NCBI GenBank assembly: GCA_965205505.1
Contig: CBDBHB010000009.1
Coordinates: 960,001-1,024,000, forward strand
DNA from: Acidobacteriota bacterium
Lineage (GTDB): Bacteria > Acidobacteriota > UBA890 > WLXD01
Reading direction: 5' to 3'
Length of the DNA stretch: 64,000 bases
How positions within the stretch are numbered: position 1 is the stretch's first letter; the number at the start of each line of letters is the position of its first letter. The translations under genes and the position numbers were made by a program. Positions 1 to 64,000 of the stretch are shown here, one piece after another. Below the pieces are notes generated by a model. That model was not told where the DNA came from, did not search any database, and saw nothing but the letters and a program-made list of their open reading frames with translations.

Positions 1-160
1 GCGCCTGCGCGGGCGTCAATGTCCCCAACGGCGACGGCGCGGTGGACATGGACTGCCGGACCGTACGACCCATCTCGAGCAGATGGTCGAAGGAGGCGGC
101 GCCGAGCAGCGGCGTCGCTGCCGCGGCGACGAACGCCTGTAGCGCGTCACGACGATTCAA
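1..160 (-). CDS. Partial (N-terminal) Tat-exported protein, probably gluconate 2-dehydrogenase subunit 3 family
   Basis: AAGGAGG RBS then TTG start; reads MNRRDALQAFVAAAATPLL...TLTPAQA and runs off the window edge; twin-arginine motif. Confidence 0.6.
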   Translation of the reverse strand, partial: MNRRDALQAFVAAAATPLLGAASFDHLLEMGRTVRQSMSTAPSPLGTLTPAQA

Positions 161-299
161 GGTCGCCTCCTTGCGAATTACGGTGAGTTGCACACAATAG
201 GCGCCGCAACAAGTATCACGGACAACCGCGCTCGGTCCATAGAATGCACGCCCGGCGTGACGTGGACCGTGGGCAAACCGGCAGGCAGGAGCAACCGAG

Positions 300-1856
300 A
301 TGATGCAACGAACCATTCTTCGCGCTGCGCTGGGACTGGCTTTCGTGGTTAGCGGCTGCGCCGCACCCGCTGACGTCGACAGCGTGCTGCTGGTAAACGC
401 CCGGCTGGTTGACGGCACCGGCGCGGCGGCGCGCGATGCGGCTGTCAGGATCCTCAACGGGCGCATCGCGGAGGTGGGCGATCTCGCGGCGCTGAACGGC
501 GAGGCGGTCGTCGACCTCGAGGGTCTGGTGCTCGCCCCCGGCTTCATCGATACCCACAGCCACCACGAATGGGGGATCTTCGAGCGTCTCGAAGCACGGG
601 CGGCGGTGAGCCAGGGAATCACGACGGTGATTGTCGGCAGCGATGGTGGCTCGCGCTATCCGCTTGCCGATTTCTATGCGGCGCTCGAGGAAACGCCGCC
701 GGCGGTCAACTTCGCTTCGTACTCGGGCCACAACACCGTGCGAGCGCATGTGCTCGGCGACGACTTCCGGCGACCCGCGACCGACGAGGAGATCGCGCAG
801 ATGGAAGCGATGGTGCGTGCCGACATGGAGGCAGGCGCGCTTGGTCTCTCCGCAGGCCTCGAATACGACCCGGGGATCTACTCGGATCCCGCCGAGGTAA
901 TCGAGCTGGCATCGGTCGCGGCGGAATACGGCGGCCGCTATATCAGCCACATTCGAAGCGAGGATCGTTACTTCGAAGAGGCGATCAACGAGATCATCGA
1001 GATCGGCCGGCAGGCTGGTCTTCCGGTGCAGGTGTCGCACATCAAGCTGGCGATCAAGAGCCTGTGGGGAGAGGCTGCCCGGTTTCTCGCCAAGCTCGAC
1101 GCCGCCCGCGCCGAGGGCATTGACATTACCGCCGACATCTATCCGTATCCGTATTGGCAGTCGACGCTAACGGTGCTGTTCCCAGCGCGTGACTTCGAAG
1201 ACCTCGTCGAGGCGCGGCGCGTGCTGAACGAGATCGTCCCGGCCGACGGTGTGCTGGTGACCACGTTCGCGCCCGAGCCAGACTACGCCGGCAAGACCTT
1301 GACCGAGATCGCCGCGCTGCGTGGCGAAGAGCCTGCCGTCGCCCTGCTGGCCTTGATTCACCAAGCCGAGGAAATGCAGGCGGCGGTCAACGACGTCGAC
1401 GAAGAGGGCCTGAACATCGAGAGCATGATCGGCACCAGCATGATCGAACCGGATATCGAGGCGCTCATGCGCTGGCCGCACACCAACTTCTGCACCGACG
1501 GGGCGCTGGCGGGCGCTCACCCGCGCGGCTTCGGCAGCTACACTCGTGTCCTCGGTCGCTACGTTCGCGAGCGCGGCGTGATGTCGCTCGAGGAGGCGGT
1601 ACACAAGGCGAGCGGCCTGGCCGCCGATCACATGGGCTTGTCGGATCGTGGGCGGATTGCGCCAGGAATGTGGGCCGATCTCGTGGCTTTCGATCCAGAA
1701 ACCGTGATCGATCGGGCGACGACGGACGACCCGCAAGCGGCGTCGCTGGGAATCAGTCGCGTGTCGGTGAACGGCGAGCTCGTTCAGTCCGTCGATGGCT
1801 CGACGGACGCCCGCCCCGGCAAAGTGCTCAGGCGCGCCAGCAGCATGACCGAATGA
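300..1856 (+). CDS. N-acyl-D-amino-acid deacylase (D-aminoacylase) family amidohydrolase, lipoprotein
   Basis: PGFIDTHSH, HIRSE, SHIK, HPRGFGSY motifs; lipobox-like VSGC. Confidence 0.9.
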   Translation: MMQRTILRAALGLAFVVSGCAAPADVDSVLLVNARLVDGTGAAARDAAVRILNGRIAEVGDLAALNGEAVVDLEGLVLAPGFIDTHSHHEWGIFERLEARAAVSQGITTVIVGSDGGSRYPLADFYAALEETPPAVNFASYSGHNTVRAHVLGDDFRRPATDEEIAQMEAMVRADMEAGALGLSAGLEYDPGIYSDPAEVIELASVAAEYGGRYISHIRSEDRYFEEAINEIIEIGRQAGLPVQVSHIKLAIKSLWGEAARFLAKLDAARAEGIDITADIYPYPYWQSTLTVLFPARDFEDLVEARRVLNEIVPADGVLVTTFAPEPDYAGKTLTEIAALRGEEPAVALLALIHQAEEMQAAVNDVDEEGLNIESMIGTSMIEPDIEALMRWPHTNFCTDGALAGAHPRGFGSYTRVLGRYVRERGVMSLEEAVHKASGLAADHMGLSDRGRIAPGMWADLVAFDPETVIDRATTDDPQAASLGISRVSVNGELVQSVDGSTDARPGKVLRRASSMTE

Positions 1857-3571
1857 GCTGCGGATCTTCACGAGGGCCCGAGATAATTCGAGGTCGCCAG
1901 CAGTGCGACGTATGCATCGTCGGCTCCGGGGCCGGGGGCGGCATGACCGCGAAGGTGCTCGCGGAGGCCGGCGCCCGGGTTGTGATGCTCGAGGCCGGGG
2001 GGGCGTGGGACGCGGCCTCCGACTCCGCCATGCTCACCTGGCCGTATGAGTCGCCGCGACGCGGTGCCGCGACGCCGGAGCGCCAGTTCGGCGAGTTCAA
2101 CGCCGGGCTCGGCGGTTGGTCACTCGATGGCGAACCGTACACTGTCGCCGACGGCGAGGCGTTCGACTGGTTCCGGGTTCGCATGCTCGGCGGCCGGACC
2201 AACCACTGGGGTCGGATCTCGCTGCGCTTCGGCCCCGACGACTTCAAAGCACGGAGCCTCGACGGCCTCGGCGACGACTGGCCGATCTCCTACGACGACA
2301 TCGCCCCCTACTACGACAAGGTCGACCGGTTGGTCGGCTTGTTTGGGTCGCTCGAGGGCCTGCATAACGATCCCGACGGAATCTTCCAGCCACCGCCCGA
2401 GCCCCGCTGCTGGGAGAAGCTGATCCAGCGGGCCTGTGTCGGGCTGTCGATTCCCTGCATCCCGGCACGGATGTCGATTCTCACGGAGCCACACAACGGC
2501 CGTCCCGCCTGCCACTACTGCGGCCAGTGTGGTCGCGGCTGCGGCACTCATTCCAACTTCTCCACACCCGCTGTGCTGTTGCCTCCTGCCCTGGCTACTG
2601 GGCGGCTCGAGGTGGTGACCCAGGCTATGGCGCGAGAGGTAACCGTCGACGGACAGGGCCATGCGAACGGCGTCGTCTATATCGACAAGCGCACTGGCCG
2701 TGACGAACACGTGCGCGCCCGCGTCGTGGTGCTGGCGGCGAGCGCCTGCGAGTCGGCACGGCTGCTGTTGAACTCCAGGTCCGGCTTGTTTCCCGACGGG
2801 GTGGCGAACTCCAGCGGTGTGGTGGGCAAGTACCTGACCGATACCACCGGCACCAGCGTAGTGGGCTTCGTCCCGACGCTGGCCGCGGGGGTACCACACA
2901 ACGAGGACGGTGCCGGCGGCGCCCATCTGTACATGCCGTGGTGGCTCGATAATCGACAGCTCGACTTCCCGCGCGGCTACCACATCGAGATTGGGGGTGG
3001 CCGGGACCTGCCATCGTACGGGGTCATGGGCGGCATTCATCGCTATCCGGGCGGCGGTGGGTACGGGCACGATCTCAAGAACTTGTACCGTGAGTACTAC
3101 GGCAGCACCGTCAGGTTCGCGGGCCGCGGCGAGATGGTTCCGAACCGCAATTGCTACTGCGAGATCGACCCCGAGGCGGTCGATCGCTGGGGGATTCCGG
3201 TGCTGAAGTTCCACTTCGAATGGAGCGATCGCGAGCTTCGGCAAGTGCGGCACATGCAGGAGACCTTCCGCGAGATCATCGATGCCATGGGCGGTACGCC
3301 GCTGACGCCGATGCCGGATGAGTCGGAGGGGTACGGCATCGAGCCCGGGGGACGCATCATCCACGAGCTCGGGGTGACGCGCATGGGCGAGTCCCCGAGT
3401 AGCTCCGCGCTCAACTCCTTTTGCCAGGCGCACGACGCGCGCAACGTATTCGTCGCCGATGGCGGGCCGTTCGTGTCGCAGCCCGACAAGAACCCCACGT
3501 GGACGATCCTGGCGCTGGCCATGCGGACCAGCGAGTACATTGCCGATCAGCTGCGCCAGGGCAACCTTTGA
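1853..3571 (+). CDS. GMC family flavoprotein oxidoreductase
   Basis: GSGAGG FAD motif, GGRTNHWG, CHYCGQCGRGC, IHELGVTRMG, NPTWTILALA; ATG overlaps the upstream TGA. Confidence 0.92.
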   Translation: MSCGSSRGPEIIRGRQQCDVCIVGSGAGGGMTAKVLAEAGARVVMLEAGGAWDAASDSAMLTWPYESPRRGAATPERQFGEFNAGLGGWSLDGEPYTVADGEAFDWFRVRMLGGRTNHWGRISLRFGPDDFKARSLDGLGDDWPISYDDIAPYYDKVDRLVGLFGSLEGLHNDPDGIFQPPPEPRCWEKLIQRACVGLSIPCIPARMSILTEPHNGRPACHYCGQCGRGCGTHSNFSTPAVLLPPALATGRLEVVTQAMAREVTVDGQGHANGVVYIDKRTGRDEHVRARVVVLAASACESARLLLNSRSGLFPDGVANSSGVVGKYLTDTTGTSVVGFVPTLAAGVPHNEDGAGGAHLYMPWWLDNRQLDFPRGYHIEIGGGRDLPSYGVMGGIHRYPGGGGYGHDLKNLYREYYGSTVRFAGRGEMVPNRNCYCEIDPEAVDRWGIPVLKFHFEWSDRELRQVRHMQETFREIIDAMGGTPLTPMPDESEGYGIEPGGRIIHELGVTRMGESPSSSALNSFCQAHDARNVFVADGGPFVSQPDKNPTWTILALAMRTSEYIADQLRQGNL

Positions 3572-4230
3572 TGAGCAAACGTCCTTCCCACCCGTCCCGC
3601 CGGCCGGTGCCGTCGGCAGGTCTCGACACGCCGACGGATCTCAGTCGACGCCAGGCGCTCGGTCTGCTCGCCTCGGCTACCGTGGGCTTTGCCTGGTCAC
3701 CCGCTCAGGCGGTGCTGGCGCACGAGCGCGCCACCGTGGCACTGCAACATGCCGCTGCGGTCGGTAGCTCGTACGCGCCGCGCTTCTTCACGATGCACGA
3801 GCTGGCCACGGTTCGACAGCTCGCCGACATGATCATCCCGGCCGATGAGCGCTCGGGAAGCGCTACCGACGCCGGCGTGCCCGAGTTCATGGACTTCATG
3901 ATGATCGACCAACCGGAGCGTCAGGTGGCTCTGCGCGGCGGGCTGACGTGGATCGATCACCAAGCACAGGAGCGCTTCGGAGAACGCTTCCTCGACTGTA
4001 GCTCGACGCAGCGCGAGCAGCTCCTCGACGACATAGCGTGGCCGGAGCGCGCCCCCCGAGAGCTTCGCCACGGGGTCGCGTTCTTCAACGCGTTTCGTGA
4101 TCTCACGGCGACCGGCTTCTGGACCAGCAAGATGGGCGTCGAAGACCTCCAGTTCAAAGGCAACGAGTACGTCTCACGCTGGAGCGGGTGTCCGCCGGAA
4201 CAACTTCGCAAGCTCGGGCTGATCGACTAG
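3571..4230 (+). CDS. Gluconate 2-dehydrogenase subunit 3 family protein (Tat signal)
   Basis: SRRQAL twin-arginine motif; IIPADERSGSATDAGVPEF and GFWTS motifs; coupled to the GMC gene. Confidence 0.88.
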   Translation: MSKRPSHPSRRPVPSAGLDTPTDLSRRQALGLLASATVGFAWSPAQAVLAHERATVALQHAAAVGSSYAPRFFTMHELATVRQLADMIIPADERSGSATDAGVPEFMDFMMIDQPERQVALRGGLTWIDHQAQERFGERFLDCSSTQREQLLDDIAWPERAPRELRHGVAFFNAFRDLTATGFWTSKMGVEDLQFKGNEYVSRWSGCPPEQLRKLGLID

Positions 4231-4420
4231 TGGCCTGTAACAGATGATCGTTGCAGATCGCCCGCAACTGCCCATCTGTCCGGAGGATGGCGGCGAAATC
4301 GGCCCGTCTGCGGCGTTGCTCCTCCTCGAAGATGGGCAAACATCGTCTCGTCGTCACGCCTGGCATCCGGACCCGTTTCGCCACCACGATACGCAACGAT
4401 CATCTGCTACAGGCCACTAG
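4227..4420. mobile_element. MITE-like inverted-repeat element (TIR type A), one structured core
   Basis: ctagtggcctgtaacagatgatcgttgc ... gcaacgatcatctgctacaggccactag; CTAG at both ends, the left one contains the gene stop. Confidence 0.85.
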
Positions 4421-4541
4421 CGGCGTCCTTCAGCGGCGCGGAATGGTTAGGATGGATACGCTTGACACCCGATTCGGGACGCGCCGGCACTGATCCAGTG
4501 CCTATCCTGGAGTCTTCTGGCGCCCCGTTCGGGAGGTACTC

Positions 4542-6017
4542 ATGAGACTCCGAGCCGCCGTTGTCACTATTGCGCTGTTGACGCTGATCGCCGCGCCGTC
4601 GGCAGCGCAGTCCGCAGACCCCAGCTTGTTGCTCTTCTTCCAGGCCGCCTCGCCGGACAAGGGCACTTCGGAAAATGCGCTCGACGAAATCGGCAAGCAC
4701 TGGAAGGATGGCTACACGGCGCTTCTGCTCGACTGGCTACGTTTCCTGCCGTCGGGGGAGGCCGGCGACAACACCTCTGGTGGTGCCAACGGCGGGCAGG
4801 GTTCCGACGACCCCGAATCCCAAGGTGATGGAGCCGGGAGCTCACCGGCCTCCGACCCCCGCGTGCAGACGCGCGAGCGCATCCTCGACTTCCTCGAGGC
4901 GCAGACCGGGCAGGAGTACGGCGACGATCTCGACCAATGGCGCCACTGGATGTGGGCGCAACCCTACAACACCCATGCTCAGATCAGTAGGTTCAAGGCC
5001 AACGTCTATGGCAGCTTCGATCAGGCATTCCGCAAGTTCTTCCGAGGTACGTCAGCGGTGCGCATCGACGAGATCGACTGGGGCGGCGTGCGGGTTGGCG
5101 GTGGGGGCATTCCGGCGCTCGACCACCCGCCGACGGTTTCCGTAGCCGAAGCCTCCTATCTCGACGACGACAACATCGTGTTCGGGCTATACATCAACGG
5201 CCATGCCCGCGCCTATCCCAAGCGCATTCTCGCCTGGCACGAGCTCGCCTGGGACACCATCGGTGACCTGGAGATCACCTTGGTGTACTGCACCCTCTGC
5301 GGGGTAGTGATCCCCTACAAGAGTGAGGTGGACGGACAGGTGGTCAAGCTCGACACTTCCGGACTGCTGTTTCGCTCCAACAAGCTCCTGTTCGACGAGC
5401 CGTCGTCGACCCTATGGTCGAGCATCACTGGCGAGCCGCTGGTGGGTGACATGGTGGGAAGCGGCGTGCGCCTCAGTCCCCTGCCGGTGGTGACGACAAC
5501 TTGGCGTGACTGGCGCACCGCGAATCCGCATACGAGCGTCTTGTCATTGGACACTGGCTTCGAGCGTGACTACGGCGAGGGTGTGGCCTACGCGGACTAC
5601 TTCGCTACCGACGAGCTGATGTTCGAGGTGCCGAATCGAGACTCGAGGCTCAAGAACAAGGACGAAGTGCTGGCTATACGCTTTCCCGGCGGCGACGGAG
5701 ATCAGGCGCTGGCGATCTCGGTGGCGTTCCTGCAGCGCAACCGTCTATTCAAGATCGACTTTGCCGGGCGCGACCTGGTGGTGGTCACCAGTGAGGATGG
5801 CGCCAACCGGCTCTATGCGTCGCCCTCCGCGAAGCTGGTGCGCTTCGTCGATGGCAACCGCATCGAGGACGAACACGGCAACCTGTGGGAAGCTCGCGAG
5901 GATCAACTGGTGCCGTTGGCGACCCCCGTGGAAGGGCTGCCGCGCCTGAATGCCTTCCGGGCGTTCTGGTTCGGGTGGTATGCCCAGTATCCAGAAACGG
6001 AGCTGATCGTAAGCTAG
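4542..6017 (+). CDS. Secreted DUF3179-family protein
   Basis: Signal peptide; GIPALD, ARAYP, WHE, YCTLC, SGLLFRSN, FWFGW motifs. Confidence 0.85.
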   Translation: MRLRAAVVTIALLTLIAAPSAAQSADPSLLLFFQAASPDKGTSENALDEIGKHWKDGYTALLLDWLRFLPSGEAGDNTSGGANGGQGSDDPESQGDGAGSSPASDPRVQTRERILDFLEAQTGQEYGDDLDQWRHWMWAQPYNTHAQISRFKANVYGSFDQAFRKFFRGTSAVRIDEIDWGGVRVGGGGIPALDHPPTVSVAEASYLDDDNIVFGLYINGHARAYPKRILAWHELAWDTIGDLEITLVYCTLCGVVIPYKSEVDGQVVKLDTSGLLFRSNKLLFDEPSSTLWSSITGEPLVGDMVGSGVRLSPLPVVTTTWRDWRTANPHTSVLSLDTGFERDYGEGVAYADYFATDELMFEVPNRDSRLKNKDEVLAIRFPGGDGDQALAISVAFLQRNRLFKIDFAGRDLVVVTSEDGANRLYASPSAKLVRFVDGNRIEDEHGNLWEAREDQLVPLATPVEGLPRLNAFRAFWFGWYAQYPETELIVS

Positions 6018-6188
6018 TGCTCCTGATCATAAGTACGGCTCCTGCCCTCCGGGTGGCCGCGGGACCGGCCACCTTGGGCGTCGCGGCGCCTCGACGATAC
6101 ACCCAGCATCGCCCTCGTCGCCGCTCCTACAATTCGCCCCGGTCGCGCGCGCCACAAACGTCACCGTACTTATGATCAGGAGCACTAG
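6014..6188. mobile_element. MITE-like inverted-repeat element (TIR type B), one structured core
   Basis: ctagtgctcctgatcataagtacgg ... ccgtacttatgatcaggagcactag perfect TIR; left CTAG contains the DUF3179 stop. Confidence 0.85.
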
Positions 6189-6201
6189 TGTCTATGGTTT
6201 G

Positions 6202-6528
6202 CTAGTCGGCCAGCGGTAGGCGGTGGCGGCGCCAACGCGACATGTGGCCGCGCAGCAGGCGAACATCTACGCCACGGCGCTCGAGTAGCTCGCGCGCTAG
6301 CCAGGCGCGCGGCCCCAGCTCACAGTACGCAACGATCTCTGGCGCGTTTCTGAGTGACTCGGCAGTCGACGCCAGAAGCGCCCTCCAGAGCGGCGTACGC
6401 CGGGCTCCAGGCAGGTGGCCCCGGCGATATTCCCAACGAGATCGCACGTCGAGAATGACCGGTTCCCCTTGTCCGCCAAGGCGCTCGAGTAACTCCTCTG
6501 GGTCGATACCGGCCGGTGAATTGCGCAT
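6202..6528 (-). CDS. Rhodanese-like domain protein
   Basis: ILDVRSRWEYRRGHLPGA and YCELGPRA active-site loop. Confidence 0.85.
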   Translation of the reverse strand: MRNSPAGIDPEELLERLGGQGEPVILDVRSRWEYRRGHLPGARRTPLWRALLASTAESLRNAPEIVAYCELGPRAWLARELLERRGVDVRLLRGHMSRWRRHRLPLAD

Positions 6529-6655
6529 GACGATACGGTCCCGGCTGACGTGATAACTTCTGCCTCCGACCTTGGCTGGCGCCGAGTAGGAGTGCGGTCG
6601 AGGGCCCCACTATATCCGCATCTTCCGCGGCTGGGGTGGCTGGAGAAGCGAGCCG

Positions 6656-7633
6656 GTGGAGATCCTCGACGACATCCTGGGAGCGCTTGGCGACACACCA
6701 TTGGTGCGCCTGCGGCGTTTCTGGCCGCACGGTGCCGAGCTCGTCGCCAAGATCGAATCGTTCAACCCGGGATCGAGCGTCAAGGACCGCATCGGGCTGC
6801 CGTTGATCGCCGCCGGTGAAGAGTCCGGAGAGCTGCAGCCGGGCGGCACAATCGTGGAGCCGACCTCCGGGAATACCGGCCTGGGCTTGGCCATGGCCGC
6901 TATTCTCAAGGGCTACCGGATGGTCTGTACCGCGGCCGACAAGATTCCCAAGGAAAAGGTGGCGCTGCTGCAGGCCTTCGGTGTGGAGGTAATTCTCTGC
7001 CCTACCGAGGTCGAGGCGGACGATCCGCGCTCCTACTACAAGGTCGCCGAGCGACTGCGCGACGACGAAGGCGCTTATCTTCCCTACCAGTATTACAACC
7101 AAGCGAACCCGCAGGCGCACTACCTCACTACTGGCCCGGAAATCTGGCGTCAGACCGAGGGGCGCATCACCCACTGGGTCACTGGAATGGGGACCGGCGG
7201 CACGATCAGCGGCACCGCCAAGTACTTGAAGGAGCAGAACCCCGATGTTCGGGTCGTCGGCGTCGACACGGTGGGCTCGATTTACGCCTACTACAAAGAA
7301 CATGGAAAGACGCCACCGCAGGAGCAGATCCACCAGTACCTGATCGACGGAATCGGTGAGGACTTCATGCCCGAAACTGTGTGGTGGGACTACATCGACG
7401 AGGTGATCACGGTGGATGATCCGGCGGCCTATCGCGCCGTCCTCGAGTTGGCCCGCAGCGAGGCCATCTTCACCGGTTCGTCAGGGGCGGCGGCGGTTGT
7501 CGGGGCGCGCCGCGTCGCACGCAGCGCCGCGGATGATGCGCTGGTGGTGACCCTGCTTCCCGACTCCGGTGAGCGTTACCTGTCGAAGCTCAACGAGACG
7601 TGGATGCGCGAGCACGGGCTGCTGGACGACTGA
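6656..7633 (+). CDS. Cysteine synthase / cystathionine beta-synthase family PLP enzyme
   Basis: NPGSSVKDR, EPTSGNTG, GTGGT, LPDSGERYLSK. Confidence 0.92.
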   Translation: MEILDDILGALGDTPLVRLRRFWPHGAELVAKIESFNPGSSVKDRIGLPLIAAGEESGELQPGGTIVEPTSGNTGLGLAMAAILKGYRMVCTAADKIPKEKVALLQAFGVEVILCPTEVEADDPRSYYKVAERLRDDEGAYLPYQYYNQANPQAHYLTTGPEIWRQTEGRITHWVTGMGTGGTISGTAKYLKEQNPDVRVVGVDTVGSIYAYYKEHGKTPPQEQIHQYLIDGIGEDFMPETVWWDYIDEVITVDDPAAYRAVLELARSEAIFTGSSGAAAVVGARRVARSAADDALVVTLLPDSGERYLSKLNETWMREHGLLDD

Positions 7634-7635
7634 GC

Positions 7636-7699
7636 CGCCTTGCGTTTGACCCGGACTTGCCGTAACCAGGCCGGCGACACTTCTACCACGGCCTGTTAG
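7636..7699 (+). repeat. 64-nt right-half remnant of a TIR type C element
   Basis: Ungapped similarity to 32424-32487 and 35701-35764, ending accacggcctgttag. Confidence 0.7.
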
Positions 7700-7704
7700 G
7701 AAAG

Positions 7705-9003
7705 GTGCTCATGCCGAGCGGCTTCAGTGGGAGCCTGGCAGCGACCCTATTCGCCGGAGGCGTGCCTGCGGCGCTGGTCTTCGTTGCGTTGCTCACGCTA
7801 CGCTGCCGCTATCCGCTGATGCGGGCACTCGGGCTGCCGTCATCCCTGCTCGCCTTTGCGCTCGGCGTCGCCGTTGCCAACGTGTTGGGCCTTGGCGACA
7901 TGGACCGGGGAGGCGGCGTGCTGGTGGCAACTGTCTGGTTCTTCGTCATCGTGGTGGTGATTCGCGGCGCCACCTACTTCGGCTACGAGGTTCTGCTCAA
8001 GCGTCAATGGGACATCGAGGTGCCGCCGCTGTTGCCGCGCGTCACCCGTTTCTTCATCTACGCCGTATCGGGTGTGATGATCGTTTCGGTGGCGTTTCCT
8101 AATGACAATCTCGGGCCGTTGCTTGCTACCAGCGCGGTTACATCGTTGGTGTTGGGTCTTGCGCTGCAACCGATCCTGACGAACTTCTTCGCCGGTGTGG
8201 TGATCGCGCTCGAACGTCCCTTCCGTATCAACGACTGGATTCAGGTTGGCCCGCATGAGGGGCGGGTAACGCAGATCACCTGGCGGACGACCTCGATCCG
8301 TACGCGCCAGAACGATACGGTTATTTTCCCCAACGCCAACATGGCGCGGGAGACCCTCACCAACTACCTGTATCCGCACCCGCTGCACATGTCGAGAATC
8401 TATGTCGGGGCGCATTTCTCGACGCCGCCACACAAGGTCAAGGCGACGATGCTCGCAGCCGCCAACCAGGTCGAAGGGGTGTTGGATCGGCCGAGCGCCG
8501 AAGTCTACCTATCCAAATTCGACGAAAGCTCGATCACCTACGAGCTACGCGCCTGGGTCGACGACATGGGCCCATTGCGGCGCATCGAAAGCGCGCTACG
8601 CACCCAAATTTGGGAGCAGTTCCGGCGCAACGATATCGTCATCCCGTTCCCGATCCGCACGCTCGAGATCGCGCCGCGGGGTAGCGCGACGCGTGAGCCG
8701 CGCACGCCGCCGCCAGCCAGACTGGTGGTAAGCGAGGGGCCTGGTCGCGGCGACGCGCTCGAGCTTGCCGACGGCGAGGTCGTGGTCGGCCGCGACCCTG
8801 AGTGTGACCTGGTCATATCGGACCCCGCAGCCAGCAAGAGACACTTGAGCATCGTGTGGGAAGATGAGGCGTTCCACGTTCGAGACCTCGATAGCACCCA
8901 CGGCACCCGGCTCAACGGTGAGCCTGTGGACACCGCCCCGTTGAGTGATTTCGACAAGCTGCAGATCGGCGCAGCAACGCTAGTGATCGAGATCGATGAC
9001 TGA
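7705..9003 (+). CDS. MscS-family mechanosensitive channel with C-terminal FHA domain
   Basis: TM helices, GLALQ..NFFAG..ERPFRINDWI MscS core; C-terminal VVGRD..SKRH..DLDSTHGTRLNG FHA. Confidence 0.88.
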   Translation: MLMPSGFSGSLAATLFAGGVPAALVFVALLTLRCRYPLMRALGLPSSLLAFALGVAVANVLGLGDMDRGGGVLVATVWFFVIVVVIRGATYFGYEVLLKRQWDIEVPPLLPRVTRFFIYAVSGVMIVSVAFPNDNLGPLLATSAVTSLVLGLALQPILTNFFAGVVIALERPFRINDWIQVGPHEGRVTQITWRTTSIRTRQNDTVIFPNANMARETLTNYLYPHPLHMSRIYVGAHFSTPPHKVKATMLAAANQVEGVLDRPSAEVYLSKFDESSITYELRAWVDDMGPLRRIESALRTQIWEQFRRNDIVIPFPIRTLEIAPRGSATREPRTPPPARLVVSEGPGRGDALELADGEVVVGRDPECDLVISDPAASKRHLSIVWEDEAFHVRDLDSTHGTRLNGEPVDTAPLSDFDKLQIGAATLVIEIDD

Positions 9004-9913
9004 GCTACCCGAGCAGATTGGTGACTATCGCGTCGAGGCGCGGCTGGACAAAGCCGGGCACAACGGGGTCTACAAAGCGGTCGGCGCGGGTACGCAGGCG
9101 TTGGCCATCAAGCTGTATCCCACCGGGGAGTCCGATGTCCTGCGCGCTCGACGCCTGGAGATCCTGGCGGCCACGAGCGAGCTCGATCAAGAGAACGTCG
9201 CGCGCGTGCTCGACAGCGGCGAGCACGAGGGCCGCGTGTACGCGGTGATGGAATTCGTTCAGGGGTCATCGCTCCGCAAGGTATTGACGCACCGTCGGCT
9301 CGATACGCGCGACGTCATCGAGGTGCTGCGCGGCACCGCCAAAGCACTCGGTCATGCGTACGGCAAAGGCCTGCCTTGCGAGGGCGTCGATTCGGACCGC
9401 ATCCTCGTCCGTGGTGATGGGCACACTGTGAAGGTCATCGACGTCGGCATGCCGATGGTACCGATGGGCATGGATTCGGGCTCTACGGCGACGCTGCATT
9501 CGCTCGGCGCGGTGCGCTACCTGGCGCCCGAGCGTATGGCCCGCCCCGACGATGCCCCGAGCCAAGGCGCGCTGGTGTATTCGTTAGGCGTCGTCGGTTA
9601 CGAGCTGTTGACGGGAACCCTGCCGGTGGGCGGCTTCCGGATTCCGAGCCAGGTGCGCGGCGAGGTGCCGCCGGAGATCGATCCGCTGATTCTTCGGTGT
9701 CTCGCCGAGGACCCGCAGGAGCGCTTCGCCGACCCGCGCGCCCTGGTTGCGGCGCTGGACGATCTCGTATCGCGTGTGCCCGCGCTACAGGCAAGGATCG
9801 GCGATGGAGCTGCTGCACGCGTGCAAGCCACCGCGCGGAACCGCAAGGTACTCTTTGCCGGCGGCGTTGTCGCCGCGTTGGCGATCCTGGTGCTGGCGAT
9901 GCGGGGTTGCTGA
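8996..9913 (+). CDS. Membrane-anchored Hanks-type Ser/Thr kinase-like protein, likely pseudokinase
   Basis: LAIK, VMEFV, YLAPE, YSLGVVGYELLTG present; HRD loop replaced by CEGVDSDR; C-terminal TM. Confidence 0.8.
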   Translation: MTELPEQIGDYRVEARLDKAGHNGVYKAVGAGTQALAIKLYPTGESDVLRARRLEILAATSELDQENVARVLDSGEHEGRVYAVMEFVQGSSLRKVLTHRRLDTRDVIEVLRGTAKALGHAYGKGLPCEGVDSDRILVRGDGHTVKVIDVGMPMVPMGMDSGSTATLHSLGAVRYLAPERMARPDDAPSQGALVYSLGVVGYELLTGTLPVGGFRIPSQVRGEVPPEIDPLILRCLAEDPQERFADPRALVAALDDLVSRVPALQARIGDGAAARVQATARNRKVLFAGGVVAALAILVLAMRGC

Positions 9914-9948
9914 TCCGGCGACGTTGAGCCTGTGAGAGAGCCCTCGGC

Positions 9949-12900
9949 TCAGCCCGCGGCGGGATCTCGACGGCCGACGACCACGTCCGCACTCTGCTCG
10001 CCGAGATCGGCCTCGCGACGGTTCCACCAGTTGCTCAACCGCTCCGGGAGTTGCTGAGCGTCGTCGACGATCATGTAGCTGCACGGCACCAGGGCGAGGA
10101 TGACGAAGGTGGCGAAGAGCACGCCGAACGCTAGTGATACGGCCATCGGGATCAGGAACTGAGCTTGCAAGCTCTTCTCCAGGATCATCGGCAACAGCCC
10201 TGCGAAGGTCGTGACCGAGGTCAAAAGGATGGGCCTGAACCGCGCTCGTCCGGCCTCGAGCACCGCGCTCCGAACATTCTCGGTGGTCTCGAGTAGCCGA
10301 TTGACGTAGTCAACCAGGATCAAGCTGTCGTTGACCACCACACCGGCGAGGGCCACGACGCCGAACATCGACAGGATTGTCAGGTCGAGGCCCATGATGA
10401 TGTGGCCCCACACCGCGCCCACGAGGCCGAACGGGATGGCGGACATGATGATCAGGGGCTGCACGTAGGAGCGCAGCGGGATTGCCAGCAGTCCGAAGAT
10501 GGCGATGAGCGCCAGCGAGAAGCCGCGTACCAAGCCTCCCGTGGTTTCACGCTGTTGTGCGGCTTGGCCTTCGAACGAGAAACGGACATCGGGGATCGCA
10601 GCGGCGATCTGCGGCAGCACCGTATCGGCCAAGTCGGCGTTGATGTTTCCCGGGGTAGCGACGGCGCGGTTTACCGATGCGGTAACGCTCACCGCCCGAC
10701 TTCGATCCACCCGTTCGATGGTCGAGTAACCACGACCCGGCTCGACCGTCGCCACCTGGGCGAACGGCACCTCCGCGCCACCCGGCGTGCCGATTCGCAT
10801 CGCCTCGAGATCGCCGATGGAGCGCCGTTGTCGCTCCGGGTACCGCACCATCACTCGCACGTCGTCCCGGCCTCGTTGGATACGCTGGGCCTCCTCGCCG
10901 TAGAACGCCTGTCGCACTTGGCGGCCGAGGTCGGACAGGGTCAGACCGAGGACCTCGGCTTGCGGCTTGATGTCGAGCTTTAGCTCGCGCTTGCCTTCCA
11001 GGAACGTATCGCTGATCCCGTAAACCCCGTCGTAGCCCTCGAGACGATCCTTGAGCATGTCCGCAGCAGCGGTGAGCGTGTCGAGATCGCGGCCGGTGAA
11101 CTGAACGTCGATGTCGTCTCCGGCCGAGAACAACGAGGCCGTGACGTTGACTCGCACGGCGTCAGGGATCGTCCCGGTCAGATCACGCCAGCGGTTCGCG
11201 ACCCACTCGCTGGAGACCGCATTGCGGCTCTCAGCGGGGGTGAGCTCCACGGTCACCTCGGCAAGGTGGGTCGTCGAGCCGCCAATCTCCAAGTCGCCGA
11301 ACCCTGAGCGCTGGGCTGCTTGCATGGGCTGGGCCCCGATCGCCGCGAACGTATGCACGAAGACGTCGACGCCGAACTCGTCGATGATCTCCTGCCGCAG
11401 GCGCTCGGAGCTGTCCTCGATGTGCCGTACGGTCAACGAGGTGACCTCCGCTGGCGTGCCCTGCGGCATCGTCAGCGACACGATGACGAAGTCGGCTTCG
11501 ATATCAGGCATGAAGATGAACCGCACGAAGCCTGCGTTGACCAGGCCCAGGGTAACGAGCAATGTCGCTACACCGACCGCGACGGTGAGATAGCGCCAGC
11601 GCAAGCCGATCTGCAAGGCGGGTTCGTAGACGCTGTCGATGAACCAGTGCAACCCGGCCGTGATCTTGCGCTGGAGCCGGAACCACAGACCGCGCTCGTT
11701 AGCCGTGTGGCGCCGTCGATACGACAGGTGCGTCGGCAGGACAAACAGGGATTCCACCAATGAGAACGCCAAGCACGCGATCACGATGAGCGGCGCGGTG
11801 GACATGATCTTGCCGATCACGCCGGGCACGCCAAGCAGCGGGGCGAACGCAGCCATGCTGGTGAGAATGGCGAAAACTACTGGCTTCGACACCTCGCGGG
11901 CACCCTCGATCGCGGCGCGCAGCGGATCGTCGTGCCGTTCCTGGTGCGTGTAGATGTTCTCGCCCACCACGATGGCGTCGTCGACGACCATGCCGAGTAC
12001 CAGGATGAAGGCGAATAGCGACATCAGGTTCACCGAGACATCCATCGCCGGCATCAACCAGATCGCACCGAGGAAGCTGACCGGGATGCCCAGGCTCACC
12101 CAGAACGCCAACCGCAAGCGCAGGAACAGAGCGAGAGACAGGAACACGAGTGCGAACCCGACGCGTCCGTTTCGAAGCAGCATGTCGAGGCGATCTCGCA
12201 GCACCCGCGACTGATCCTGCCAGGTGGTCAGCGTGATTCCCTCCGGCACCCAGAGGCGCGCGCTCTCGACGTAAGACTTTCACGAGCATCGCCGGTTTGC
12301 CATCGAAGCGTGAGATCTGGTCGGTGTCGGCGAAGGCGTCCACCACGGTGGCGACATCGCCTAGCTGCAGGTGGGTTCCATCCGGCCGCGTCAGCAGCAC
12401 CAGCCTGGTGAACTGATCCCCCGTATATGCCTGGCCCATCGTGCGCAGCAGGATCTCGCCGCCGGCGGTCTTGACCGAGCCCCCGGGCAGGTCGATCGAA
12501 GAGCGTCGCACCGCGTTGGCGATGAAGTCGAAGGTGATGCCGTGCCGGCGCAGGGAATCTTCGGAGACTTCGATCGTCACCTCGTAGGGGCGCGCGTTGG
12601 CAACCTCCACCTGAGTGATCTCGGGCAACGCTGCAATCTCGTCGCGCACGCGTTCGGCCAGGTGCTTGAGCGAGAGCTCGTCGGTGTCGCCGAAGATCGC
12701 CACGTCGACCACCTGCCGACGGTTCGTGAGCTCGCGAATAATCGGCTTCTCGGTTTCCTGTGGGAAGGTCTCGATGGCATCGACGCTGGTCTTGATATCG
12801 TCGAGAACCTTGCGCGCGTCGGCGTCGATCTCGAGCTCGATCATGACCGTGCCGATGCCCTCGGCGGCCGTGGAGGTCAGCTTCTTGATGCCGTCGACGC

Positions 12901-13120
12901 CCTGGACCGCCTCCTCGATGCGTACGTTGACTCCCTGTTCGACCTCTTCGGGTGCGGCCCCCAGATACGGCACGGTTACCTGGATGAGGTCGAGGGCGAA
13001 CTCGGGGAACACCTCCTGCGGGACATTGCTGACGGTCATCAGACCCGCGCCGAGCACGAACGCCATGAGCAGGTTGGCAGCGACGCGATTGCGAGCGAAC
13101 CAGCCGATCGCGCCGTTCAT
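9949..13120 (-). pseudogene. RND (AcrB-type) efflux permease split by a frameshift near 12270-12280
   Basis: N-half in ORF 11699-13120 (to GKPAMLVKV), C-half in ORF 9949-12249 (GMVVDDAIVV, RFRPILLTS); may be a sequencing artefact. Confidence 0.8.
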
Positions 13121-14207
13121 CGGCCTAGCTGGCCGGCGCCCGTCTGTTCGGTGGCCCGCGAATCGACACGCACCACCATGCCGTCGGTCACCGCATCCAA
13201 CGCCGACAGCACCACCTGCTCGCCAGCATGCAGCCCGGATCGAACCACGAGAGTGTCACGCGTGGCACGCAGGATCTTGATTTCGCGGAAGCGCAGGCGC
13301 TGTTGCTCATCGACGACGAGCACGCGGCCGTCAACACGCACCGCTGCGCGAGGTAGCAGCACGACATCGCTGGCGATCGCACCCTCGATCTCGGCATGCA
13401 CGTACATGCCCACCGCGAGCGGCGGGCGCTGTGGATCAGCGCCGCGCCCGTACGGATTCCGCACCTGGGCAACGGCATGGACCATGCGGCTCGATGGGTC
13501 GATCTCGCCTTCCGTTCGTACCAGGCGCCCCTGCCACTCGTGTGTCTGGCCGGCGAACTCGGCGCGCACCGTCACGCGCGGCCCGGCGCGCTGAGACTCC
13601 CCTCGATATACCAGTGGCAGCTCCGCCAGGAAGGCGAGCTCGCCGTCGGGCAACGGTAGCCGGATCTCGGCGAAGTCGATAGCGTAGATCGATCCCACGG
13701 CTGTCCCGGCGGCAACGAACTGGCCGACGTCGACTGTCTTTTCGCGCACGCGGCCGGCGTAAGGCGCGCGTAGCTCTGTGCGTTCGAGGTTGCGTTCCGC
13801 TTGCCCCAGGTTGGCTTCGGCCGCCGCTAACGCGGCGCGGGCATTCTCCAGCTGCGGCACGTGGGCGGTCAATGCCGACGCGGTGCCGTTGCCCAGCTGT
13901 TGCCATTCGCGCACCGCGATCTCGGCCTCTGCCTGCGCTTGCGCCTGGCGCAGCCCGGAGGCTGCAACCTCGGCGCGAGCGCGAATGCGAGCTTGCTCGT
14001 AGTCGTGCGCATCGATGCGCAACAGCGGCGCGCCGGCCTCGAAAAAGCCGCCGGATACGAAATCAGGCGATACCCATACCACTTGTCCAGAGACCTCGGG
14101 CACAACGCGGCTCTCGGTCCGCGGGCGCACGCGGCCGCCGCCCCGGCGATGGCGAGCACGAGGATCGGCAGTGTGATCTTCAGCACGGTGGCGACCTTGC
14201 GGCTCAT
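13117..14207 (-). pseudogene. RND periplasmic adaptor (MFP) with frameshift/deletion near 14130
   Basis: N-terminal anchor MSRKVATVLKITLPILVLAIAG is out of frame with VRPRTES..LRAPYAGRV body. Confidence 0.75.
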
Positions 14208-14209
14208 CG

Positions 14210-14488
14210 CTAGTGTCCTGTAACAGAGGTTCGTTGCATATTGCTGGGTCGAGATGGGGGCAAGCTCAAGGCGCGATGAGGATGGCGATGCGGTGCCCAT
14301 CGTCGACGAATCGCAACGCTGAGATTGCCCCCATATCGACCCAGCCCTCCGGGTGGCCGCGGGACTGGCCACCTCCGGCGTCGGCCCTCCTCTGCGATAC
14401 CCTCAGCATCGCCGTCGTCGAGCCTCCTTGGTTTCGACTCAGTCGCGCGCGCCACAATATGCAACGAACCTCTGTTACAGGACATTAG
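14210..14488. mobile_element. MITE-like element (TIR type A) with two oppositely oriented cores
   Basis: ctagtgtcctgtaacagaggttcgttgcatattg ... caatatgcaacgaacctctgttacaggacattag; sits between the OMF stop and the MFP start. Confidence 0.88.
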
Positions 14489-15942
14489 CTCTCCGAAGGG
14501 AACTCGGTCGAGGTGGTTGTGGTCTCGGCATAGCCGCGGTCGACGTGGAATCCACCGCCCAGTGCCAGGTACAGATCAACACGGTTGTCGAGGCGCTGGC
14601 GGCGCGCGGCGAGCAACGCGCTCTCGGCGTCGAAGGTGCGGCGTTGCGCCTCGAGCACGGGGACATAGCCTTCCAGACCGTTTCGGTAGCGCTCGTTGGC
14701 GAGACGCTCGGCGGCGCCGGATTGCTCCGACGCAACTTCTAGCTGGCCCACCTGGTCGGCTAGCAGCGTCTCCGCTGCGAGCGTGGATTCGACCTCGGCA
14801 TAGGCGAGCAGCGCTGTACCCACATAGGCGGCGGCAGCCTCGTCGATGCCGGCCTGTGCCACATCGACTCCAGCGCGCAGCCGGCCGCCCTGGAGCAGTG
14901 GCGCCACGAGGTTGCCAACCAGGCTCCATACCGAAAAATCACCCTGCACCAATTTACCCAGCTGGTTGGTCGATGTCCCACCGGACGCAGTCAGGCTCAG
15001 TCGCGGATACAGCGCAGCGCGTGCTCCGAGGAGCCGCTGGTCAGCTACTACGAGCCGGCGCTCGGCGGCAGCCAGGTCGGGCCTGCGCGCAACCAGATCC
15101 GCCGGCAGCCCAGACGGCACCTGGGCAGGCGCGTCGATGAGCGCTGCCGGGAACTCGAACTCGCCGCCGGGATAGATCCCGAGCAGCACTTGGAGCTGGC
15201 GGCCGGTAGCGTCCAGTTGCTGGTGCCGAGCCAGCAACGTGGCGCCGGCGCCGGCGGCCTGCGCCATCGCCAGCCGTAGATCAAGCGGCGGGCGAACGCC
15301 GCGTTCGAACCGCGCGCGTACCTGTTCGACCGAGCGTGTGAAGCTGAGTACGGTACGCGTTGCGAGATCGACCTGCTGTTGGGCCTCGGCCACCGCGAAC
15401 CAGGCCTTGGCGGTCTGTGCGGCGATCGAGAGTAGAGCGCCAGCGTAGTCGGCTTCGCTAGCCTGGTAGGTGGCGAGGCCCTCCCGGGCCTGGGCGCCGA
15501 GGCGGCCCCAGAGGTCGACCTCCCACGACAGGTCGAGCGACACCCCGTAGTTGGTCGATGTGGTGCTGAGAACGCGGTTGTCGCTGCCGGGAATCGGGAA
15601 GCCGACGAAGTTCTGCTTGCGGCGCGTAGCCAGGGCGCTGGCTCCGAGCTGCGGGCGCAGATCAGCGTCGGCGATTCGCGCGGTGGCCTCGGCGCCCGCC
15701 ATGCGTGCGGCAGCGGCGAGGACATCGGTGTTGTGCTGAAGCGATCGTTCCACCGCCGCCGTCAGGCCGCGTTCGCTAAAGTCCAACCACCAGCTGGCAC
15801 TGACGTCGATGGGCTCAGCAGGCGCCCGGTCGCCGAACGCCGCGGGCAACGGGAGAGCCGTCGTTGGCTTGGCGGCGTTGGGGGTGGAGACGCAGCCGAC
15901 GCCAGCGAGGAGGACGACAGCGGCGCTGGCGGCTCGATTCAT
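14485..15942 (-). CDS. Efflux outer-membrane factor lipoprotein (NodT/TolC family)
   Basis: Lipobox-like GVGC, WW..F, SWEVDLWGR, RRPDL, LYLALGGG. Confidence 0.92.
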   Translation of the reverse strand: MNRAASAAVVLLAGVGCVSTPNAAKPTTALPLPAAFGDRAPAEPIDVSASWWLDFSERGLTAAVERSLQHNTDVLAAAARMAGAEATARIADADLRPQLGASALATRRKQNFVGFPIPGSDNRVLSTTSTNYGVSLDLSWEVDLWGRLGAQAREGLATYQASEADYAGALLSIAAQTAKAWFAVAEAQQQVDLATRTVLSFTRSVEQVRARFERGVRPPLDLRLAMAQAAGAGATLLARHQQLDATGRQLQVLLGIYPGGEFEFPAALIDAPAQVPSGLPADLVARRPDLAAAERRLVVADQRLLGARAALYPRLSLTASGGTSTNQLGKLVQGDFSVWSLVGNLVAPLLQGGRLRAGVDVAQAGIDEAAAAYVGTALLAYAEVESTLAAETLLADQVGQLEVASEQSGAAERLANERYRNGLEGYVPVLEAQRRTFDAESALLAARRQRLDNRVDLYLALGGGFHVDRGYAETTTTSTEFPSES

Positions 15943-16634
15943 CGGGAAGGTGCCTTCGCCGCCGCCGCGGCGCCATCGAGCGTTCCGAGGGGCACTTCGG
16001 AGTCCGCTGGCGCGCGCATTCCGGCAGCGGCGAACGCGACCAGCGAGTGGAGCACCTCGTCGGTCTGCGGCTCCGCCGTCGAACAGAGGCTGGGGATGTG
16101 TTGGCACCAGCAGAAGGTGTGCGCCAGTGAGCCAATGCAGTAGTGCATGCGGCGCGTGATCTCGTAGGAGCTCACCGTGGGCAACACGCGCGCGAGGGCG
16201 TCATGGAAGCGCTCGCGAACGGTCTCGAACTGCTGCAGGAAGAGCTCGTGGATCGAGTGGGTGGGGTCGGCATAGACGCGGCTGACTACTCGCATGTAGC
16301 GCTCGCCGGCGCCGCCCGACTCGTGGCGCATGTGGAACGGCGGCTCCAACCAGGCCCAAAGGATCTGCTCCAACGACACCGGGCGCTCGCCGCCTTCGGC
16401 CTCGAACCCTGAGAGCATCTCTAGTCGGCGGTCGTTCATGGGTCGGAATCGGCGCTCGAACACTGCCGCTAGCAACGAGTCCTTGCTGCCGAAGTGATAG
16501 TTGACGGAGGCCAGGTTGGCGTTGGCCAGGGCGGTGACGTCGCGTAGCGATGTCGCGGTAATGCCCTTGTCACCGAACAGTTGCTCCGCTGCGTCAATCA
16601 GGCGGTCCTTCGTGGTCGTCGCGTTCGTGGTCAT
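15939..16634 (-). CDS. TetR-family regulator (PsrA-like C-terminus)
   Basis: RLIDAAEQLF..SLRDVT..ANLASVNYHFGSKD HTH; ATGA overlap with the OMF gene. Confidence 0.9.
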   Translation of the reverse strand: MTTNATTTKDRLIDAAEQLFGDKGITATSLRDVTALANANLASVNYHFGSKDSLLAAVFERRFRPMNDRRLEMLSGFEAEGGERPVSLEQILWAWLEPPFHMRHESGGAGERYMRVVSRVYADPTHSIHELFLQQFETVRERFHDALARVLPTVSSYEITRRMHYCIGSLAHTFCWCQHIPSLCSTAEPQTDEVLHSLVAFAAAGMRAPADSEVPLGTLDGAAAAAKAPSR

Positions 16635-16712
16635 CGCGTCCGTGGGGCATGTCTGCCGCCTGGGCTCTTGTTTGCCGGTGGCGGTACACTGGGAGAGCTC
16701 GGTCGATCCAGC

Positions 16713-16741
16713 TCGAACGTTCGTATGAATCATACGTATGA
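16713..16741. promoter_or_regulatory. Candidate TetR operator (overlapping palindromes)
   Basis: tcgaacgttcgtatga plus perfect palindromes cgtatgaatcatacg and tcatacgtatga, about 80-105 nt upstream of the TetR start. Confidence 0.55.
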
Positions 16742-16982
16742 GCGGAAGGCCGGGCAAGTCGTTCGCCTGCCGAGGCCGGCGGCGGCAGAAAGCAGCGCGG
16801 CGGTGCACGGCGCTACAGCGTGGCGACTGTGCGACTCGTCGCTGCGGCGGACGGAGCGACGGCAATCGCCGGCGCGAAATGAAACGTCGGCCGCTGAAGC
16901 TGCGTCTAACTTGGCAGGGTCGAGTGAGTTTCGCGGCGAGCGACCAGCCTACCGGCGCTCCGCCGCTTCCACGGAGGATCCG

Positions 16983-17777
16983 ATGCTCGGTAGTTTGGCG
17001 CGGCTTTTCGGTCTGGGGCGGTCCGCACGGGAGCCGGAATTTACCGTATCTTGCGGCAAGGGTGACGGCGACGCGGCCGACAGACCGATGATTCGGCTAC
17101 GAGGGGTCGGTAGGGCGTTCGGCAGCGGCGCTGCGCGCAGCGTCGCCCTGGACGGCGTCGATTTGGAGATCGAGCGCGGTGAGTTTGTCGGCGTTGACGG
17201 ACCGTCCGGCAGCGGCAAGACGACGCTACTCTCGATTCTCGGCCTCCTGGACACACCAACCGCAGGCAGTTACCTACTGAATGGGCGCGCCGTCGAGGAC
17301 ATGCCCGCCGCCCAGCGTGCACGAACGCGCAACCGCGAGATCGGGTTCATCTTTCAGAGCTTCAATCTGATCGGCGATATGAGCGTGTTCGAGAACGTCG
17401 ACCTGCCGTTGAGCTACTTGGGCCTGCCCGGCGGTGAGCGGCGGGACCGTGTGCGGGAAGCCCTGCACCGCGTCGGTATGGCGTCGAAGGCCGGTTCCTA
17501 CCCGAGTCAGCTCTCGGGTGGGCATCAACAACGGGTCGCCGTCGCCCGAGCGGTGGTTGGTGAGCCTCAGATCCTGCTGGCCGACGAGCCCACCGGTAAC
17601 CTCAACTCGGAGGAGGCCAGCGTGGTGATCGAGATGCTCGCCGAGCTGCACGACGCCGGATCGACTATCTGCCTGGTGACCCACGATCCCAGGTGGCGGG
17701 AGGTTACGCGTCGAACCGTTCATCTTTTCGACGGTCGCCTGGTAGAGCCGGCCCAGGGGCGGCCAACGCCGACGTAG
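16983..17777 (+). CDS. ABC transporter ATP-binding protein (MacB/LolD-like), no adjacent permease
   Basis: GPSGSGKT, LSGGHQQR, LLADEPTGNL; GGAGGA RBS. Confidence 0.9.
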   Translation: MLGSLARLFGLGRSAREPEFTVSCGKGDGDAADRPMIRLRGVGRAFGSGAARSVALDGVDLEIERGEFVGVDGPSGSGKTTLLSILGLLDTPTAGSYLLNGRAVEDMPAAQRARTRNREIGFIFQSFNLIGDMSVFENVDLPLSYLGLPGGERRDRVREALHRVGMASKAGSYPSQLSGGHQQRVAVARAVVGEPQILLADEPTGNLNSEEASVVIEMLAELHDAGSTICLVTHDPRWREVTRRTVHLFDGRLVEPAQGRPTPT

Positions 17778-17779
17778 CG

Positions 17780-18268
17780 CTACGATCCCAGCCGCATGCC
17801 CCGTGGCGCCTGGATGAGATCACCGTCGCGGAGGATCAGATCCGGCTCGTACACGTCGTTGCCCCAGTCCTGCGGCGGTTTGGGGCCGCGGGCGGCGTCG
17901 GAGCCGAGCGATGCGAGCACAAAGTGCTTGCCGTCGGTGTGGTAGACCCATGCCGTCCCCCACGGATCGGTGAGGCTGAGCCCCCTCATGCCTTTCTCGA
18001 GCTCAGCGATGGATTCGGCGTACCGCCCGGTGCGCAACAAGTATGCCGTGTTCGCCTTGCCGATCGTCGTCATGTCGGCAACCGTCTTGTTCTGGTTGAC
18101 GCGGTCGCGCAGCTCACCAGACAGCGGATTCGCCAGGCTGAGGCCATCTTCGCCACCGTAATACATGTTCGCCGACGTGGTCATGCCGGCGCTGATACCG
18201 ACCGTCATCAGCATGCCGAGCAGCACGCCGTATGAGGTTGCGCCGCGGTGGTCGCTAAGGCAGGGCAT
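17780..18268 (-). CDS. GspG-like pseudopilin domain protein with atypical N-terminus
   Basis: Hydrophobic N-helix; DPWG..Y...F.L.SLGSD motif. Confidence 0.6.
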   Translation of the reverse strand: MPCLSDHRGATSYGVLLGMLMTVGISAGMTTSANMYYGGEDGLSLANPLSGELRDRVNQNKTVADMTTIGKANTAYLLRTGRYAESIAELEKGMRGLSLTDPWGTAWVYHTDGKHFVLASLGSDAARGPKPPQDWGNDVYEPDLILRDGDLIQAPRGMRLGS

Positions 18269-18451
18269 GGGATCGTTCTCCTGGCAGCAGGCCAATCCGA
18301 GCTTAGCAGCGTGGCAATGGCGGCCAAAGCCAATTGCGGCCACGATGGTGCATCCCGTGACGCCACCCCCCGACGCTGACACGGGACGTCCGGGTAGTCT
18401 CGGTGCACGGCCGAATTGCAGTATGGACTCGATGCCGCGTATCGTGCCCGT

Positions 18452-20746
18452 ATGAAGCCGTACTGCAGACGGGTTGGGCTGGTGGCGGCGGCGATCCTCG
18501 TGGCGACGACGTTGACGACCTCAACGTCGGTAGCGGGAGTCATCGTCGCGCAGCAGGCGAGCTCCACAGGCTCCGACGACTCCGCAGCGTCAACGACCGG
18601 GTTCCGGTGCGCCTTTGCCGAGACCACCATCACCACCTCGGCGGATCTGCACTGCATGGAGCTGTTTCCAACGTTGCGAGCAGGCGAGGCTCGTGGCCTG
18701 GTCGAGCTCGGGCGGGTGGGCTCACCGTTTGGCATCGCGGTAACGGTCGAGGGCCGGCAGCGCTATCGTCTTACCCTGCTCATAGAGGGGCTCCCGGATC
18801 CCTCCGAGCTCGGAGCCGCGGCCTATGTCGCCTGGGTCACGACGCCATGGCTGGACCCGGTGACTCGACTTGGCGAAGTGCGCAACGGGCTCACCGATCT
18901 CGGCGAGGTCGCGCACAACAAGTTCTCGATCTGGATCAGCGCGGAGGCGTCGCCTGACGTCGAGACCCGTGACGGACGGTTGGTCCTACGCGGTAGATCG
19001 CCGAGCTCGCGTATGAGCCCCGAGGATTTGATAACTCAGGCCCCGTTGGCCTTGGTAACGGCGGATGGCGCCGCTGGACACGGTGGTGATCATGCCGCCG
19101 GGATGCCCCTGAATGCCCCGGTGCCGCCGATGCACCCGGCCGTACCGATGGTTCCGGGTGTGGCCGCGTTGCGCCCGGAGGCCACGCCGTGGCTTCCTCC
19201 GGTAGCGGATCCAGAAGCGGTGCCGCTGGCCCGGCCGAGCCAGATCGTCCGGCTGGGTGATGGCGGCACGCTCGATCTCGAGGCTGGCCTTGTCCGCCGG
19301 CAGCTGGGCGGTCGCACCTATTTCATGTACGGCTTCAATGGTCAGATACCCGGCCCGCTGATCCATGTTCCGGAGAAGGCGACGATCTTCGTCAACTTCG
19401 AGAATCGGACCGCGTTGCCGACCGCCGTTCACTGGCACGGCGTGCGTCTCGACAACCGGTTCGACGGCGTGCCCGGGGTGACCCAAGAAGCCATTCTTCC
19501 GGGCGAGAGCTTCCGGTATCAGGTGTACTTCCGCGACGCGGGAATCTACTGGTACCACCCTCACCACCGCGAGGACATCGCGCAGGACCTGGGCCTGTAC
19601 GGCAACATGCTCGTCGACCCGGCCGGGAGCAACGCCTACGGGCCGGTGAATAGTGAACAGGTGCTCATGCTCGACGACCTGCTGCTCGGCGAGCAGGGCT
19701 TCATACCCTATGGCACCGAATCGGCCAACTTCATGCTCATGGGGCGGTTCGGCAACATGCTGCTGGTGAACGGCGAGCCACAGTACGAGCTTGAGGCAAT
19801 GCGTGGCGAGGTGGTGCGCTTCTTCTTCACCAATGTTGCCAACACGCGTACGTTCAATCTGAGCTTTCGTCCCGAGGGCGGGGCCAGGTCTCTCCCCATG
19901 AAGGTGATCGCCACCGATGTGTCGCGATTCGAGCGCGAGGTGTGGGCCGACAACCTGGTCATTGCACCGGCCGAGCGCTATATCGTCGAAGTGCGATTCG
20001 CGGAGCCTGGTCGCGTACGCATGGTCAATGTCGTTCAAGGAATCAACCACCGTGCCGGCGCGTTCTTTACGGAATCCAAGGAGCTCGGAATCGTACGGGT
20101 TGGCGACGATCCGGTCGGCGTCGACCTCACCAGGAGCCACGCGATGCTGCGCGCCAACGCCGACATCGCAACAGACATCCGGGCCTACCGCGACCACTTC
20201 GATCGCCCGCCCGATCACCAGCTGGTCCTGCGGCTGGAGGCCGGGGAGTTACCCCTCGTTGTCGATCAGCTGATGGCTCTCGACCGCGTGTACTTCAACC
20301 CGGCGGAGTGGGCCGGGACCATGCCGATGATGAACTGGATCAGCACCGGGGCACAGATCCAGTGGCTGCTGATCGATCCGACTACCGGCAACCGAAACAC
20401 CGAGATCGACGACTGGAAGTTCCAGGTCGGCGACGTTGTCAAGATCCGCATCACCAACGACCGAGGCTCGTTTCACGCCATGCAGCATCCGATCCACTTC
20501 CATGGACAGCGCTTCCTCGTACTGCAGCAGGACGGCGTCCCCAACGACAATCTGGCGTGGAAGGACACCGTGCTGTTGCCGGTGGCCTCGACCACCGATC
20601 TACTATTGGAGCTGTCCAACCCGGGGCGGTGGATGGTTCACTGCCACATCGCCGAGCACCTGGAGTCGGGCATGAAGATGATTTTCACGGTCGACGGCGA
20701 CACGGCGACGGAATCAGCGACGCAGACCCCCAACGACCGCCACTGA
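18452..20746 (+). CDS. Secreted multicopper oxidase with extra N-terminal domain
   Basis: HWHG, WYHPH, HPIHFHG, HCHIAEHLESGM copper ligands. Confidence 0.92.
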   Translation: MKPYCRRVGLVAAAILVATTLTTSTSVAGVIVAQQASSTGSDDSAASTTGFRCAFAETTITTSADLHCMELFPTLRAGEARGLVELGRVGSPFGIAVTVEGRQRYRLTLLIEGLPDPSELGAAAYVAWVTTPWLDPVTRLGEVRNGLTDLGEVAHNKFSIWISAEASPDVETRDGRLVLRGRSPSSRMSPEDLITQAPLALVTADGAAGHGGDHAAGMPLNAPVPPMHPAVPMVPGVAALRPEATPWLPPVADPEAVPLARPSQIVRLGDGGTLDLEAGLVRRQLGGRTYFMYGFNGQIPGPLIHVPEKATIFVNFENRTALPTAVHWHGVRLDNRFDGVPGVTQEAILPGESFRYQVYFRDAGIYWYHPHHREDIAQDLGLYGNMLVDPAGSNAYGPVNSEQVLMLDDLLLGEQGFIPYGTESANFMLMGRFGNMLLVNGEPQYELEAMRGEVVRFFFTNVANTRTFNLSFRPEGGARSLPMKVIATDVSRFEREVWADNLVIAPAERYIVEVRFAEPGRVRMVNVVQGINHRAGAFFTESKELGIVRVGDDPVGVDLTRSHAMLRANADIATDIRAYRDHFDRPPDHQLVLRLEAGELPLVVDQLMALDRVYFNPAEWAGTMPMMNWISTGAQIQWLLIDPTTGNRNTEIDDWKFQVGDVVKIRITNDRGSFHAMQHPIHFHGQRFLVLQQDGVPNDNLAWKDTVLLPVASTTDLLLELSNPGRWMVHCHIAEHLESGMKMIFTVDGDTATESATQTPNDRH

Positions 20747-20765
20747 CGAGTAGGAAGGACACCAG

Positions 20766-22175
20766 ATGAGGAAGCAACTTGCTGTCGCCCTAGCAACGGT
20801 CACCCTTGTCGCTGCTGCGCCGACGCAGCAGGAGTTGTCGGAGGACGTCCTCGAGTACGTTGCCATCAACTCTCCGGAAGTGGCGCTGACCCACGTGCGG
20901 GTGGTGGACGGCACCGGCGCTCCGGCCATGGAGGATCAAACGATCCTCATCCGTAACGGTCGCATCGCCGCGGTGGGCGCCGCCGACTCCATCGATGTGG
21001 GACCTGATGTCGAGGTGGTGAGCCTAAAGGGTCACACGGTGATCCCTGGCCTCGTCGGGCTGCACGATCACAGCTACTACACGACGTCGCGCCGCGCGGT
21101 GCAGATGAATTTCACGGGCCCACGTCTGTACTTGGCCGCCGGGGTGACGACGATTCGCACCACTGGCAGCGAGTATCCGTACGCCGAGATCAACCTGAAG
21201 AAGGCGATCGAGGCGGGAGAGGTGCCGGGACCGCGGATGTTCGTAACCGGCCCTTACCTCACCGGTGATCAGGGCTCCCTGAACATGGCACGGCTGTCCG
21301 ACCCCGAGCACGCGCGTCGTGTCGTGAGTTACTGGGCGGAAGAAGGCGTCGATTGGTTCAAGGCCTACACGTGGATCAGCCGCGACGAGCTCGCGGCGGC
21401 AATCGACGAGGCCCACGAGCACGGCATCAAGGTGACCGCGCACCTGTGCTCGGTCAGCTTTCGGGAGGCGGTCGAGGCAGGTATCGACAACATCGAGCAC
21501 GGTCTTCTGACCAACAGCGACTACGACGAGACACGCTCACCCGACGCCTGCTCCAGCAACTTGATGCAGAGTGTTGCCGATCTCGATCTCTCGAGCGAGC
21601 AAGTGGAAACTACCTTCAGGGAAATGGTTGCGGCCGGCGTTCCAATGACCACCACACCGGTGGTGTACGAGATGTTCGTCAAGGGTCGCACCGAGCTCGA
21701 CCCGCGGGCTCGCGAGGCGCTCGCGCCCGGAGCGCTCGAGGAAGTTGTCGCGGCGGCGGCGCGTATCGAGGAGCGCGGTTCGATAGCGCCCGAGCTGTTC
21801 TTGAAAGCGCTGCAGTACGACTACAAGTTCGTCGAATCCGGTGGCGTGCTGGCGGCGGGAGTCGATCCGACCGGCTATGGCGCGGCGCTGCCGGGCTTTG
21901 GCGACCAGCGCAATTTCGAGCTCCTGCTCGAGACCGATTTCACCCCGGTCGAGGCGATACAGATCATCGGTGCCAACGGTGCCAAGGTGCTCGGCATATA
22001 CGACGAGGTCGGTTCTGTGGAAGTCGGAAAACAAGCCGACCTGGTGGTGCTCGACGGCAATCCCGTCGCCAACCCGCGCGACATCCGCAACGTGACGCTG
22101 GTGTTCAAGGAGGGGATCGGCTACGACGCCGCCAAGCTGATCGAGTCGGTGCGCGGACGCGTTGGCATTCAGTGA
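20766..22175 (+). CDS. Secreted amidohydrolase family protein
   Basis: Signal peptide; PGLVGLHDH, GVTTIRT, IEHG, GK.ADLVVL. Confidence 0.88.
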   Translation: MRKQLAVALATVTLVAAAPTQQELSEDVLEYVAINSPEVALTHVRVVDGTGAPAMEDQTILIRNGRIAAVGAADSIDVGPDVEVVSLKGHTVIPGLVGLHDHSYYTTSRRAVQMNFTGPRLYLAAGVTTIRTTGSEYPYAEINLKKAIEAGEVPGPRMFVTGPYLTGDQGSLNMARLSDPEHARRVVSYWAEEGVDWFKAYTWISRDELAAAIDEAHEHGIKVTAHLCSVSFREAVEAGIDNIEHGLLTNSDYDETRSPDACSSNLMQSVADLDLSSEQVETTFREMVAAGVPMTTTPVVYEMFVKGRTELDPRAREALAPGALEEVVAAAARIEERGSIAPELFLKALQYDYKFVESGGVLAAGVDPTGYGAALPGFGDQRNFELLLETDFTPVEAIQIIGANGAKVLGIYDEVGSVEVGKQADLVVLDGNPVANPRDIRNVTLVFKEGIGYDAAKLIESVRGRVGIQ

Positions 22176-22277
22176 CCCGCACACGTTCCCGGTTCAGGCC
22201 GGGTTGCATCTTGCCAGCGGGACCCGTAGGTTTCGGACAATCGGAGACGAATTTCAGTTAGCGGCAGTAGGCTGGCG

Positions 22278-22682
22278 ATGAAACACGCGAACGAACGCCT
22301 CGACAACGAGCGGTTGGACAATCGTATTCTGGCAGTGTTCGTAGCTCTCGCGATCCTGACCCTGCTCGCAGCGGCGCCGAAGGCCAGGCACTTGCGCCTG
22401 ACCGGTAGCGTCCCCGAGCAGGACGCCGCGCTCGATGCGTCGCCTGCCGAGATCCGTCTCTGGTTCTCGCTGGAACCGGAGCTGGCGATCAGTCGCATCA
22501 GCCTGAGCTGTCACGATACGGAGGAGCTCGGTGAGCTGCACGCCGGCGACGAGAACTCGCTCTGTGTCGAAGTCCTGAGCGATCTGGAACCCGGCGAGCA
22601 CACCGTCGTTTGGCGCACCTCGAGCGGCGACGGCCACCCGATCCGGGGCACGATACCGTTCAGCACGCCGTTGGCTCGCTGA
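22278..22682 (+). CDS. copC: CopC-family copper-binding protein
   Basis: Signal peptide then predicted N-terminal His (HLRL.GS.P); WR.SS.DGH motif. Confidence 0.8.
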   Translation: MKHANERLDNERLDNRILAVFVALAILTLLAAAPKARHLRLTGSVPEQDAALDASPAEIRLWFSLEPELAISRISLSCHDTEELGELHAGDENSLCVEVLSDLEPGEHTVVWRTSSGDGHPIRGTIPFSTPLAR

Positions 22683-22783
22683 GGCGCTCGGCGCACGTTT
22701 CCGAGGGCAGCACCAGTGCACCGGGGTTGCGATCTGCAATACACTGAGCTCAGGATCCCGCTGCTCCAAACCGTGAGGCGCTC

Positions 22784-23682
22784 GTGAACCATCGCCTGTC
22801 TCGAATCGCTGCAGTCGCGCTCGCATGCGTCGTCGTTAGTTTCCGTCGTTGCCCCCGCTCCCGTCGAGGCGCAGAGTAAGGTGCGTGTCGCGGTGATGAA
22901 CTTCTACAACAACAGCCACATCGGGCTACTGGGGTGACCGTCTGGGATCGGCCGCTGCCGACGAGCTTGCCACCCAGCTGGTGCGGTCGGGCCGTTTCTC
23001 GGTGATCGAACGCCGAGAGCTCGAGGCGATACTCGCCGAGCAGGACTTCGGTGCTAGCGGACGCGTCACCGCTTCGTCGGCAGCGCAGATCGGCCAGGTC
23101 CTGGGAGCCCAGCTCATGATAACCGGCTCGATCACGCAGTTCTCGGTGGAGAGCAAGCGTGTCGGCATCGGCGGCATTGGCGGGCGCTTTACCGAGGCGG
23201 AGAGCGTCGTCGACGTGCGCGTGGTGAACACGGTAACCAGCGAGATCTTGGTGGTGGCTGAGGGCAAGGGAAAGAAGCGCCTCGGTGGCATCCACGTCAA
23301 CAACGTCAGCTTCGAGCAGGACTTCGACGCGGGTCTGGCCCAGGAAGCGCTGCGCCCGGCGATCGAGGAGGCGGTTGAAGAGATCGTCGGCCAAGCACAG
23401 AGCTTCCAGGGACTCAAGCCGGTAATGCCGCCGGCCAGCATCGTCGGCACCCGCGGTGACGATTACTACATTGATCGTGGTGAGAACTTCGGTGTCACAG
23501 TTGGCCAGCAGTTTGCCGTCATGAGCGTCGTCGACGAGATCAAGGATGCGCAGGGCAACGTGCTCGACCGGATCACCGACCGCGTTGGCTTGCTCGAGGT
23601 CACCCGCGTGCTCGGGCAGTCAGTGGTATGCCGGCTCGTCCAGGGCACTGCCGCTGAGGGCGATTCGCTAACGGCGCAGTAG
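22784..23682 (+). pseudogene. CsgG/HfaB-family protein with two +1 frameshifts in the 5' part
   Basis: Signal (frame a), KVRVAVMNF (frame b), GYWGDRLG..GRFSVIERRELE (frame c); shifts near 22840 and 22917. Confidence 0.7.
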
Positions 23683-23725
23683 TCGATCGCGATTGCTCGG
23701 TCGGCGGGGGTCAGGAGGCTGCCCG

Positions 23726-24694
23726 GTGCGCAGTCGGCTCGCTGTTGCGTTGCTTCTGGTGGCGTGCGTAAGCACGTCGTGCGCCAACGTCCGGGTCGCC
23801 GAGCCACCAACCGGGGGACCCCGCGCCACTCGATCCTCATTCGCGGCCCGGGAGCCTATCCGCGTCGTCATCATGTGCGCTGTCGAGTCCGAGCTCGAAA
23901 AGTTGCTGGCAGCGTCGCGCATCGACGCCACGCGGGAGCTCGCCGGCCGCACGCACCACGTGGGCAACCTCGAGGGACACCCTGTGGTGCTGTTGCTTGT
24001 CGGCGTCAGCATGGTCAATGCGGCGGCGGCGACGCAGGCGGTCATCGATCACTTCGAGGTGGGAGCCATCATCTTCTCGGGTATCGCCGGCGGAGCCAAC
24101 CCTGGCTTGAACGTTGGCGATGTGACCGTTCCGGCACGCTGGGGCCAACATCAGGAGATGGTGTTCGCCCGCGAGACGCCCGATGGTTGGGATACCGGTG
24201 GCCGCGCCAACGAGTTCACCAACTTCGGCATGATGTTCCCGCGCGGGCAGCTTCTGCCAGGGGCACGAATCGACTCCCAACGTGGCGAGCGACGTTTCTG
24301 GTTCGCGGTTGACGAGCGCATGCTGGCACAGGCCCGCGAGCTTGCCGGAGAGTTTGCGCTGAAGCGCTGTGTCAGTTCCGGCGAGTGCCTAGACGAGACG
24401 CCCCGTCTCGTCGTTGGTGGCAACGGCCTGTCGGGGCCGACCTTCCTCGACAACACCGCCTTTCGCGAGTGGATCTGGGACACGTTCGAGGCCGACGCGG
24501 TGGATATGGAAACGGCGGCCGTGGCCCAGGTGGCCGCGATCAACAGCACGCGATTTCTGGCTTTTCGCTCGCTGTCAGACTTGGCCGGGGGCGGAGCGGG
24601 ACGCAACCAAATTCGAACCTTCAGTCGCCTGGCGGCCGATAACTCTGCCACTGTCCTGCTGCGATTCCTACGCCGCTGGCGTGGTGTCGATTAG
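23726..24694 (+). CDS. Exported 5'-methylthioadenosine/SAH nucleosidase family protein
   Basis: AGGAGG RBS and GTG; GVSMVNAA, FSGIAGG, VDMETAA, RSLSDLAG. Confidence 0.85.
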   Translation: MRSRLAVALLLVACVSTSCANVRVAEPPTGGPRATRSSFAAREPIRVVIMCAVESELEKLLAASRIDATRELAGRTHHVGNLEGHPVVLLLVGVSMVNAAAATQAVIDHFEVGAIIFSGIAGGANPGLNVGDVTVPARWGQHQEMVFARETPDGWDTGGRANEFTNFGMMFPRGQLLPGARIDSQRGERRFWFAVDERMLAQARELAGEFALKRCVSSGECLDETPRLVVGGNGLSGPTFLDNTAFREWIWDTFEADAVDMETAAVAQVAAINSTRFLAFRSLSDLAGGGAGRNQIRTFSRLAADNSATVLLRFLRRWRGVD

Positions 24695-24703
24695 CCCATC
24701 GAG

Positions 24704-25837
24704 GTGGGTGTGCTGGTGCTCGCTGTTGCAACCTGCCTGGCCTGGGCTGCCTTTGCGATCGATGCCCTGCGTGGAAGCGGCACTATGAGCTTCGTGCGCG
24801 ACATGCCGTTGCCCGACGCTGAGACGCGGGCCACCCTGCCGCGCGTCAGCGTCATCGTGCCGGCGCGCAACGAGATCGAGATGGTCGAGCCCGCCTTGCG
24901 TTCCGTGCTCGATCTCGACTATCCGGATCTGGAGGTCGTTGCTGTCGATGATCGCTCTGACGACGCCACCGGAAGCGTGCTCGACACGCTGGCCGCTTCG
25001 GACTCGCGGCTGAAGGTAATCCACGTCGCCGATCTGCCAGTCGGATGGATCGGCAAGAACCACGCGTTGCCGCGCGGCGCGGAGATTGCGTCAGGGGAGC
25101 TGCTGTTGTTCACCGATGCCGATGTTCTCTTCGAGCGTACCGTGCTGGTGCGTGCCGTCCGTCATCTCATGACGCACGGCTACGACCATCTGACCATGCC
25201 GGCCGATGTACGCGTTGCGAGCGCCGCCCTCGAGTTGTTCGTGGCCGCCTTCGCGCTGTTGTTCAACGGCTACTTCCGACCCTGGCGGGTCAGCGATCCG
25301 CGGAGCTCCGCTGCGGTGGGGTTCGGCAGCTTCAACCTCGTCCGGCGAGCTGCCTACGAGCGCGCCGGAACGCACGCGGCGCTGGCGATGGATCCGCTCG
25401 ATGACGTGCGGTTGGCGATCAACCTCAAAGCAAGTGGCGCGGTGCCTCACTGCGCTGTCGCCGGGCCCTTTCTGCGTGTCGAGTGGTACCCGAGCCTAGC
25501 GGCAGCGTTCCGAGGGCTGGAGAAGAACACGCTGGGGGCGGTCAACTACTCGGTGCTGCTGCTCGCCGCCGGCAGCCTGGCGCAGATCGTGATGGTGGTG
25601 TGGCCGTTTGTCGCTATCTTGGTGACCACCGGTGTGACGCGGTGGTTGAACGTCACCGCGGTGGCAACGATCATGGCGATCCAGATAGGCATGCTGAGAG
25701 AGACCAGCTTGCGGCTCTGGACCGTTCCATTGTTGCCGTTGGGGGTGCTTCTCGCGCAGGCATGTTTCGCCAGAGCCGCGGTGCTGGCGCTGTGGCGCGG
25801 CGGCATCTACCGGCTGGAGGATCTGAAGGGCGCGTGA
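24704..25837 (+). CDS. Membrane glycosyltransferase family 2
   Basis: VIVPARNE, DDRSDDAT, GWIGKNHA, FTDAD; C-terminal TMs. Confidence 0.9.
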   Translation: MGVLVLAVATCLAWAAFAIDALRGSGTMSFVRDMPLPDAETRATLPRVSVIVPARNEIEMVEPALRSVLDLDYPDLEVVAVDDRSDDATGSVLDTLAASDSRLKVIHVADLPVGWIGKNHALPRGAEIASGELLLFTDADVLFERTVLVRAVRHLMTHGYDHLTMPADVRVASAALELFVAAFALLFNGYFRPWRVSDPRSSAAVGFGSFNLVRRAAYERAGTHAALAMDPLDDVRLAINLKASGAVPHCAVAGPFLRVEWYPSLAAAFRGLEKNTLGAVNYSVLLLAAGSLAQIVMVVWPFVAILVTTGVTRWLNVTAVATIMAIQIGMLRETSLRLWTVPLLPLGVLLAQACFARAAVLALWRGGIYRLEDLKGA

Positions 25838-25901
25838 ACGACCCGGCTCCCTTCTCTGGCGATCCTCAGCCGGCCTGCTAGCGACCGCGCTTTGGCGCGG
25901 T

Positions 25902-27956
25902 TCACTCGGCACCAGCAGTGTCCGCGTCCGCATCGGGCTTCAAACGTACCGCCCACAGACCGGAGTTGTTGTCGGCGAAGAAGATGTTCCCCTTGTGGGT
26001 CATCGCACCCCAGGTACGGCGCGCGTTGGGCTTGAAGCCCTGTGGGTCGTCGGCCAGGAAGTAGCCGATCTCACGTCCTTGGCGATAGAGGTCGCCGAGC
26101 AGCTCACCGGAGATGTCGATGACGCGCAGCCCGGCGTTGTAGTAGGCGACGTATAGGGTGTCGCCGTCGACCCAGAAGTTGTGCGTGCCGCCGAACGGCA
26201 CCTGGTAGCGGGCCACCTCGCGCGGGTTCTCGAGATCGTCGAAGTCGATGAAGTGGATCCAGCCGGCAGCCTGTACCGGTGGCCCCTCGAAGCGATCCAG
26301 ACCCATCGGGTTGCGCTCACGCGGGAAGGCCTCGTCACCGGCGATGACGTAGAACCTGCCGCTCGAGCTCTTGAAGGGCCAGGCGGCATGGTTCCAGCCG
26401 CTCGGATACGCGTACCGCGCCATTTCCACAGGGCTCACGGGAGAGCCCCCCATGCCGCCGCCACCGACGTCGACGAGGACCACTCCGTCGTCCCAGTTCG
26501 ACGACACGGCAACTCCGTCGATCACCCAGACGTCGTGAATCGACCGGCCTGGTGAGTCGAGCTCGAACCGCCCGACACGATAGGGATTGCGCGGATCCTC
26601 GATGTTGAGGACATCGTAACGGCGGCCGCCGGACAGGGCGTAAATGTGATCGTCGTGTATGTAGACGTTGTGCACTCCGCCGGTCATCTGGTCGTCGTAG
26701 CGCGCTAGCACCTTGACCCCGTCGCGCGGGGTCGACACGTCGAGGATCACCAGTCCGTTGCGGCGGTCCGAGGCGCCCTCGCGGCTGATCACCGCAATGC
26801 TCCCGTCCTCGGATACCTTGACGTCGTTCACGGTGCGGGCATCGACCTTGACCATGTCGATGAGCTGAATGTTGCGTGGGTCGGTGACGTCCCAAACGTA
26901 GGCGTGCCCGGCGGCGCCCCAGGTCCCGGTGATGGCATAGTCACCCCCGTCCGGGGCCTCCCAGACCCACAGGTCGGAGGTCTTACGATCGGCGACGCGC
27001 CCGTGTCCGACCAGCTCGATATCACGCCGTACGTTGCGCGGGGTCGCCACCACAGTTGTCGATGCCCAGTGCTGGCCGGCCGTCGCCAGGATCGTGTACT
27101 CACCCGGGAGGTCGGCGACGAAACGCCCGTCAGCCGTAACCAGCCCGGAGGGCGGCTCCCCGAGACCGTGCTGATCTGTGCGGGCGCGGAACGCATACAC
27201 CACCGGCATTTCCGGCACCGGGGTACCGTCGCCGCCGAGTGGCGTGGCCTCGAGGTGAACCACCTCGCCGGTGCGTACCTCGCTGGCGCTCGATGTCATC
27301 CGCAGCGACGCCGTGGGATCGGCTGAGACGCGCACCTCGATGCTGTCGCGCACCTCCTCGGCACGCGCTGTGACCATCGCGGTGCCGCGGCCGACGAGCC
27401 GCATCGACCCGACGTGATCGATCTCGACAACCGAGTTATCGCTGCTCTCGAGCACCGGCGAGATGTCGGCGCGGCTAGCGCCCGACACGTCAACAGCTTC
27501 GAACACGGGACGTACGATGGTGCCGGTGTAATAGCGCCCCGGCATGTTGGTGAAGGCGATGGAAGCAAGCGGTGGCACCGGCACGTGTACCGCGACAACG
27601 GCACGCAACGCATCGTCGTCGCGGCGCGGGTCCACATCCGGTGAGCTGGGGACGATGGCCACTACCTCCACATCGCCCGGCTTGTACGCCTCGATCGTGC
27701 CAGCGGGGTTGACGCCGACGCGGCGCCGCGCTCGCGATACATAAACGATCTGTACATCGTCCAACACGTTGCCGTCGCCGTCGCGCACCATCGCAGTGAC
27801 CTGAACGGCGCTGCCGACCTCGATCGTGACCTGCTCCGGGTCGACCTCGATACTTGCCGGCGGCGGCGCTGTTTCTTGCGGGTCGGCTTGCATCGACGCG
27901 GTCAACGACAGTAGGGCAACGATCAACAATGGGGCAACACGTGCGGTGCGGTTCAT
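25902..27956 (-). CDS. Secreted Ig-like domain + LVIVD-repeat beta-propeller protein
   Basis: Signal peptide, Ig-like repeats, LVILDV/LRVIDI repeats, GVHN, IHDV, THN histidines. Confidence 0.75.
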   Translation of the reverse strand: MNRTARVAPLLIVALLSLTASMQADPQETAPPPASIEVDPEQVTIEVGSAVQVTAMVRDGDGNVLDDVQIVYVSRARRRVGVNPAGTIEAYKPGDVEVVAIVPSSPDVDPRRDDDALRAVVAVHVPVPPLASIAFTNMPGRYYTGTIVRPVFEAVDVSGASRADISPVLESSDNSVVEIDHVGSMRLVGRGTAMVTARAEEVRDSIEVRVSADPTASLRMTSSASEVRTGEVVHLEATPLGGDGTPVPEMPVVYAFRARTDQHGLGEPPSGLVTADGRFVADLPGEYTILATAGQHWASTTVVATPRNVRRDIELVGHGRVADRKTSDLWVWEAPDGGDYAITGTWGAAGHAYVWDVTDPRNIQLIDMVKVDARTVNDVKVSEDGSIAVISREGASDRRNGLVILDVSTPRDGVKVLARYDDQMTGGVHNVYIHDDHIYALSGGRRYDVLNIEDPRNPYRVGRFELDSPGRSIHDVWVIDGVAVSSNWDDGVVLVDVGGGGMGGSPVSPVEMARYAYPSGWNHAAWPFKSSSGRFYVIAGDEAFPRERNPMGLDRFEGPPVQAAGWIHFIDFDDLENPREVARYQVPFGGTHNFWVDGDTLYVAYYNAGLRVIDISGELLGDLYRQGREIGYFLADDPQGFKPNARRTWGAMTHKGNIFFADNNSGLWAVRLKPDADADTAGAE

Positions 27957-28212
27957 CGCTTGATCCGGGTTGGGACGGAAGGGGGCGATCGACGCCCTAG
28001 ACTCTGCCATGCTCGGCCACCAAAGTCGCGACTTGTCGGGATGTCGGGCGCGCCTGACGGCGGTCGTGTAAAGAACCGTCAAGACCAGGAAAAGAACGTG
28101 CGAGGCAGCGTTTTTTGTGTTGTTTGGCCGTCGGCCGATCGCCTACAGTGGATTGGACGCACGCGCGCCGCTCCAGGTCGCCGTCCGCCCCTGTCAGAGG
28201 CCGTGAAGACGC

Positions 28213-30528
28213 TTGACGAACACTCTTAGACCGCGCCGCGATCTCCGCCTCGCCTTGGTGATACTCGCGAGTACGGCACTGACGCTCTTGGTGATGTCTG
28301 CCCCGGCCTTGGCTGTGCCCCAGGATGGAGGCAGGCAGCAGCGTGACGAGGCAGCGCAGGAGCTTCTCGAGGCTCTCGAAGCTGCGACCGATCCGATCGC
28401 GGTCAAGTCGGCACGTGCGGCAACCCCCGAGGAAGAAGCCGAGATCGGGCAGGGCGGCAAGCGAATGGCGGCCACGGAAGCGCCGGTGGCCCCCCGCATC
28501 GACGGCCGGGTCGACGACGACGTGTGGGCGTTGGCCGAGGTGGTGACCGACTTCCTACAACGCGAGCCCGTAGAGGGTGGAGTTCCCACACATCGCACCG
28601 AGGTGCGCATCCTGTTCGACGATCGCAACCTCTATCTGGGCTTCGTGATGTACGACGACGAGCCCGACCGCGTCGTCGCCTCCGACCTGCGCCGCGACAG
28701 TCGTCTGGAGACCGACGATAGCATCGCGCTGCTGCTCGACACGTTCCACGATCACCGCAACGGTTTTCTGTTCCGTGTCAACGCGCTCGGCACCAAGTAC
28801 GACGCGACGGTGCAGGGGGAGCGCAACGTTAACTCCCGCTGGGACGAGAAATGGGAGGCTGCCGCCAGAATCACGCCGAATGGCTGGGAGGCGGAGATGC
28901 AGATCCCCTTCAAGGCGCTGAGGTTCGACGCCGGTGCGCATGTCTGGGGCATCGATTTCAACCGCGAGATTCGGCGTACCAACGAAGAGGTCAACTGGAG
29001 CAACTACCGCCGCGGCTTCAACTTTCGCGACATCTCGCAGGGTGGTCACCTGCTCGGTCTGCGAAGCCTTGCGCTCACGGGTCGCTACCGGCTCAAGCCC
29101 TACCTGGCCGGCGGCTACACGGCGCTCAACGCGACCGATTCGCCGCTGACCGACCGTAGCGGCGAGTTCGGCATCGAGGACTTCAAGGTCCAGATTACCC
29201 CCAACCTGACGGCAGACCTCACGGTCAATACCGATTTTGCCCAGGTTGAGGACGACGAGGAGCGTGTCAACTTGACGCGCTTTCCACTGTTCTTTCCCGA
29301 GCGCCGGGAGTTCTTCCTGGAAGGGTCGGACAAGTTCGATTTCGGTGGCGGCGGAGAGCGCGGCCGCGGAGGCCCCAGCTCGCTGCTCTATCACTCGCGC
29401 AATATCGGATTGTTCGATGGAAGCCCGGTCACCATGCGGTACGGCGCCAAGCTGACCGGCAAGATAGGGAACACCAGCATTGGCTTTATCAACGCCCAGA
29501 CGGGCGACAGCGCCGAGCTCGACTACGTCGGGCGCAACCACACGACGCTGCGTTTGAACCAAGACATCCTCGAGCGCTCCTCGATCGGCCTGATCTTGAC
29601 CAACGTTCAAGACGATGGGGCACACAATCGCGTTGCTGGATTCGACGCCAGCTTCCGCTTCTTCGATCACATGAGCGTGCGCGGCAACATCGCACAGGCG
29701 CGAGACTCCGAAGTCGGGCGCCCGCAATATGTCGGTGCCTTCGACGCCGGCTGGGACAGCGACCTCTGGAGCGCGCAAGCGAGCTACAGCTACGTCGATC
29801 CCGACTTCGTCACCGACATGGGCTTCATCCGGCGGCACGACATGATACGGCAGAATTATCGTCTCGGCTGGAAACCTCGACCCGGCTTGTCGTGGATGCG
29901 GCAGATGATGTTCTTCGCCGTGGTCGAGCACATCACCGATACCGCCGGCAACCCCGAGACCCGCGAGCACACGTTATGGACGCGCTATCAGCTGGAGTCG
30001 GGCGACTCGGCCAGCATCATGGTGCAGCGTTCCTTCGAGCGAATTCGGGAGCCGTTCGAGGTATCGGATCAGGCGGAGATTGGCGTCGGCGACTACACCA
30101 ACAACGAGTGGAGAGCGTCGTTCGAGTCGTATCGGGCGCGGCGGCTCAGCGGCCGCGTCAACGTCAGCGGCGGCGGGTTCTTCGACGGCACGAGACGTTC
30201 GTACGGCGGCAGCATGACGATGCGCTTCAACGAGAAGCTGTCGCTGTCTCCGCGCTATGACCTCAACCGCATCGAGCTACCGGCTGACGCCTTCAACACC
30301 CACCTGGCGAGCATGCGAGCGTCGTACAACTTCAACGAGCGGTGGCTGACGGTTCAGTACAACAGCATCGCCGACCGACTGTCGATCTTCGCGCGGCTGA
30401 ACTTCATCCGCCGGACCGGCGACGACCTGTTTCTGGTCTACAAGTCGACGGTGCGCTACGATCCGGAGTTCTACGGCCAGATGGACCAGGCCGTGATCGC
30501 CAAGATGACGCGGTCGTTCGACTTTTAG
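28213..30528 (+). CDS. CBM9-like + DUF5916 outer-membrane protein
   Basis: PRIDG..D..W, EMQIPF, NTDFAQVE, RFPLFFPERREFFLEG; C-terminal Phe. Confidence 0.82.
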   Translation: MTNTLRPRRDLRLALVILASTALTLLVMSAPALAVPQDGGRQQRDEAAQELLEALEAATDPIAVKSARAATPEEEAEIGQGGKRMAATEAPVAPRIDGRVDDDVWALAEVVTDFLQREPVEGGVPTHRTEVRILFDDRNLYLGFVMYDDEPDRVVASDLRRDSRLETDDSIALLLDTFHDHRNGFLFRVNALGTKYDATVQGERNVNSRWDEKWEAAARITPNGWEAEMQIPFKALRFDAGAHVWGIDFNREIRRTNEEVNWSNYRRGFNFRDISQGGHLLGLRSLALTGRYRLKPYLAGGYTALNATDSPLTDRSGEFGIEDFKVQITPNLTADLTVNTDFAQVEDDEERVNLTRFPLFFPERREFFLEGSDKFDFGGGGERGRGGPSSLLYHSRNIGLFDGSPVTMRYGAKLTGKIGNTSIGFINAQTGDSAELDYVGRNHTTLRLNQDILERSSIGLILTNVQDDGAHNRVAGFDASFRFFDHMSVRGNIAQARDSEVGRPQYVGAFDAGWDSDLWSAQASYSYVDPDFVTDMGFIRRHDMIRQNYRLGWKPRPGLSWMRQMMFFAVVEHITDTAGNPETREHTLWTRYQLESGDSASIMVQRSFERIREPFEVSDQAEIGVGDYTNNEWRASFESYRARRLSGRVNVSGGGFFDGTRRSYGGSMTMRFNEKLSLSPRYDLNRIELPADAFNTHLASMRASYNFNERWLTVQYNSIADRLSIFARLNFIRRTGDDLFLVYKSTVRYDPEFYGQMDQAVIAKMTRSFDF

Positions 30529-30562
30529 TCTGCGCCCCACTCCCACCCGCGAGCCCGCTCAT

Positions 30563-32191
30563 TTGTCTCGAAACTCGCTCGCTCTACGCGTTGTTCTGGC
30601 TTGTGCCCTGCCCTTGTCGGTGGTGCGTTGTGCCTCGACGCCGGCGCCCGTATTGGCGCCGGCGCCGCGCGGCGACGGCCCCTCACTGGTGGTGCTGATC
30701 GCCATCGACCAGGCGCGCTACGACTATCTGGTGCGCTTCCGGTCGTTCTTCACTGGCGGGCTGGCTCACTTGCTCGACAACGGTGCAGTGTTCACCAACG
30801 CACATCAGAATCATTCGATGACGGCCACGGCGCCAGGGCATGCGACGCTCTCTACAGGTCTCGAGCCGGCGCGCTCGGGCATCGTCGGCAACAACTGGTA
30901 CGACCGGCAGCAAAACGTAAGTGTCTACTCGGGCGGGCCGGCGGCACGGCGGTCGCCGGCGCTGCTGGAGGGGACGGCGATCGGCGACTGGATGAAGGCG
31001 GCGGATCCGCGCTCGAAAGTGTTCACCGCCAGCATCAAGGACCGCTCGGCGATCATGCTGGGTGGCCAGGGCGCCGACGGTGCTTTCTGGTACGACGGAA
31101 CCTACGGTTTCTGGACGAGCAGCAGCTACTACGGGAGGGCGCTTCCAGACTGGCTCGTCGACTTCAACCGCGAGGAGCGGCTCGACCGCTTCTACGGTAC
31201 CGCCTGGGAGCCGCTGACCGACGAGAGCCGCTGGTCCGAGGTCGATGTCGAACATCTCGACACCGGGGCCTTTGCGCGTGGCTTTCCCCACGTGCTCGGC
31301 TGGTCGGATCCCACACCGAGCGCAGTCTTCTACGAGCGGATTCCGAACAGCCCATGGGGAGACTGGTACCTGGCGGAGCTGGCGGAAGCCTTGATCGTCA
31401 ACGAGGACCTCGGCGCCGATGGCAGCGTCGATTTTCTCGGTCTGTCGTTCTCCTCGCTCGACTATGTGGGCCACACGTACGGCCCCAACGCTCCGGAGGT
31501 TCTCGACATCTTGGTGCGACTTGATCTCCGTCTTGCCGAGCTACTGGGGTTCATCGACGAGCGCGTTGGTCTTGACCACGTGCTGTTGGCGTTCAGCGCA
31601 GATCACGGTGTTCAGGTGATGCCAGAGTACGTTGCGCCGCGAGGGTTGGAGGGCAAGCGCCTCGATGGTGCCGATCTCCTCTGCGTCCAACAAGCAGGCG
31701 AGCGGCTACGCGAGAAGCTCGGCGATCACGAGTGGATCGAGTCGGGCTACTACCTCGACGAATCGGTGATCGCCCAGCAACAGCTCGACAAGGCGGACGT
31801 CGAAGCGGAGCTCGCCGCAATTCTCGGCGCCTGTTCGGTGGTCGACCGCGTTTGGACCTCGACCGAGCTGATGGTCGAAACTCCGTCCCCCGATCTACAG
31901 ACGCAACGATATCGAAACAACTACTTCCCGGGTCGGAGCCCCGACCTGGTTGTCCAGTACCACGACTACTTTCTGGACGATCAATCGATGGGAACGACTC
32001 ACGGAACCGTGTTCGACTACGACTCCCACGTACCGATGATCGTGGCCGGGCCCGGCGTCGTCGCACGCCAGCACGACGAGCGTGCCGCAACCGCGGATCT
32101 CGCTCCAACGCTGGCAGCTCTACTCGGCATCGAGCCTCCGGCCGACCTGGACGGACGCGACCTCAGCGCGCAGGTGCGCAGCAAACGCTAG
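30563..32191 (+). CDS. Alkaline phosphatase superfamily protein (PafA-like)
   Basis: IDQARYDY, TAPGHATLSTG (Thr nucleophile), KDRSAI, DYVGH, ADHG, THG. Confidence 0.88.
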   Translation: MSRNSLALRVVLACALPLSVVRCASTPAPVLAPAPRGDGPSLVVLIAIDQARYDYLVRFRSFFTGGLAHLLDNGAVFTNAHQNHSMTATAPGHATLSTGLEPARSGIVGNNWYDRQQNVSVYSGGPAARRSPALLEGTAIGDWMKAADPRSKVFTASIKDRSAIMLGGQGADGAFWYDGTYGFWTSSSYYGRALPDWLVDFNREERLDRFYGTAWEPLTDESRWSEVDVEHLDTGAFARGFPHVLGWSDPTPSAVFYERIPNSPWGDWYLAELAEALIVNEDLGADGSVDFLGLSFSSLDYVGHTYGPNAPEVLDILVRLDLRLAELLGFIDERVGLDHVLLAFSADHGVQVMPEYVAPRGLEGKRLDGADLLCVQQAGERLREKLGDHEWIESGYYLDESVIAQQQLDKADVEAELAAILGACSVVDRVWTSTELMVETPSPDLQTQRYRNNYFPGRSPDLVVQYHDYFLDDQSMGTTHGTVFDYDSHVPMIVAGPGVVARQHDERAATADLAPTLAALLGIEPPADLDGRDLSAQVRSKR

Positions 32192-32208
32192 CAGGCCCGC
32201 CACGCTTC

Positions 32209-32487
32209 CTAGCAGGCCGTGGTGAAAGTGTGGTGGGTCTGGCGACAGGGTCTTGCGAAGTGGAGGCAAGGAGAGAGGAGGAGGCGATGGTTACCCTATC
32301 GTTGACGAGGAACGACGCAGCAAACGCGCGCAACCCCCTATCGCCCGAAGGGTTACGGCGATTTGGGGCCATTTGCGGCGTTGGCCTTCCTGGACGATGG
32401 CTAGGGCATCGCCTGTGTCAGGCCTCCTTACATCTGGCCCCAACTCGCCGTAACCAGATCCACCACACTTTCACCACGGCCTGCTAG
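32209..32487. mobile_element. MITE-like element (TIR type C) with two oppositely oriented cores
   Basis: ctagcaggccgtggtgaaagtgtggtgg ... ccaccacactttcaccacggcctgctag; preceded by a second ctagcaggcc at 32188 that holds the gene stop. Confidence 0.88.
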
Positions 32488-32491
32488 GCGG

Positions 32492-32770
32492 CTACTGGTT
32501 GCTCCAGGAGGTGCGAGTTGGCACCGACTGCGTGCAGTTGATGCGCTCCGTCATGCCCGTCGCCAAGGCCGAGCAGGCCATTTCGGCGGCGGTGCGGATG
32601 GCTTCTTGGCGCGTTGTGCCCGAGGCCTCGCGGCATTCCGTGCGACCCTTGAAGGTGAAGCAGATTTCGCCCGTGACCAGTGCCAGGCCCATGCTCGAGT
32701 ACACGATCAACGCCAACAGGCCGACAACGAGCAACCCTACCGCGACAAATACGCCCCTGCGACTCCCCAT
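32492..32770 (-). CDS. Small membrane-anchored protein with four Cys
   Basis: N-terminal TM then EIC, TEC, MAC, INC. Confidence 0.65.
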   Translation of the reverse strand: MGSRRGVFVAVGLLVVGLLALIVYSSMGLALVTGEICFTFKGRTECREASGTTRQEAIRTAAEMACSALATGMTERINCTQSVPTRTSWSNQ

Positions 32771-32862
32771 TGCTCGATGATACAGTCAACCTGCTCCCAG
32801 CAACGGCTGGTGTCTTCGGCGCGCCAGGCAGCCGACGCCTCCTACGACGACGGATGACCCTA

Positions 32863-34308
32863 ATGCGCAAGACTCTTGCAGCGCTGCTGCTGCTGTTGAC
32901 TGCCCTCCCACTCGCCACTGGCGCCAGTCCCACGCAGTCGGACGAACACGAGGTATGGACACGGTTTCGTGGTCCGAACGGATCGGGAGTGGTCGAGACC
33001 GGCGCCCTGCCGACGACTTTCGGCCCCGACACCAACGTTATCTGGAAGACCGAGCTGGCAGAGGGACACTCGTCGCCGATCCTATCGGAGCGGCGCATCT
33101 TCCTCACGGCGACGGATGATGAGCGTCTGCTGACGATAGCGCTCGATCGCGAGAGCGGCGAAGTGCTTTGGGAGCGCGAGACTCCGCGGCCTCGAGCGGA
33201 CTTCTTCGACAACCGCAACAACGCGGCCTCGCCGAGCCCGGCTGTGGACGACGCCTCGATCTATGTCTTCTTCCCCGACTTCGGCATGGTGTCGTACACG
33301 TTCGAGGGCGAAGAGCGCTGGCGCGTGCCGCTCGGTCCGTTCAACAACATCTACGGCATGGGTGCATCACCGGTCGTCGTCGACGACAAGGTAATTCTGG
33401 TCTGCGACCAGAACGTCGGATCGTTCATGGTCGCGGTCCACAAGGACACCGGTGAGATCCTCTGGGAGGTCGAGCGGCCCGAGGCCAAGAGCGGGCACGC
33501 CACGCCGGTGGTCTGGGAGTCGCCTGAGGGCGATACGCAGCTGATCTTGCCGGGCTCTTTCCTGCTGGATTCCTACGATCCAGACACCGGCGAGAAGATC
33601 TGGTGGGTGCGTGGTCTCTCGTTCGAAATCAAATCTACGCCGGTCATCCTCGACGGTATCGCGTACATCAACGGCTATGGAGCGCCGATCAACCAGCCCG
33701 GGAATCAGGTCTTCCTGCCTTCTTTCGCCGAGGTTGTATCGGAGCGCGACGGCGACGGCGACGGCTTCATCAACGTCGATGAGATGCCTCAGAACCGCGC
33801 TCGGAACTGGTTCTATCTCGCCGATTTGGACGTTGACGACATGCTCGATGCGGACGAATGGGCCTATCTGCGAGCAGCGCTGGAGAGCCGCAACGGCATG
33901 CTGGCGATCCGCCTGGGCGGTCGTGGTGACATGACCGACGAGAACTTGATCTGGGAGTACAACCGCTCCGTCCCGCAACTGCCATCGCCGCTCATCTACA
34001 ACAACGTTCTGTACATGGTGAACGACGGCGGTATCGTCACGTCGTTTGATCCGCAGACCGGCGAAGTAATCAAGCAGGGACGCCTGAAGGGCGCAGTGGA
34101 TCAGTACTACGCGTCGCCCGTCGCCGGCGACGGCAAGGTCTTCATGCTGTCGGAGCTCGGCATGCTATCGGTACTCGAGCCGGACGGCGGCCTCGAGCCG
34201 ATCACCGTGTCGGATCTCGACGACCTCTGCTACGCCACCCCAGCGATCGCCGACGGTCGGATCTACGTGCGCACCCGCGGCACGCTCTACGCGTTCGGGT
34301 TGAGCTGA
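32863..34308 (+). CDS. PQQ-binding-like beta-propeller protein with EF-hand insertion
   Basis: W..FRGP.G.G, SSP/ATP blade repeats; DGDGDGFINVDE and DLDVDDMLDADE. Confidence 0.88.
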   Translation: MRKTLAALLLLLTALPLATGASPTQSDEHEVWTRFRGPNGSGVVETGALPTTFGPDTNVIWKTELAEGHSSPILSERRIFLTATDDERLLTIALDRESGEVLWERETPRPRADFFDNRNNAASPSPAVDDASIYVFFPDFGMVSYTFEGEERWRVPLGPFNNIYGMGASPVVVDDKVILVCDQNVGSFMVAVHKDTGEILWEVERPEAKSGHATPVVWESPEGDTQLILPGSFLLDSYDPDTGEKIWWVRGLSFEIKSTPVILDGIAYINGYGAPINQPGNQVFLPSFAEVVSERDGDGDGFINVDEMPQNRARNWFYLADLDVDDMLDADEWAYLRAALESRNGMLAIRLGGRGDMTDENLIWEYNRSVPQLPSPLIYNNVLYMVNDGGIVTSFDPQTGEVIKQGRLKGAVDQYYASPVAGDGKVFMLSELGMLSVLEPDGGLEPITVSDLDDLCYATPAIADGRIYVRTRGTLYAFGLS

Positions 34309-34421
34309 GGCTCCGGTTCGGGCGTGCTCACCCGGTGGCGTGGCGCGCAAGCCGATCCAGCCGGGTGAAGCGCGCGCCAGCTTGTCGCCGATCTCAGCAG
34401 CTTGACGACCGTTGCTTCATT

Positions 34422-34511
34422 TCAGTCGGCCCGAAGGGCTACTACCGGGTCGACGCCCGAGGCACGGATCGCCGGGAGCCAGCTCGCCACTAGAGCGACC
34501 ATCCCGAGCTC
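34422..34511 (-). pseudogene. Orphan C-terminal fragment of an ABC (ADOP/MacB-type) permease
   Basis: LGMVALVASWLPAIRASGVDPVVALRAD* directly after the fabH-like stop. Confidence 0.65.
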
Positions 34512-34512
34512 C

Positions 34513-35556
34513 CTACTCCACCTCTCGGAGTATCGCCCCGGAGGCAAATCCGGCCCCGAAGGCAACGTCGATCTCGAACCCACGACGCGGTACGCCGTTA
34601 GCTCGCGCGTCGGGATCGAGGTACCCGAGCGGGATCGACGCAGTGGACGTGTTGCCAAAATGCACGATCCCGTTCGTGTACACTCGCTCGAGTGGCATCC
34701 CAAGCTTGCTGGCAACGCTTTCGATAATGCGCAGGTTTGCCTGGTGTGGATAGACGAAGCTCACATCGTCGAGGCTGACCGGGTCGGGATTGTCGCGATT
34801 GTACTTCTCGACGACGGTGTGGATGTCGTTGACCATCGTGCGCACCGCCACACCGTAGACTTTGCGGCCGCTCATGTGCAGATAGGGACGGACACCGGTC
34901 TGCTTGTTGGAGAACGACTCCGGCGAACCCGGCGCCCACTGTGTTTCGAGTACTGGGTCGGAGTACAGGTAGTCGCCGTAGCGTCCGTCGGCATGAGTGT
35001 GAATCGCCAGGATTCCGCCACGATCCACCTGGCGGACAACCACGGCACCGGCCCCGTCGCCCAGCAAGACGCAAGTTCCGCGGTCCGTCCAGTTCGTAAT
35101 GTGCGACAGGCCGTCCACACCGATCACCAACGAGATCAGCTCATCGCCGTCGCGCACCTTCGAAACCCAGATCTTGTTGTACGCTTCCTCGACCGCGTAT
35201 ATGAAGCCGGCACAGCCGGCAGATATGTCGGCGGCCGATGCGTTGAAGGCGCCGATTGCAGCCTGCACTTGCGTCGCCAGGCTCGGGAAGCGGGCCCAGG
35301 TATTGACCCCGACGCGGATGTCGCCGACCTGCTCTGGTGTGATCCCGGCGTCGTCGAGCGCCTGCCGGGCGGCGGCCACCGCCATGTCGAGGATGGTTTC
35401 GTCCGCGCCCAGGATGCGGCGCTCACGAATGCCCGTGCGCCGCTGGATCCACTCGTCGGTGGTGTCGATGATCCGTTCGAGGTCGTGGTTGGTAAGGACC
35501 GTAGACGGCACGTAGGCGCCGAAGCCCACGTAGCCGATGGAAAGATCCGGCTTCAT
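34513..35556 (-). CDS. fabH: 3-oxoacyl-ACP synthase III family
   Basis: DTTDEWI..RTGI, AGCAGF, LGDGAGA, HQANLRII, GNTS.ASIP triad. Confidence 0.85.
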   Translation of the reverse strand: MKPDLSIGYVGFGAYVPSTVLTNHDLERIIDTTDEWIQRRTGIRERRILGADETILDMAVAAARQALDDAGITPEQVGDIRVGVNTWARFPSLATQVQAAIGAFNASAADISAGCAGFIYAVEEAYNKIWVSKVRDGDELISLVIGVDGLSHITNWTDRGTCVLLGDGAGAVVVRQVDRGGILAIHTHADGRYGDYLYSDPVLETQWAPGSPESFSNKQTGVRPYLHMSGRKVYGVAVRTMVNDIHTVVEKYNRDNPDPVSLDDVSFVYPHQANLRIIESVASKLGMPLERVYTNGIVHFGNTSTASIPLGYLDPDARANGVPRRGFEIDVAFGAGFASGAILREVE

Positions 35557-35700
35557 GTCGGGCCTGCATCCGGGGGCGCACGAGTCACCCTCGGTTGGTT
35601 GCCGCGCGGAATGAGAGCATGGCGCGGATGATGGAGGGGTCAGGAAGTAAGAAGTATGGGATGGAGGTTCCTACCCTTTGCGCCCGCCTGTCAAGCAGGA

Positions 35701-35764
35701 CGCCTTGCATCTGGCCCCAACTCGCCGCAACCAGGCCCGCCACCGTTCCACCACGGCCTGCTAG
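35701..35764 (+). repeat. 64-nt right-half remnant of a TIR type C element
   Basis: cgccttgcatctggccccaactcgcc...ccacggcctgctag; terminal CTAG holds the fbp stop. Confidence 0.75.
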
Positions 35765-36810
35765 CGCACGCCGGTCTCGAACTCGACGGCAAGCCTCATA
35801 TCTTCCTCAGACCCCATGTACAGCGGTATGCGCTCGTGCAGCTCGGTGGATTGCACATCGAGGATGCGCTCAGTTCCGGTTGAAGCCATGCCGCCGGCCT
35901 GCTCGATGACCATTCCCATGGGGTTGGCCTCGTACATCAGACGCAGCTTCCCGCCGGGAGCCTTGTGCGTAGCCGGGTACATGAAGAGCCCGCCGTAGAG
36001 CAGCGTGCGGTGCACGTCGGCCACCATCGAGCCGATGTAGCGTGCCGAGTACGGTCGCCCCGTGGACGCATCGTCCTCCTGGAGATAATCCAGGAATCGA
36101 CGAGTGCTCTCGAAGAAAACGTTCCGGTAACCCTCGTTGATGCTGTAGATGTTGCCCTTCCTGGGAATCTCGATATTCGGATGCGAGAGCAGAAACTCGC
36201 CGATGCCCGGGTCCAGTGTGAAGCCGTAGACCCCGGCGCCGGTGGTGTAAACCAACATGGTGCTCGAGCCGTAGAGGATGTAGCCGGCTGCCACCTGCTC
36301 GGATCCCTTGCGCAGTAGATCCACCAGGCTGCCATGTCCGGGCTCGGTAACGCGACGGTAAATCGACCAGATCGAGCCGATCGACACGTTGGCATCGATG
36401 TTCGATGAGCCGTCCAACGGATCGAACAGCAGCACGTACTCGCCAGTGGCGAACTTGTCCGGAATGGCGATGGGTTCGTCGGCTTCCTCCGAGCCCATCA
36501 GACACAGCATGCCGCCGTGATCGAAGTTCTTGATAAAGCACTCGTTGGCGAACTCATCGAGCTTCTGCACCCTCTCGCCCTGGATGTTCGTTGTCCCTGT
36601 CTCGCCGACGATGTCCACCAGGCCCGCCTTGTTGACCTCGCGGGCGATGAGCTTGCCGGTGAGAGCGATGTCGTAAAGCAGTCGCGTCAAGGAGCCGGTG
36701 GCGTCGGGATGCTGTTTCTGGCGATCGAGAACGTGGCGCTCGATCGTGACAATTTGGTTGGGCCGCGTGACGATCGGCGTCTTCACTGCTGCGGCCGGGC
36801 GGCTGGGCAT
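35761..36810 (-). CDS. fbp: Class 1 fructose-1,6-bisphosphatase
   Basis: [33 protein letters not shown]. Confidence 0.96.
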
Positions 36811-36965
36811 GAGATTCCTCCGAGTGTCTGCTGACGCAGGACACCTTACGCTGCGGATAAGCGATCAGCCTAATTCTCGCCTGCCGACGGACGAAATCAA
36901 GCGCGGCGGCCCGTCTCACGTATTGCAGGACAGTTGGGCATGCCCCTGCAGGAGCGCTGATACCG

Positions 36966-37331
36966 ATGGTAAGCTCGTTCGTCGTTGCCCGTCGCCGCAT
37001 CGCACAGTGCCGTATCTGTCTGGAGCGAGATACCAGCTTGAGGCTCATTCCGGCAGCGGCGCAAGACGACGTCGACCGCTGCTACCTGGCAGTGGCGACC
37101 ATCCTCGACGACGCACGGGTCGAGATCGAGGCTGCGGGCCCCCGCTTGGATCGGGATGTAGTGTTCCGCGAGGAGTTTATCGGTGGATGTCTACTGTTGG
37201 TCCAGTGCATGTTCTGCGCCATGTACAGAGAGACCTGCCCGCTGGCTCTGCGTCGGGTTGCCGGCTGTTTGTGTGCCCAGGCGCGTGGTCTCAAGGAGTA
37301 TCTCTGGGCGCGGCTGGAGCGTGTCGCGTAG
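36966..37331 (+). CDS. Hypothetical Cys-rich protein
   Basis: 121-aa ORF in an otherwise empty gap, AGGAG upstream; no family recognised. Confidence 0.4.
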   Translation: MVSSFVVARRRIAQCRICLERDTSLRLIPAAAQDDVDRCYLAVATILDDARVEIEAAGPRLDRDVVFREEFIGGCLLLVQCMFCAMYRETCPLALRRVAGCLCAQARGLKEYLWARLERVA

Positions 37332-37388
37332 GGTCGAGCGACCCATCTGGGGAGGCATTCGGTCGATTGAACCGGCATACTGAGCGAC

Positions 37389-38243
37389 ATGTTTCGAGCC
37401 GGAGAACTCCGCACACCCGGGGCGCATCGCCGATCGCGCGCCGGCGGCCTGGCGTTGGCGATCGGCGCCGGCGCCCTGAGTTGCACGAGCGCGCTGGACA
37501 ACGGCAATCGGCCGGCGCTGGATGGCGTTGATTCGGCCAGCGCACCTCGCACCCAGACCTACGAAGTGGTGCGTAGCTATCCACACGATCCGGCAGCGTT
37601 TACTCAGGGCCTCGTGTTTCACAGTGGCCACCTCTACGAGGGCACCGGGCGCCGCGGCGAATCGTCGCTTCGCAAGGTCGAGCTGGAGACCGGTCGGGTG
37701 CTCGAGTCCGTCGACTTGCCACCGATGTTCTTCGGTGAGGGGATCGCCATCCTCGGGCAGCGCGTCTATCAGCTCACATGGCAGTCGGGTATAGGTTTCG
37801 TCTACGACCTTGAGAGCTTCACTGTCGTGGCGCAGTTTCAGCAGTTCACCGTGGGCTGGGGGCTGACCCACGACGGCGAACAGCTCATCCTGAGTGACGG
37901 GAGCTCGCGGATCTACTTCCTCGATCCCGGAACGATGGCGATGGTTCGGCAGATCGAGGTGCGCGATCAGGGGCGCCCGGTAGACCAGATCAACGAGCTC
38001 GAATACATCGACGGCGAAATCTACGCCAACGTTTGGCATAGCGACGACATCCTGCGAATCTCTCCTCGCACCGGCGAGGTGCTCGCACGGATCGACATGT
38101 CGGGCATTATCGACGCCGACCTGATTCGCGATCCTGGGGCGGTGCTCAACGGTATCGCGTACGATGCGGCGAGCGGCCGGACGTTCGTCACCGGCAAGCT
38201 CTGGCCGCGACTCTTCGAGGTACGGTTCGTCAGCCAGCGCTGA
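37389..38243 (+). CDS. Glutaminyl-peptide cyclotransferase
   Basis: PHDP.AFTQGL, FGEG, GWGLT, NELE, LNGIAYD, TGKLWP. Confidence 0.92.
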   Translation: MFRAGELRTPGAHRRSRAGGLALAIGAGALSCTSALDNGNRPALDGVDSASAPRTQTYEVVRSYPHDPAAFTQGLVFHSGHLYEGTGRRGESSLRKVELETGRVLESVDLPPMFFGEGIAILGQRVYQLTWQSGIGFVYDLESFTVVAQFQQFTVGWGLTHDGEQLILSDGSSRIYFLDPGTMAMVRQIEVRDQGRPVDQINELEYIDGEIYANVWHSDDILRISPRTGEVLARIDMSGIIDADLIRDPGAVLNGIAYDAASGRTFVTGKLWPRLFEVRFVSQR

Positions 38244-38300
38244 CATCCGGGCAGCGCAGGCGGAACCGGTGGCGCTCGCCAGCGTCGGGCGTTCCGCAGC

Positions 38301-38552
38301 TCAGATCGAGCCCTCGGTCTTGGCGAACGAGGAGTCCTTGTCGCCGCCAAACCGATACCCGCCACTGAAACCGATCTTCTTGTGCTCGATCGCTATCACC
38401 TGCGAGCTGTTGAACACCACGGTCGCCTGCTCACCTTCGATCGAGGCGGCCTTGCGTGGTAGCAGCTCGACGAACCTGCCATCGCACAAGAAGCGCGCAT
38501 CGTCCGCTTCGATGACGGTGTCGTCGCTGAGCTCGATCTCGTAACGCGCCAT
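38301..38552 (-). CDS. Small hypothetical protein
   Basis: 83-aa ORF with GC-typical codons; no family recognised. Confidence 0.55.
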   Translation of the reverse strand: MARYEIELSDDTVIEADDARFLCDGRFVELLPRKAASIEGEQATVVFNSSQVIAIEHKKIGFSGGYRFGGDKDSSFAKTEGSI

Positions 38553-38588
38553 GGGGCGAGACTTTAACAGGCGGACGCAGGGACGGAG

Positions 38589-38735
38589 CTAGCGCGGGTT
38601 GCCGGGTGCCCTTGGCGAGCGACGAACGACCGCTACGGCGAGCTCGCGCCGTAGCTCGACCGCCGTCCGGATGACCGTCCAGGCCGACCAGAGCGCCAAC
38701 GCGGCGAGCGATAGAGGGATAATTTGATCCAGCAT
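38589..38735 (-). CDS. 48-aa single-TM small protein (below ORF-track cutoff)
   Basis: AAAGGA RBS; MLDQIIPLSLAALALWSAWTVIRTAVELRRELAVAVVRRSPRAPGNPR*. Confidence 0.5.
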   Translation of the reverse strand: MLDQIIPLSLAALALWSAWTVIRTAVELRRELAVAVVRRSPRAPGNPR

Positions 38736-38752
38736 CTGCAAGTCCTTTAAAC

Positions 38753-38799
38753 CCCGGGTCGTCGGGCCCCCCCGTGCTTCGGCCCGACGACCCGGGTTT
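38753..38799. terminator. Strong GC hairpin, terminator/attenuator-like
   Basis: Perfect 16-bp stem cccgggtcgtcgggcc / ggcccgacgacccggg, 12-nt loop, short T runs on both strands. Confidence 0.65.
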
Positions 38800-39007
38800 C
38801 GTAGTCCACTTTTCCGTTCCTTGTCCTGTTAGACGCGCGAGCACCAGGTTCGGTTGCTCTCGCTATCTTACTTATTCGCTCAAACGACCGCAGAAGTTTC
38901 AGTTTGTATGACGATGACCTTCGAACGTGCGCAACTATCGGGTCGCGACCTGTCGGCGGCGGGCGTAGCGTAGGCTTCTCGCTGACAACAAGCCTCGAGG
39001 GGATTCG

Positions 39008-39850
39008 ATGAGCGCAGACTATCGCCGCATCCGGGAAGCCATCCGATATGTGCGGTTTCATGCCGACGAGCAGCCGCAACTAGACGATGTGGCGGCTCAT
39101 GTCGAGCTCAGCAAGTTTCACTTTCAGCGCCTGTTTCGGCGCTGGGCGGGCGTTTCGCCGAAGCGCTTCCTGGAGTTCGTGACCGTGCAACACGCCAAGC
39201 GGTTGCTGCGAGAGTCGGCCTCGGTGCTCGAAGCGTCTCTCGAGACCGGGCTATCCGGACCGTCCAGGTTGCACGACCTGTTCGTGAGCGCCGAGGCGGT
39301 GACCCCCGGTGAGTACAAGTGGCGCGGCGCCGGTTTGGAGCTACGGTTCGGGTTCCATGAATCCGCGTTCGGAGAGTTCTTGATCGCGGTGAGCGATCGG
39401 GGTATTGCCGCGCTGGCGTTTACCGTTGCCGGGGGGCACAAGGCCGCCGTCGACGATCTTGCCTCGGACTGGAGCGCGGCGGCGCTGCTGCGGGACGATG
39501 CTGGAACGGCAGCGGCAGCACGCCAGGCATTCGCGTTCGATCGGGTCGATCGACCGCTTCGCTTGTTGCTTCGAGGCACCAATTTTCAGATCCAGGTTTG
39601 GCGGGCGCTGCTGGCGATTCCCCCAGGAGCGATTGTTTCGTACGGCGACGTGGCGGCGGCGATCGGTCGGCCTGCTGCGCCGCGCGCGGTTGCCAGCGCC
39701 ATCGCCAACAACAGGATCGCCTGCCTGATCCCCTGCCATCGCGTGCTTCGCGCCAGTGGCGACTTCGGTGACTATCGCTGGGACCCGGCGCGCAAGGTTG
39801 CCATGCTCGGTTGGGAGGCGGCACACCTGGAGGTCGCGGTGCATGCCTGA
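39008..39850 (+). CDS. Ada-like AraC-HTH + methylated-DNA-protein-cysteine methyltransferase
   Basis: FHFQRLF..WAGVSPK HTH; GTNFQ.QVW; IPCHRV active site; no N-terminal Zn domain. Confidence 0.9.
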   Translation: MSADYRRIREAIRYVRFHADEQPQLDDVAAHVELSKFHFQRLFRRWAGVSPKRFLEFVTVQHAKRLLRESASVLEASLETGLSGPSRLHDLFVSAEAVTPGEYKWRGAGLELRFGFHESAFGEFLIAVSDRGIAALAFTVAGGHKAAVDDLASDWSAAALLRDDAGTAAAARQAFAFDRVDRPLRLLLRGTNFQIQVWRALLAIPPGAIVSYGDVAAAIGRPAAPRAVASAIANNRIACLIPCHRVLRASGDFGDYRWDPARKVAMLGWEAAHLEVAVHA

Positions 39851-41252
39851 CACCGAGCTGGTGGCGGCGTTGCGACGCCTACGCCAGGTCGCGGGGGCAA
39901 TGAACGAGAAGGTCGCCGATGGCCCGGTTTCCGAATCGTGCACCGTGACCGAGGTGCGCGCCCGGATCGGCGGTCTCTTCGATCTTGCCAAGCCGACCTC
40001 ACCCGACGAGCTTGTCGAACGGGTCGTCGAGCGGTTGGCGGCCGACACCGTGCACGTCACCCACCCGCGCTACTTCGGGCTCTTTAACCCCGCTGTTCCG
40101 CCGATCACGGTAGTCGCGGATGCGTTGGTGGCGATGTTCAATCCACAGCTTGCCGCATGGGAACATTCGCCTGCAGCTCAGGAGATGGAGCGCCTGGTGC
40201 TCGGCTCGCTGGGACGGCTCGTCGGCCTGGAGCTTGACGGCGGCATGGCCCACTTCACCAGCGGTGGCGCCGAGGCCAACGGTACCGCGACGCTGGCGGC
40301 GCTGGTGGCGGCGTTCCCGGCTCTGCCTGAGACCGGGCTGCGAGCGCTGCCGGCGCAACCAACGCTCTATCTTTCCGGGCAAGGTCACGACACCTTCTTG
40401 AAGATCGCCGTCGCCTGTGGACTGGGCCGAAAGGCGGTGCGGCGCGTCCCGGTTGACGATGATTTCCGCATGGACGTGGCGGCGTTGCGCGATCAGCTGC
40501 GGCGAGACCGAGCCCGCGGTGAGCAGCCGTTTCTGGTGGTCGCGACCGCCGGCACGACGGCGACGGGGGTGATCGACCCGCTCGAGTCGATTGCCGAGGT
40601 GGCAGGCGAAGAGCGCCTCTGGATGCACGCCGATGCCGCTTGGGGCGGTGGCGCGCTCCTATCGGAGCGCCTCCGACCGGCACTAGCCGGCATCGACGCG
40701 GCAGATTCGATGACCTGGGACGCTCACAAGTGGCTATCGGTGCCGATGGCCGCCGGCATGTTCTTCAGCCGCCGCCCCGCCGCCGTACGTGCGGCGTTCG
40801 ACGTCCACGCGACGTATGTACCGCCCAGTCCCGAAGGCGCCGACGATCCCTACATGGTTTCGTGGCAGTGGAGTCGCCGGTTCATCGGCCTCAAGGTGTT
40901 CATGGCTTTGGCCGAGGTCGGGCTGCAAGGCTACGCGGAGCGCGTTGAGCATCAGGCAGATATGGGCGATCGCTTGCGTCGACGATTGGGGGAGTCCGGC
41001 TGGTTGCTGTGCAACCGTACTCCTCTGCCGCTGGTTTGCTTCAGCCATCCGCAGATCGAATGCGGCCACACCACCGCGCCCGAGGTGGTCGCGCGGGTCA
41101 TCGCCTCGGGGCGGGCTTGGGCCTCGACGATTCACCTGCCCACCGGCGCGGAGGTCATTCGCGCCTGCGTCTGCAACTATCGCACCAGCCCCGAAGACAT
41201 CGATGCCACCGCGCGTGCGTTCGACGGCGCGTTATCGATGACGGTCGGGTAG
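39843..41252 (+). CDS. Group II PLP-dependent amino-acid decarboxylase
   Basis: HPRYFG, SGGAEAN, TAGTT.TG.IDP, HADAAWGG, DAHKW. Confidence 0.9.
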   Translation: MPDTELVAALRRLRQVAGAMNEKVADGPVSESCTVTEVRARIGGLFDLAKPTSPDELVERVVERLAADTVHVTHPRYFGLFNPAVPPITVVADALVAMFNPQLAAWEHSPAAQEMERLVLGSLGRLVGLELDGGMAHFTSGGAEANGTATLAALVAAFPALPETGLRALPAQPTLYLSGQGHDTFLKIAVACGLGRKAVRRVPVDDDFRMDVAALRDQLRRDRARGEQPFLVVATAGTTATGVIDPLESIAEVAGEERLWMHADAAWGGGALLSERLRPALAGIDAADSMTWDAHKWLSVPMAAGMFFSRRPAAVRAAFDVHATYVPPSPEGADDPYMVSWQWSRRFIGLKVFMALAEVGLQGYAERVEHQADMGDRLRRRLGESGWLLCNRTPLPLVCFSHPQIECGHTTAPEVVARVIASGRAWASTIHLPTGAEVIRACVCNYRTSPEDIDATARAFDGALSMTVG

Positions 41253-41570
41253 CCAGCGGTGGCAGGTCATGTCCACGCGCCCGTCGCTCCCGAAGCTCAC
41301 GCCCTCGGCCTCGAGTCGCCGTCGCTGGCGTCCGGGGGATGTTCCCGCGACGCGATCCGTCGAGCACTCTCCACGCACGCTCACTACGCGGTGCCACGGA
41401 ACGTCGTCCGGACAGTCATGCATGGCCCAGCCGACGGCACGCGGTGTCAGCGGCCGAGTATGGAGCGCAGCTACCTGGCCGTAGTTCATTACCTGTCCGG
41501 AGGGAATCTGGCGCACGATGTCCCACACCTCGTGCCAGGCGCTGGTCTCGCCGCTCTTCAGCCCCGCCAC
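41232..41570 (-). CDS. atl: Alkyltransferase-like protein (Atl/YbaZ)
   Basis: IP.G.V..YGQVA, RAVG, PWHRV (Trp replaces Cys), Q...LEAEG; GTG overlaps the permease TAG. Confidence 0.85.
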   Translation of the reverse strand: MAGLKSGETSAWHEVWDIVRQIPSGQVMNYGQVAALHTRPLTPRAVGWAMHDCPDDVPWHRVVSVRGECSTDRVAGTSPGRQRRRLEAEGVSFGSDGRVDMTCHRWLPDRHR

Positions 41571-44500
41571 TATCGCTCCGCCTTGAGGGCCGGCAGGAGC
41601 GGCACGCGCAATGTCCCAATTACCGCCGCCAGACTCGCCAGCATGCCGACCACGAGCACCGCGGCAAGCGTTGGCAACAGGACGCCCCACGGCAGCTCGA
41701 CTGCAGCAAGGGCAAACCGCGGGGCGATTGCCAGCAACGCCGATGCGCTGCCGATCATCGTGCCGACGGCGAGTAGAAAGGCGTTCTCGGCAAGCACCAT
41801 GCGCGCCAGGAAGGCGCGCCGAAATCCGAAGGCGCGCAGGGTGGCGAGCTCGCCGCGCCGCTCGATCACGTTGCGTACCAGGACAACTCCGAGCCCGATT
41901 GTACCGAGGAGCAGGCCCAGTCCCCCCAGTGCCTGGAAAGTCGACAGGTAGGTGTTCTGCACCACGAGGAAGCCGGCGATTCGCTCGGCCGTCGGCGTGG
42001 CGTCGAAGCCGAACCGTTCGAGACGGTCTTCCAGCGAAGCCGCGATCTCGACCTGACGCCCCTCGGGCGCGTCGATGAGGAAATACGAGAAGCCACTTCG
42101 GCCGGGGAAATAGCGCAGCAGGTTGGCTTCCGAAATCAGCAACTCGCTCTGGAAGATGCTCTCCTGAACAGTGCCTACCAGCCGCAGCGTGAGCTCCTCG
42201 CCGCGCTCGCCCTCGATGGTCAACTCGCCGTCGACCGGCAATTTGAGAATCCACTGCATTGAGTTGGCGTCGCCGATAGCCGGGATCACTCCCGGACCCA
42301 GGTCGACGCGTAGCAACTCCCAGGGGTTGGCGCTCGCCTCCAGCTCGGCGCTCAGCGCAGCGAACCGAAAGCCGCCGCGATCGATAAGCTCGTCCGTTGC
42401 CCCGAGCAGCCGCGGTCGGCGCGGCTGAAACAGGTTCAGGCAGCTGGCGTCGTCCCCCGGCACCAGCCGAAGCTGGGTGATCCGCACATCTTGCAGCCGC
42501 GCCTCGGCAGTGGCGTCAAAGCCGAGATCGAAGCGTCCGGCGACGTCGTTGAGGTTCTGATGCAGCGGTACGTCGGCCATCGCCATGAGCTCGTAGCCGC
42601 CGGCGCCCTCCTCGATAACGTGGGATTCGCGGGCCGGGTCGCGGGTGTTGCCGGCCACTGTGACGATGACGAAGCACGCCGACGCTACGAGTGCCACGCT
42701 TAGAATGCTGCGGTTCGGGCTCCACGAGCTGCTTCGAACCGCCATGCCGAGCGCCGCGAAGCCGGAGCTCCTGAGGCGCCCGCGCCCCCGCCGACACCAA
42801 GTTGAGAAGGCCGCCAATCCGGCAGTCAGCAGTAGCGCGCCGATTCCGAAAGCGATTCCCGGGTTAGACGTTTGATCGCCCGCCAGCGCGTACCCCAGCA
42901 GACCAATTGCAGCGGCGAAACACAACGGGGCCAGCCAACCACGGTGCTGGCGTTCGCCAGCGGTGGCGGCAGGCATCCTGGTCACACCGGCCAGCAATCG
43001 GGTTGGCGGCAATCGACGCAAACGCCGCACAGCGATCCATATCGAGCCAACCACAGCGATCGCAGAGATGGCGAACCCGATGACCAGCGTGACCGGCAAC
43101 ACGTGCAGATACAGCAGCGGCGAGCCCACCGCCGCCAGCCAGATCGTCCGCAAACCCCAGAGCATGAGGTTTCCGTAAAGCACCGCGGCGACCAATCCGG
43201 CGGCACCGCCTAACGCTACGATCGCCGCTCCCTCAGTCAGGAATTTTCGCTGCACGTGTCTCAGCGGGTAGCCAACCGCCAGCAGCAATCCGATTTCCTT
43301 GCCGCGCTGTTCGATGCCGAGGGTGAACAGCAGGCTGACGATCATCAACGCCGACAAGATGAGAAAGAAGCTGAAGGCGAGAAACAGCTGGCCGAAGTCG
43401 GTTGCCCCAGCTGCAGCCTCGAGGCCCTGGCTCTTGATGTCGACAAAGCGGAACCCATAGTCCTGCGGCTCGAGCCGCTCGAGCAGGATCGAGCCGAGCT
43501 CGAAGCTGAACGTGGCCGGGTCGACGTCCGCGGGGACCGCGACCCGAACCGACGTGGTGGCGCCATATCGCGTGCTCCACAGCCGTTGGCCGGTATCCGC
43601 CGCGACGAAGGACTTCGGTGTGCCACGGTAGGCGTCCCAGTACTCCTCGTCGACGTCGCGGATGGTGCTCAAGTCGACCGGGAACGGTGGCTCCCAGTCG
43701 GCAATGTTGTCGATGCCCTCGATGCCCGGATACTCGGGCGTCAGATCGGCGTCCACCGCCAGGCCGCGCATCGCAACGGTTCCAGCCACGCGGAAGCGGG
43801 TCTCCTCGGTGCGCAACTGCTCATCGAGCCCGACGACGTAGTAGCTCATGCGCAGCTCGTCGCCCGTTGACGCACCGAGCTGGGTCGCAGTCCACTCGTT
43901 GATCAGAATCTCGTCCGCTGCCAGCGCCGGCGCCGGCGTTCCGTCGACCAGATGCAGCCGCCCGAACGGCAACGAGTCGTCCAAGACGTCCAGGGCCAAC
44001 ACCATCGAATAGGGTACCTGGCGGTCCGCGACCCGCAGGCTGTTCGACATGTAGACCTGCAGACGCTGGGTCGGTGCTCGGAGGTCGCGCGCGGCGGCCT
44101 CGATGGTCTCCACCAGCGCCGCTCGAAGGACGAACTCTTCGCTCTCGATCTCGATGAGCGTAGTGTTCGCGGGGCCCTCGATGGCGCTTAAGCCGAGCCC
44201 GATGTCGGCGAGGGTCAGCGAGGTGACCAGCAAGGGCTGAGGGTCGGCAACGCTGGTGCCGCGGCGGTCCAGCAACAGGGAATTGACGCGTCCCGGTTGC
44301 TCGACAGCAGCCTGTAGATCGTCGAGCGACAAGAAGGCACTCAGCGGCGACGCCTGGTGCGGGTTGAGGTCGAAGCGGCCGATTCCACGATCCGGCACGA
44401 CCTCGACCAGACTCGTGCGTATCGTGCCGACTACGTCTTCCGCCTCGCGGCTGCCCAGCAAGGTATCGCGAGGCACCTCGCTGCCGAGCCGGAAGCGCAC

Positions 44501-45007
44501 CAATATTTGGTCGCCCACCACGGCACCGAGCTCGCGCTGCAGCGACGCGTTTATCACGATGGACGGGAACAATTGGCCGCTGCTACGGGCGAAGCTCATC
44601 GCGGGTTGGCGGTCGCCAGCCTGGCTTTGGAATACCGGGGAGGTTGTCGGTTCGTCGAACAGCTCGACGAAGGCGTCGTCGATGCCCAGCACATTGATCT
44701 GCGACGCGCGTGCGCGGGTGTCGGCATGCACGGCGTTGCCGCGTAGCAGGATGGCGCCCGCAACCCGTTCGAACCCGGCGGCGAAGCCGGGGAGCGCCGC
44801 TATCTCATCGACGAGCTCGGCGCGGAAGAAGCGCTCGGCGACCAGCGATGTATCGATGTGGCCCAGTCGGTCGAGGGTGATGTCGCGGAGGCTGGCGCGT
44901 ACCGAATCCCCCACCAGCAGGGCTCCGGTCAGCACCGCCGCGCACACGGCTACGGCTAGCGTGACGGCAAGGTTGACGCGCCAATGGTGGATCAGACCTC
45001 GAAGCAT
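41570..45007 (-). CDS. Large duplicated FtsX/MacB-type ABC permease
   Basis: Two TM bundles with EQR.KEIGLL.AVG and ERRGELATLRAFG. Confidence 0.88.
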   Translation of the reverse strand: MLRGLIHHWRVNLAVTLAVAVCAAVLTGALLVGDSVRASLRDITLDRLGHIDTSLVAERFFRAELVDEIAALPGFAAGFERVAGAILLRGNAVHADTRARASQINVLGIDDAFVELFDEPTTSPVFQSQAGDRQPAMSFARSSGQLFPSIVINASLQRELGAVVGDQILVRFRLGSEVPRDTLLGSREAEDVVGTIRTSLVEVVPDRGIGRFDLNPHQASPLSAFLSLDDLQAAVEQPGRVNSLLLDRRGTSVADPQPLLVTSLTLADIGLGLSAIEGPANTTLIEIESEEFVLRAALVETIEAAARDLRAPTQRLQVYMSNSLRVADRQVPYSMVLALDVLDDSLPFGRLHLVDGTPAPALAADEILINEWTATQLGASTGDELRMSYYVVGLDEQLRTEETRFRVAGTVAMRGLAVDADLTPEYPGIEGIDNIADWEPPFPVDLSTIRDVDEEYWDAYRGTPKSFVAADTGQRLWSTRYGATTSVRVAVPADVDPATFSFELGSILLERLEPQDYGFRFVDIKSQGLEAAAGATDFGQLFLAFSFFLILSALMIVSLLFTLGIEQRGKEIGLLLAVGYPLRHVQRKFLTEGAAIVALGGAAGLVAAVLYGNLMLWGLRTIWLAAVGSPLLYLHVLPVTLVIGFAISAIAVVGSIWIAVRRLRRLPPTRLLAGVTRMPAATAGERQHRGWLAPLCFAAAIGLLGYALAGDQTSNPGIAFGIGALLLTAGLAAFSTWCRRGRGRLRSSGFAALGMAVRSSSWSPNRSILSVALVASACFVIVTVAGNTRDPARESHVIEEGAGGYELMAMADVPLHQNLNDVAGRFDLGFDATAEARLQDVRITQLRLVPGDDASCLNLFQPRRPRLLGATDELIDRGGFRFAALSAELEASANPWELLRVDLGPGVIPAIGDANSMQWILKLPVDGELTIEGERGEELTLRLVGTVQESIFQSELLISEANLLRYFPGRSGFSYFLIDAPEGRQVEIAASLEDRLERFGFDATPTAERIAGFLVVQNTYLSTFQALGGLGLLLGTIGLGVVLVRNVIERRGELATLRAFGFRRAFLARMVLAENAFLLAVGTMIGSASALLAIAPRFALAAVELPWGVLLPTLAAVLVVGMLASLAAVIGTLRVPLLPALKAER

Positions 45008-45660
45008 CGACCCTCCCGTAACTCCAGTCGACGCCCGAAGCGTTGTGCCAGATCCGAGTTATGCGTCACCACGACCAGAACGTTGGACTCCTGCTCGTGC
45101 AGCTCGAGCAACAGCTCGGCCACGGCGTTGGCGGCTCGATGATCGAGGTTCCCGGTGGGCTCGTCGCACAGCAGCACAGCCGGGCGATTGATCAAGGCTC
45201 GGGCAATTGCGACCCGCTGGCGCTCGCCGCCCGACAACTGTGCCGGCCGGTGATCGAGTCGGTGCCCCAACCCGACGCGCTCCAGCAGTTGCCGGGCGCG
45301 TGCCGCACCTGCGGCATTGCCGGGAAACGCCAGCGTAGGGACGATCGTGTTCTCGAGCACGCTGTACTGCGGTAGCAGGTGATGATCCTGAAACACGAAG
45401 CCGATCGACTCGTTGCGGAAGCGAGCCATATCCGGCTCGCTCAGAGCGAACGGGTTGCGACCGCCGATTTTCACGTCGCCAGCGGTCGGCGGCTCGAGCG
45501 TACCTATGATGTGCAGCACGGTGCTTTTGCCTGAGCCGGACGGACCCATGATCGCCGTCGAGTCTCCCGCAGCGACGTTGAACGAGACTCCGTCGAGCAC
45601 CGGTACGGTGGCGTCACCCATCTCGAATTGCTTGACGATGTTGGTGACCTGCAGGTCCAA
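44992..45660 (-). CDS. ABC ATP-binding protein (LolD-like)
   Basis: GPSGSGKST, LSGGERQR, LCDEPTGNLD. Confidence 0.92.
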   Translation of the reverse strand: MDLQVTNIVKQFEMGDATVPVLDGVSFNVAAGDSTAIMGPSGSGKSTVLHIIGTLEPPTAGDVKIGGRNPFALSEPDMARFRNESIGFVFQDHHLLPQYSVLENTIVPTLAFPGNAAGAARARQLLERVGLGHRLDHRPAQLSGGERQRVAIARALINRPAVLLCDEPTGNLDHRAANAVAELLLELHEQESNVLVVVTHNSDLAQRFGRRLELREGRCFEV

Positions 45661-45687
45661 GCGACTCCTCCCAATATGCCTGCCGGG

Positions 45688-46113
45688 TTACTCGACGCTC
45701 CCCGCTTCCTGGATCTGGTCGGCGATGAAGGCAGGGATCTCTATGGCCCGCGGACCCGATTCCTCCATGGCACAGCACACAGAGGTCATCGAGCCGGTGC
45801 CAACAAGACGCTTGCCGACGTGGATCGAGAACCCGTACGTCATCGCCTTCCTTCCCTTGCGTAGCACGCGGAGGTGGATGTCGACAACGTCGTTGAAACG
45901 TGCCGGCGAATTGAACTGTGCTTCGACCGCCACCCGCGGCCATCCGAGCTGCATGCCGTCGTGGTGCATGTGCACGCTCGCGCCGAGCGAGTCGATGAAG
46001 GCGTGCTCGGCATTCTCCATGAACACGATCAGCCGAGAGAAGTGCACGATCCCGGCCATGTCGGTATCGGAGAACTCGACTTTCCGCTGAATCCTCAGCT
46101 CGTGCATACCCAT
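45688..46113 (-). CDS. Hotdog-fold acyl-CoA thioesterase (YbgC/4HBT-like)
   Basis: VEFSDTDMAGIVHF motif. Confidence 0.88.
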   Translation of the reverse strand: MGMHELRIQRKVEFSDTDMAGIVHFSRLIVFMENAEHAFIDSLGASVHMHHDGMQLGWPRVAVEAQFNSPARFNDVVDIHLRVLRKGRKAMTYGFSIHVGKRLVGTGSMTSVCCAMEESGPRAIEIPAFIADQIQEAGSVE

Positions 46114-47393
46114 CGCTCATACTCGCGTAGCGTCGCCGCTGCCATGGCCTCGTCCGAGAACTCACGGTGAACCGCTTGGCGGCCGACCCGGCCGAGCTCA
46201 CGGCCTCGTTCAGGATCGCGCATCAGCGCCTCGAGCGCATCCACCACCGCGTCATCTGACTCTGGATCCACCAGCACCCCTCCGCCAGTCCACTCGATCA
46301 ACTCCGGAAAGCCGCCGTGCGCGGGTACGACTACGGGCACGGCACTGGCCATCGCCTCCAGCGCCGGCAGCCCCTTCGATTCCCGGTAAACGGTTGGCAG
46401 GCAAAGGACGTCGATCGAGCTGAGGAATTGCATCTTGCCGTCGCGATCGACCTCGCCGACCCAATCGACGCGGTCCGACAGTCCCCAGTTCGTCACCCGG
46501 CGTTGCTGCTCGTCGACGTAGGCCGCGTCGCGCTTGCCCACGTAGCCGGCGATACGCAGGCGCACGCGCTCTTGTCCGACCCGTCGGGTCAACTCGTGGA
46601 AGGCCGCGACGAGACGATGCACTCCTTTTTCCGGACAGAGCCTGGCGAGGAACCCGATCGTGTACGGCTCGTCCGCAGACCGCGCCCGCGTCTCGTGTCC
46701 GAACAGCGTGACCCCGAGGGGCACCACGCGGATCTTCTCGGCCGACGTTGCCAGGTAGCCGCGCACATGGTCGGCGTAGTAGCGGTTCGGTGCTAGGAAG
46801 CCGTCGACATCGATGGCGTGGGTGCGTAGCTCCGCCACGAAACGCGTTCTGTAGGGTTCTACGAGCTGATCGATGAAGATGTCCTCTCCTTGCGCGCCGC
46901 AAAGCACCGGCACGCGGAGCTCGCGTTTGAGGGTTCGCGCCAGGCCCAACAGCAAGGCGTTGGTGATGTGCACGATCTGCGGTTTGAACTCGTCGCGCAG
47001 CCACGCAACGAGGCTTTCGAGCTCGCGCCGCTGACGGCCATCCTCGCCCCGCAGCACCGACAACGCCAGTGCGCCCAGCTCCTCGCCCTGCGTGGCGCTC
47101 GAGCCCGCCAGCCGCGAGACGTTCCTGAGCAGAGCCGGCCGATCGAGTAACCAGTGCAGGATGCCGGGACGACGTCGGAAGAGCTTCCAGTGCTGCTCCA
47201 GGTAGACGTTGACAGCGCCATAGAAGACGCGGTCTATGCTGACGTCGTCTTCGTCGGTGCGGATCGGCGTGTACATGGGAACTAGCGCCACATCATGTCC
47301 GCTCTTCTGCAGGGCGGCTGCCAGTGTGTTGTCGTGCAGGCAGCTACCGCAGTACATCCCCGCCGCGCCAGCCGTGATGTAGGCGATGCGCAT
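46095..47393 (-). CDS. Glycosyltransferase family 4 with N-terminal CxxC
   Basis: GT-B motifs RL.PEKG, E.KGLP.LEAMA; N-terminal GMYCGSCLHD. Confidence 0.88.
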   Translation of the reverse strand: MRIAYITAGAAGMYCGSCLHDNTLAAALQKSGHDVALVPMYTPIRTDEDDVSIDRVFYGAVNVYLEQHWKLFRRRPGILHWLLDRPALLRNVSRLAGSSATQGEELGALALSVLRGEDGRQRRELESLVAWLRDEFKPQIVHITNALLLGLARTLKRELRVPVLCGAQGEDIFIDQLVEPYRTRFVAELRTHAIDVDGFLAPNRYYADHVRGYLATSAEKIRVVPLGVTLFGHETRARSADEPYTIGFLARLCPEKGVHRLVAAFHELTRRVGQERVRLRIAGYVGKRDAAYVDEQQRRVTNWGLSDRVDWVGEVDRDGKMQFLSSIDVLCLPTVYRESKGLPALEAMASAVPVVVPAHGGFPELIEWTGGGVLVDPESDDAVVDALEALMRDPERGRELGRVGRQAVHREFSDEAMAAATLREYERWVCTS

Positions 47394-47403
47394 GCAGCGT
47401 CGC

Positions 47404-47592
47404 CTAGCGGGCCGTGGTGAAAGTGTGGTGGGTCTGGTTACGCCGTAACCCTTCGGGCAACAGGGGGTTGCGCGCGTATGCTGCGTCGTTCCTCGTCAAC
47501 GATGGGGTAACCATCGTCTCCTCCTCTCTCCTTGCCTGTACTTCGCAAGTTTCTGTCGCCAGACCCACCACACTTTCACCACGGCCTGCTAG
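47404..47592. mobile_element. MITE-like element (TIR type C), inverted and internally deleted relative to 32209-32487
   Basis: ctagcgggccgtggtgaaagtgtggtgggtctgg ... ccagacccaccacactttcaccacggcctgctag; right CTAG holds the SSS stop. Confidence 0.88.
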
Positions 47593-49058
47593 CCGGCTGG
47601 CGGGGCGATGAAGCGGTTGACGTGTTCGTCGTCGGGCGGGCTCGTCAGCAGCGACACGACCACCATCGCCACGCTGGACGCCGCCAGGATCACCGCTACA
47701 GCCATGACGCCGCTTCCACCGACCGTGTACGTCCGATCACCCCACCCCTGGTAGAAGAAGTAGCTCCACAGAACGACCACCGTTCCAACGCAGGCAGTCG
47801 CACCCTGCTTGGTGCTGCGTCGCCAAAACAGCGCGCCGATGGCGATCGGTATCAGCGCGGCGAAACCACTGAACGACCAGGTTGCCAGGTCGAAGATGCT
47901 TCGATCGGAGAACAAGAACAGCGTGTAGGTGAACGCCAGGATTCCCGTGACGAACAGCCTTCCCATGAGGATCTGTTGGCGGTCGGTGAGGCGGTCGGCG
48001 TGACCGTAGTGGCGGACGATATCCTCGGTGAACATCGTCCCCAGCGACAACACCTGCGAGTCGAGCGACGACATCACGGCCGCGAACACGCCAGCGGCGA
48101 GGAGCCCGGCGAGCACCCCGGGTGCGTGCAGCGTGATCATCCGCACGAGGATGGAGTTCGATTGCCCGCCGACGAGGCCGGGGAAGTCGAGCCTGCCGGC
48201 GATTCCTAGCAACACCGGCGGGAGCCAGACGGCGGCGATGCACAGCGGATACACTATCACCGTCAGCCGAAAGTTCTCCAGCCGCTTGGCGCTCAGCCAA
48301 TGCATGAACATGTGTGGGAACATTGCCGGCGAGAGCGGGATCAGCGAGTAGGTGAGCCATCGTACCGGGGAAAAGTTGCCTTCTCGCACCAGCAGCTCCG
48401 GCGCCTCTGCCGCGATTCTGCTCATCACCACGCCGACGCCGCCCATGTTGCGAAATACGACGAAGACGGTAGCCGCTCCGAGGATCATGAAGACGATGGT
48501 CTGGAAGGTGTTCACCCAGGCGGTGCCGCGCAGGCCCCCGTAGGTCACGTATGTCATGACGACCAGACAGATCACCAGCCCGCCGATCCACTCGGGGACG
48601 TCTCCCCCGGTAACCTGGTTGAGCGTGACCCCGCCGGCCATGACGCCGATGAGCAGGTAGGGGATCACCAGGCCAACCAGCACCACGAACAGCAACAGAC
48701 CGAGATAATCTGACCCCCAACGATCGCGGAAGAACTGCACCTGAGTAACGTAGCCATGGCGCTTGCCGATCGCCCAAGCGCGCGTGCCGATGAAGAAGAA
48801 GATCGCCGGGATCACCAGGCCGGAGATTGCCGGCATGAAGCCGAACACCCCGATCCCCGCGTGATAGGCTTCGCCCGACGCGCCCAGCAGAGCGAACGCC
48901 GTCATGTTGGTGCCGAACAGCGACATCAACAGAAGGAAGGGCCCGATGCTACGGGTGGCGAGGAAATAATCTTCGCCGGTCTGCTGGAACAGACGGTGGC
49001 TGAAGGCTCCGATCGACAACACCGCTGCCATGTAGACAGCGATGATCGCCAGCGTCAC
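47589..49058 (-). CDS. Sodium:solute symporter family protein
   Basis: About 13 TMs; DYFLA.R, YGGLRGTAW, AAVMSSLDSQ. Confidence 0.92.
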   Translation of the reverse strand: MTLAIIAVYMAAVLSIGAFSHRLFQQTGEDYFLATRSIGPFLLLMSLFGTNMTAFALLGASGEAYHAGIGVFGFMPAISGLVIPAIFFFIGTRAWAIGKRHGYVTQVQFFRDRWGSDYLGLLLFVVLVGLVIPYLLIGVMAGGVTLNQVTGGDVPEWIGGLVICLVVMTYVTYGGLRGTAWVNTFQTIVFMILGAATVFVVFRNMGGVGVVMSRIAAEAPELLVREGNFSPVRWLTYSLIPLSPAMFPHMFMHWLSAKRLENFRLTVIVYPLCIAAVWLPPVLLGIAGRLDFPGLVGGQSNSILVRMITLHAPGVLAGLLAAGVFAAVMSSLDSQVLSLGTMFTEDIVRHYGHADRLTDRQQILMGRLFVTGILAFTYTLFLFSDRSIFDLATWSFSGFAALIPIAIGALFWRRSTKQGATACVGTVVVLWSYFFYQGWGDRTYTVGGSGVMAVAVILAASSVAMVVVSLLTSPPDDEHVNRFIAPPAG

Positions 49059-49282
49059 CGGTGGTCTCCGGAATCATCGATTTCGAGGTGGTGCGGCCAT
49101 GCTTGGGTGACGAGCAGGTACATCACCACCGCCGTCGCCCCCATGTACGCGATGTGGTAGAGCAGCCCCATCGGTAACCCGAAGCGTAGGCGCGCGTCGT
49201 TCCAGAGCCACCAGTCATTGTGGAGCACATAGAGCAGCGCCAATGAGCCGTAGAGTCTCAGCCGATTGCCACTCATGCGCAC
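49055..49282 (-). CDS. Small two-TM SSS accessory protein (DUF3311-like)
   Basis: LHNDWWLW..FGLP.G motif, coupled to the SSS gene. Confidence 0.78.
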   Translation of the reverse strand: MRMSGNRLRLYGSLALLYVLHNDWWLWNDARLRFGLPMGLLYHIAYMGATAVVMYLLVTQAWPHHLEIDDSGDHR

Positions 49283-49334
49283 CTCGTCGGACCGTTCTTC
49301 AATGGGTTGTGGCGTTTGCTGGCTCCGGGCTGCC

Positions 49335-50609
49335 CTAACGCTCGCTGGTAGTTTCCTGGAGTCTGAAGGGCTCGTACGCCGGCAACGCGCAGAACTTCTC
49401 CATCGACTCTAGCAGTCGGCTGAGGTTTTTTCTGTAGACATTGCCGATCAACAGGTTCACCAACTCGTCCTTGACGTCGGGGAACTGTGCCAGAAACTCG
49501 GCGAAGCTGAACTCGTCCGAGTAGAAGGCGTAGACGAGCTTGCGCATCGCTTCGACGCCCTCGAGGAACTCGTTGCCGTGCCGCCCGAGCCGCTCCGCCG
49601 ATAGCTCTGCGTGCTCGAACGCGTCGAGGATCGAGTCGGCGGCGTATTCGGCGCCCTTGAGCGCCAGGAATACCCCTGACGAGTAGATTGGATCGATGAA
49701 GCCGAAAGCGTCGCCTACCATCACCCAGCCGTCGCCCGCCACGCGGTGGCTGGCGTATGAGAAGTCTCTGAGGACTCGGACCTCGTGCAGCTGCTCGGCC
49801 CCCTCGATCCTCTCCAGCAGCGCCGGGCAACCGGCTGCCTCCTCGTCGTAAACGCGTTGGGGGTCCTTGGCGCGGCCCTTCACGAGCCGATCGATTGGTC
49901 CCACCACGCCAGCGCTGACTACTCCGTCCGGCAGCGGGATATACCAGAACCAGGTTCTCGGCTGGCTCGTGTAGAAAATCAGCGTCGCCCCCGCGTCGCG
50001 GCCCTCGCCGCGCCAGCCACCGCTATAACGCGTGTAGAAGGAGCAGTTCATCAGGTTGGGATCCACTTGTCTGAGCTTCAGGCGCTTGGCGAGCATGGCC
50101 GACTGCCCGGTGGCGTCGACCACCACGCCGGCCTCGAGAAGATGCGTCGACCCGTCGGCGAATCGCGCCTCGACACCGCGAGCGCGTTCGCCGTCGAATA
50201 GCACTTCGGTGGTGCGGGCGCGCTCGTGCACTTCCACGCCGTGCTCGCCGGCGTTGTTCAACAGCATTTGGTCGAAGGCACTACGGTCGACTTGCCAGGT
50301 CTGCGCACTCGGCCCCGGTTCGGTCTCGGAGAAGTAAAAGGGCAACGAGCCTTGGCCGTTCTCGGAGAAGAACTGCACTGAGTGCTTCTCGGGAAAGCGG
50401 CTGCACTTCAATTGCTCGAGCACGCCAAGGCGCTCGAGTGTCCAATAGGTGGCCGGCATGAGCGACTCCCCAATGCGAAAGCGGGGGAACTGCTCGCGCT
50501 CGAGAAGTAGCACGCGGAGCCCGCCGTCGGCGGTCAACGTTGCCGTCGCCGACCCAGCCGGGCCCCCGCCCACCACGATGACGTCGTAGGCATCAGCCTT
50601 GGGAGACAT
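49335..50609 (-). CDS. Flavin-dependent halogenase-like FAD oxidoreductase
   Basis: GGGPAG, IGESL, FPEK, WFWYIP (WxWxIP), GDA.GFIDP.YSSG. Confidence 0.85.
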   Translation of the reverse strand: MSPKADAYDVIVVGGGPAGSATATLTADGGLRVLLLEREQFPRFRIGESLMPATYWTLERLGVLEQLKCSRFPEKHSVQFFSENGQGSLPFYFSETEPGPSAQTWQVDRSAFDQMLLNNAGEHGVEVHERARTTEVLFDGERARGVEARFADGSTHLLEAGVVVDATGQSAMLAKRLKLRQVDPNLMNCSFYTRYSGGWRGEGRDAGATLIFYTSQPRTWFWYIPLPDGVVSAGVVGPIDRLVKGRAKDPQRVYDEEAAGCPALLERIEGAEQLHEVRVLRDFSYASHRVAGDGWVMVGDAFGFIDPIYSSGVFLALKGAEYAADSILDAFEHAELSAERLGRHGNEFLEGVEAMRKLVYAFYSDEFSFAEFLAQFPDVKDELVNLLIGNVYRKNLSRLLESMEKFCALPAYEPFRLQETTSER

Positions 50610-52816
50610 CAGAACTCGTAGCCGAGGCGCAAGGTGGCGGCCACCGGGCTCGCCGGGGTGATCGATTGTGACCCGAATCCGCGGACGAAGTATGCCGAGT
50701 CGGTCAGGTTCTGCACGTTGACGCTGACTCGGTAGCGCGACCAGTCGTAGGCCAGGGTGCCCGAGATGGTGAATGCGTGGTCAATGTTGAAGACGTTGTC
50801 CTCGGCGATGAACTGATTGCCGATGTAGCGGCCGCCGAGACTAATGCCCAGCCCATGGCTGAACGTCTTGCTGGCCCATACGTTGATGAGATGCTCCGGC
50901 GCGAACGCCGGGCGGTTGCCGGCATGGTCCACGGTTTGCGCAAACGGCACACCAAGTGGGGTGAAGCCGGTAACGCGCTCGGTGAACTCCGTCAGCTCGG
51001 CGTCGTTGTAGGCGTATGAAACTACCCCACGGAACCCTTGGCCTGGCTCGGCGGCAAGCTCGAGCTCGAAGCCCGAGGAACGTTGATTGCCGATTTGCTG
51101 CGTGAAGCCGTTGTCGTCCGGGATCGCGATGTTGTCGCGCACCAGGCGGTACACCGCGGCGGTCGCTTGCAGGCGCCCGTCGAGCAATCGCAGTTTGAGG
51201 CCGAGCTCCACCTGCTCGCTCTCCTCGGGCTCGAGGTCCTCGAATGTACGGGGCGACGGTGGCGCGAACGAGCGCGAGTAGTTTCCGTAGATCGACACCT
51301 CGTCGTTCGCGGCCCAGGATGCGCCCAGCATCGGCGACAGCTTGCTGTCGTTGCTCGACCGTCCGGTCAGTTGATCGTCGAAGTCGACGCTGTCGAGGCG
51401 GGCGCCGGCGAGAATATACAGTCGCTCGGCGAAGGTGATCTGGTCGATCGCATAGGGGGCGACGACGATGCTGCGCGCGTCGCCCGCACCGATGCTTCCC
51501 AAGGGAAACGGCGGCAAGCCGGGCTCGACCGGATCGAACAGATCAACCGAACCGAGCAGGAAGGCATCGAGCGTGAACTCGTCGGTATAGCGGGACGTCT
51601 CGATACCGGTCAGCAGGCTGTGGTGCACATTGCCGGTATCGAAATCGAGAATTGCCTCGAACTGGCTGCCCAGTACCCTCTGCTGGTCGTCGAGCTGGAT
51701 CTGCGAACGGGCCACTATTGTTCGGCCGGTAGGTACGAACGCCGGCGTGAACTCGGGAAACGCGCCGATCAGCAGTGTGCCGTCCGACAGCCAGTCGAGG
51801 CCACGGTAGTAGAGCTTGCTGCGGATCCGAACCGTATCGCTGAGCCGGCCCTCGTAGTCGAGTTGGAAGCGGTAGATGTTTTGCTCGGACCGATCGCTGG
51901 CGGCGTTGTAGTTGTTCTCCAGCCGCACGGGCGGTATCTCGTTGAACAGTAACGGGATGCCCGCCTCGGGGCTGAAATCAGACCGCGCATACTCAAAGTT
52001 GACGTTGAGCGAGTGGTGGTCAGCGATCTCCCAGGTCAAAGCGGGGTTGAATGCCGTCGCGTTGCTATCGCGGTCGTCCCGGTATCCGGAAGAATCACGT
52101 ACGAGCGCGTTGACGCGGAACGCGACCCGTCCGTCGGCGGTCCCGTGGTTGGCATCGATCGTACCGTCGAACGTCGAGAAGCTGCCACCCGACGTGTTGA
52201 TGCGAAGCCCGTTGACAGCAAGAGGCTGCTTGCGCACCAGGTTGACGGTACCGGCCAAAGGATTGCTGCCGTATAGAAAGCCGCCCGGCCCCTTGAGAAC
52301 CTCGACCAACTCGATGTTGTAGAGCTGATAGAAGGTCGCCTCGGGCTCCGGGGCTCCGTCGGTGAGTATCAGGCTGCTGCTGATCGAATCGAAGCCGCGC
52401 ACCACGAAGAAGTCGTGCACGCCGCCGAACCCGGGTTGCACGTTGATGTTGCTGACGTTGATCAACGCATCACCGAGCACGTTCGCCTGCTGATCGCCGA
52501 ACAGTGCCGCGGTGACGATGCCGACGTTGTTCGGAGTCACGTGAAGCGGCAGCGAGAGCTTCGAGGCGATCGTGTTGGCGCTCGGTACTAGCGGCAGGCT
52601 GCCCTCCACGAAGATGAATTCGGTTGCCTGGAGTGGGAGCTGCTGCGCTGGATCGTCCTGCGGCGGAGACTGGGCGGCAGCGGTCATGGGAACCGCGATG
52701 CTCAGCACACATAGTGTTGTCTTCAAGATTCGCACGATCGGATTCCAAGGTTGGGGATCAACGTCGCCGGCGATAGTGCCCTGAGGCAGCCGTTCTCCGA
52801 GCGAATTTCGGTTCAA
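50609..52816 (-). CDS. TonB-dependent receptor (siderophore-receptor-like)
   Basis: Plug motifs VRGF and VEVLKGP...LYG; beta-barrel; C-terminal YEF; true start may be GTG 52735. Confidence 0.92.
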   Translation of the reverse strand: MNRNSLGERLPQGTIAGDVDPQPWNPIVRILKTTLCVLSIAVPMTAAAQSPPQDDPAQQLPLQATEFIFVEGSLPLVPSANTIASKLSLPLHVTPNNVGIVTAALFGDQQANVLGDALINVSNINVQPGFGGVHDFFVVRGFDSISSSLILTDGAPEPEATFYQLYNIELVEVLKGPGGFLYGSNPLAGTVNLVRKQPLAVNGLRINTSGGSFSTFDGTIDANHGTADGRVAFRVNALVRDSSGYRDDRDSNATAFNPALTWEIADHHSLNVNFEYARSDFSPEAGIPLLFNEIPPVRLENNYNAASDRSEQNIYRFQLDYEGRLSDTVRIRSKLYYRGLDWLSDGTLLIGAFPEFTPAFVPTGRTIVARSQIQLDDQQRVLGSQFEAILDFDTGNVHHSLLTGIETSRYTDEFTLDAFLLGSVDLFDPVEPGLPPFPLGSIGAGDARSIVVAPYAIDQITFAERLYILAGARLDSVDFDDQLTGRSSNDSKLSPMLGASWAANDEVSIYGNYSRSFAPPSPRTFEDLEPEESEQVELGLKLRLLDGRLQATAAVYRLVRDNIAIPDDNGFTQQIGNQRSSGFELELAAEPGQGFRGVVSYAYNDAELTEFTERVTGFTPLGVPFAQTVDHAGNRPAFAPEHLINVWASKTFSHGLGISLGGRYIGNQFIAEDNVFNIDHAFTISGTLAYDWSRYRVSVNVQNLTDSAYFVRGFGSQSITPASPVAATLRLGYEF

Positions 52817-54105
52817 GGAGTCTTCGAATCGGTGATTTCGAGAGCCACGAGCTCCTGTTCGTCACGCAAATAGAGGATTCCATTTGCCAGTGTGGGTGCA
52901 GTCCAGGTCCTGCCTCGGAACACCTGCGCCCGTGATACCTGGAGGTATTCCCCGGGACTGAGCTTGACGAGCGTCAGCGAGCCGCGGTCGCCCAGCACGA
53001 TCAGGTGACCGTCTGCATACAGCAGCGAGCCCTGTCCGTGTCCGCGCGCCCGCCACATTCTCTCACCACGACTCAACTCGATACACTCCAGGATCGAATT
53101 GTCGAAGCCGTAGATGTAGTCGTTGACCAGGACGGAGCTGCTGAATTGGTTCTTCATCTCCCGGGTGCGCCATACAGTTTCCACTCCGAGGCTGTCGCCG
53201 GTGAGGACGCGTAGCAGAGCCGCGCCGACCCCGTAGCCCGAGGAGACGAAGATCTTGTCGGGCGGTACGAAGATCGGCGTTGCCGCGTTGACGCCATATG
53301 TAGTCTCCCATGGCGTGTCCCACAACATTGCGCCGTTATTCGGATCCACGCCCACAATGCGCCGGCCGGTGAAGAATACGGCCTGCTGGCGCCCGCCGAT
53401 CTGCACCACTAGCGGCGTCGAGTAGCCCGGGGGGTCTCCGGCGGCGCGCCAAACTTCCTCGCCGGTGCGCTTGTCGAACGCCAACAGTGCGGCGCCGTGT
53501 CCGCCAGCCTCGACAAGGATGAGATCGCCGAAAACCCGCGGTGAGGTGGAGAACCCCCAATTCGGTCCGGTTGCCCGATACTCCTCACGAAGATCGTGCC
53601 GCCATGCCGTGGCTCCGCTCTCAGCCTCCACAGCGGCCAGCTGCCCTCGTCCGCTGATCACATAGACAAGGCCGCCGTCGACGGTCGGAGTGGAGCGCGG
53701 GCCATCCCCGGAGCTGTTGCGGTACATCTCGTCGATCCGAAGTCGCCAGCGCTCGACGCCAGTAGCCGTATCGAAGGCTCCCAGGTACGTGCCGCCACGC
53801 CCGAACATCGTGAAGGCGTGATCGCCGACGACGGAGACCCCGGAGAAGCCCTTGCCAAGCGGCACTCGCCAGACTTCGCGCGGTCCCGACTCTGGCCAGA
53901 CTTTCAGTAGACCAGTCTGCGGCGAGATGCCATCGGCGTTCGGACCTCGCAGCTGTGGCCAGTCCTGTGTCGCACTCAGCGTCTGTGCGAGAGGCCCGGT
54001 CAAGTGGTTCGCATCGACTCGCCGCAGTGCACCGGTCAATACGATCAGCAGTGCGGCGGCTACGGGCACAATCGCAACCGTGGCGACACCACGAGCCCAG
54101 GCCAC
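52813..54105 (-). CDS. PQQ-binding-like beta-propeller protein
   Basis: DWPQLRGP, GPRSTP, GYSTP, TWTAP. Confidence 0.88.
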   Translation of the reverse strand: MAWARGVATVAIVPVAAALLIVLTGALRRVDANHLTGPLAQTLSATQDWPQLRGPNADGISPQTGLLKVWPESGPREVWRVPLGKGFSGVSVVGDHAFTMFGRGGTYLGAFDTATGVERWRLRIDEMYRNSSGDGPRSTPTVDGGLVYVISGRGQLAAVEAESGATAWRHDLREEYRATGPNWGFSTSPRVFGDLILVEAGGHGAALLAFDKRTGEEVWRAAGDPPGYSTPLVVQIGGRQQAVFFTGRRIVGVDPNNGAMLWDTPWETTYGVNAATPIFVPPDKIFVSSGYGVGAALLRVLTGDSLGVETVWRTREMKNQFSSSVLVNDYIYGFDNSILECIELSRGERMWRARGHGQGSLLYADGHLIVLGDRGSLTLVKLSPGEYLQVSRAQVFRGRTWTAPTLANGILYLRDEQELVALEITDSKTP

Positions 54106-55478
54106 TACGTATACCGAGCGTCGCGATAGCGCTCGGAGTAGAGCTCAGGCAACAGGGCGTCCGCCTGTAGCAATCCCTGGCGAGTCAGCTCGATACCGTC
54201 GTCGGTGATGCGCAGCATCTGGCGCGATTGCAGTCGGCCCCAAGCTGCGGCGAAGTGCTCGACAACGTCGACGTTGAACTTATCCACGAAGTGCTTCCGG
54301 GCGAGGGCTCCGGTCTTGAGCTGTAGGATCGTCTCCCGGATCAGGCGGTCTTCGGGGCTCGTGACAAAGGCGCGCTCGAGCGGGAGCTCGTCGTTGCCTA
54401 CCGCTTCGAGGTACTCGGACCAGCTCGCAGTGTTCTGCACGTGGACTCCGCTCAAATGACCGAACGAGGAAACCCCGGTGCCCAACATGTCTGCGCCGTG
54501 CCACAGCGCGTCGCGGTAGACGAAATCGCAGCGCTTGTCGGCGCGCACCATCGTGTAGGCGCTAGATATCTCGAACCCGGCGGTCTCGAGCTGCTGGATG
54601 GCGTAGTCGTGCCACTCGCGCTTCAGCGCCCAGTCGGCCAGCGGCACTTCGAGCCTGCCCTCCAGGAACTGCTTCGAGAAGCGCGTGTTGTAGGGCAGCT
54701 CCATCTGATACACGGTCACCGAATCCGGGTGTGTATCGATCGCCTGTTGCACGCTGTCGCGCCAGGTTTCCCACGTCTCGCCGACCATGCCGGCGATCAG
54801 GTCGATGTTGAGTTGATCGAACGCCAGATCGCGGATCCACGGCAGCACCCGAAAGATCTCCTTGCTCATGTGGGCGCGTCCGTTCAATTGCAGAATCTCG
54901 TCGTCAAAGTTTTCCACGCCTAGGCTCAGCCGGGTGATCCCGAGCTCGCGCACGGTCTCGAGCTTGGTCTGGGTGAGGGTGCCCGGCTCGCATTCGAAGG
55001 TGACTTCATCGACGTTGTCCCAGGGCAGTGCCGCGCGCAGCCGGGCCACCAGGCCGCGAAGGTGCTTTGCGGCTATGTAGGACGGGGTGCCGCCGCCGAA
55101 ATACACGAACCGCAACGGGCGCCCGACGATCGCCGGCGCCCTGGCGTAGCGATCGATCTCACGGGCGAGCGCATCGCAGTAGACCTCGACCTCATCGGCG
55201 TTCTTGTCGGTATAGACGCGGAAGTAGCAGAACTTGCACCGCTTTCGACAGAACGGGATGTGGAGATAGAGCCCCAGCGGGGGGGCGTCACCGGCCGCCG
55301 GAGTATCGAGCACCTGTCGGTACTTCGGCAACTGGTCGGCCGTCCATTGTGAGAACGGCGGATAGTTGGATACGAAGACGCTGCCGACGCCGGTCGTTTC
55401 TCGCTGCGTCCGTGACGTTGCGGGCTCGGGGTGAAACTCGGGAGAAGAGTCGGCTTCTGGCAGCGCGTCCTGGCCCAT
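54105..55478 (-). CDS. HemN-like (class C) radical SAM enzyme, probably not HemN/HemW
   Basis: YLHIPFCRKRCKFC, YFGGGTPS, RLSLGV, NIDLI.G. Confidence 0.9.
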   Translation of the reverse strand: MGQDALPEADSSPEFHPEPATSRTQRETTGVGSVFVSNYPPFSQWTADQLPKYRQVLDTPAAGDAPPLGLYLHIPFCRKRCKFCYFRVYTDKNADEVEVYCDALAREIDRYARAPAIVGRPLRFVYFGGGTPSYIAAKHLRGLVARLRAALPWDNVDEVTFECEPGTLTQTKLETVRELGITRLSLGVENFDDEILQLNGRAHMSKEIFRVLPWIRDLAFDQLNIDLIAGMVGETWETWRDSVQQAIDTHPDSVTVYQMELPYNTRFSKQFLEGRLEVPLADWALKREWHDYAIQQLETAGFEISSAYTMVRADKRCDFVYRDALWHGADMLGTGVSSFGHLSGVHVQNTASWSEYLEAVGNDELPLERAFVTSPEDRLIRETILQLKTGALARKHFVDKFNVDVVEHFAAAWGRLQSRQMLRITDDGIELTRQGLLQADALLPELYSERYRDARYT

Positions 55479-55483
55479 TGATC

Positions 55484-56626
55484 TCAACCGAAGCAGTAGA
55501 GGTCGCCGTCCTCCGTCCCGATTACGAGGCGCCCCGAGGCCAGGCTTGGCGACGCGACGATCGACGACCCAGTTTCAAATTGCCACACAACCGCCCCGGA
55601 CTGTGCGTCGAGCGCCACCAGGTCACCGGAGCTTCCGCCCACGAATACCCGATCACCGACGATGACCGGTGACGAGTCGACGCGTGCACCGCTCGAGTGG
55701 GTCCATAGTGCCGCGCCCGTCGCCGGGTCGATCCCGTGCACCATCTTGTCGCGTCCGCCCACGACCAGTAGCTCATCGGTAACCGCGGCGGAGGAATAGA
55801 ACGGGAACTTGCGCTTAGGGTGCTCATAGGCCCATCGTCGCTCGCCCGCCAGGGTCACCGCGAGCACCTGGTTCTCGTAGGTGCCGAAATAGGCTACGCC
55901 TTCGCGAATGGCTGGGCTCGCCGCGACGTATGCACCGATCTCGATGCTACCGAGCAATACGCCGTCCTTCAGCGCGATGAGTCGCAGCACGCCGTCGCAT
56001 CCGACCGAGATCACCGTGCCGTCGACGATTGCCGGCGTCCCGTTTATGTAGCCGCCGGTCTCGATGCTCCAGACAAGCTTGCCGTCTGCGGCCGCCACGG
56101 CGTAGAGGTGGTTGTCGTAAGACCCGAAGACCAACAGCCCGTCAGCATAATTGGCAGCCGAGACGATGCCACCGCCGGTCTGGTACGACCATTGCTCGCT
56201 GCCGCTCTCGACGTCGAGCGCGTAGAACGTACCCGACTCGTCGCCGAAGTAGACCGTGTTGCCGAAGATCGAGGGCGAAGATCTCACCTCGCTGCCAGTC
56301 TCGAATCGCCACAGCTCGGCGCCGCTGTCGAGATCCAGCGCATAGAGGCGACCATCGAGTGAGCCGACGAAAACTCGACCATCGGCGATTGCGGCGCTCG
56401 ACTCGATGCTGTCCTCTGCTGAAAAGACCCACCGGGGCTCCGGTGCCGCCGGCAACTCGATGTTGGCCGTGCCGGTGAGCGCCGCGTTGCCGCGGAACAC
56501 ACGCCACGCGTTGTCGACCCGGCCGTGCGCGACGCCGGTGGCGACGACGACGGTACAGATCGCGCCTATCCCACCCACCATGCGCCGGTGGCGGGCTCGA
56601 ACCGTGCTCTCAGTACGCCGATTCAT
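55484..56626 (-). CDS. PQQ-binding-like (BamB-like) beta-propeller protein
   Basis: Signal peptide; about eight regular SSP..GxxDG.LYA blades. Confidence 0.9.
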   Translation of the reverse strand: MNRRTESTVRARHRRMVGGIGAICTVVVATGVAHGRVDNAWRVFRGNAALTGTANIELPAAPEPRWVFSAEDSIESSAAIADGRVFVGSLDGRLYALDLDSGAELWRFETGSEVRSSPSIFGNTVYFGDESGTFYALDVESGSEQWSYQTGGGIVSAANYADGLLVFGSYDNHLYAVAAADGKLVWSIETGGYINGTPAIVDGTVISVGCDGVLRLIALKDGVLLGSIEIGAYVAASPAIREGVAYFGTYENQVLAVTLAGERRWAYEHPKRKFPFYSSAAVTDELLVVGGRDKMVHGIDPATGAALWTHSSGARVDSSPVIVGDRVFVGGSSGDLVALDAQSGAVVWQFETGSSIVASPSLASGRLVIGTEDGDLYCFG

Positions 56627-57773
56627 AAATGCTCAGCAGCTCGTTGGCGTCCACCGGACGCGGATTGAAGGTGGCGGTCCATTGTTGCGCAGCCTCCGCC
56701 GCAAGCTCGCCGAGGCTCGCTTGCGGTACGGCGTGGGCACGCAGCCGTGGAGCCGCCCCGGCACTTCCCAGCATCGCCGCGAGGCGTCCGGGTAGGTCAC
56801 TGACCTCGAGGACATCGTACTCGGTGGCGGCGTCATCGCACGCCATGTTGTAGCGCACTACGTACGGCAGCATGACGCCGACGGCGATACCGTGGGTGAT
56901 GCCGAACCGGGCAGTCAACGGATTGGCGCAGGCGTGCGCCGCACCCAGCATGGAACGTTCGATCGCCGCCCCCGCCAGGTGCGCGCCGAGCAACATGTGT
57001 CCGCGTGCCTCGAGGTCGTCCGGCGTGGTCACCGCCGCCTCGAAGGCCGCCGATAGCAAGCGCCAAGCCTCACGGCTGTAGAGCCGCGAGATCGGGTTGG
57101 CACGCGAGCTGACCAGGCTCTCGACGGCATGCGAGACGGCGTCGATACCGGTGGCGACCCGTACGTCGCGAGGTACCGTCCCGGTGACTCCAGGATCGAG
57201 AACGGTAGCTCGGAAACGGGCCCCCGGATCGCCACACGCCATCTTCCGATGGTTGTCGAGCCGCGAGATCAGCGCGTACGATTGCGCTTCGCTGCCGGTT
57301 CCCGCGGTGGTCGGCACGCCGATCGACGGCAACATCTCCGTATGCGCCTTTCCGGTTCCCTCGTAGTCCTCCATGCGGCCGCCGTTGGTGTACAGGAAGT
57401 TCACGCCCTTCGCCGTATCCATGGAGCTGCCGCCACCGAAGCCGATGAGCAGGTCGACGTCGTGTCGTCGGGCAGCCTCCACGCCTGCCTCGACGCACGC
57501 CGTACTCGGGTTCTCCTCGACGCCATCGAAAACGGCGCAAGGGCACCCGAGCTGTATCAGCGCGGCGCCGAGCTCGTCGACGATCCCTGTCGCGCGTACG
57601 CCGGGATCGGTAATGATCAGCGGGCGTCGGGCGCCGAGCTCGCTCACGATCGACGGTAGTCGAGCGCGCTCGCCCACACCGAAACAGACATCAACGGCGC
57701 CCACCGTGGCGCGCCAGCGCGCTTCGCCGAGCGCCGGTGTAAGCGCCCAGACTCGAGGTTCAATCACACTCAT
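56610..57773 (-). CDS. Iron-containing alcohol dehydrogenase
   Basis: GGGSSMD.AK, PTTAGTGSE, DAVSHAVE, HG. Confidence 0.9.
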   Translation of the reverse strand: MSVIEPRVWALTPALGEARWRATVGAVDVCFGVGERARLPSIVSELGARRPLIITDPGVRATGIVDELGAALIQLGCPCAVFDGVEENPSTACVEAGVEAARRHDVDLLIGFGGGSSMDTAKGVNFLYTNGGRMEDYEGTGKAHTEMLPSIGVPTTAGTGSEAQSYALISRLDNHRKMACGDPGARFRATVLDPGVTGTVPRDVRVATGIDAVSHAVESLVSSRANPISRLYSREAWRLLSAAFEAAVTTPDDLEARGHMLLGAHLAGAAIERSMLGAAHACANPLTARFGITHGIAVGVMLPYVVRYNMACDDAATEYDVLEVSDLPGRLAAMLGSAGAAPRLRAHAVPQASLGELAAEAAQQWTATFNPRPVDANELLSIYESAY

Positions 57774-57791
57774 GGTGTCAGTTTGGCGGTT

Positions 57792-57811
57792 TCCACCACG
57801 GCCGTGGTGGA
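57792..57811. repeat. Perfect 20-bp palindrome made of TIR type C sequence
   Basis: tccaccacggccgtggtgga. Confidence 0.6.
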
Positions 57812-57905
57812 GCGACGGAGATCGGACGGGAGGCGATCGCAACTTCCCACGATAGCACGGTGCCTGGCGGGTCCGTATCGACGCGGCGCCGAGCCGTGGC
57901 GCCGC

Positions 57906-58142
57906 TTACTGGCCGCGCTGGCGCTTGGTCTCCAGCTTGGCGCCACAGGTTGAGAAGGTGGATACGAGATACGGTACCGCCACGGTGAGCCCCATCTTCA
58001 GCAGGCGGTTGCCGTCGACATTCCCCGCCAGGATGGCGTCGCCGTGGTTGATAGCGATGAGCACGGTGCCGACCACCGCGGCGAGCTTCATGCTGCGCAA
58101 AACGGTGCTCCGCTGCAGTGCGATCTCGAGCCAGTCAGGCAT
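57906..58142 (-). CDS. NrtS-family small membrane protein
   Basis: VVGTVL..INHGD and VPY.VST motifs. Confidence 0.75.
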   Translation of the reverse strand: MPDWLEIALQRSTVLRSMKLAAVVGTVLIAINHGDAILAGNVDGNRLLKMGLTVAVPYLVSTFSTCGAKLETKRQRGQ

Positions 58143-58316
58143 CTCTTCTCCGCCTCGATTGTCACGGTGAAGCGGTGCTGCCGCAAACTGCGCAACGGAA
58201 CTGCCATACGGAGACCGGCGTTTGCTGGCTTTGTCGTCGTACGGCGGTCAGGCGTGCGCCGCTGGGACGGCGGCGCTATTGTCGTTGCAGTGCTCTCTGT
58301 CGGGGAGGCCCGTCGA

Positions 58317-58766
58317 ATGGACCGCGTGCATATCAGGGTTGCTCAGCGGAGCGACCGGGAAGCCGTAATCGAGCTACTGCGTGCCTGCGAGCTGCCGCTC
58401 GACGGGCTGGATGACTGTTGGGCCAGCACCTTCGTCGCCTGTACCGGGCAGGCGGTGGCCGGCGCCGCGGCGCTGGAGCATCACGGGCCCGACGCCGTAC
58501 TGCGATCGGTAGCGGTCGACGCTTCGCATCGAGGCCGTGGCATCGGCGAGGCCCTGGTGCAATGGGCCCTGGAGGCGGCGAGGTCCGACCACGTACGCAG
58601 TGTTTATCTGCTTACCGAGACGGCCTCGCGCTTCTTTCCGCGATTCGGGTTTCGCGAGACTCCGCGAGAGCAGGCGCCTGCAGCCATCCTGCAGTCGATC
58701 GAGTACAGCTCCCTTTGTCCGACCAGCGCCACATCGATGGTGCGTCGCATCAGCGGCGACGGCTGA
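58317..58766 (+). CDS. GNAT acetyltransferase (ArsN2-like)
   Basis: LRSVAV...RGRG.G, YLLTETA, CP.SA. Confidence 0.8.
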
Positions 58767-58769
58767 GCC

Positions 58770-59681
58770 GTGGGCTGCCGCTTCGTTACTCTCGACGTCT
58801 TCACAGACGCCGCCTTCGGGGGCAATCCGCTCGCTGTGATCCCCGATGCCCAAGGCCTCGACGGGCGGGGGATGCAGTTGATCGCCCGCGAGCTCAATCT
58901 CTCGGAAACGGTGTTCGTTTTGCCGCCCGACGATCCCGCCAACACCCGCAAGGTGCGGATCTTCACGCCGGTGACTGAGTTGCCGTTCGCCGGCCATCCG
59001 ACCGTCGGAACGGGCTTCGCGCTGGCGGCGCTGGGCGAGGTCGACACCCATGAGCCGGAAGTCAGGCTGGTGCTCGAGGAGGGCGTCGGTCCGGTGCCTG
59101 TTCGTGTGCGCTGCGCCGATGGTGAGCCGGAGTTCGCGCAGCTCACAGCGGCTCAACGGCCCGACGAGCGACCCGTGTCGACGACGCCCGCCGACGTTGC
59201 GGCCGTGCTGAGTCTCGGCGTCGACGATCTACGCGCGGATGAGCTACGCCTCGGCGCGGTTTCATGCGGGCTGCCGTTTCTCTTCGTGCCTTTGCGCGAC
59301 ATAGACGCTGTACGACGGGCGCGCCTGGATCATCAGGCCTGGCGCGGGTCACTAGAACATACTTGGGCGCCGCAAGTGTTTCTGTTTGCCATGGAAGGCG
59401 AGCGACCAGGAGCCGACCTGCACGCCCGCATGTTCGGGCCTGGCGTAGGGATCGATGAGGATCCAGCCACCGGATCCGCAGCCACGGCGCTGGCGGCGTA
59501 TCTGGCGGTTCGATCGGGTGAGCGCGACGCCGAGCTCCGGTGGGTGGTGGAGCAGGGATTCGAGATGGGGCGTGCGAGCCGCATGGACATCGAGGCGGTA
59601 GTCGCCGACGGAGAGGTCGTGGCGGCTCGGGTCGGAGGCGCGGCGGTGATGATGAGCGAGGGTACGATCCGTGTCGCCTGA
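58770..59681 (+). CDS. PhzF-family isomerase
   Basis: DVF...[26 protein letters not shown]. Confidence 0.92.
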
Positions 59682-60582
59682 CAGGCGGCAACTCTCCGTG
59701 CTGCAAGTCGATGCTTTCACAAGCGAGCCGCTGCAGGGCAACCCCTGCGCCGTCGTGCTCGATGCCGACGACCTCGACCCCTCGACCATGCAGGCGATTG
59801 CCCTCGAGATGAACCTGTCCGAGACTGCGTTCGTGATGCGATCCGTGGTCGCGGACTTTCGGGCCCGCTACTTCACGCCGGCCGCCGAGATTCCGTTGGC
59901 GGGCCATCCCACGCTGGCGACCACCCGGGCACTTATCGACACCGGACGCCTGGCCGTCGATGCGGGCGGGACCCAATTCGACTTGGAATTGAGAGACGGC
60001 CCGATCGCAGTCGACGTGCGTGGCAGCGGTGAGCTTGCCGAGATCACCATGACGCAGCGTCAGCCAGTGTTCCTGCGCTCCTACGCCGCCGCCGAGATCC
60101 TGCCGCTATTCGGGCTGGACGAGACGGACGAACTTGCGGCAGCGCCATCGCCACAAACGGTGAGCACAGGAACACCGATGCTCATGGTGCCCCTTCGCGA
60201 TCGTGACGCGTTGGTGCGAGCTCGGCTCGATGTCGCCGCCTTTGCGGCCGCCCTCGAGGGCGGGGATTTCTTCAGTCCGCACCTGTTCTGTCTGGACGGC
60301 TTCACCGACGTCGGCACTACCGCGGCGCGCCACTTCGGTTTGCCGCCAGATACCTACGAAGATCCGTTTACCGGGTCTGCAACCGGGGCGATGGCTGCCT
60401 ACTGCTGGCGCTACGGTCTGATCGGCGAGCCCCGATTCATCGCCCAACAGGGGCATGCGATGGGGCGACCCGGAACGGCCACCGTAGAGGTGATCGGCCC
60501 GGCCGAGAACATCGAGGCGGTGCGCGTCGGGGGGTACGCGGTGACCGTAATGACGGGTGTGTTGGCGCTCCCGGCCGATTGA
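59671..60582 (+). CDS. PhzF-family isomerase (second paralog)
   Basis: DAF...GNP, NLSET, EIPLAGHP, EDPFTGSA. Confidence 0.92.
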   Translation: MSPDRRQLSVLQVDAFTSEPLQGNPCAVVLDADDLDPSTMQAIALEMNLSETAFVMRSVVADFRARYFTPAAEIPLAGHPTLATTRALIDTGRLAVDAGGTQFDLELRDGPIAVDVRGSGELAEITMTQRQPVFLRSYAAAEILPLFGLDETDELAAAPSPQTVSTGTPMLMVPLRDRDALVRARLDVAAFAAALEGGDFFSPHLFCLDGFTDVGTTAARHFGLPPDTYEDPFTGSATGAMAAYCWRYGLIGEPRFIAQQGHAMGRPGTATVEVIGPAENIEAVRVGGYAVTVMTGVLALPAD

Positions 60583-61015
60583 TTTTTTCGACGCGAGCAG
60601 CACACCAAAAGCCAGTTTTGATCACTGACAGTCTTCGGGCAGCGGCGGCCAGCAACGTGGGCATCGCGCGGCGGGAGGTGCCGGTGTCAGCCGCGACGCA
60701 CGCAAGTCGTGTCCCCGTCTGTCCCCGCCGCGCGGCTCAGCGGGACGCCACTCCTGACTGCGCCCGTCGGCGGTTGACCTCGACCGCGACGTGTGTGCCC
60801 GGCATTTCCGAGGCTGACCGCGGTTGCGTTGTTCGGCGGCGTGGCGGCCGTTGCGGGACACGGTGTGCTTGGATGCCCAGAGCAGCGCGCGCTGCTCGGC
60901 GGCAGCGGCGGTCAACCGTGGCCCGGTCGATTTTGGTCCGCCGACCCGAACAGCTAGCCTAGTTTCTCAGACGCCACCACGGTGAGCCTGGCACCGTGTC
61001 ACAGGGAGCTAACCC

Positions 61016-61735
61016 ATGAGCCGAGAGGCGGCGGGATTCACTCTGGTAGAGGTCAGCGTCATCGTCGTTGCCGTACTGGTGGTGCTGTCGATCGTGCTCG
61101 TCAACGTCGGCGACTTCAGTCGTCTGGCGCGGTTCGCGCGTGTGCAGGACGGTGTGACGCGCTTGTGCTCTGCCCTGGCGAGTATGATTCTCGACATTGG
61201 CGATCTGGCCTCACACGAGGAGCATGACCCGAGCGCCGTTGCCGACAGCCCGCCGGTGGGCCTGTTGATTGGCGACGGCCACGCGCCCGCCCTCAACAGC
61301 CAATTACCTGGCGCGGCCGGCACCCCCTGGCTGCTCGCCGAGGGCGAACCATTTGAACAACGCGCTGACTACACAGGCACCCGTCACCGCTTTACTGTCG
61401 ACAAGCTTGCCAACCACCTTTTGTACAACACGCCACTAGGTCAGCCGAGTCGCGGCTATCGTACGCCCACGGACGGAATCGCCTCCGACGACCTGTTCGC
61501 ATGGCGGGGGCCCTACATCAGCGGCCGCGTCGAGGCCGACCCCTGGGGCAATCGCTACATGGCCAACGTGTTCAGCCTGTACGTACCCGCGGCAATCGAC
61601 GGTAGCGGTTTCAAGAGCGCCGTCGTGTGTTACTCGGCCGGCGCCGACGAAGAAGTAGACACGGCCTTCAACCAGCCCAGCGGCTGGGCGAGCGGCGACG
61701 ATGACGTGAGCGCCTTCGTTGCCGTCGGCGGCTGA
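61016..61735 (+). CDS. Prepilin-type (GspG-like) protein
   Basis: GFTLVE cleavage/methylation motif; WRGPY..DPWGN.Y; SAG.D. Confidence 0.82.
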   Translation: MSREAAGFTLVEVSVIVVAVLVVLSIVLVNVGDFSRLARFARVQDGVTRLCSALASMILDIGDLASHEEHDPSAVADSPPVGLLIGDGHAPALNSQLPGAAGTPWLLAEGEPFEQRADYTGTRHRFTVDKLANHLLYNTPLGQPSRGYRTPTDGIASDDLFAWRGPYISGRVEADPWGNRYMANVFSLYVPAAIDGSGFKSAVVCYSAGADEEVDTAFNQPSGWASGDDDVSAFVAVGG

Positions 61736-61890
61736 CTCTGATGCAGTCTCCCGAGAGACAGTGTCCTGAGAGACAGCGCCCCGAGACGGAGAGGTAGCCG
61801 AGGGAGACCCGAGTGTCACGCAGCCCTGCGTGAGGTGCCGGGGGCGGGATTCCCTGGTCCGCCCCGGCACCTTGCTCTCTCGCCGCAAAG

Positions 61891-63513
61891 TCAGCGGGCC
61901 GACCGCCTGCGTCGCCGCAACATCCACCCGGCGGCGACGGTCACAACGGTGATCAACGCAATCCCGGTCGCGATCATAACCAACTCGATGGTACTGAGAC
62001 GGTCTCCCCAGTAGTCGGCGGTGCCGAACAGCGAGTCGGCGCCAAAGCCGGTGCTGCTGAAATCCACCGCCGCAACGGTTGCGATGCAGTCCAGGTCGAG
62101 CGGTGCGGTCGAGTCGCGTACGAACGCGCCATAGAGCGCGGTGGTGCAGGTGCCGCCTGATGAGTTCACGGTGACGTGCCCGGCGTGCGGGAAAACGGCG
62201 AACGTCTGGCCCTCTGCGTTGAAATGCGCCCGCAGCCCGTTCAAGCGGGCAACCGGCATCGTTGGATCGAGTCCGCCGTGGAGCATGAGCATGGGGCCGT
62301 CATAGCTGGCAAGTCTTCCGGTGTGCTCATCACGAGGATAACGAGGCCACTGCGACCATGTGGCTGCGAGCGACGTGCTCACTGCGGTGGTCATGAAACT
62401 CCGTTCGACCACGCGCTCGAAGTCTTGCAGGGGAGGCGACGGGTCCGGCCACATCTCGGATAAGGCGATATGACGTTGCAACACCTGCGCATGGGACGCG
62501 GGCTCCTGGCCCGCAGCGCCGCTCTCGAAAAGCCGCGCGAACAACTCGCCGATGGCCAGCAGGTCGCGTAGCTTGCAGCGATCCAGCCGATAGACCATCG
62601 CCGGGATGTACCCTCAGATTTCGGGCCCCGCCATGAGCATGTTGCCGAGCAGCAATTTGACGGTGTTGCCGTCGATCTGCAGGTCGCTGCAGTGCCCATC
62701 GTCGTACTTCCCGGGAAGGGCCTCCGCGACCCCGATCGGGTCGGCGCCGAGATGGCGCGTGCACTCGTCGAACCTCGCGCAGCGTGCCATGAGGTTGCGC
62801 GCGGTAGTGTCGAGGCCGCTGTCGAACTCCGCGAAGGTCCAATCGGCGGGCACGATGCCATCGAGGATCACTCCATCAGGCTGCTCCGGATACAGCATCA
62901 GGTACCGGTTGGCCCAGGTTGTGCCGTAGGAGGCACCGAACACAAAGACGCGATCCTGAACGCCGCGAGTGAGCTCGACGAGTCGGCCGAGGTCATGGGC
63001 CGCCTGGGTGATCGTCAATGCCAGAAGGTCATTGCGTTGAGCGCTGATGAACTCGATACACGGCGCCCACTCCGCGGTGGCGATCTCGCGACCCTCTTCA
63101 CTGTCGAGGTGCTGTTGTTCCGGGCAGGCGAGCAGCGCGCTGCCGCCGACGCCACGGTGATCCAGCGTGTAGACGTCCACGTCGGCGTTCTCGAACAAGC
63201 GGCGCACGCGCGCCAGCGCCTCGACGCCTGAGTCGCCGGGGCCGCCATTCAGGAACCAGACCTGGCGACGCCGTAGCTCGGCCGAGCCGCCAGCGTCTTC
63301 CCGATCGGGATGGCTCGAGCCGAGTATGCGTTTTACCGCTATGCCGATAGTGCCGCCGTTTATGACGTCGCGATGTAGCGGCATGGTCACTTCGGCACAA
63401 TCGGCGCTCTGATCCGTGTCCTCCGCATCGATCGCGCAGGGGCGCCACTCGATCGGCTGCGCCTGCTGCGCGGACATCGCCAGGGCGGCGATCGCTGCCA
63501 ACGTTGCGATCAC
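61891..63513 (-). pseudogene. Secreted alpha/beta hydrolase (TAP-like) interrupted by an in-frame TGA at 62614-62616
   Basis: GGPG, DHRGVG, GASYG in the first ORF; GGLDP and HAGH in the second ORF, same frame. Confidence 0.8.
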
Positions 63514-64000
63514 TGTCGATGCGCGTGTCGCGTGGCGGCGCCCAAATGTTCCATTGCCTGCCTGAGTTGCGTGTCGTCGAGGTAGGGGGCCGGCCCGAGA
63601 CGTAGCGCGTCGGCGCGGCAGTCGGTGTGAACGCCTAGTTTGCCAAGGCGCAGGCTGAGCTTGGCGGCGTCCGCCGAGCGCAGCGCCAAGAAGCCACCTA
63701 GCTGGCTGAGCGGGGTGTGGCGATCGCGCGACACTATGTCGGGGTCGAGATCCAACGCGTCGAAGGCGGCGGCCAGCAGGCCTACCTGGTGCTGGCTGAC
63801 CTCTCGCAATAGCTCGGGCGCGAGGGCCACACGCTCGAAGAAATCAAACACCTCGGCTGCCCGGTAGTGCGCTGTCGGGTCGTAGGTGGCACCGCCGAAC
63901 CGCGCAGCACCGTCTGCGTAGGTAACCTTGCCGAGATCCGCCTCGCTGAGCGTGTCGAACTCGGCGAACCAACCGGTGACCACCGGGCGCAACTCACAGC
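63510..64000 (-). CDS. Kynureninase-like PLP enzyme, C-terminal part (runs off the window)
   Basis: RP..TGWFAEF, GATYDP, TD.R...LRLGPAPY. Confidence 0.7.
   Translation of the reverse strand, partial: CELRPVVTGWFAEFDTLSEADLGKVTYADGAARFGGATYDPTAHYRAAEVFDFFERVALAPELLREVSQHQVGLLAAAFDALDLDPDIVSRDRHTPLSQLGGFLALRSADAAKLSLRLGKLGVHTDCRADALRLGPAPYLDDTQLRQAMEHLGAATRHAHRQ

Follow-up and report, generated by a model that had tools for sequence, protein, structure and literature searches.

The proposed substrate of the adenylating enzyme EhpF is an aromatic dicarboxylate. The ehpF and ehpG genes occur as a pair in phenazine clusters, as stated in an excerpt of PMC11278526. QhpG is a protein-tryptophan hydroxylase and no halogenase, yet it is structurally halogenase-like and keeps the W-x-W residues, according to an excerpt of PMC7876137. 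Related orphan clusters, classed as 'Halo_AMP', were catalogued in a 2026 preprint, and this class was all that literature searches found for the locus described here; no characterised pathway with such a gene make-up was found there, in agreement with the first-pass annotation. The locus lies in a window (the whole stretch of DNA analysed, 64,000 nucleotides) from an Acidobacteriota bacterium, in which that annotation, made from the sequence alone, had described 13 co-directional genes as an operon suggested to remodel an imported molecule and deliver it to the envelope, perhaps as a cofactor or ligand for two exported propellers.

Genome sample and thresholds

Co-occurrence was determined in 151 Acidobacteriota genomes, including the window's own (G000), and the presence of the flavoenzyme and of the radical SAM (rSAM) protein was counted at E<=1e-60. 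The counts include two unpublished genomes, G049 (a carrier of both genes) and G024 (a weak flavoenzyme-only match), and are also given with these two excluded. Overlaps and gaps at the junctions were measured from longest-ORF start codons.

Organization and conservation of the operon

ORF listing with Pfam assignment bore out 13 minus-strand ORFs of the families named by the first-pass annotation at 41232-57773 (Table 1), together with its motifs WFWYIP in the flavoenzyme and C15-G-S-C18 in the glycosyltransferase. Nine of the 12 junctions overlap by 1-19 nt and the other three are gaps of 27, 52 and 195 nt. PKS, NRPS and carrier-protein families had been reported as missing, and Pfam likewise gave no match to them among the 13 products. 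The curated NCBIfam cutoffs were reached by none of the genes, and functions were therefore assigned at the family level only.

Table 1. Genes of the operon, with positions in the window, strand and supporting matches
Feature	Position	Strand	Match
Fe-ADH, iron-type alcohol dehydrogenase, first gene of the conserved unit	56610..57773	-	PF00465 E 7e-45; ADH_Fe_C
Propeller 1, secreted eight-bladed PQQ-like/BamB-like beta-propeller	55484..56626	-	PF13570 198.5 bits (cutoff 133); PQQ_2
HemN-like (class C type) rSAM, uncharacterised subfamily	54105..55487	-	Pfam Radical_SAM; HemN_C
Propeller 2, PQQ_2-type, optional	52813..54105	-	Pfam PQQ_2 E 6e-42
TonB-dependent receptor (TBDR), siderophore-receptor type, optional	50609..52816	-	Pfam Plug and barrel
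Flavin-dependent halogenase-like flavoenzyme, phenol/pyrrole 'variant B' type	49335..50609	-	Trp_halogenase E 1.5e-24
DUF3311 small membrane protein, symporter partner	49055..49282	-	PF11755 E 4e-08
Sodium:solute symporter, SSS family	47589..49058	-	Pfam SSF E 1.4e-36
GT4 glycosyltransferase, N-terminal C-G-[STAN]-C motif	46095..47393	-	Glycos_transf_1 E 2.5e-31
Hotdog-fold 4HBT/YbgC-type acyl-CoA thioesterase	45688..46113	-	Pfam 4HBT_2; 4HBT
ABC ATPase, LolD/YbbA/MacB-type	44992..45660	-	Pfam ABC_tran E 2e-36
Duplicated FtsX/MacB-type permease, 1145 aa	41570..45007	-	FtsX in two stretches; weak MacB_PCD match
Atl, alkyltransferase-like protein	41232..41570	-	Pfam DNA_binding_1 E 1.8e-21

The order Fe-ADH/propeller 1/rSAM/(propeller 2)/(TBDR)/flavoenzyme/(DUF3311)/SSS/GT4/thioesterase/ABC/FtsX recurs at 45-70% amino acid identity in six Acidobacteriota families (f1, f2, f6, f33, f38 and f45), an arrangement that is thus far beyond chance, and sub-modules were also found among Planctomycetota, Verrucomicrobiota and Poribacteria. 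The first-pass annotation had made its claim depend on co-occurrence in other genomes, and the genes were found together with their order kept across families and phyla. The conserved unit comprises the 12 genes from Fe-ADH to the FtsX permease. Of the 13-gene operon first described, Atl falls outside it: this gene, with PWHRV in place of PCHRV, was confined to loci L007-L009 and L093, all of the window's own family, and is a family-specific, translationally coupled passenger whose GTG start shares one base with the permease TAG stop. Fe-ADH (best NCBIfam match ErcA, 228 bits; cutoff 550) precedes propeller 1 and rSAM in Acidobacteriota, Poribacteria and Planctomycetota.

A chance juxtaposition of unrelated same-strand operons is scarcely credible. 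The three gaps, promoter and terminator signals that did not exceed chance level and the occurrence of the modules apart in other phyla would fit such an origin, but the order kept across the six families, the nine overlapping junctions and a near-perfect genome co-occurrence, even for unlinked genes, argue against it.

The flavoenzyme was found in 38 of the 151 genomes, the rSAM in 35 and both in 34 (33 with G049 and G024 excluded), and all 34 strong flavoenzyme matches (E 1e-103 or better) coincided with an rSAM ortholog; these counts overstate the support, as related genomes are not independent. The four flavoenzyme-only genomes had the weakest matches (35-39% identity), and one genome (G076) had the rSAM without the flavoenzyme. 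The two genes co-occur also where they are unlinked (G041, G057 and G084, for example), and in planctomycete genomes with a MarR-flavoenzyme arrangement the rSAM ortholog was found elsewhere in five of five (52-54% identical). At the level of loci, the rSAM was on the flavoenzyme's strand in 28 of 80 flavoenzyme loci, and in 20 of the 44 that are flanked by 5 kb or more on each side.

Flavoenzyme and radical SAM protein

The best PDB matches of the flavoenzyme are all halogenases (8zop, E 1.8e-60; Mpy16, CndH, Bmp2, PltA and CmlS). Of 79 sequences, 78 have K75 and all have W220, W222, I224 and P225 of the WxWxIP motif, a motif that is no proof of halogenation by itself because W-x-W is also kept in QhpG, as described in the excerpt cited above. 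The match to the NCBIfam CmlS model reached 191 bits (cutoff 900), and a flavin reductase partner was not found in the cluster. For the rSAM, ChuW (195.9 bits, cutoff 400) and HemN (182.6 bits, cutoff 325) were the NCBIfam matches, HemN 1olt (E 5e-35) and NocN 9p2u (E 3.5e-27) were matched in the PDB, and CxxxCxxC and GGGTP were kept in 39 of 39 sequences.

Proposed carboxylate reduction and acid supply

Three parts of the system are encoded outside the window: an EhpF/EhpG-like pair, a chorismate-lyase-like gene (c8) and, in relatives, a PaaK-like ligase. In the window's own genome the pair lies at C9:1059197-1061815, 41 kb from the operon. For the adenylating enzyme, the match to EhpF (3hgu, E 3.6e-40) spans the full length, and its gene precedes an ALDH-family member in which Cys288 is invariant, the same pairing as that of ehpF-ehpG in the phenazine clusters of the cited excerpt. 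The pair stands directly upstream of Fe-ADH in L010, L094, L095 and L098, and 33 of the 34 carriers have the EhpF-like gene, as against 4 of the 117 non-carriers (32 of 33 carriers and 4 others after the exclusion).

The chorismate-lyase fold of c8 was assigned from a model (pLDDT 88.7) with Foldseek matches to the DUF98 entry 2nwi (E 4e-8) and then to UbiC. The sequence evidence is weak, with a profile match to 2nwi at E 1.4e-4 and a PF01947 match in one of eight members only (E 0.055), and the same fold is also a ligand-binding domain in GntR regulators. Within the sample of 151 genomes the gene was present in 10, each of them one of the 34 carriers (9 after the exclusion, again confined to the 33 carriers), and the window's genome has one copy at C8:988392-988925, on another contig. 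The c8 protein could supply the acid internally in the carriers that have it; the other 24 of the 34 are without the gene.

The PaaK-like aryl-CoA ligase of relatives, with AMP-binding and AMP-binding_C_2 domains, was encoded by 12 of 34 carriers and by 2 of the remaining 117 genomes (11 of 33 carriers and 2 others after the exclusion), and adjoins the thioesterase in short-type clusters. It was not found in the window's clade, where the best own-genome match is only 33% identical, so that no source of a thioester for the thioesterase is evident there. This own-genome match adjoins an enoyl-CoA-hydratase-like ORF (assigned from its N-terminus). The thioesterase scored 53 bits against the NCBIfam YbgC model (cutoff 141), and T17, D18 (a catalytic-type Asp) and H24 were conserved in 90% or more of 30 sequences.

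Uptake genes

The TonB-dependent receptor came close to the NCBIfam TonB-siderophor model (215 bits, cutoff 223.5), and the symporter fell below the cutoffs of the sss model (144.5 bits, cutoff 184) and of PutP, PanF and MctP. An aromatic compound from outside, perhaps one that is halogenated beforehand, might be imported through receptor and symporter, tailored or reduced anew in the cytoplasm and exported again by the ABC transporter, as a processing loop instead of a biosynthesis de novo. This salvage or recycling, which is near to the proposal of the first-pass annotation, is regarded as rather unlikely. It is favoured by the translational coupling of receptor and DUF3311/SSS within the operon, by their retention (each of receptor and SSS in seven of the eight long-type clusters fetched, the receptor in L091-L093 and L095-L098), by the recurrence of the flavoenzyme-DUF3311-SSS order in the Planctomycetota loci L011, L049, L066 and L078, and by the many carriers without c8 and the missing PaaK-like ligase of the window's clade. 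MarR regulators adjoin the flavoenzyme in 20 of 80 loci, and MarR control is typical for responses to external phenolic acids. However, L094 is without the receptor, L095 is without DUF3311 and SSS, and the short-type clusters L099 and L100 are without both and still retain rSAM, flavoenzyme and thioesterase. Ring-cleavage and beta-oxidation genes were not found in the unit by Pfam, the restriction of c8 to carrier genomes points to an internal supply, and a glycosyltransferase and an exporter suit biosynthesis better than catabolism. The import-and-remodel reading of the first-pass annotation was borne out only in part, the receptor being optional; the claim of one conserved functional unit stood, and an imported molecule is not required, also because 10 of the 34 carriers, including the window's genome, encode the possible internal acid source c8.

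Export genes, propellers and glycosyltransferase

In NCBIfam, the ABC ATPase scored 260 bits against LolD (cutoff 308) and 200 bits against YbbA. The permease is a single copy in its genome, with orthologs 42-59% identical in L091-L096 and L098. C15 and C18 of the glycosyltransferase were invariant in 15 of 15 aligned orthologs, including those of Brocadiaceae and Verrucomicrobiota loci.

A remodelling of envelope lipids or glycolipids is improbable. In such a scheme fatty acyl chains would be the substrates of the thioesterase, the acid-reducing pair and Fe-ADH, with chain modification by rSAM and flavoenzyme, GT4 would form a glycolipid, and the LolD/FtsX-type transporter and the BamB-like propellers would bring it to the outer membrane. 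LolD, YbbA, MacB and DevA are the nearest matches of the ATPase, the propeller fold is BamB-like, the thioesterase is YbgC/FadM-like, glycolipid synthases are among the NCBIfam matches of GT4 (E 1e-14 or weaker), a small multi-pass membrane protein (m38) is present in some clusters, and the geranylgeranyl-reductase superfamily model gave 137 bits with the flavoenzyme (cutoff 158.8), all of which would be consistent with lipids. In the PDB search, however, aromatic-ring halogenases (to E 1e-60) were far nearer to the flavoenzyme than lipid reductases were (E 3e-10), the only solved relative of the adenylating enzyme is EhpF, with its proposed aromatic dicarboxylate, the carrier-specific accessory genes encode a chorismate-lyase-fold protein and a PaaK-like aryl-acid ligase, and fatty-acid synthesis or acyl-carrier genes were not found in the unit.

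Both propellers had been described as exported; this was supported, and signal peptides were found on all propeller-1 orthologs examined. The AF2 model of propeller 1 (pLDDT 91.4) gave the designed Cake8, BamB and YxaL as best Foldseek matches, and the predicted fold is a generic, BamB-like one. In several phyla the gene immediately preceding the rSAM is that of propeller 1, which is the core partner of the rSAM gene and is 34% identical to its nearest own-genome paralog. Propeller 2 is absent from L091, L092, L094 and L095, and its own genome gave 26 matches to it, the cluster copy counted.

It is very improbable that the rSAM and the flavoenzyme modify a protein residue, perhaps one of a propeller, before export, as in the maturation of the protein-derived cofactor of quinohemoprotein amine dehydrogenase (qhp). 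The combination of rSAM, flavoenzyme, propeller and ABC transporter in a cluster, the constant adjacency of propeller 1 and rSAM, the below-cutoff flavoenzyme matches to the QhpG, LodB and GoxB models (E 1.7e-42, 1.2e-30 and 1.1e-24, respectively) and the halogenase-like structure of QhpG would agree with it. However, QhpG (7CTQ) was not among the 31 PDB matches of the flavoenzyme at E<=1e-5, ten halogenases being among them, the rSAM is HemN-like and not of the SPASM type, and no small QhpC-like substrate gene was found, the intergenic gaps being just the three given above. The propellers bear Sec-type signal peptides, and c8, the PaaK-like ligase, the thioesterase, the EhpF/EhpG-like pair, Fe-ADH and GT4 would be left without a role.

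Proposed pathway

From gene families and context, a tailoring of a small aromatic carboxylic acid, probably of the 4-hydroxybenzoate type, is tentatively favoured. An aromatic acid is in line with c8, the PaaK-like ligase, the catalytic-type D18 of the thioesterase and the MarR regulators beside the flavoenzyme. The acid would come from chorismate through the chorismate-lyase-fold protein or, alternatively, by uptake through the receptor and the DUF3311/SSS symporter. The halogenase-like flavoenzyme would halogenate the ring, in relatives probably on the CoA thioester from the PaaK-like ligase, and the thioesterase would then release the free acid. The rSAM may add a one-carbon unit or modify the ring otherwise. 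The carboxylate would be reduced to the aldehyde by the EhpF-like adenylating enzyme and the EhpG-like ALDH-family reductase, and the aldehyde to a benzyl-type alcohol by Fe-ADH, GT4 may attach a sugar, and the MacB/YbbAP-type ABC transporter would pass the product from the inner membrane to the periplasm, where the secreted propellers may bind or use it. The unit, its gene order unchanged, occurs in many bacteria of soil and water that have been little studied, and the window may hold the long, fused version of such an aromatic-acid tailoring pathway, which would be modular and widespread and would hand its product to the cell envelope.

Gene organization of the operon

Thirteen ORFs, all on the minus strand, were found at 41232-57773 in the ORF listing of the window, which is GC-rich (62-68%), and the family that the first-pass annotation had named for each of these co-directional genes was confirmed by Pfam. 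Overlaps are present at nine of the 12 junctions, and the remaining gaps are of 27, 52 and 195 nt, respectively. A scan of 40800-58400 returned 0 promoter-like and 9 terminator-like sites, at or below the level of shuffled sequence. RNA data were looked for among 20 sequencing entries from 9 studies, and no RNA run was listed. The source genome (G000), in which the window spans C9:960001-1024000, is 5.98 Mb in size and 96% complete, with an Acidobacteriota MAG at 95% identity as the closest public record. All but three genes of the system occur once in this genome; the exceptions are the SSS symporter, the ABC ATPase and propeller 2, for which 26 matches were counted, the cluster copy being one of them.

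Genes of the operon, listed from the Fe-ADH end
Feature	Position	Strand	Basis
Fe-ADH (iron-type alcohol dehydrogenase)	56610-57773	-	Pfam
PQQ-like propeller (propeller 1)	55484-56626	-	Pfam
HemN-like radical SAM enzyme (rSAM)	54105-55487	-	Pfam
Second propeller (propeller 2)	52813-54105	-	Pfam
TonB-dependent receptor	50609-52816	-	Pfam
Tryptophan-halogenase-family flavoenzyme	49335-50609	-	Pfam
DUF3311	49055-49282	-	Pfam
SSS symporter	47589-49058	-	Pfam
GT4 glycosyltransferase	46095-47393	-	Pfam
4HBT thioesterase	45688-46113	-	Pfam
ABC ATPase	44992-45660	-	Pfam
Permease, 1145 aa, two FtsX stretches	41570-45007	-	Pfam
Atl-type protein	41232-41570	-	Pfam

Recurrence of the gene order and co-occurrence

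The search for relatives was done by using the flavoenzyme as the seed, with one genome per species; 115 relatives were returned, and 80 loci (given L-numbers) were kept. The planctomycete matches included MAGs of the genera Schlesneria, Planctomicrobium and Fuerstiella. The neighbourhood ORFs were chosen by weighting of cross-locus similarity, together with tblastn with a fixed panel. The complete order was repeated in three close relatives (L007-L009). Ten loci were also fetched from the sampled genomes, and the eight that belong to the six Acidobacteriota families f1, f2, f6, f33, f38 and f45 showed, at 45-70% identity, the order Fe-ADH/propeller 1/rSAM/(propeller 2)/(receptor)/flavoenzyme/(DUF3311)/SSS/GT4/thioesterase/ABC/FtsX. 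Common only to the window's own family were Atl, GNAT, two PhzF-like genes, a PLP decarboxylase and an Ada-like gene. Because Atl and the flanking genes are confined to that family, the conserved unit consists of 12 genes, from Fe-ADH to the FtsX permease (the long form). The earlier description of a 13-gene operon therefore holds for a co-directional and mostly overlapping run of genes, but not for the conserved unit: Atl is a passenger, despite its GTG start overlapping the stop codon of the permease.

A short form, detected by the tblastn panel over all loci, is present in other Acidobacteriota and consists of propeller 1, rSAM, c8 (a chorismate-lyase-fold family), the flavoenzyme, the thioesterase and a PaaK-like ligase. 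Mixed forms were found in Poribacteria (L010), Planctomycetota (L011, L049 and L083), a Brocadiaceae MAG (L076), Verrucomicrobiota (L077) and a MAG labelled Actinomycetota (L073). At 20 of the 80 loci, mostly planctomycete, MarR was the sole gene beside the flavoenzyme; an rSAM ortholog with 52-54% identity was present elsewhere in all five tested genomes of such loci, and around it the arrangement Fe-ADH/propeller 1/rSAM was found in two of the four loci fetched. On the flavoenzyme tree, rSAM-linked loci are scattered through most deep clades, and the window groups with the Poribacteria MAG locus L010, its nearest non-kin relative.

Co-occurrence in other genomes was one of the points on which the first-pass annotation had hung its reading. 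Among 151 sampled Acidobacteriota genomes, the flavoenzyme was detected at E<=1e-60 in 38, the rSAM ortholog in 35 and both together in 34 (hereafter carriers). The four genomes with the flavoenzyme and no rSAM hold the weakest matches (35-39% identity), and one genome has the rSAM without the flavoenzyme. Several genomes hold the two on separate contigs or hundreds of kb apart. The counts include two unpublished genomes, namely the carrier G049 and G024, in which the flavoenzyme match is weak and the rSAM is lacking; on exclusion of both, the two genes are found together in 33 genomes. The operon is genuine and its conservation extends over several phyla, and the probability of a chance juxtaposition of its genes is practically negligible.

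In one genome of the window's genus, another contig carries a second, divergent rSAM and flavoenzyme side by side (G130:C146:3401-5937; 42% and 48% identical, respectively, to those of the window), and a second rSAM copy was also seen in the sampled genomes G054 and G142; two versions of the system can therefore coexist in one genome.

Flavoenzyme and HemN-like enzyme

The best solved relatives of the flavoenzyme are flavin-dependent halogenases only, with 8zop (1.8e-60) followed by Mpy16, CndH, Bmp2, PltA and CmlS. The FAD motif GxGxxG is present as G14-G-G16-P-A-G, with G14 and G16 in 77 of 79 sequences and gaps in the other 2, and the residues of WxWxIP (W220, W222, I224 and P225) are found in all 79 family members. 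K75, found in 78 of the 79 sequences, aligns with the Lys of the halogenases 8zop and 5buk; a conserved Lys above the flavin is required for halogenation. By these motifs, which agree with those of the two-component phenol/pyrrole 'variant B' type, the protein is predicted to be halogenase-like, and it lies outside the characterised equivalogs because it scored 191.1 bits against the NCBIfam CmlS equivalog, whose cutoff is 900. No flavin reductase gene was found by Pfam among the 13 genes of the operon.

A caveat to the motif is that both Trp of WxWxIP are, according to the accessible text, also conserved in QhpG, a hydroxylase with a halogenase-like structure (PMC7876137). Maturation of a protein cofactor in the manner of qhp was considered as well. 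Against this stand the score of the flavoenzyme for the QhpG equivalog (145.8 bits, cutoff 240), the HemN-like rather than SPASM-type character of the rSAM and the absence of any small substrate ORF from the gaps on the operon strand, and such a role is very improbable.

In the rSAM, the motifs CxxxCxxC and GGGTP (C80, C84, C87 and G131-P135) are present in 39 of 39 sequences. It scored 182.6 bits against HemN/CgdH TIGR00538 (cutoff 324.95) and 195.9 bits against ChuW/HutW TIGR04107 (cutoff 400), and is about equidistant from ChuW, HemN, HemW and NocN; its chemistry is not readable from the sequence. Heme-synthesis genes were never its neighbours among the clusters and loci examined. Heme degradation by a ChuW-like rSAM together with the receptor was rejected on the sub-cutoff score, the optional presence of the receptor and the lack of co-travelling heme genes.

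Other operon proteins and flanking genes

The YbgC/4HBT-type Asp is retained in the thioesterase. Residues 15-18 of GT4 are C-G-[STAN]-C without exception in 15 orthologs (from Acidobacteriota, Brocadiaceae, Verrucomicrobiota and L073) and stand where a glycine-rich N-terminal motif is usual; they may form a metal or redox site. Signal peptides are present on the propeller-1 orthologs. Propeller 1 was confidently modelled as an eight-bladed, BamB-like fold, which as predicted is generic and points to no chemistry. In two Acidobacteriota loci the rSAM-flavoenzyme core is surrounded by further PQQ_2-type propeller genes, up to eight of them in L031 and five in L036.

The ABC ATPase and the permease are LolD/YbbA/MacB-like, the latter with FtsX domains and a weak match to the MacB periplasmic domain. 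A role of the operon in envelope lipid remodelling, which an exporter of this kind could serve, is rather improbable. The receptor had raised siderophore synthesis as a candidate, which was dropped, no NRPS or NIS-type synthetase being seen. That the receptor and the SSS symporter belong to an uptake-and-recycling loop, and the operon as a whole with them, is unlikely, if deserving of serious weight.

A small multi-pass membrane protein (m38, ~150-180 aa) recurs in or beside the clusters (L076:5256-5789, L022:14363-14896, L031:13616-14305, L091, L092 and L097), and had no match in Pfam or NCBIfam; its relative in the window genome (C9:1241601-1242068) shows 32% identity only.

The passenger Atl matches PF01035 (E 1.8e-21) with VPWHRV in its sequence, that is, with the active-site Cys replaced; methyltransferases carry PCHRV at that site. 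Converging on this end of the operon, at 39008-41252 (+), are an Ada-like gene (AraC HTH and MGMT domain) and a group II PLP-dependent decarboxylase, whose ORF overlaps the 3' end of Atl by 21 nt. The three genes make up a small neighbourhood for the repair of DNA alkylation that has no relation to the pathway. Further out, a 351-aa ORF at 37191-38246 (-) had no Pfam family at E<=0.01.

At the other end, a 78-aa hydrophobic ORF without a Pfam match lies just upstream of Fe-ADH, at 57906-58142 (-); it is kept in L009 (74% identity) and L093 (69%), and the operon of the window's family may begin with it as an additional gene. Divergent from the operon, at 58044-60582 (+), are a GNAT acetyltransferase and two tandem PhzF-like isomerase paralogs, conserved in the window's family only.

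Components encoded outside the window

All 13 families listed by the first-pass annotation were retained, but c8, the PaaK-like ligase and a pair of EhpF-like adenylating and EhpG-like ALDH-family genes lay beyond its view. None of these proteins, nor any of the 13 operon products, reached a curated NCBIfam cutoff.

The c8 protein (~190 aa) has no assigned Pfam or NCBIfam family: PF01947 and PF04345 were not reached at gathering score, one of eight members matched PF01947 (E 0.055), and 0 matched in NCBIfam. Its profile matched the DUF98 structure 2nwi (E 1.4e-4), and a Foldseek search with its model (pLDDT 88.7) returned 2nwi (E 4e-8), the E. coli chorismate lyase UbiC 1g81 (E 8e-5) and then GntR effector domains, on which model a chorismate-lyase fold is predicted. 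Among the 151 genomes it was confined to carriers, of which 10 have it and the other 24 lack it (without G049 and G024, it is in 9 genomes, all within the 33). It adjoins the flavoenzyme in L011, L026, L049 and L083; the c8 gene of the window genome lies at C8:988392-988925, with nothing related seen in its neighbourhood.

The PaaK-like aryl-acid CoA ligase was found in 12 of the 34 carriers and 2 of the 117 other genomes (11 of 33 and 2 others without G049 and G024), and among the 151 genomes is absent from the window's order and clade. A PaaK match in the window genome (33% identity) was judged to be a phenylacetate-pathway enzyme and not the ligase of the system; the ORF beside it has an N-terminus that we take to be that of an enoyl-CoA hydratase.

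A short adenylating gene followed by an ALDH-family gene is located directly upstream of Fe-ADH in L010, L094, L095 and L098. The pair of the window genome is on the operon strand at C9:1059197-1061815, which is 41 kb beyond Fe-ADH and outside the window. The sole solved relative of the adenylating enzyme is EhpF (3hgu, E 3.6e-40), matched over its full length (query 35-373 of 384 to 22-357 of 369), and it is assigned to the EhpF type by this similarity, by its shortness, the ANL C-terminal domain being absent, and by the adjacent ALDH-family gene, in whose product Cys288 is invariant in 8 sequences. The EhpF-like gene is present in 33 of the 34 carriers and 4 other genomes (32 of 33 and 4 others without G049 and G024), at 59-95% identity in all but one. 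The proteins of the system are well conserved, which speaks for a single, defined metabolite that has a genuine function in the physiology of the cell and not for a strain-specific antibiotic.

Comparison with known systems

The enzyme families of the system are known ones, but their combination is without a studied counterpart; the literature comparison turned up no characterised pathway of this make-up, as the first-pass annotation had held.

The reducing pair resembles EhpF/EhpG of D-alanylgriseoluteic acid biosynthesis in Pantoea agglomerans (EhpF structures 3hgu, 3hgv and 3l2k), the adenylating enzyme being of 384 aa and EhpF of 369. EhpF and EhpG have been proposed to convert an aromatic carboxylate to the aldehyde through an acyl-adenylate. 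Phenazine clusters, in the accessible account (PMC11278526), have the ALDH-family gene ehpG next after ehpF, and the pair of the system is ordered alike. However, the ehp cluster is without the partners found here, namely the halogenase, the HemN-like rSAM, GT4 and the propellers. PhzF acts on a chorismate-derived phenazine precursor, and the two PhzF-like genes beside the window operon (58770-60582), restricted to the window's family, make a curious coincidence with the EhpF-like enzyme of the system.

In the baaA-baaB model for 3,5-dibromo-p-anisic acid of Planctomycetales strain 10988 (compare bmp5/bmp6 of Pseudoalteromonas), a chorismate-lyase-like gene adjoins a halogenating flavoprotein, and the two are proposed to give halogenated 4-hydroxybenzoate; the model was not confirmed genetically by its authors, as far as the accessible text states (10.1101/723874). 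The adjacency of c8 and the flavoenzyme follows the same logic, the comparison being by published description only. BaaB is described there as Bmp5-like, whereas the relatives of the window flavoenzyme are of the Bmp2/PltA/CndH type, and the baa locus as described is without an rSAM, a reductase pair, GT4, a propeller or an exporter.

In the 'Halo_AMP' orphan clusters of sponge microbiomes, as described in the accessible part of a 2026 preprint (10.64898/2026.08.03.742642), a PaaK-like AMP-binding enzyme accompanies a flavin-dependent halogenase, and PQQ-like domains, rSAM, GT, thioesterase and TonB-dependent transporters are frequent additions. These clusters are found in Acidobacteriota and Poribacteria, their product is given as not known, and they are defined by Trp_halogenase and AMP-binding in one neighbourhood. 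The window operon would escape this rule as described, because no AMP-binding gene is among its 13 genes and the nearest adenylating gene is 41 kb off, whereas relatives such as L010, L036 and L099 satisfy it. In contrast to the sponge setting of that description, the present system is common in lineages of soil and freshwater as well.

Carrier-tethered halogenation (PltA, Mpy16, Bmp2, CndH and CmlS) is represented by the best solved relatives of the flavoenzyme, and class C radical SAM methylation (NosN/NocN) by the methyltransferase NocN, the second solved relative of the rSAM. However, the identity to characterised halogenases and rSAMs is low with all equivalog cutoffs missed, and the system is without a carrier protein, an NRPS or a PKS, so that CoA would have to replace the carrier. 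The likeness of the exporter to YbbAP/MacB/LolCDE, in the ATPase and the FtsX domains, is similarly limited: the permease is one duplicated chain, all scores are sub-cutoff, and neither a membrane-fusion protein nor a LolA/LolB-like partner is in the unit.

Proposed pathway and significance

The reading that we prefer, tentatively and as one that is possible rather than probable, is that the operon encodes a pathway for the tailoring of a small aromatic acid, with the substrate, the order of the steps and the product proposed by us from the gene content; the genes, their order, their co-occurrence and the secretion signals are observed. The acid would be obtained from chorismate via c8, or by uptake, and would be halogenated; in relatives the form that undergoes halogenation is probably the CoA thioester, from which the acid would then be released by the thioesterase. 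It would be modified by the HemN-like enzyme and converted to the aldehyde and then the alcohol by the EhpF/EhpG-like pair and Fe-ADH, respectively, and the product would be glycosylated, exported to the periplasm and handled there by the propellers.

A more specific proposal, to which only a slim chance is given, is that a halogenated hydroxybenzyl alcohol or aldehyde (or a quinone-methide-forming compound) is made and recycled, and that the secreted eight-bladed propellers use it either as a redox shuttle that diffuses or as an organic cofactor of a new kind; they would then be a class of PQQ-independent, 'quinoprotein-like' periplasmic enzymes. The MacB-type exporter would release the reduced form, the TonB-dependent receptor and the SSS symporter would return the oxidised form, and the EhpF/EhpG-like pair and Fe-ADH would re-reduce it; the co-travel of import, export, reduction and propellers would thereby be explained.

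About one in five of the sampled Acidobacteriota genomes has the system, which is also carried by many Planctomycetota and some Verrucomicrobiota and Poribacteria. Soil, freshwater and sponges harbour these groups in abundance, and next to nothing is known of their chemistry. With the product identified, functions could be assigned at once to a new branch of HemN-like rSAMs, a large clade of halogenases, a non-phenazine EhpF/EhpG-type carboxylate reductase and the secreted PQQ-like propellers, and the product could reveal a bacterial origin of natural organohalogens in soils.
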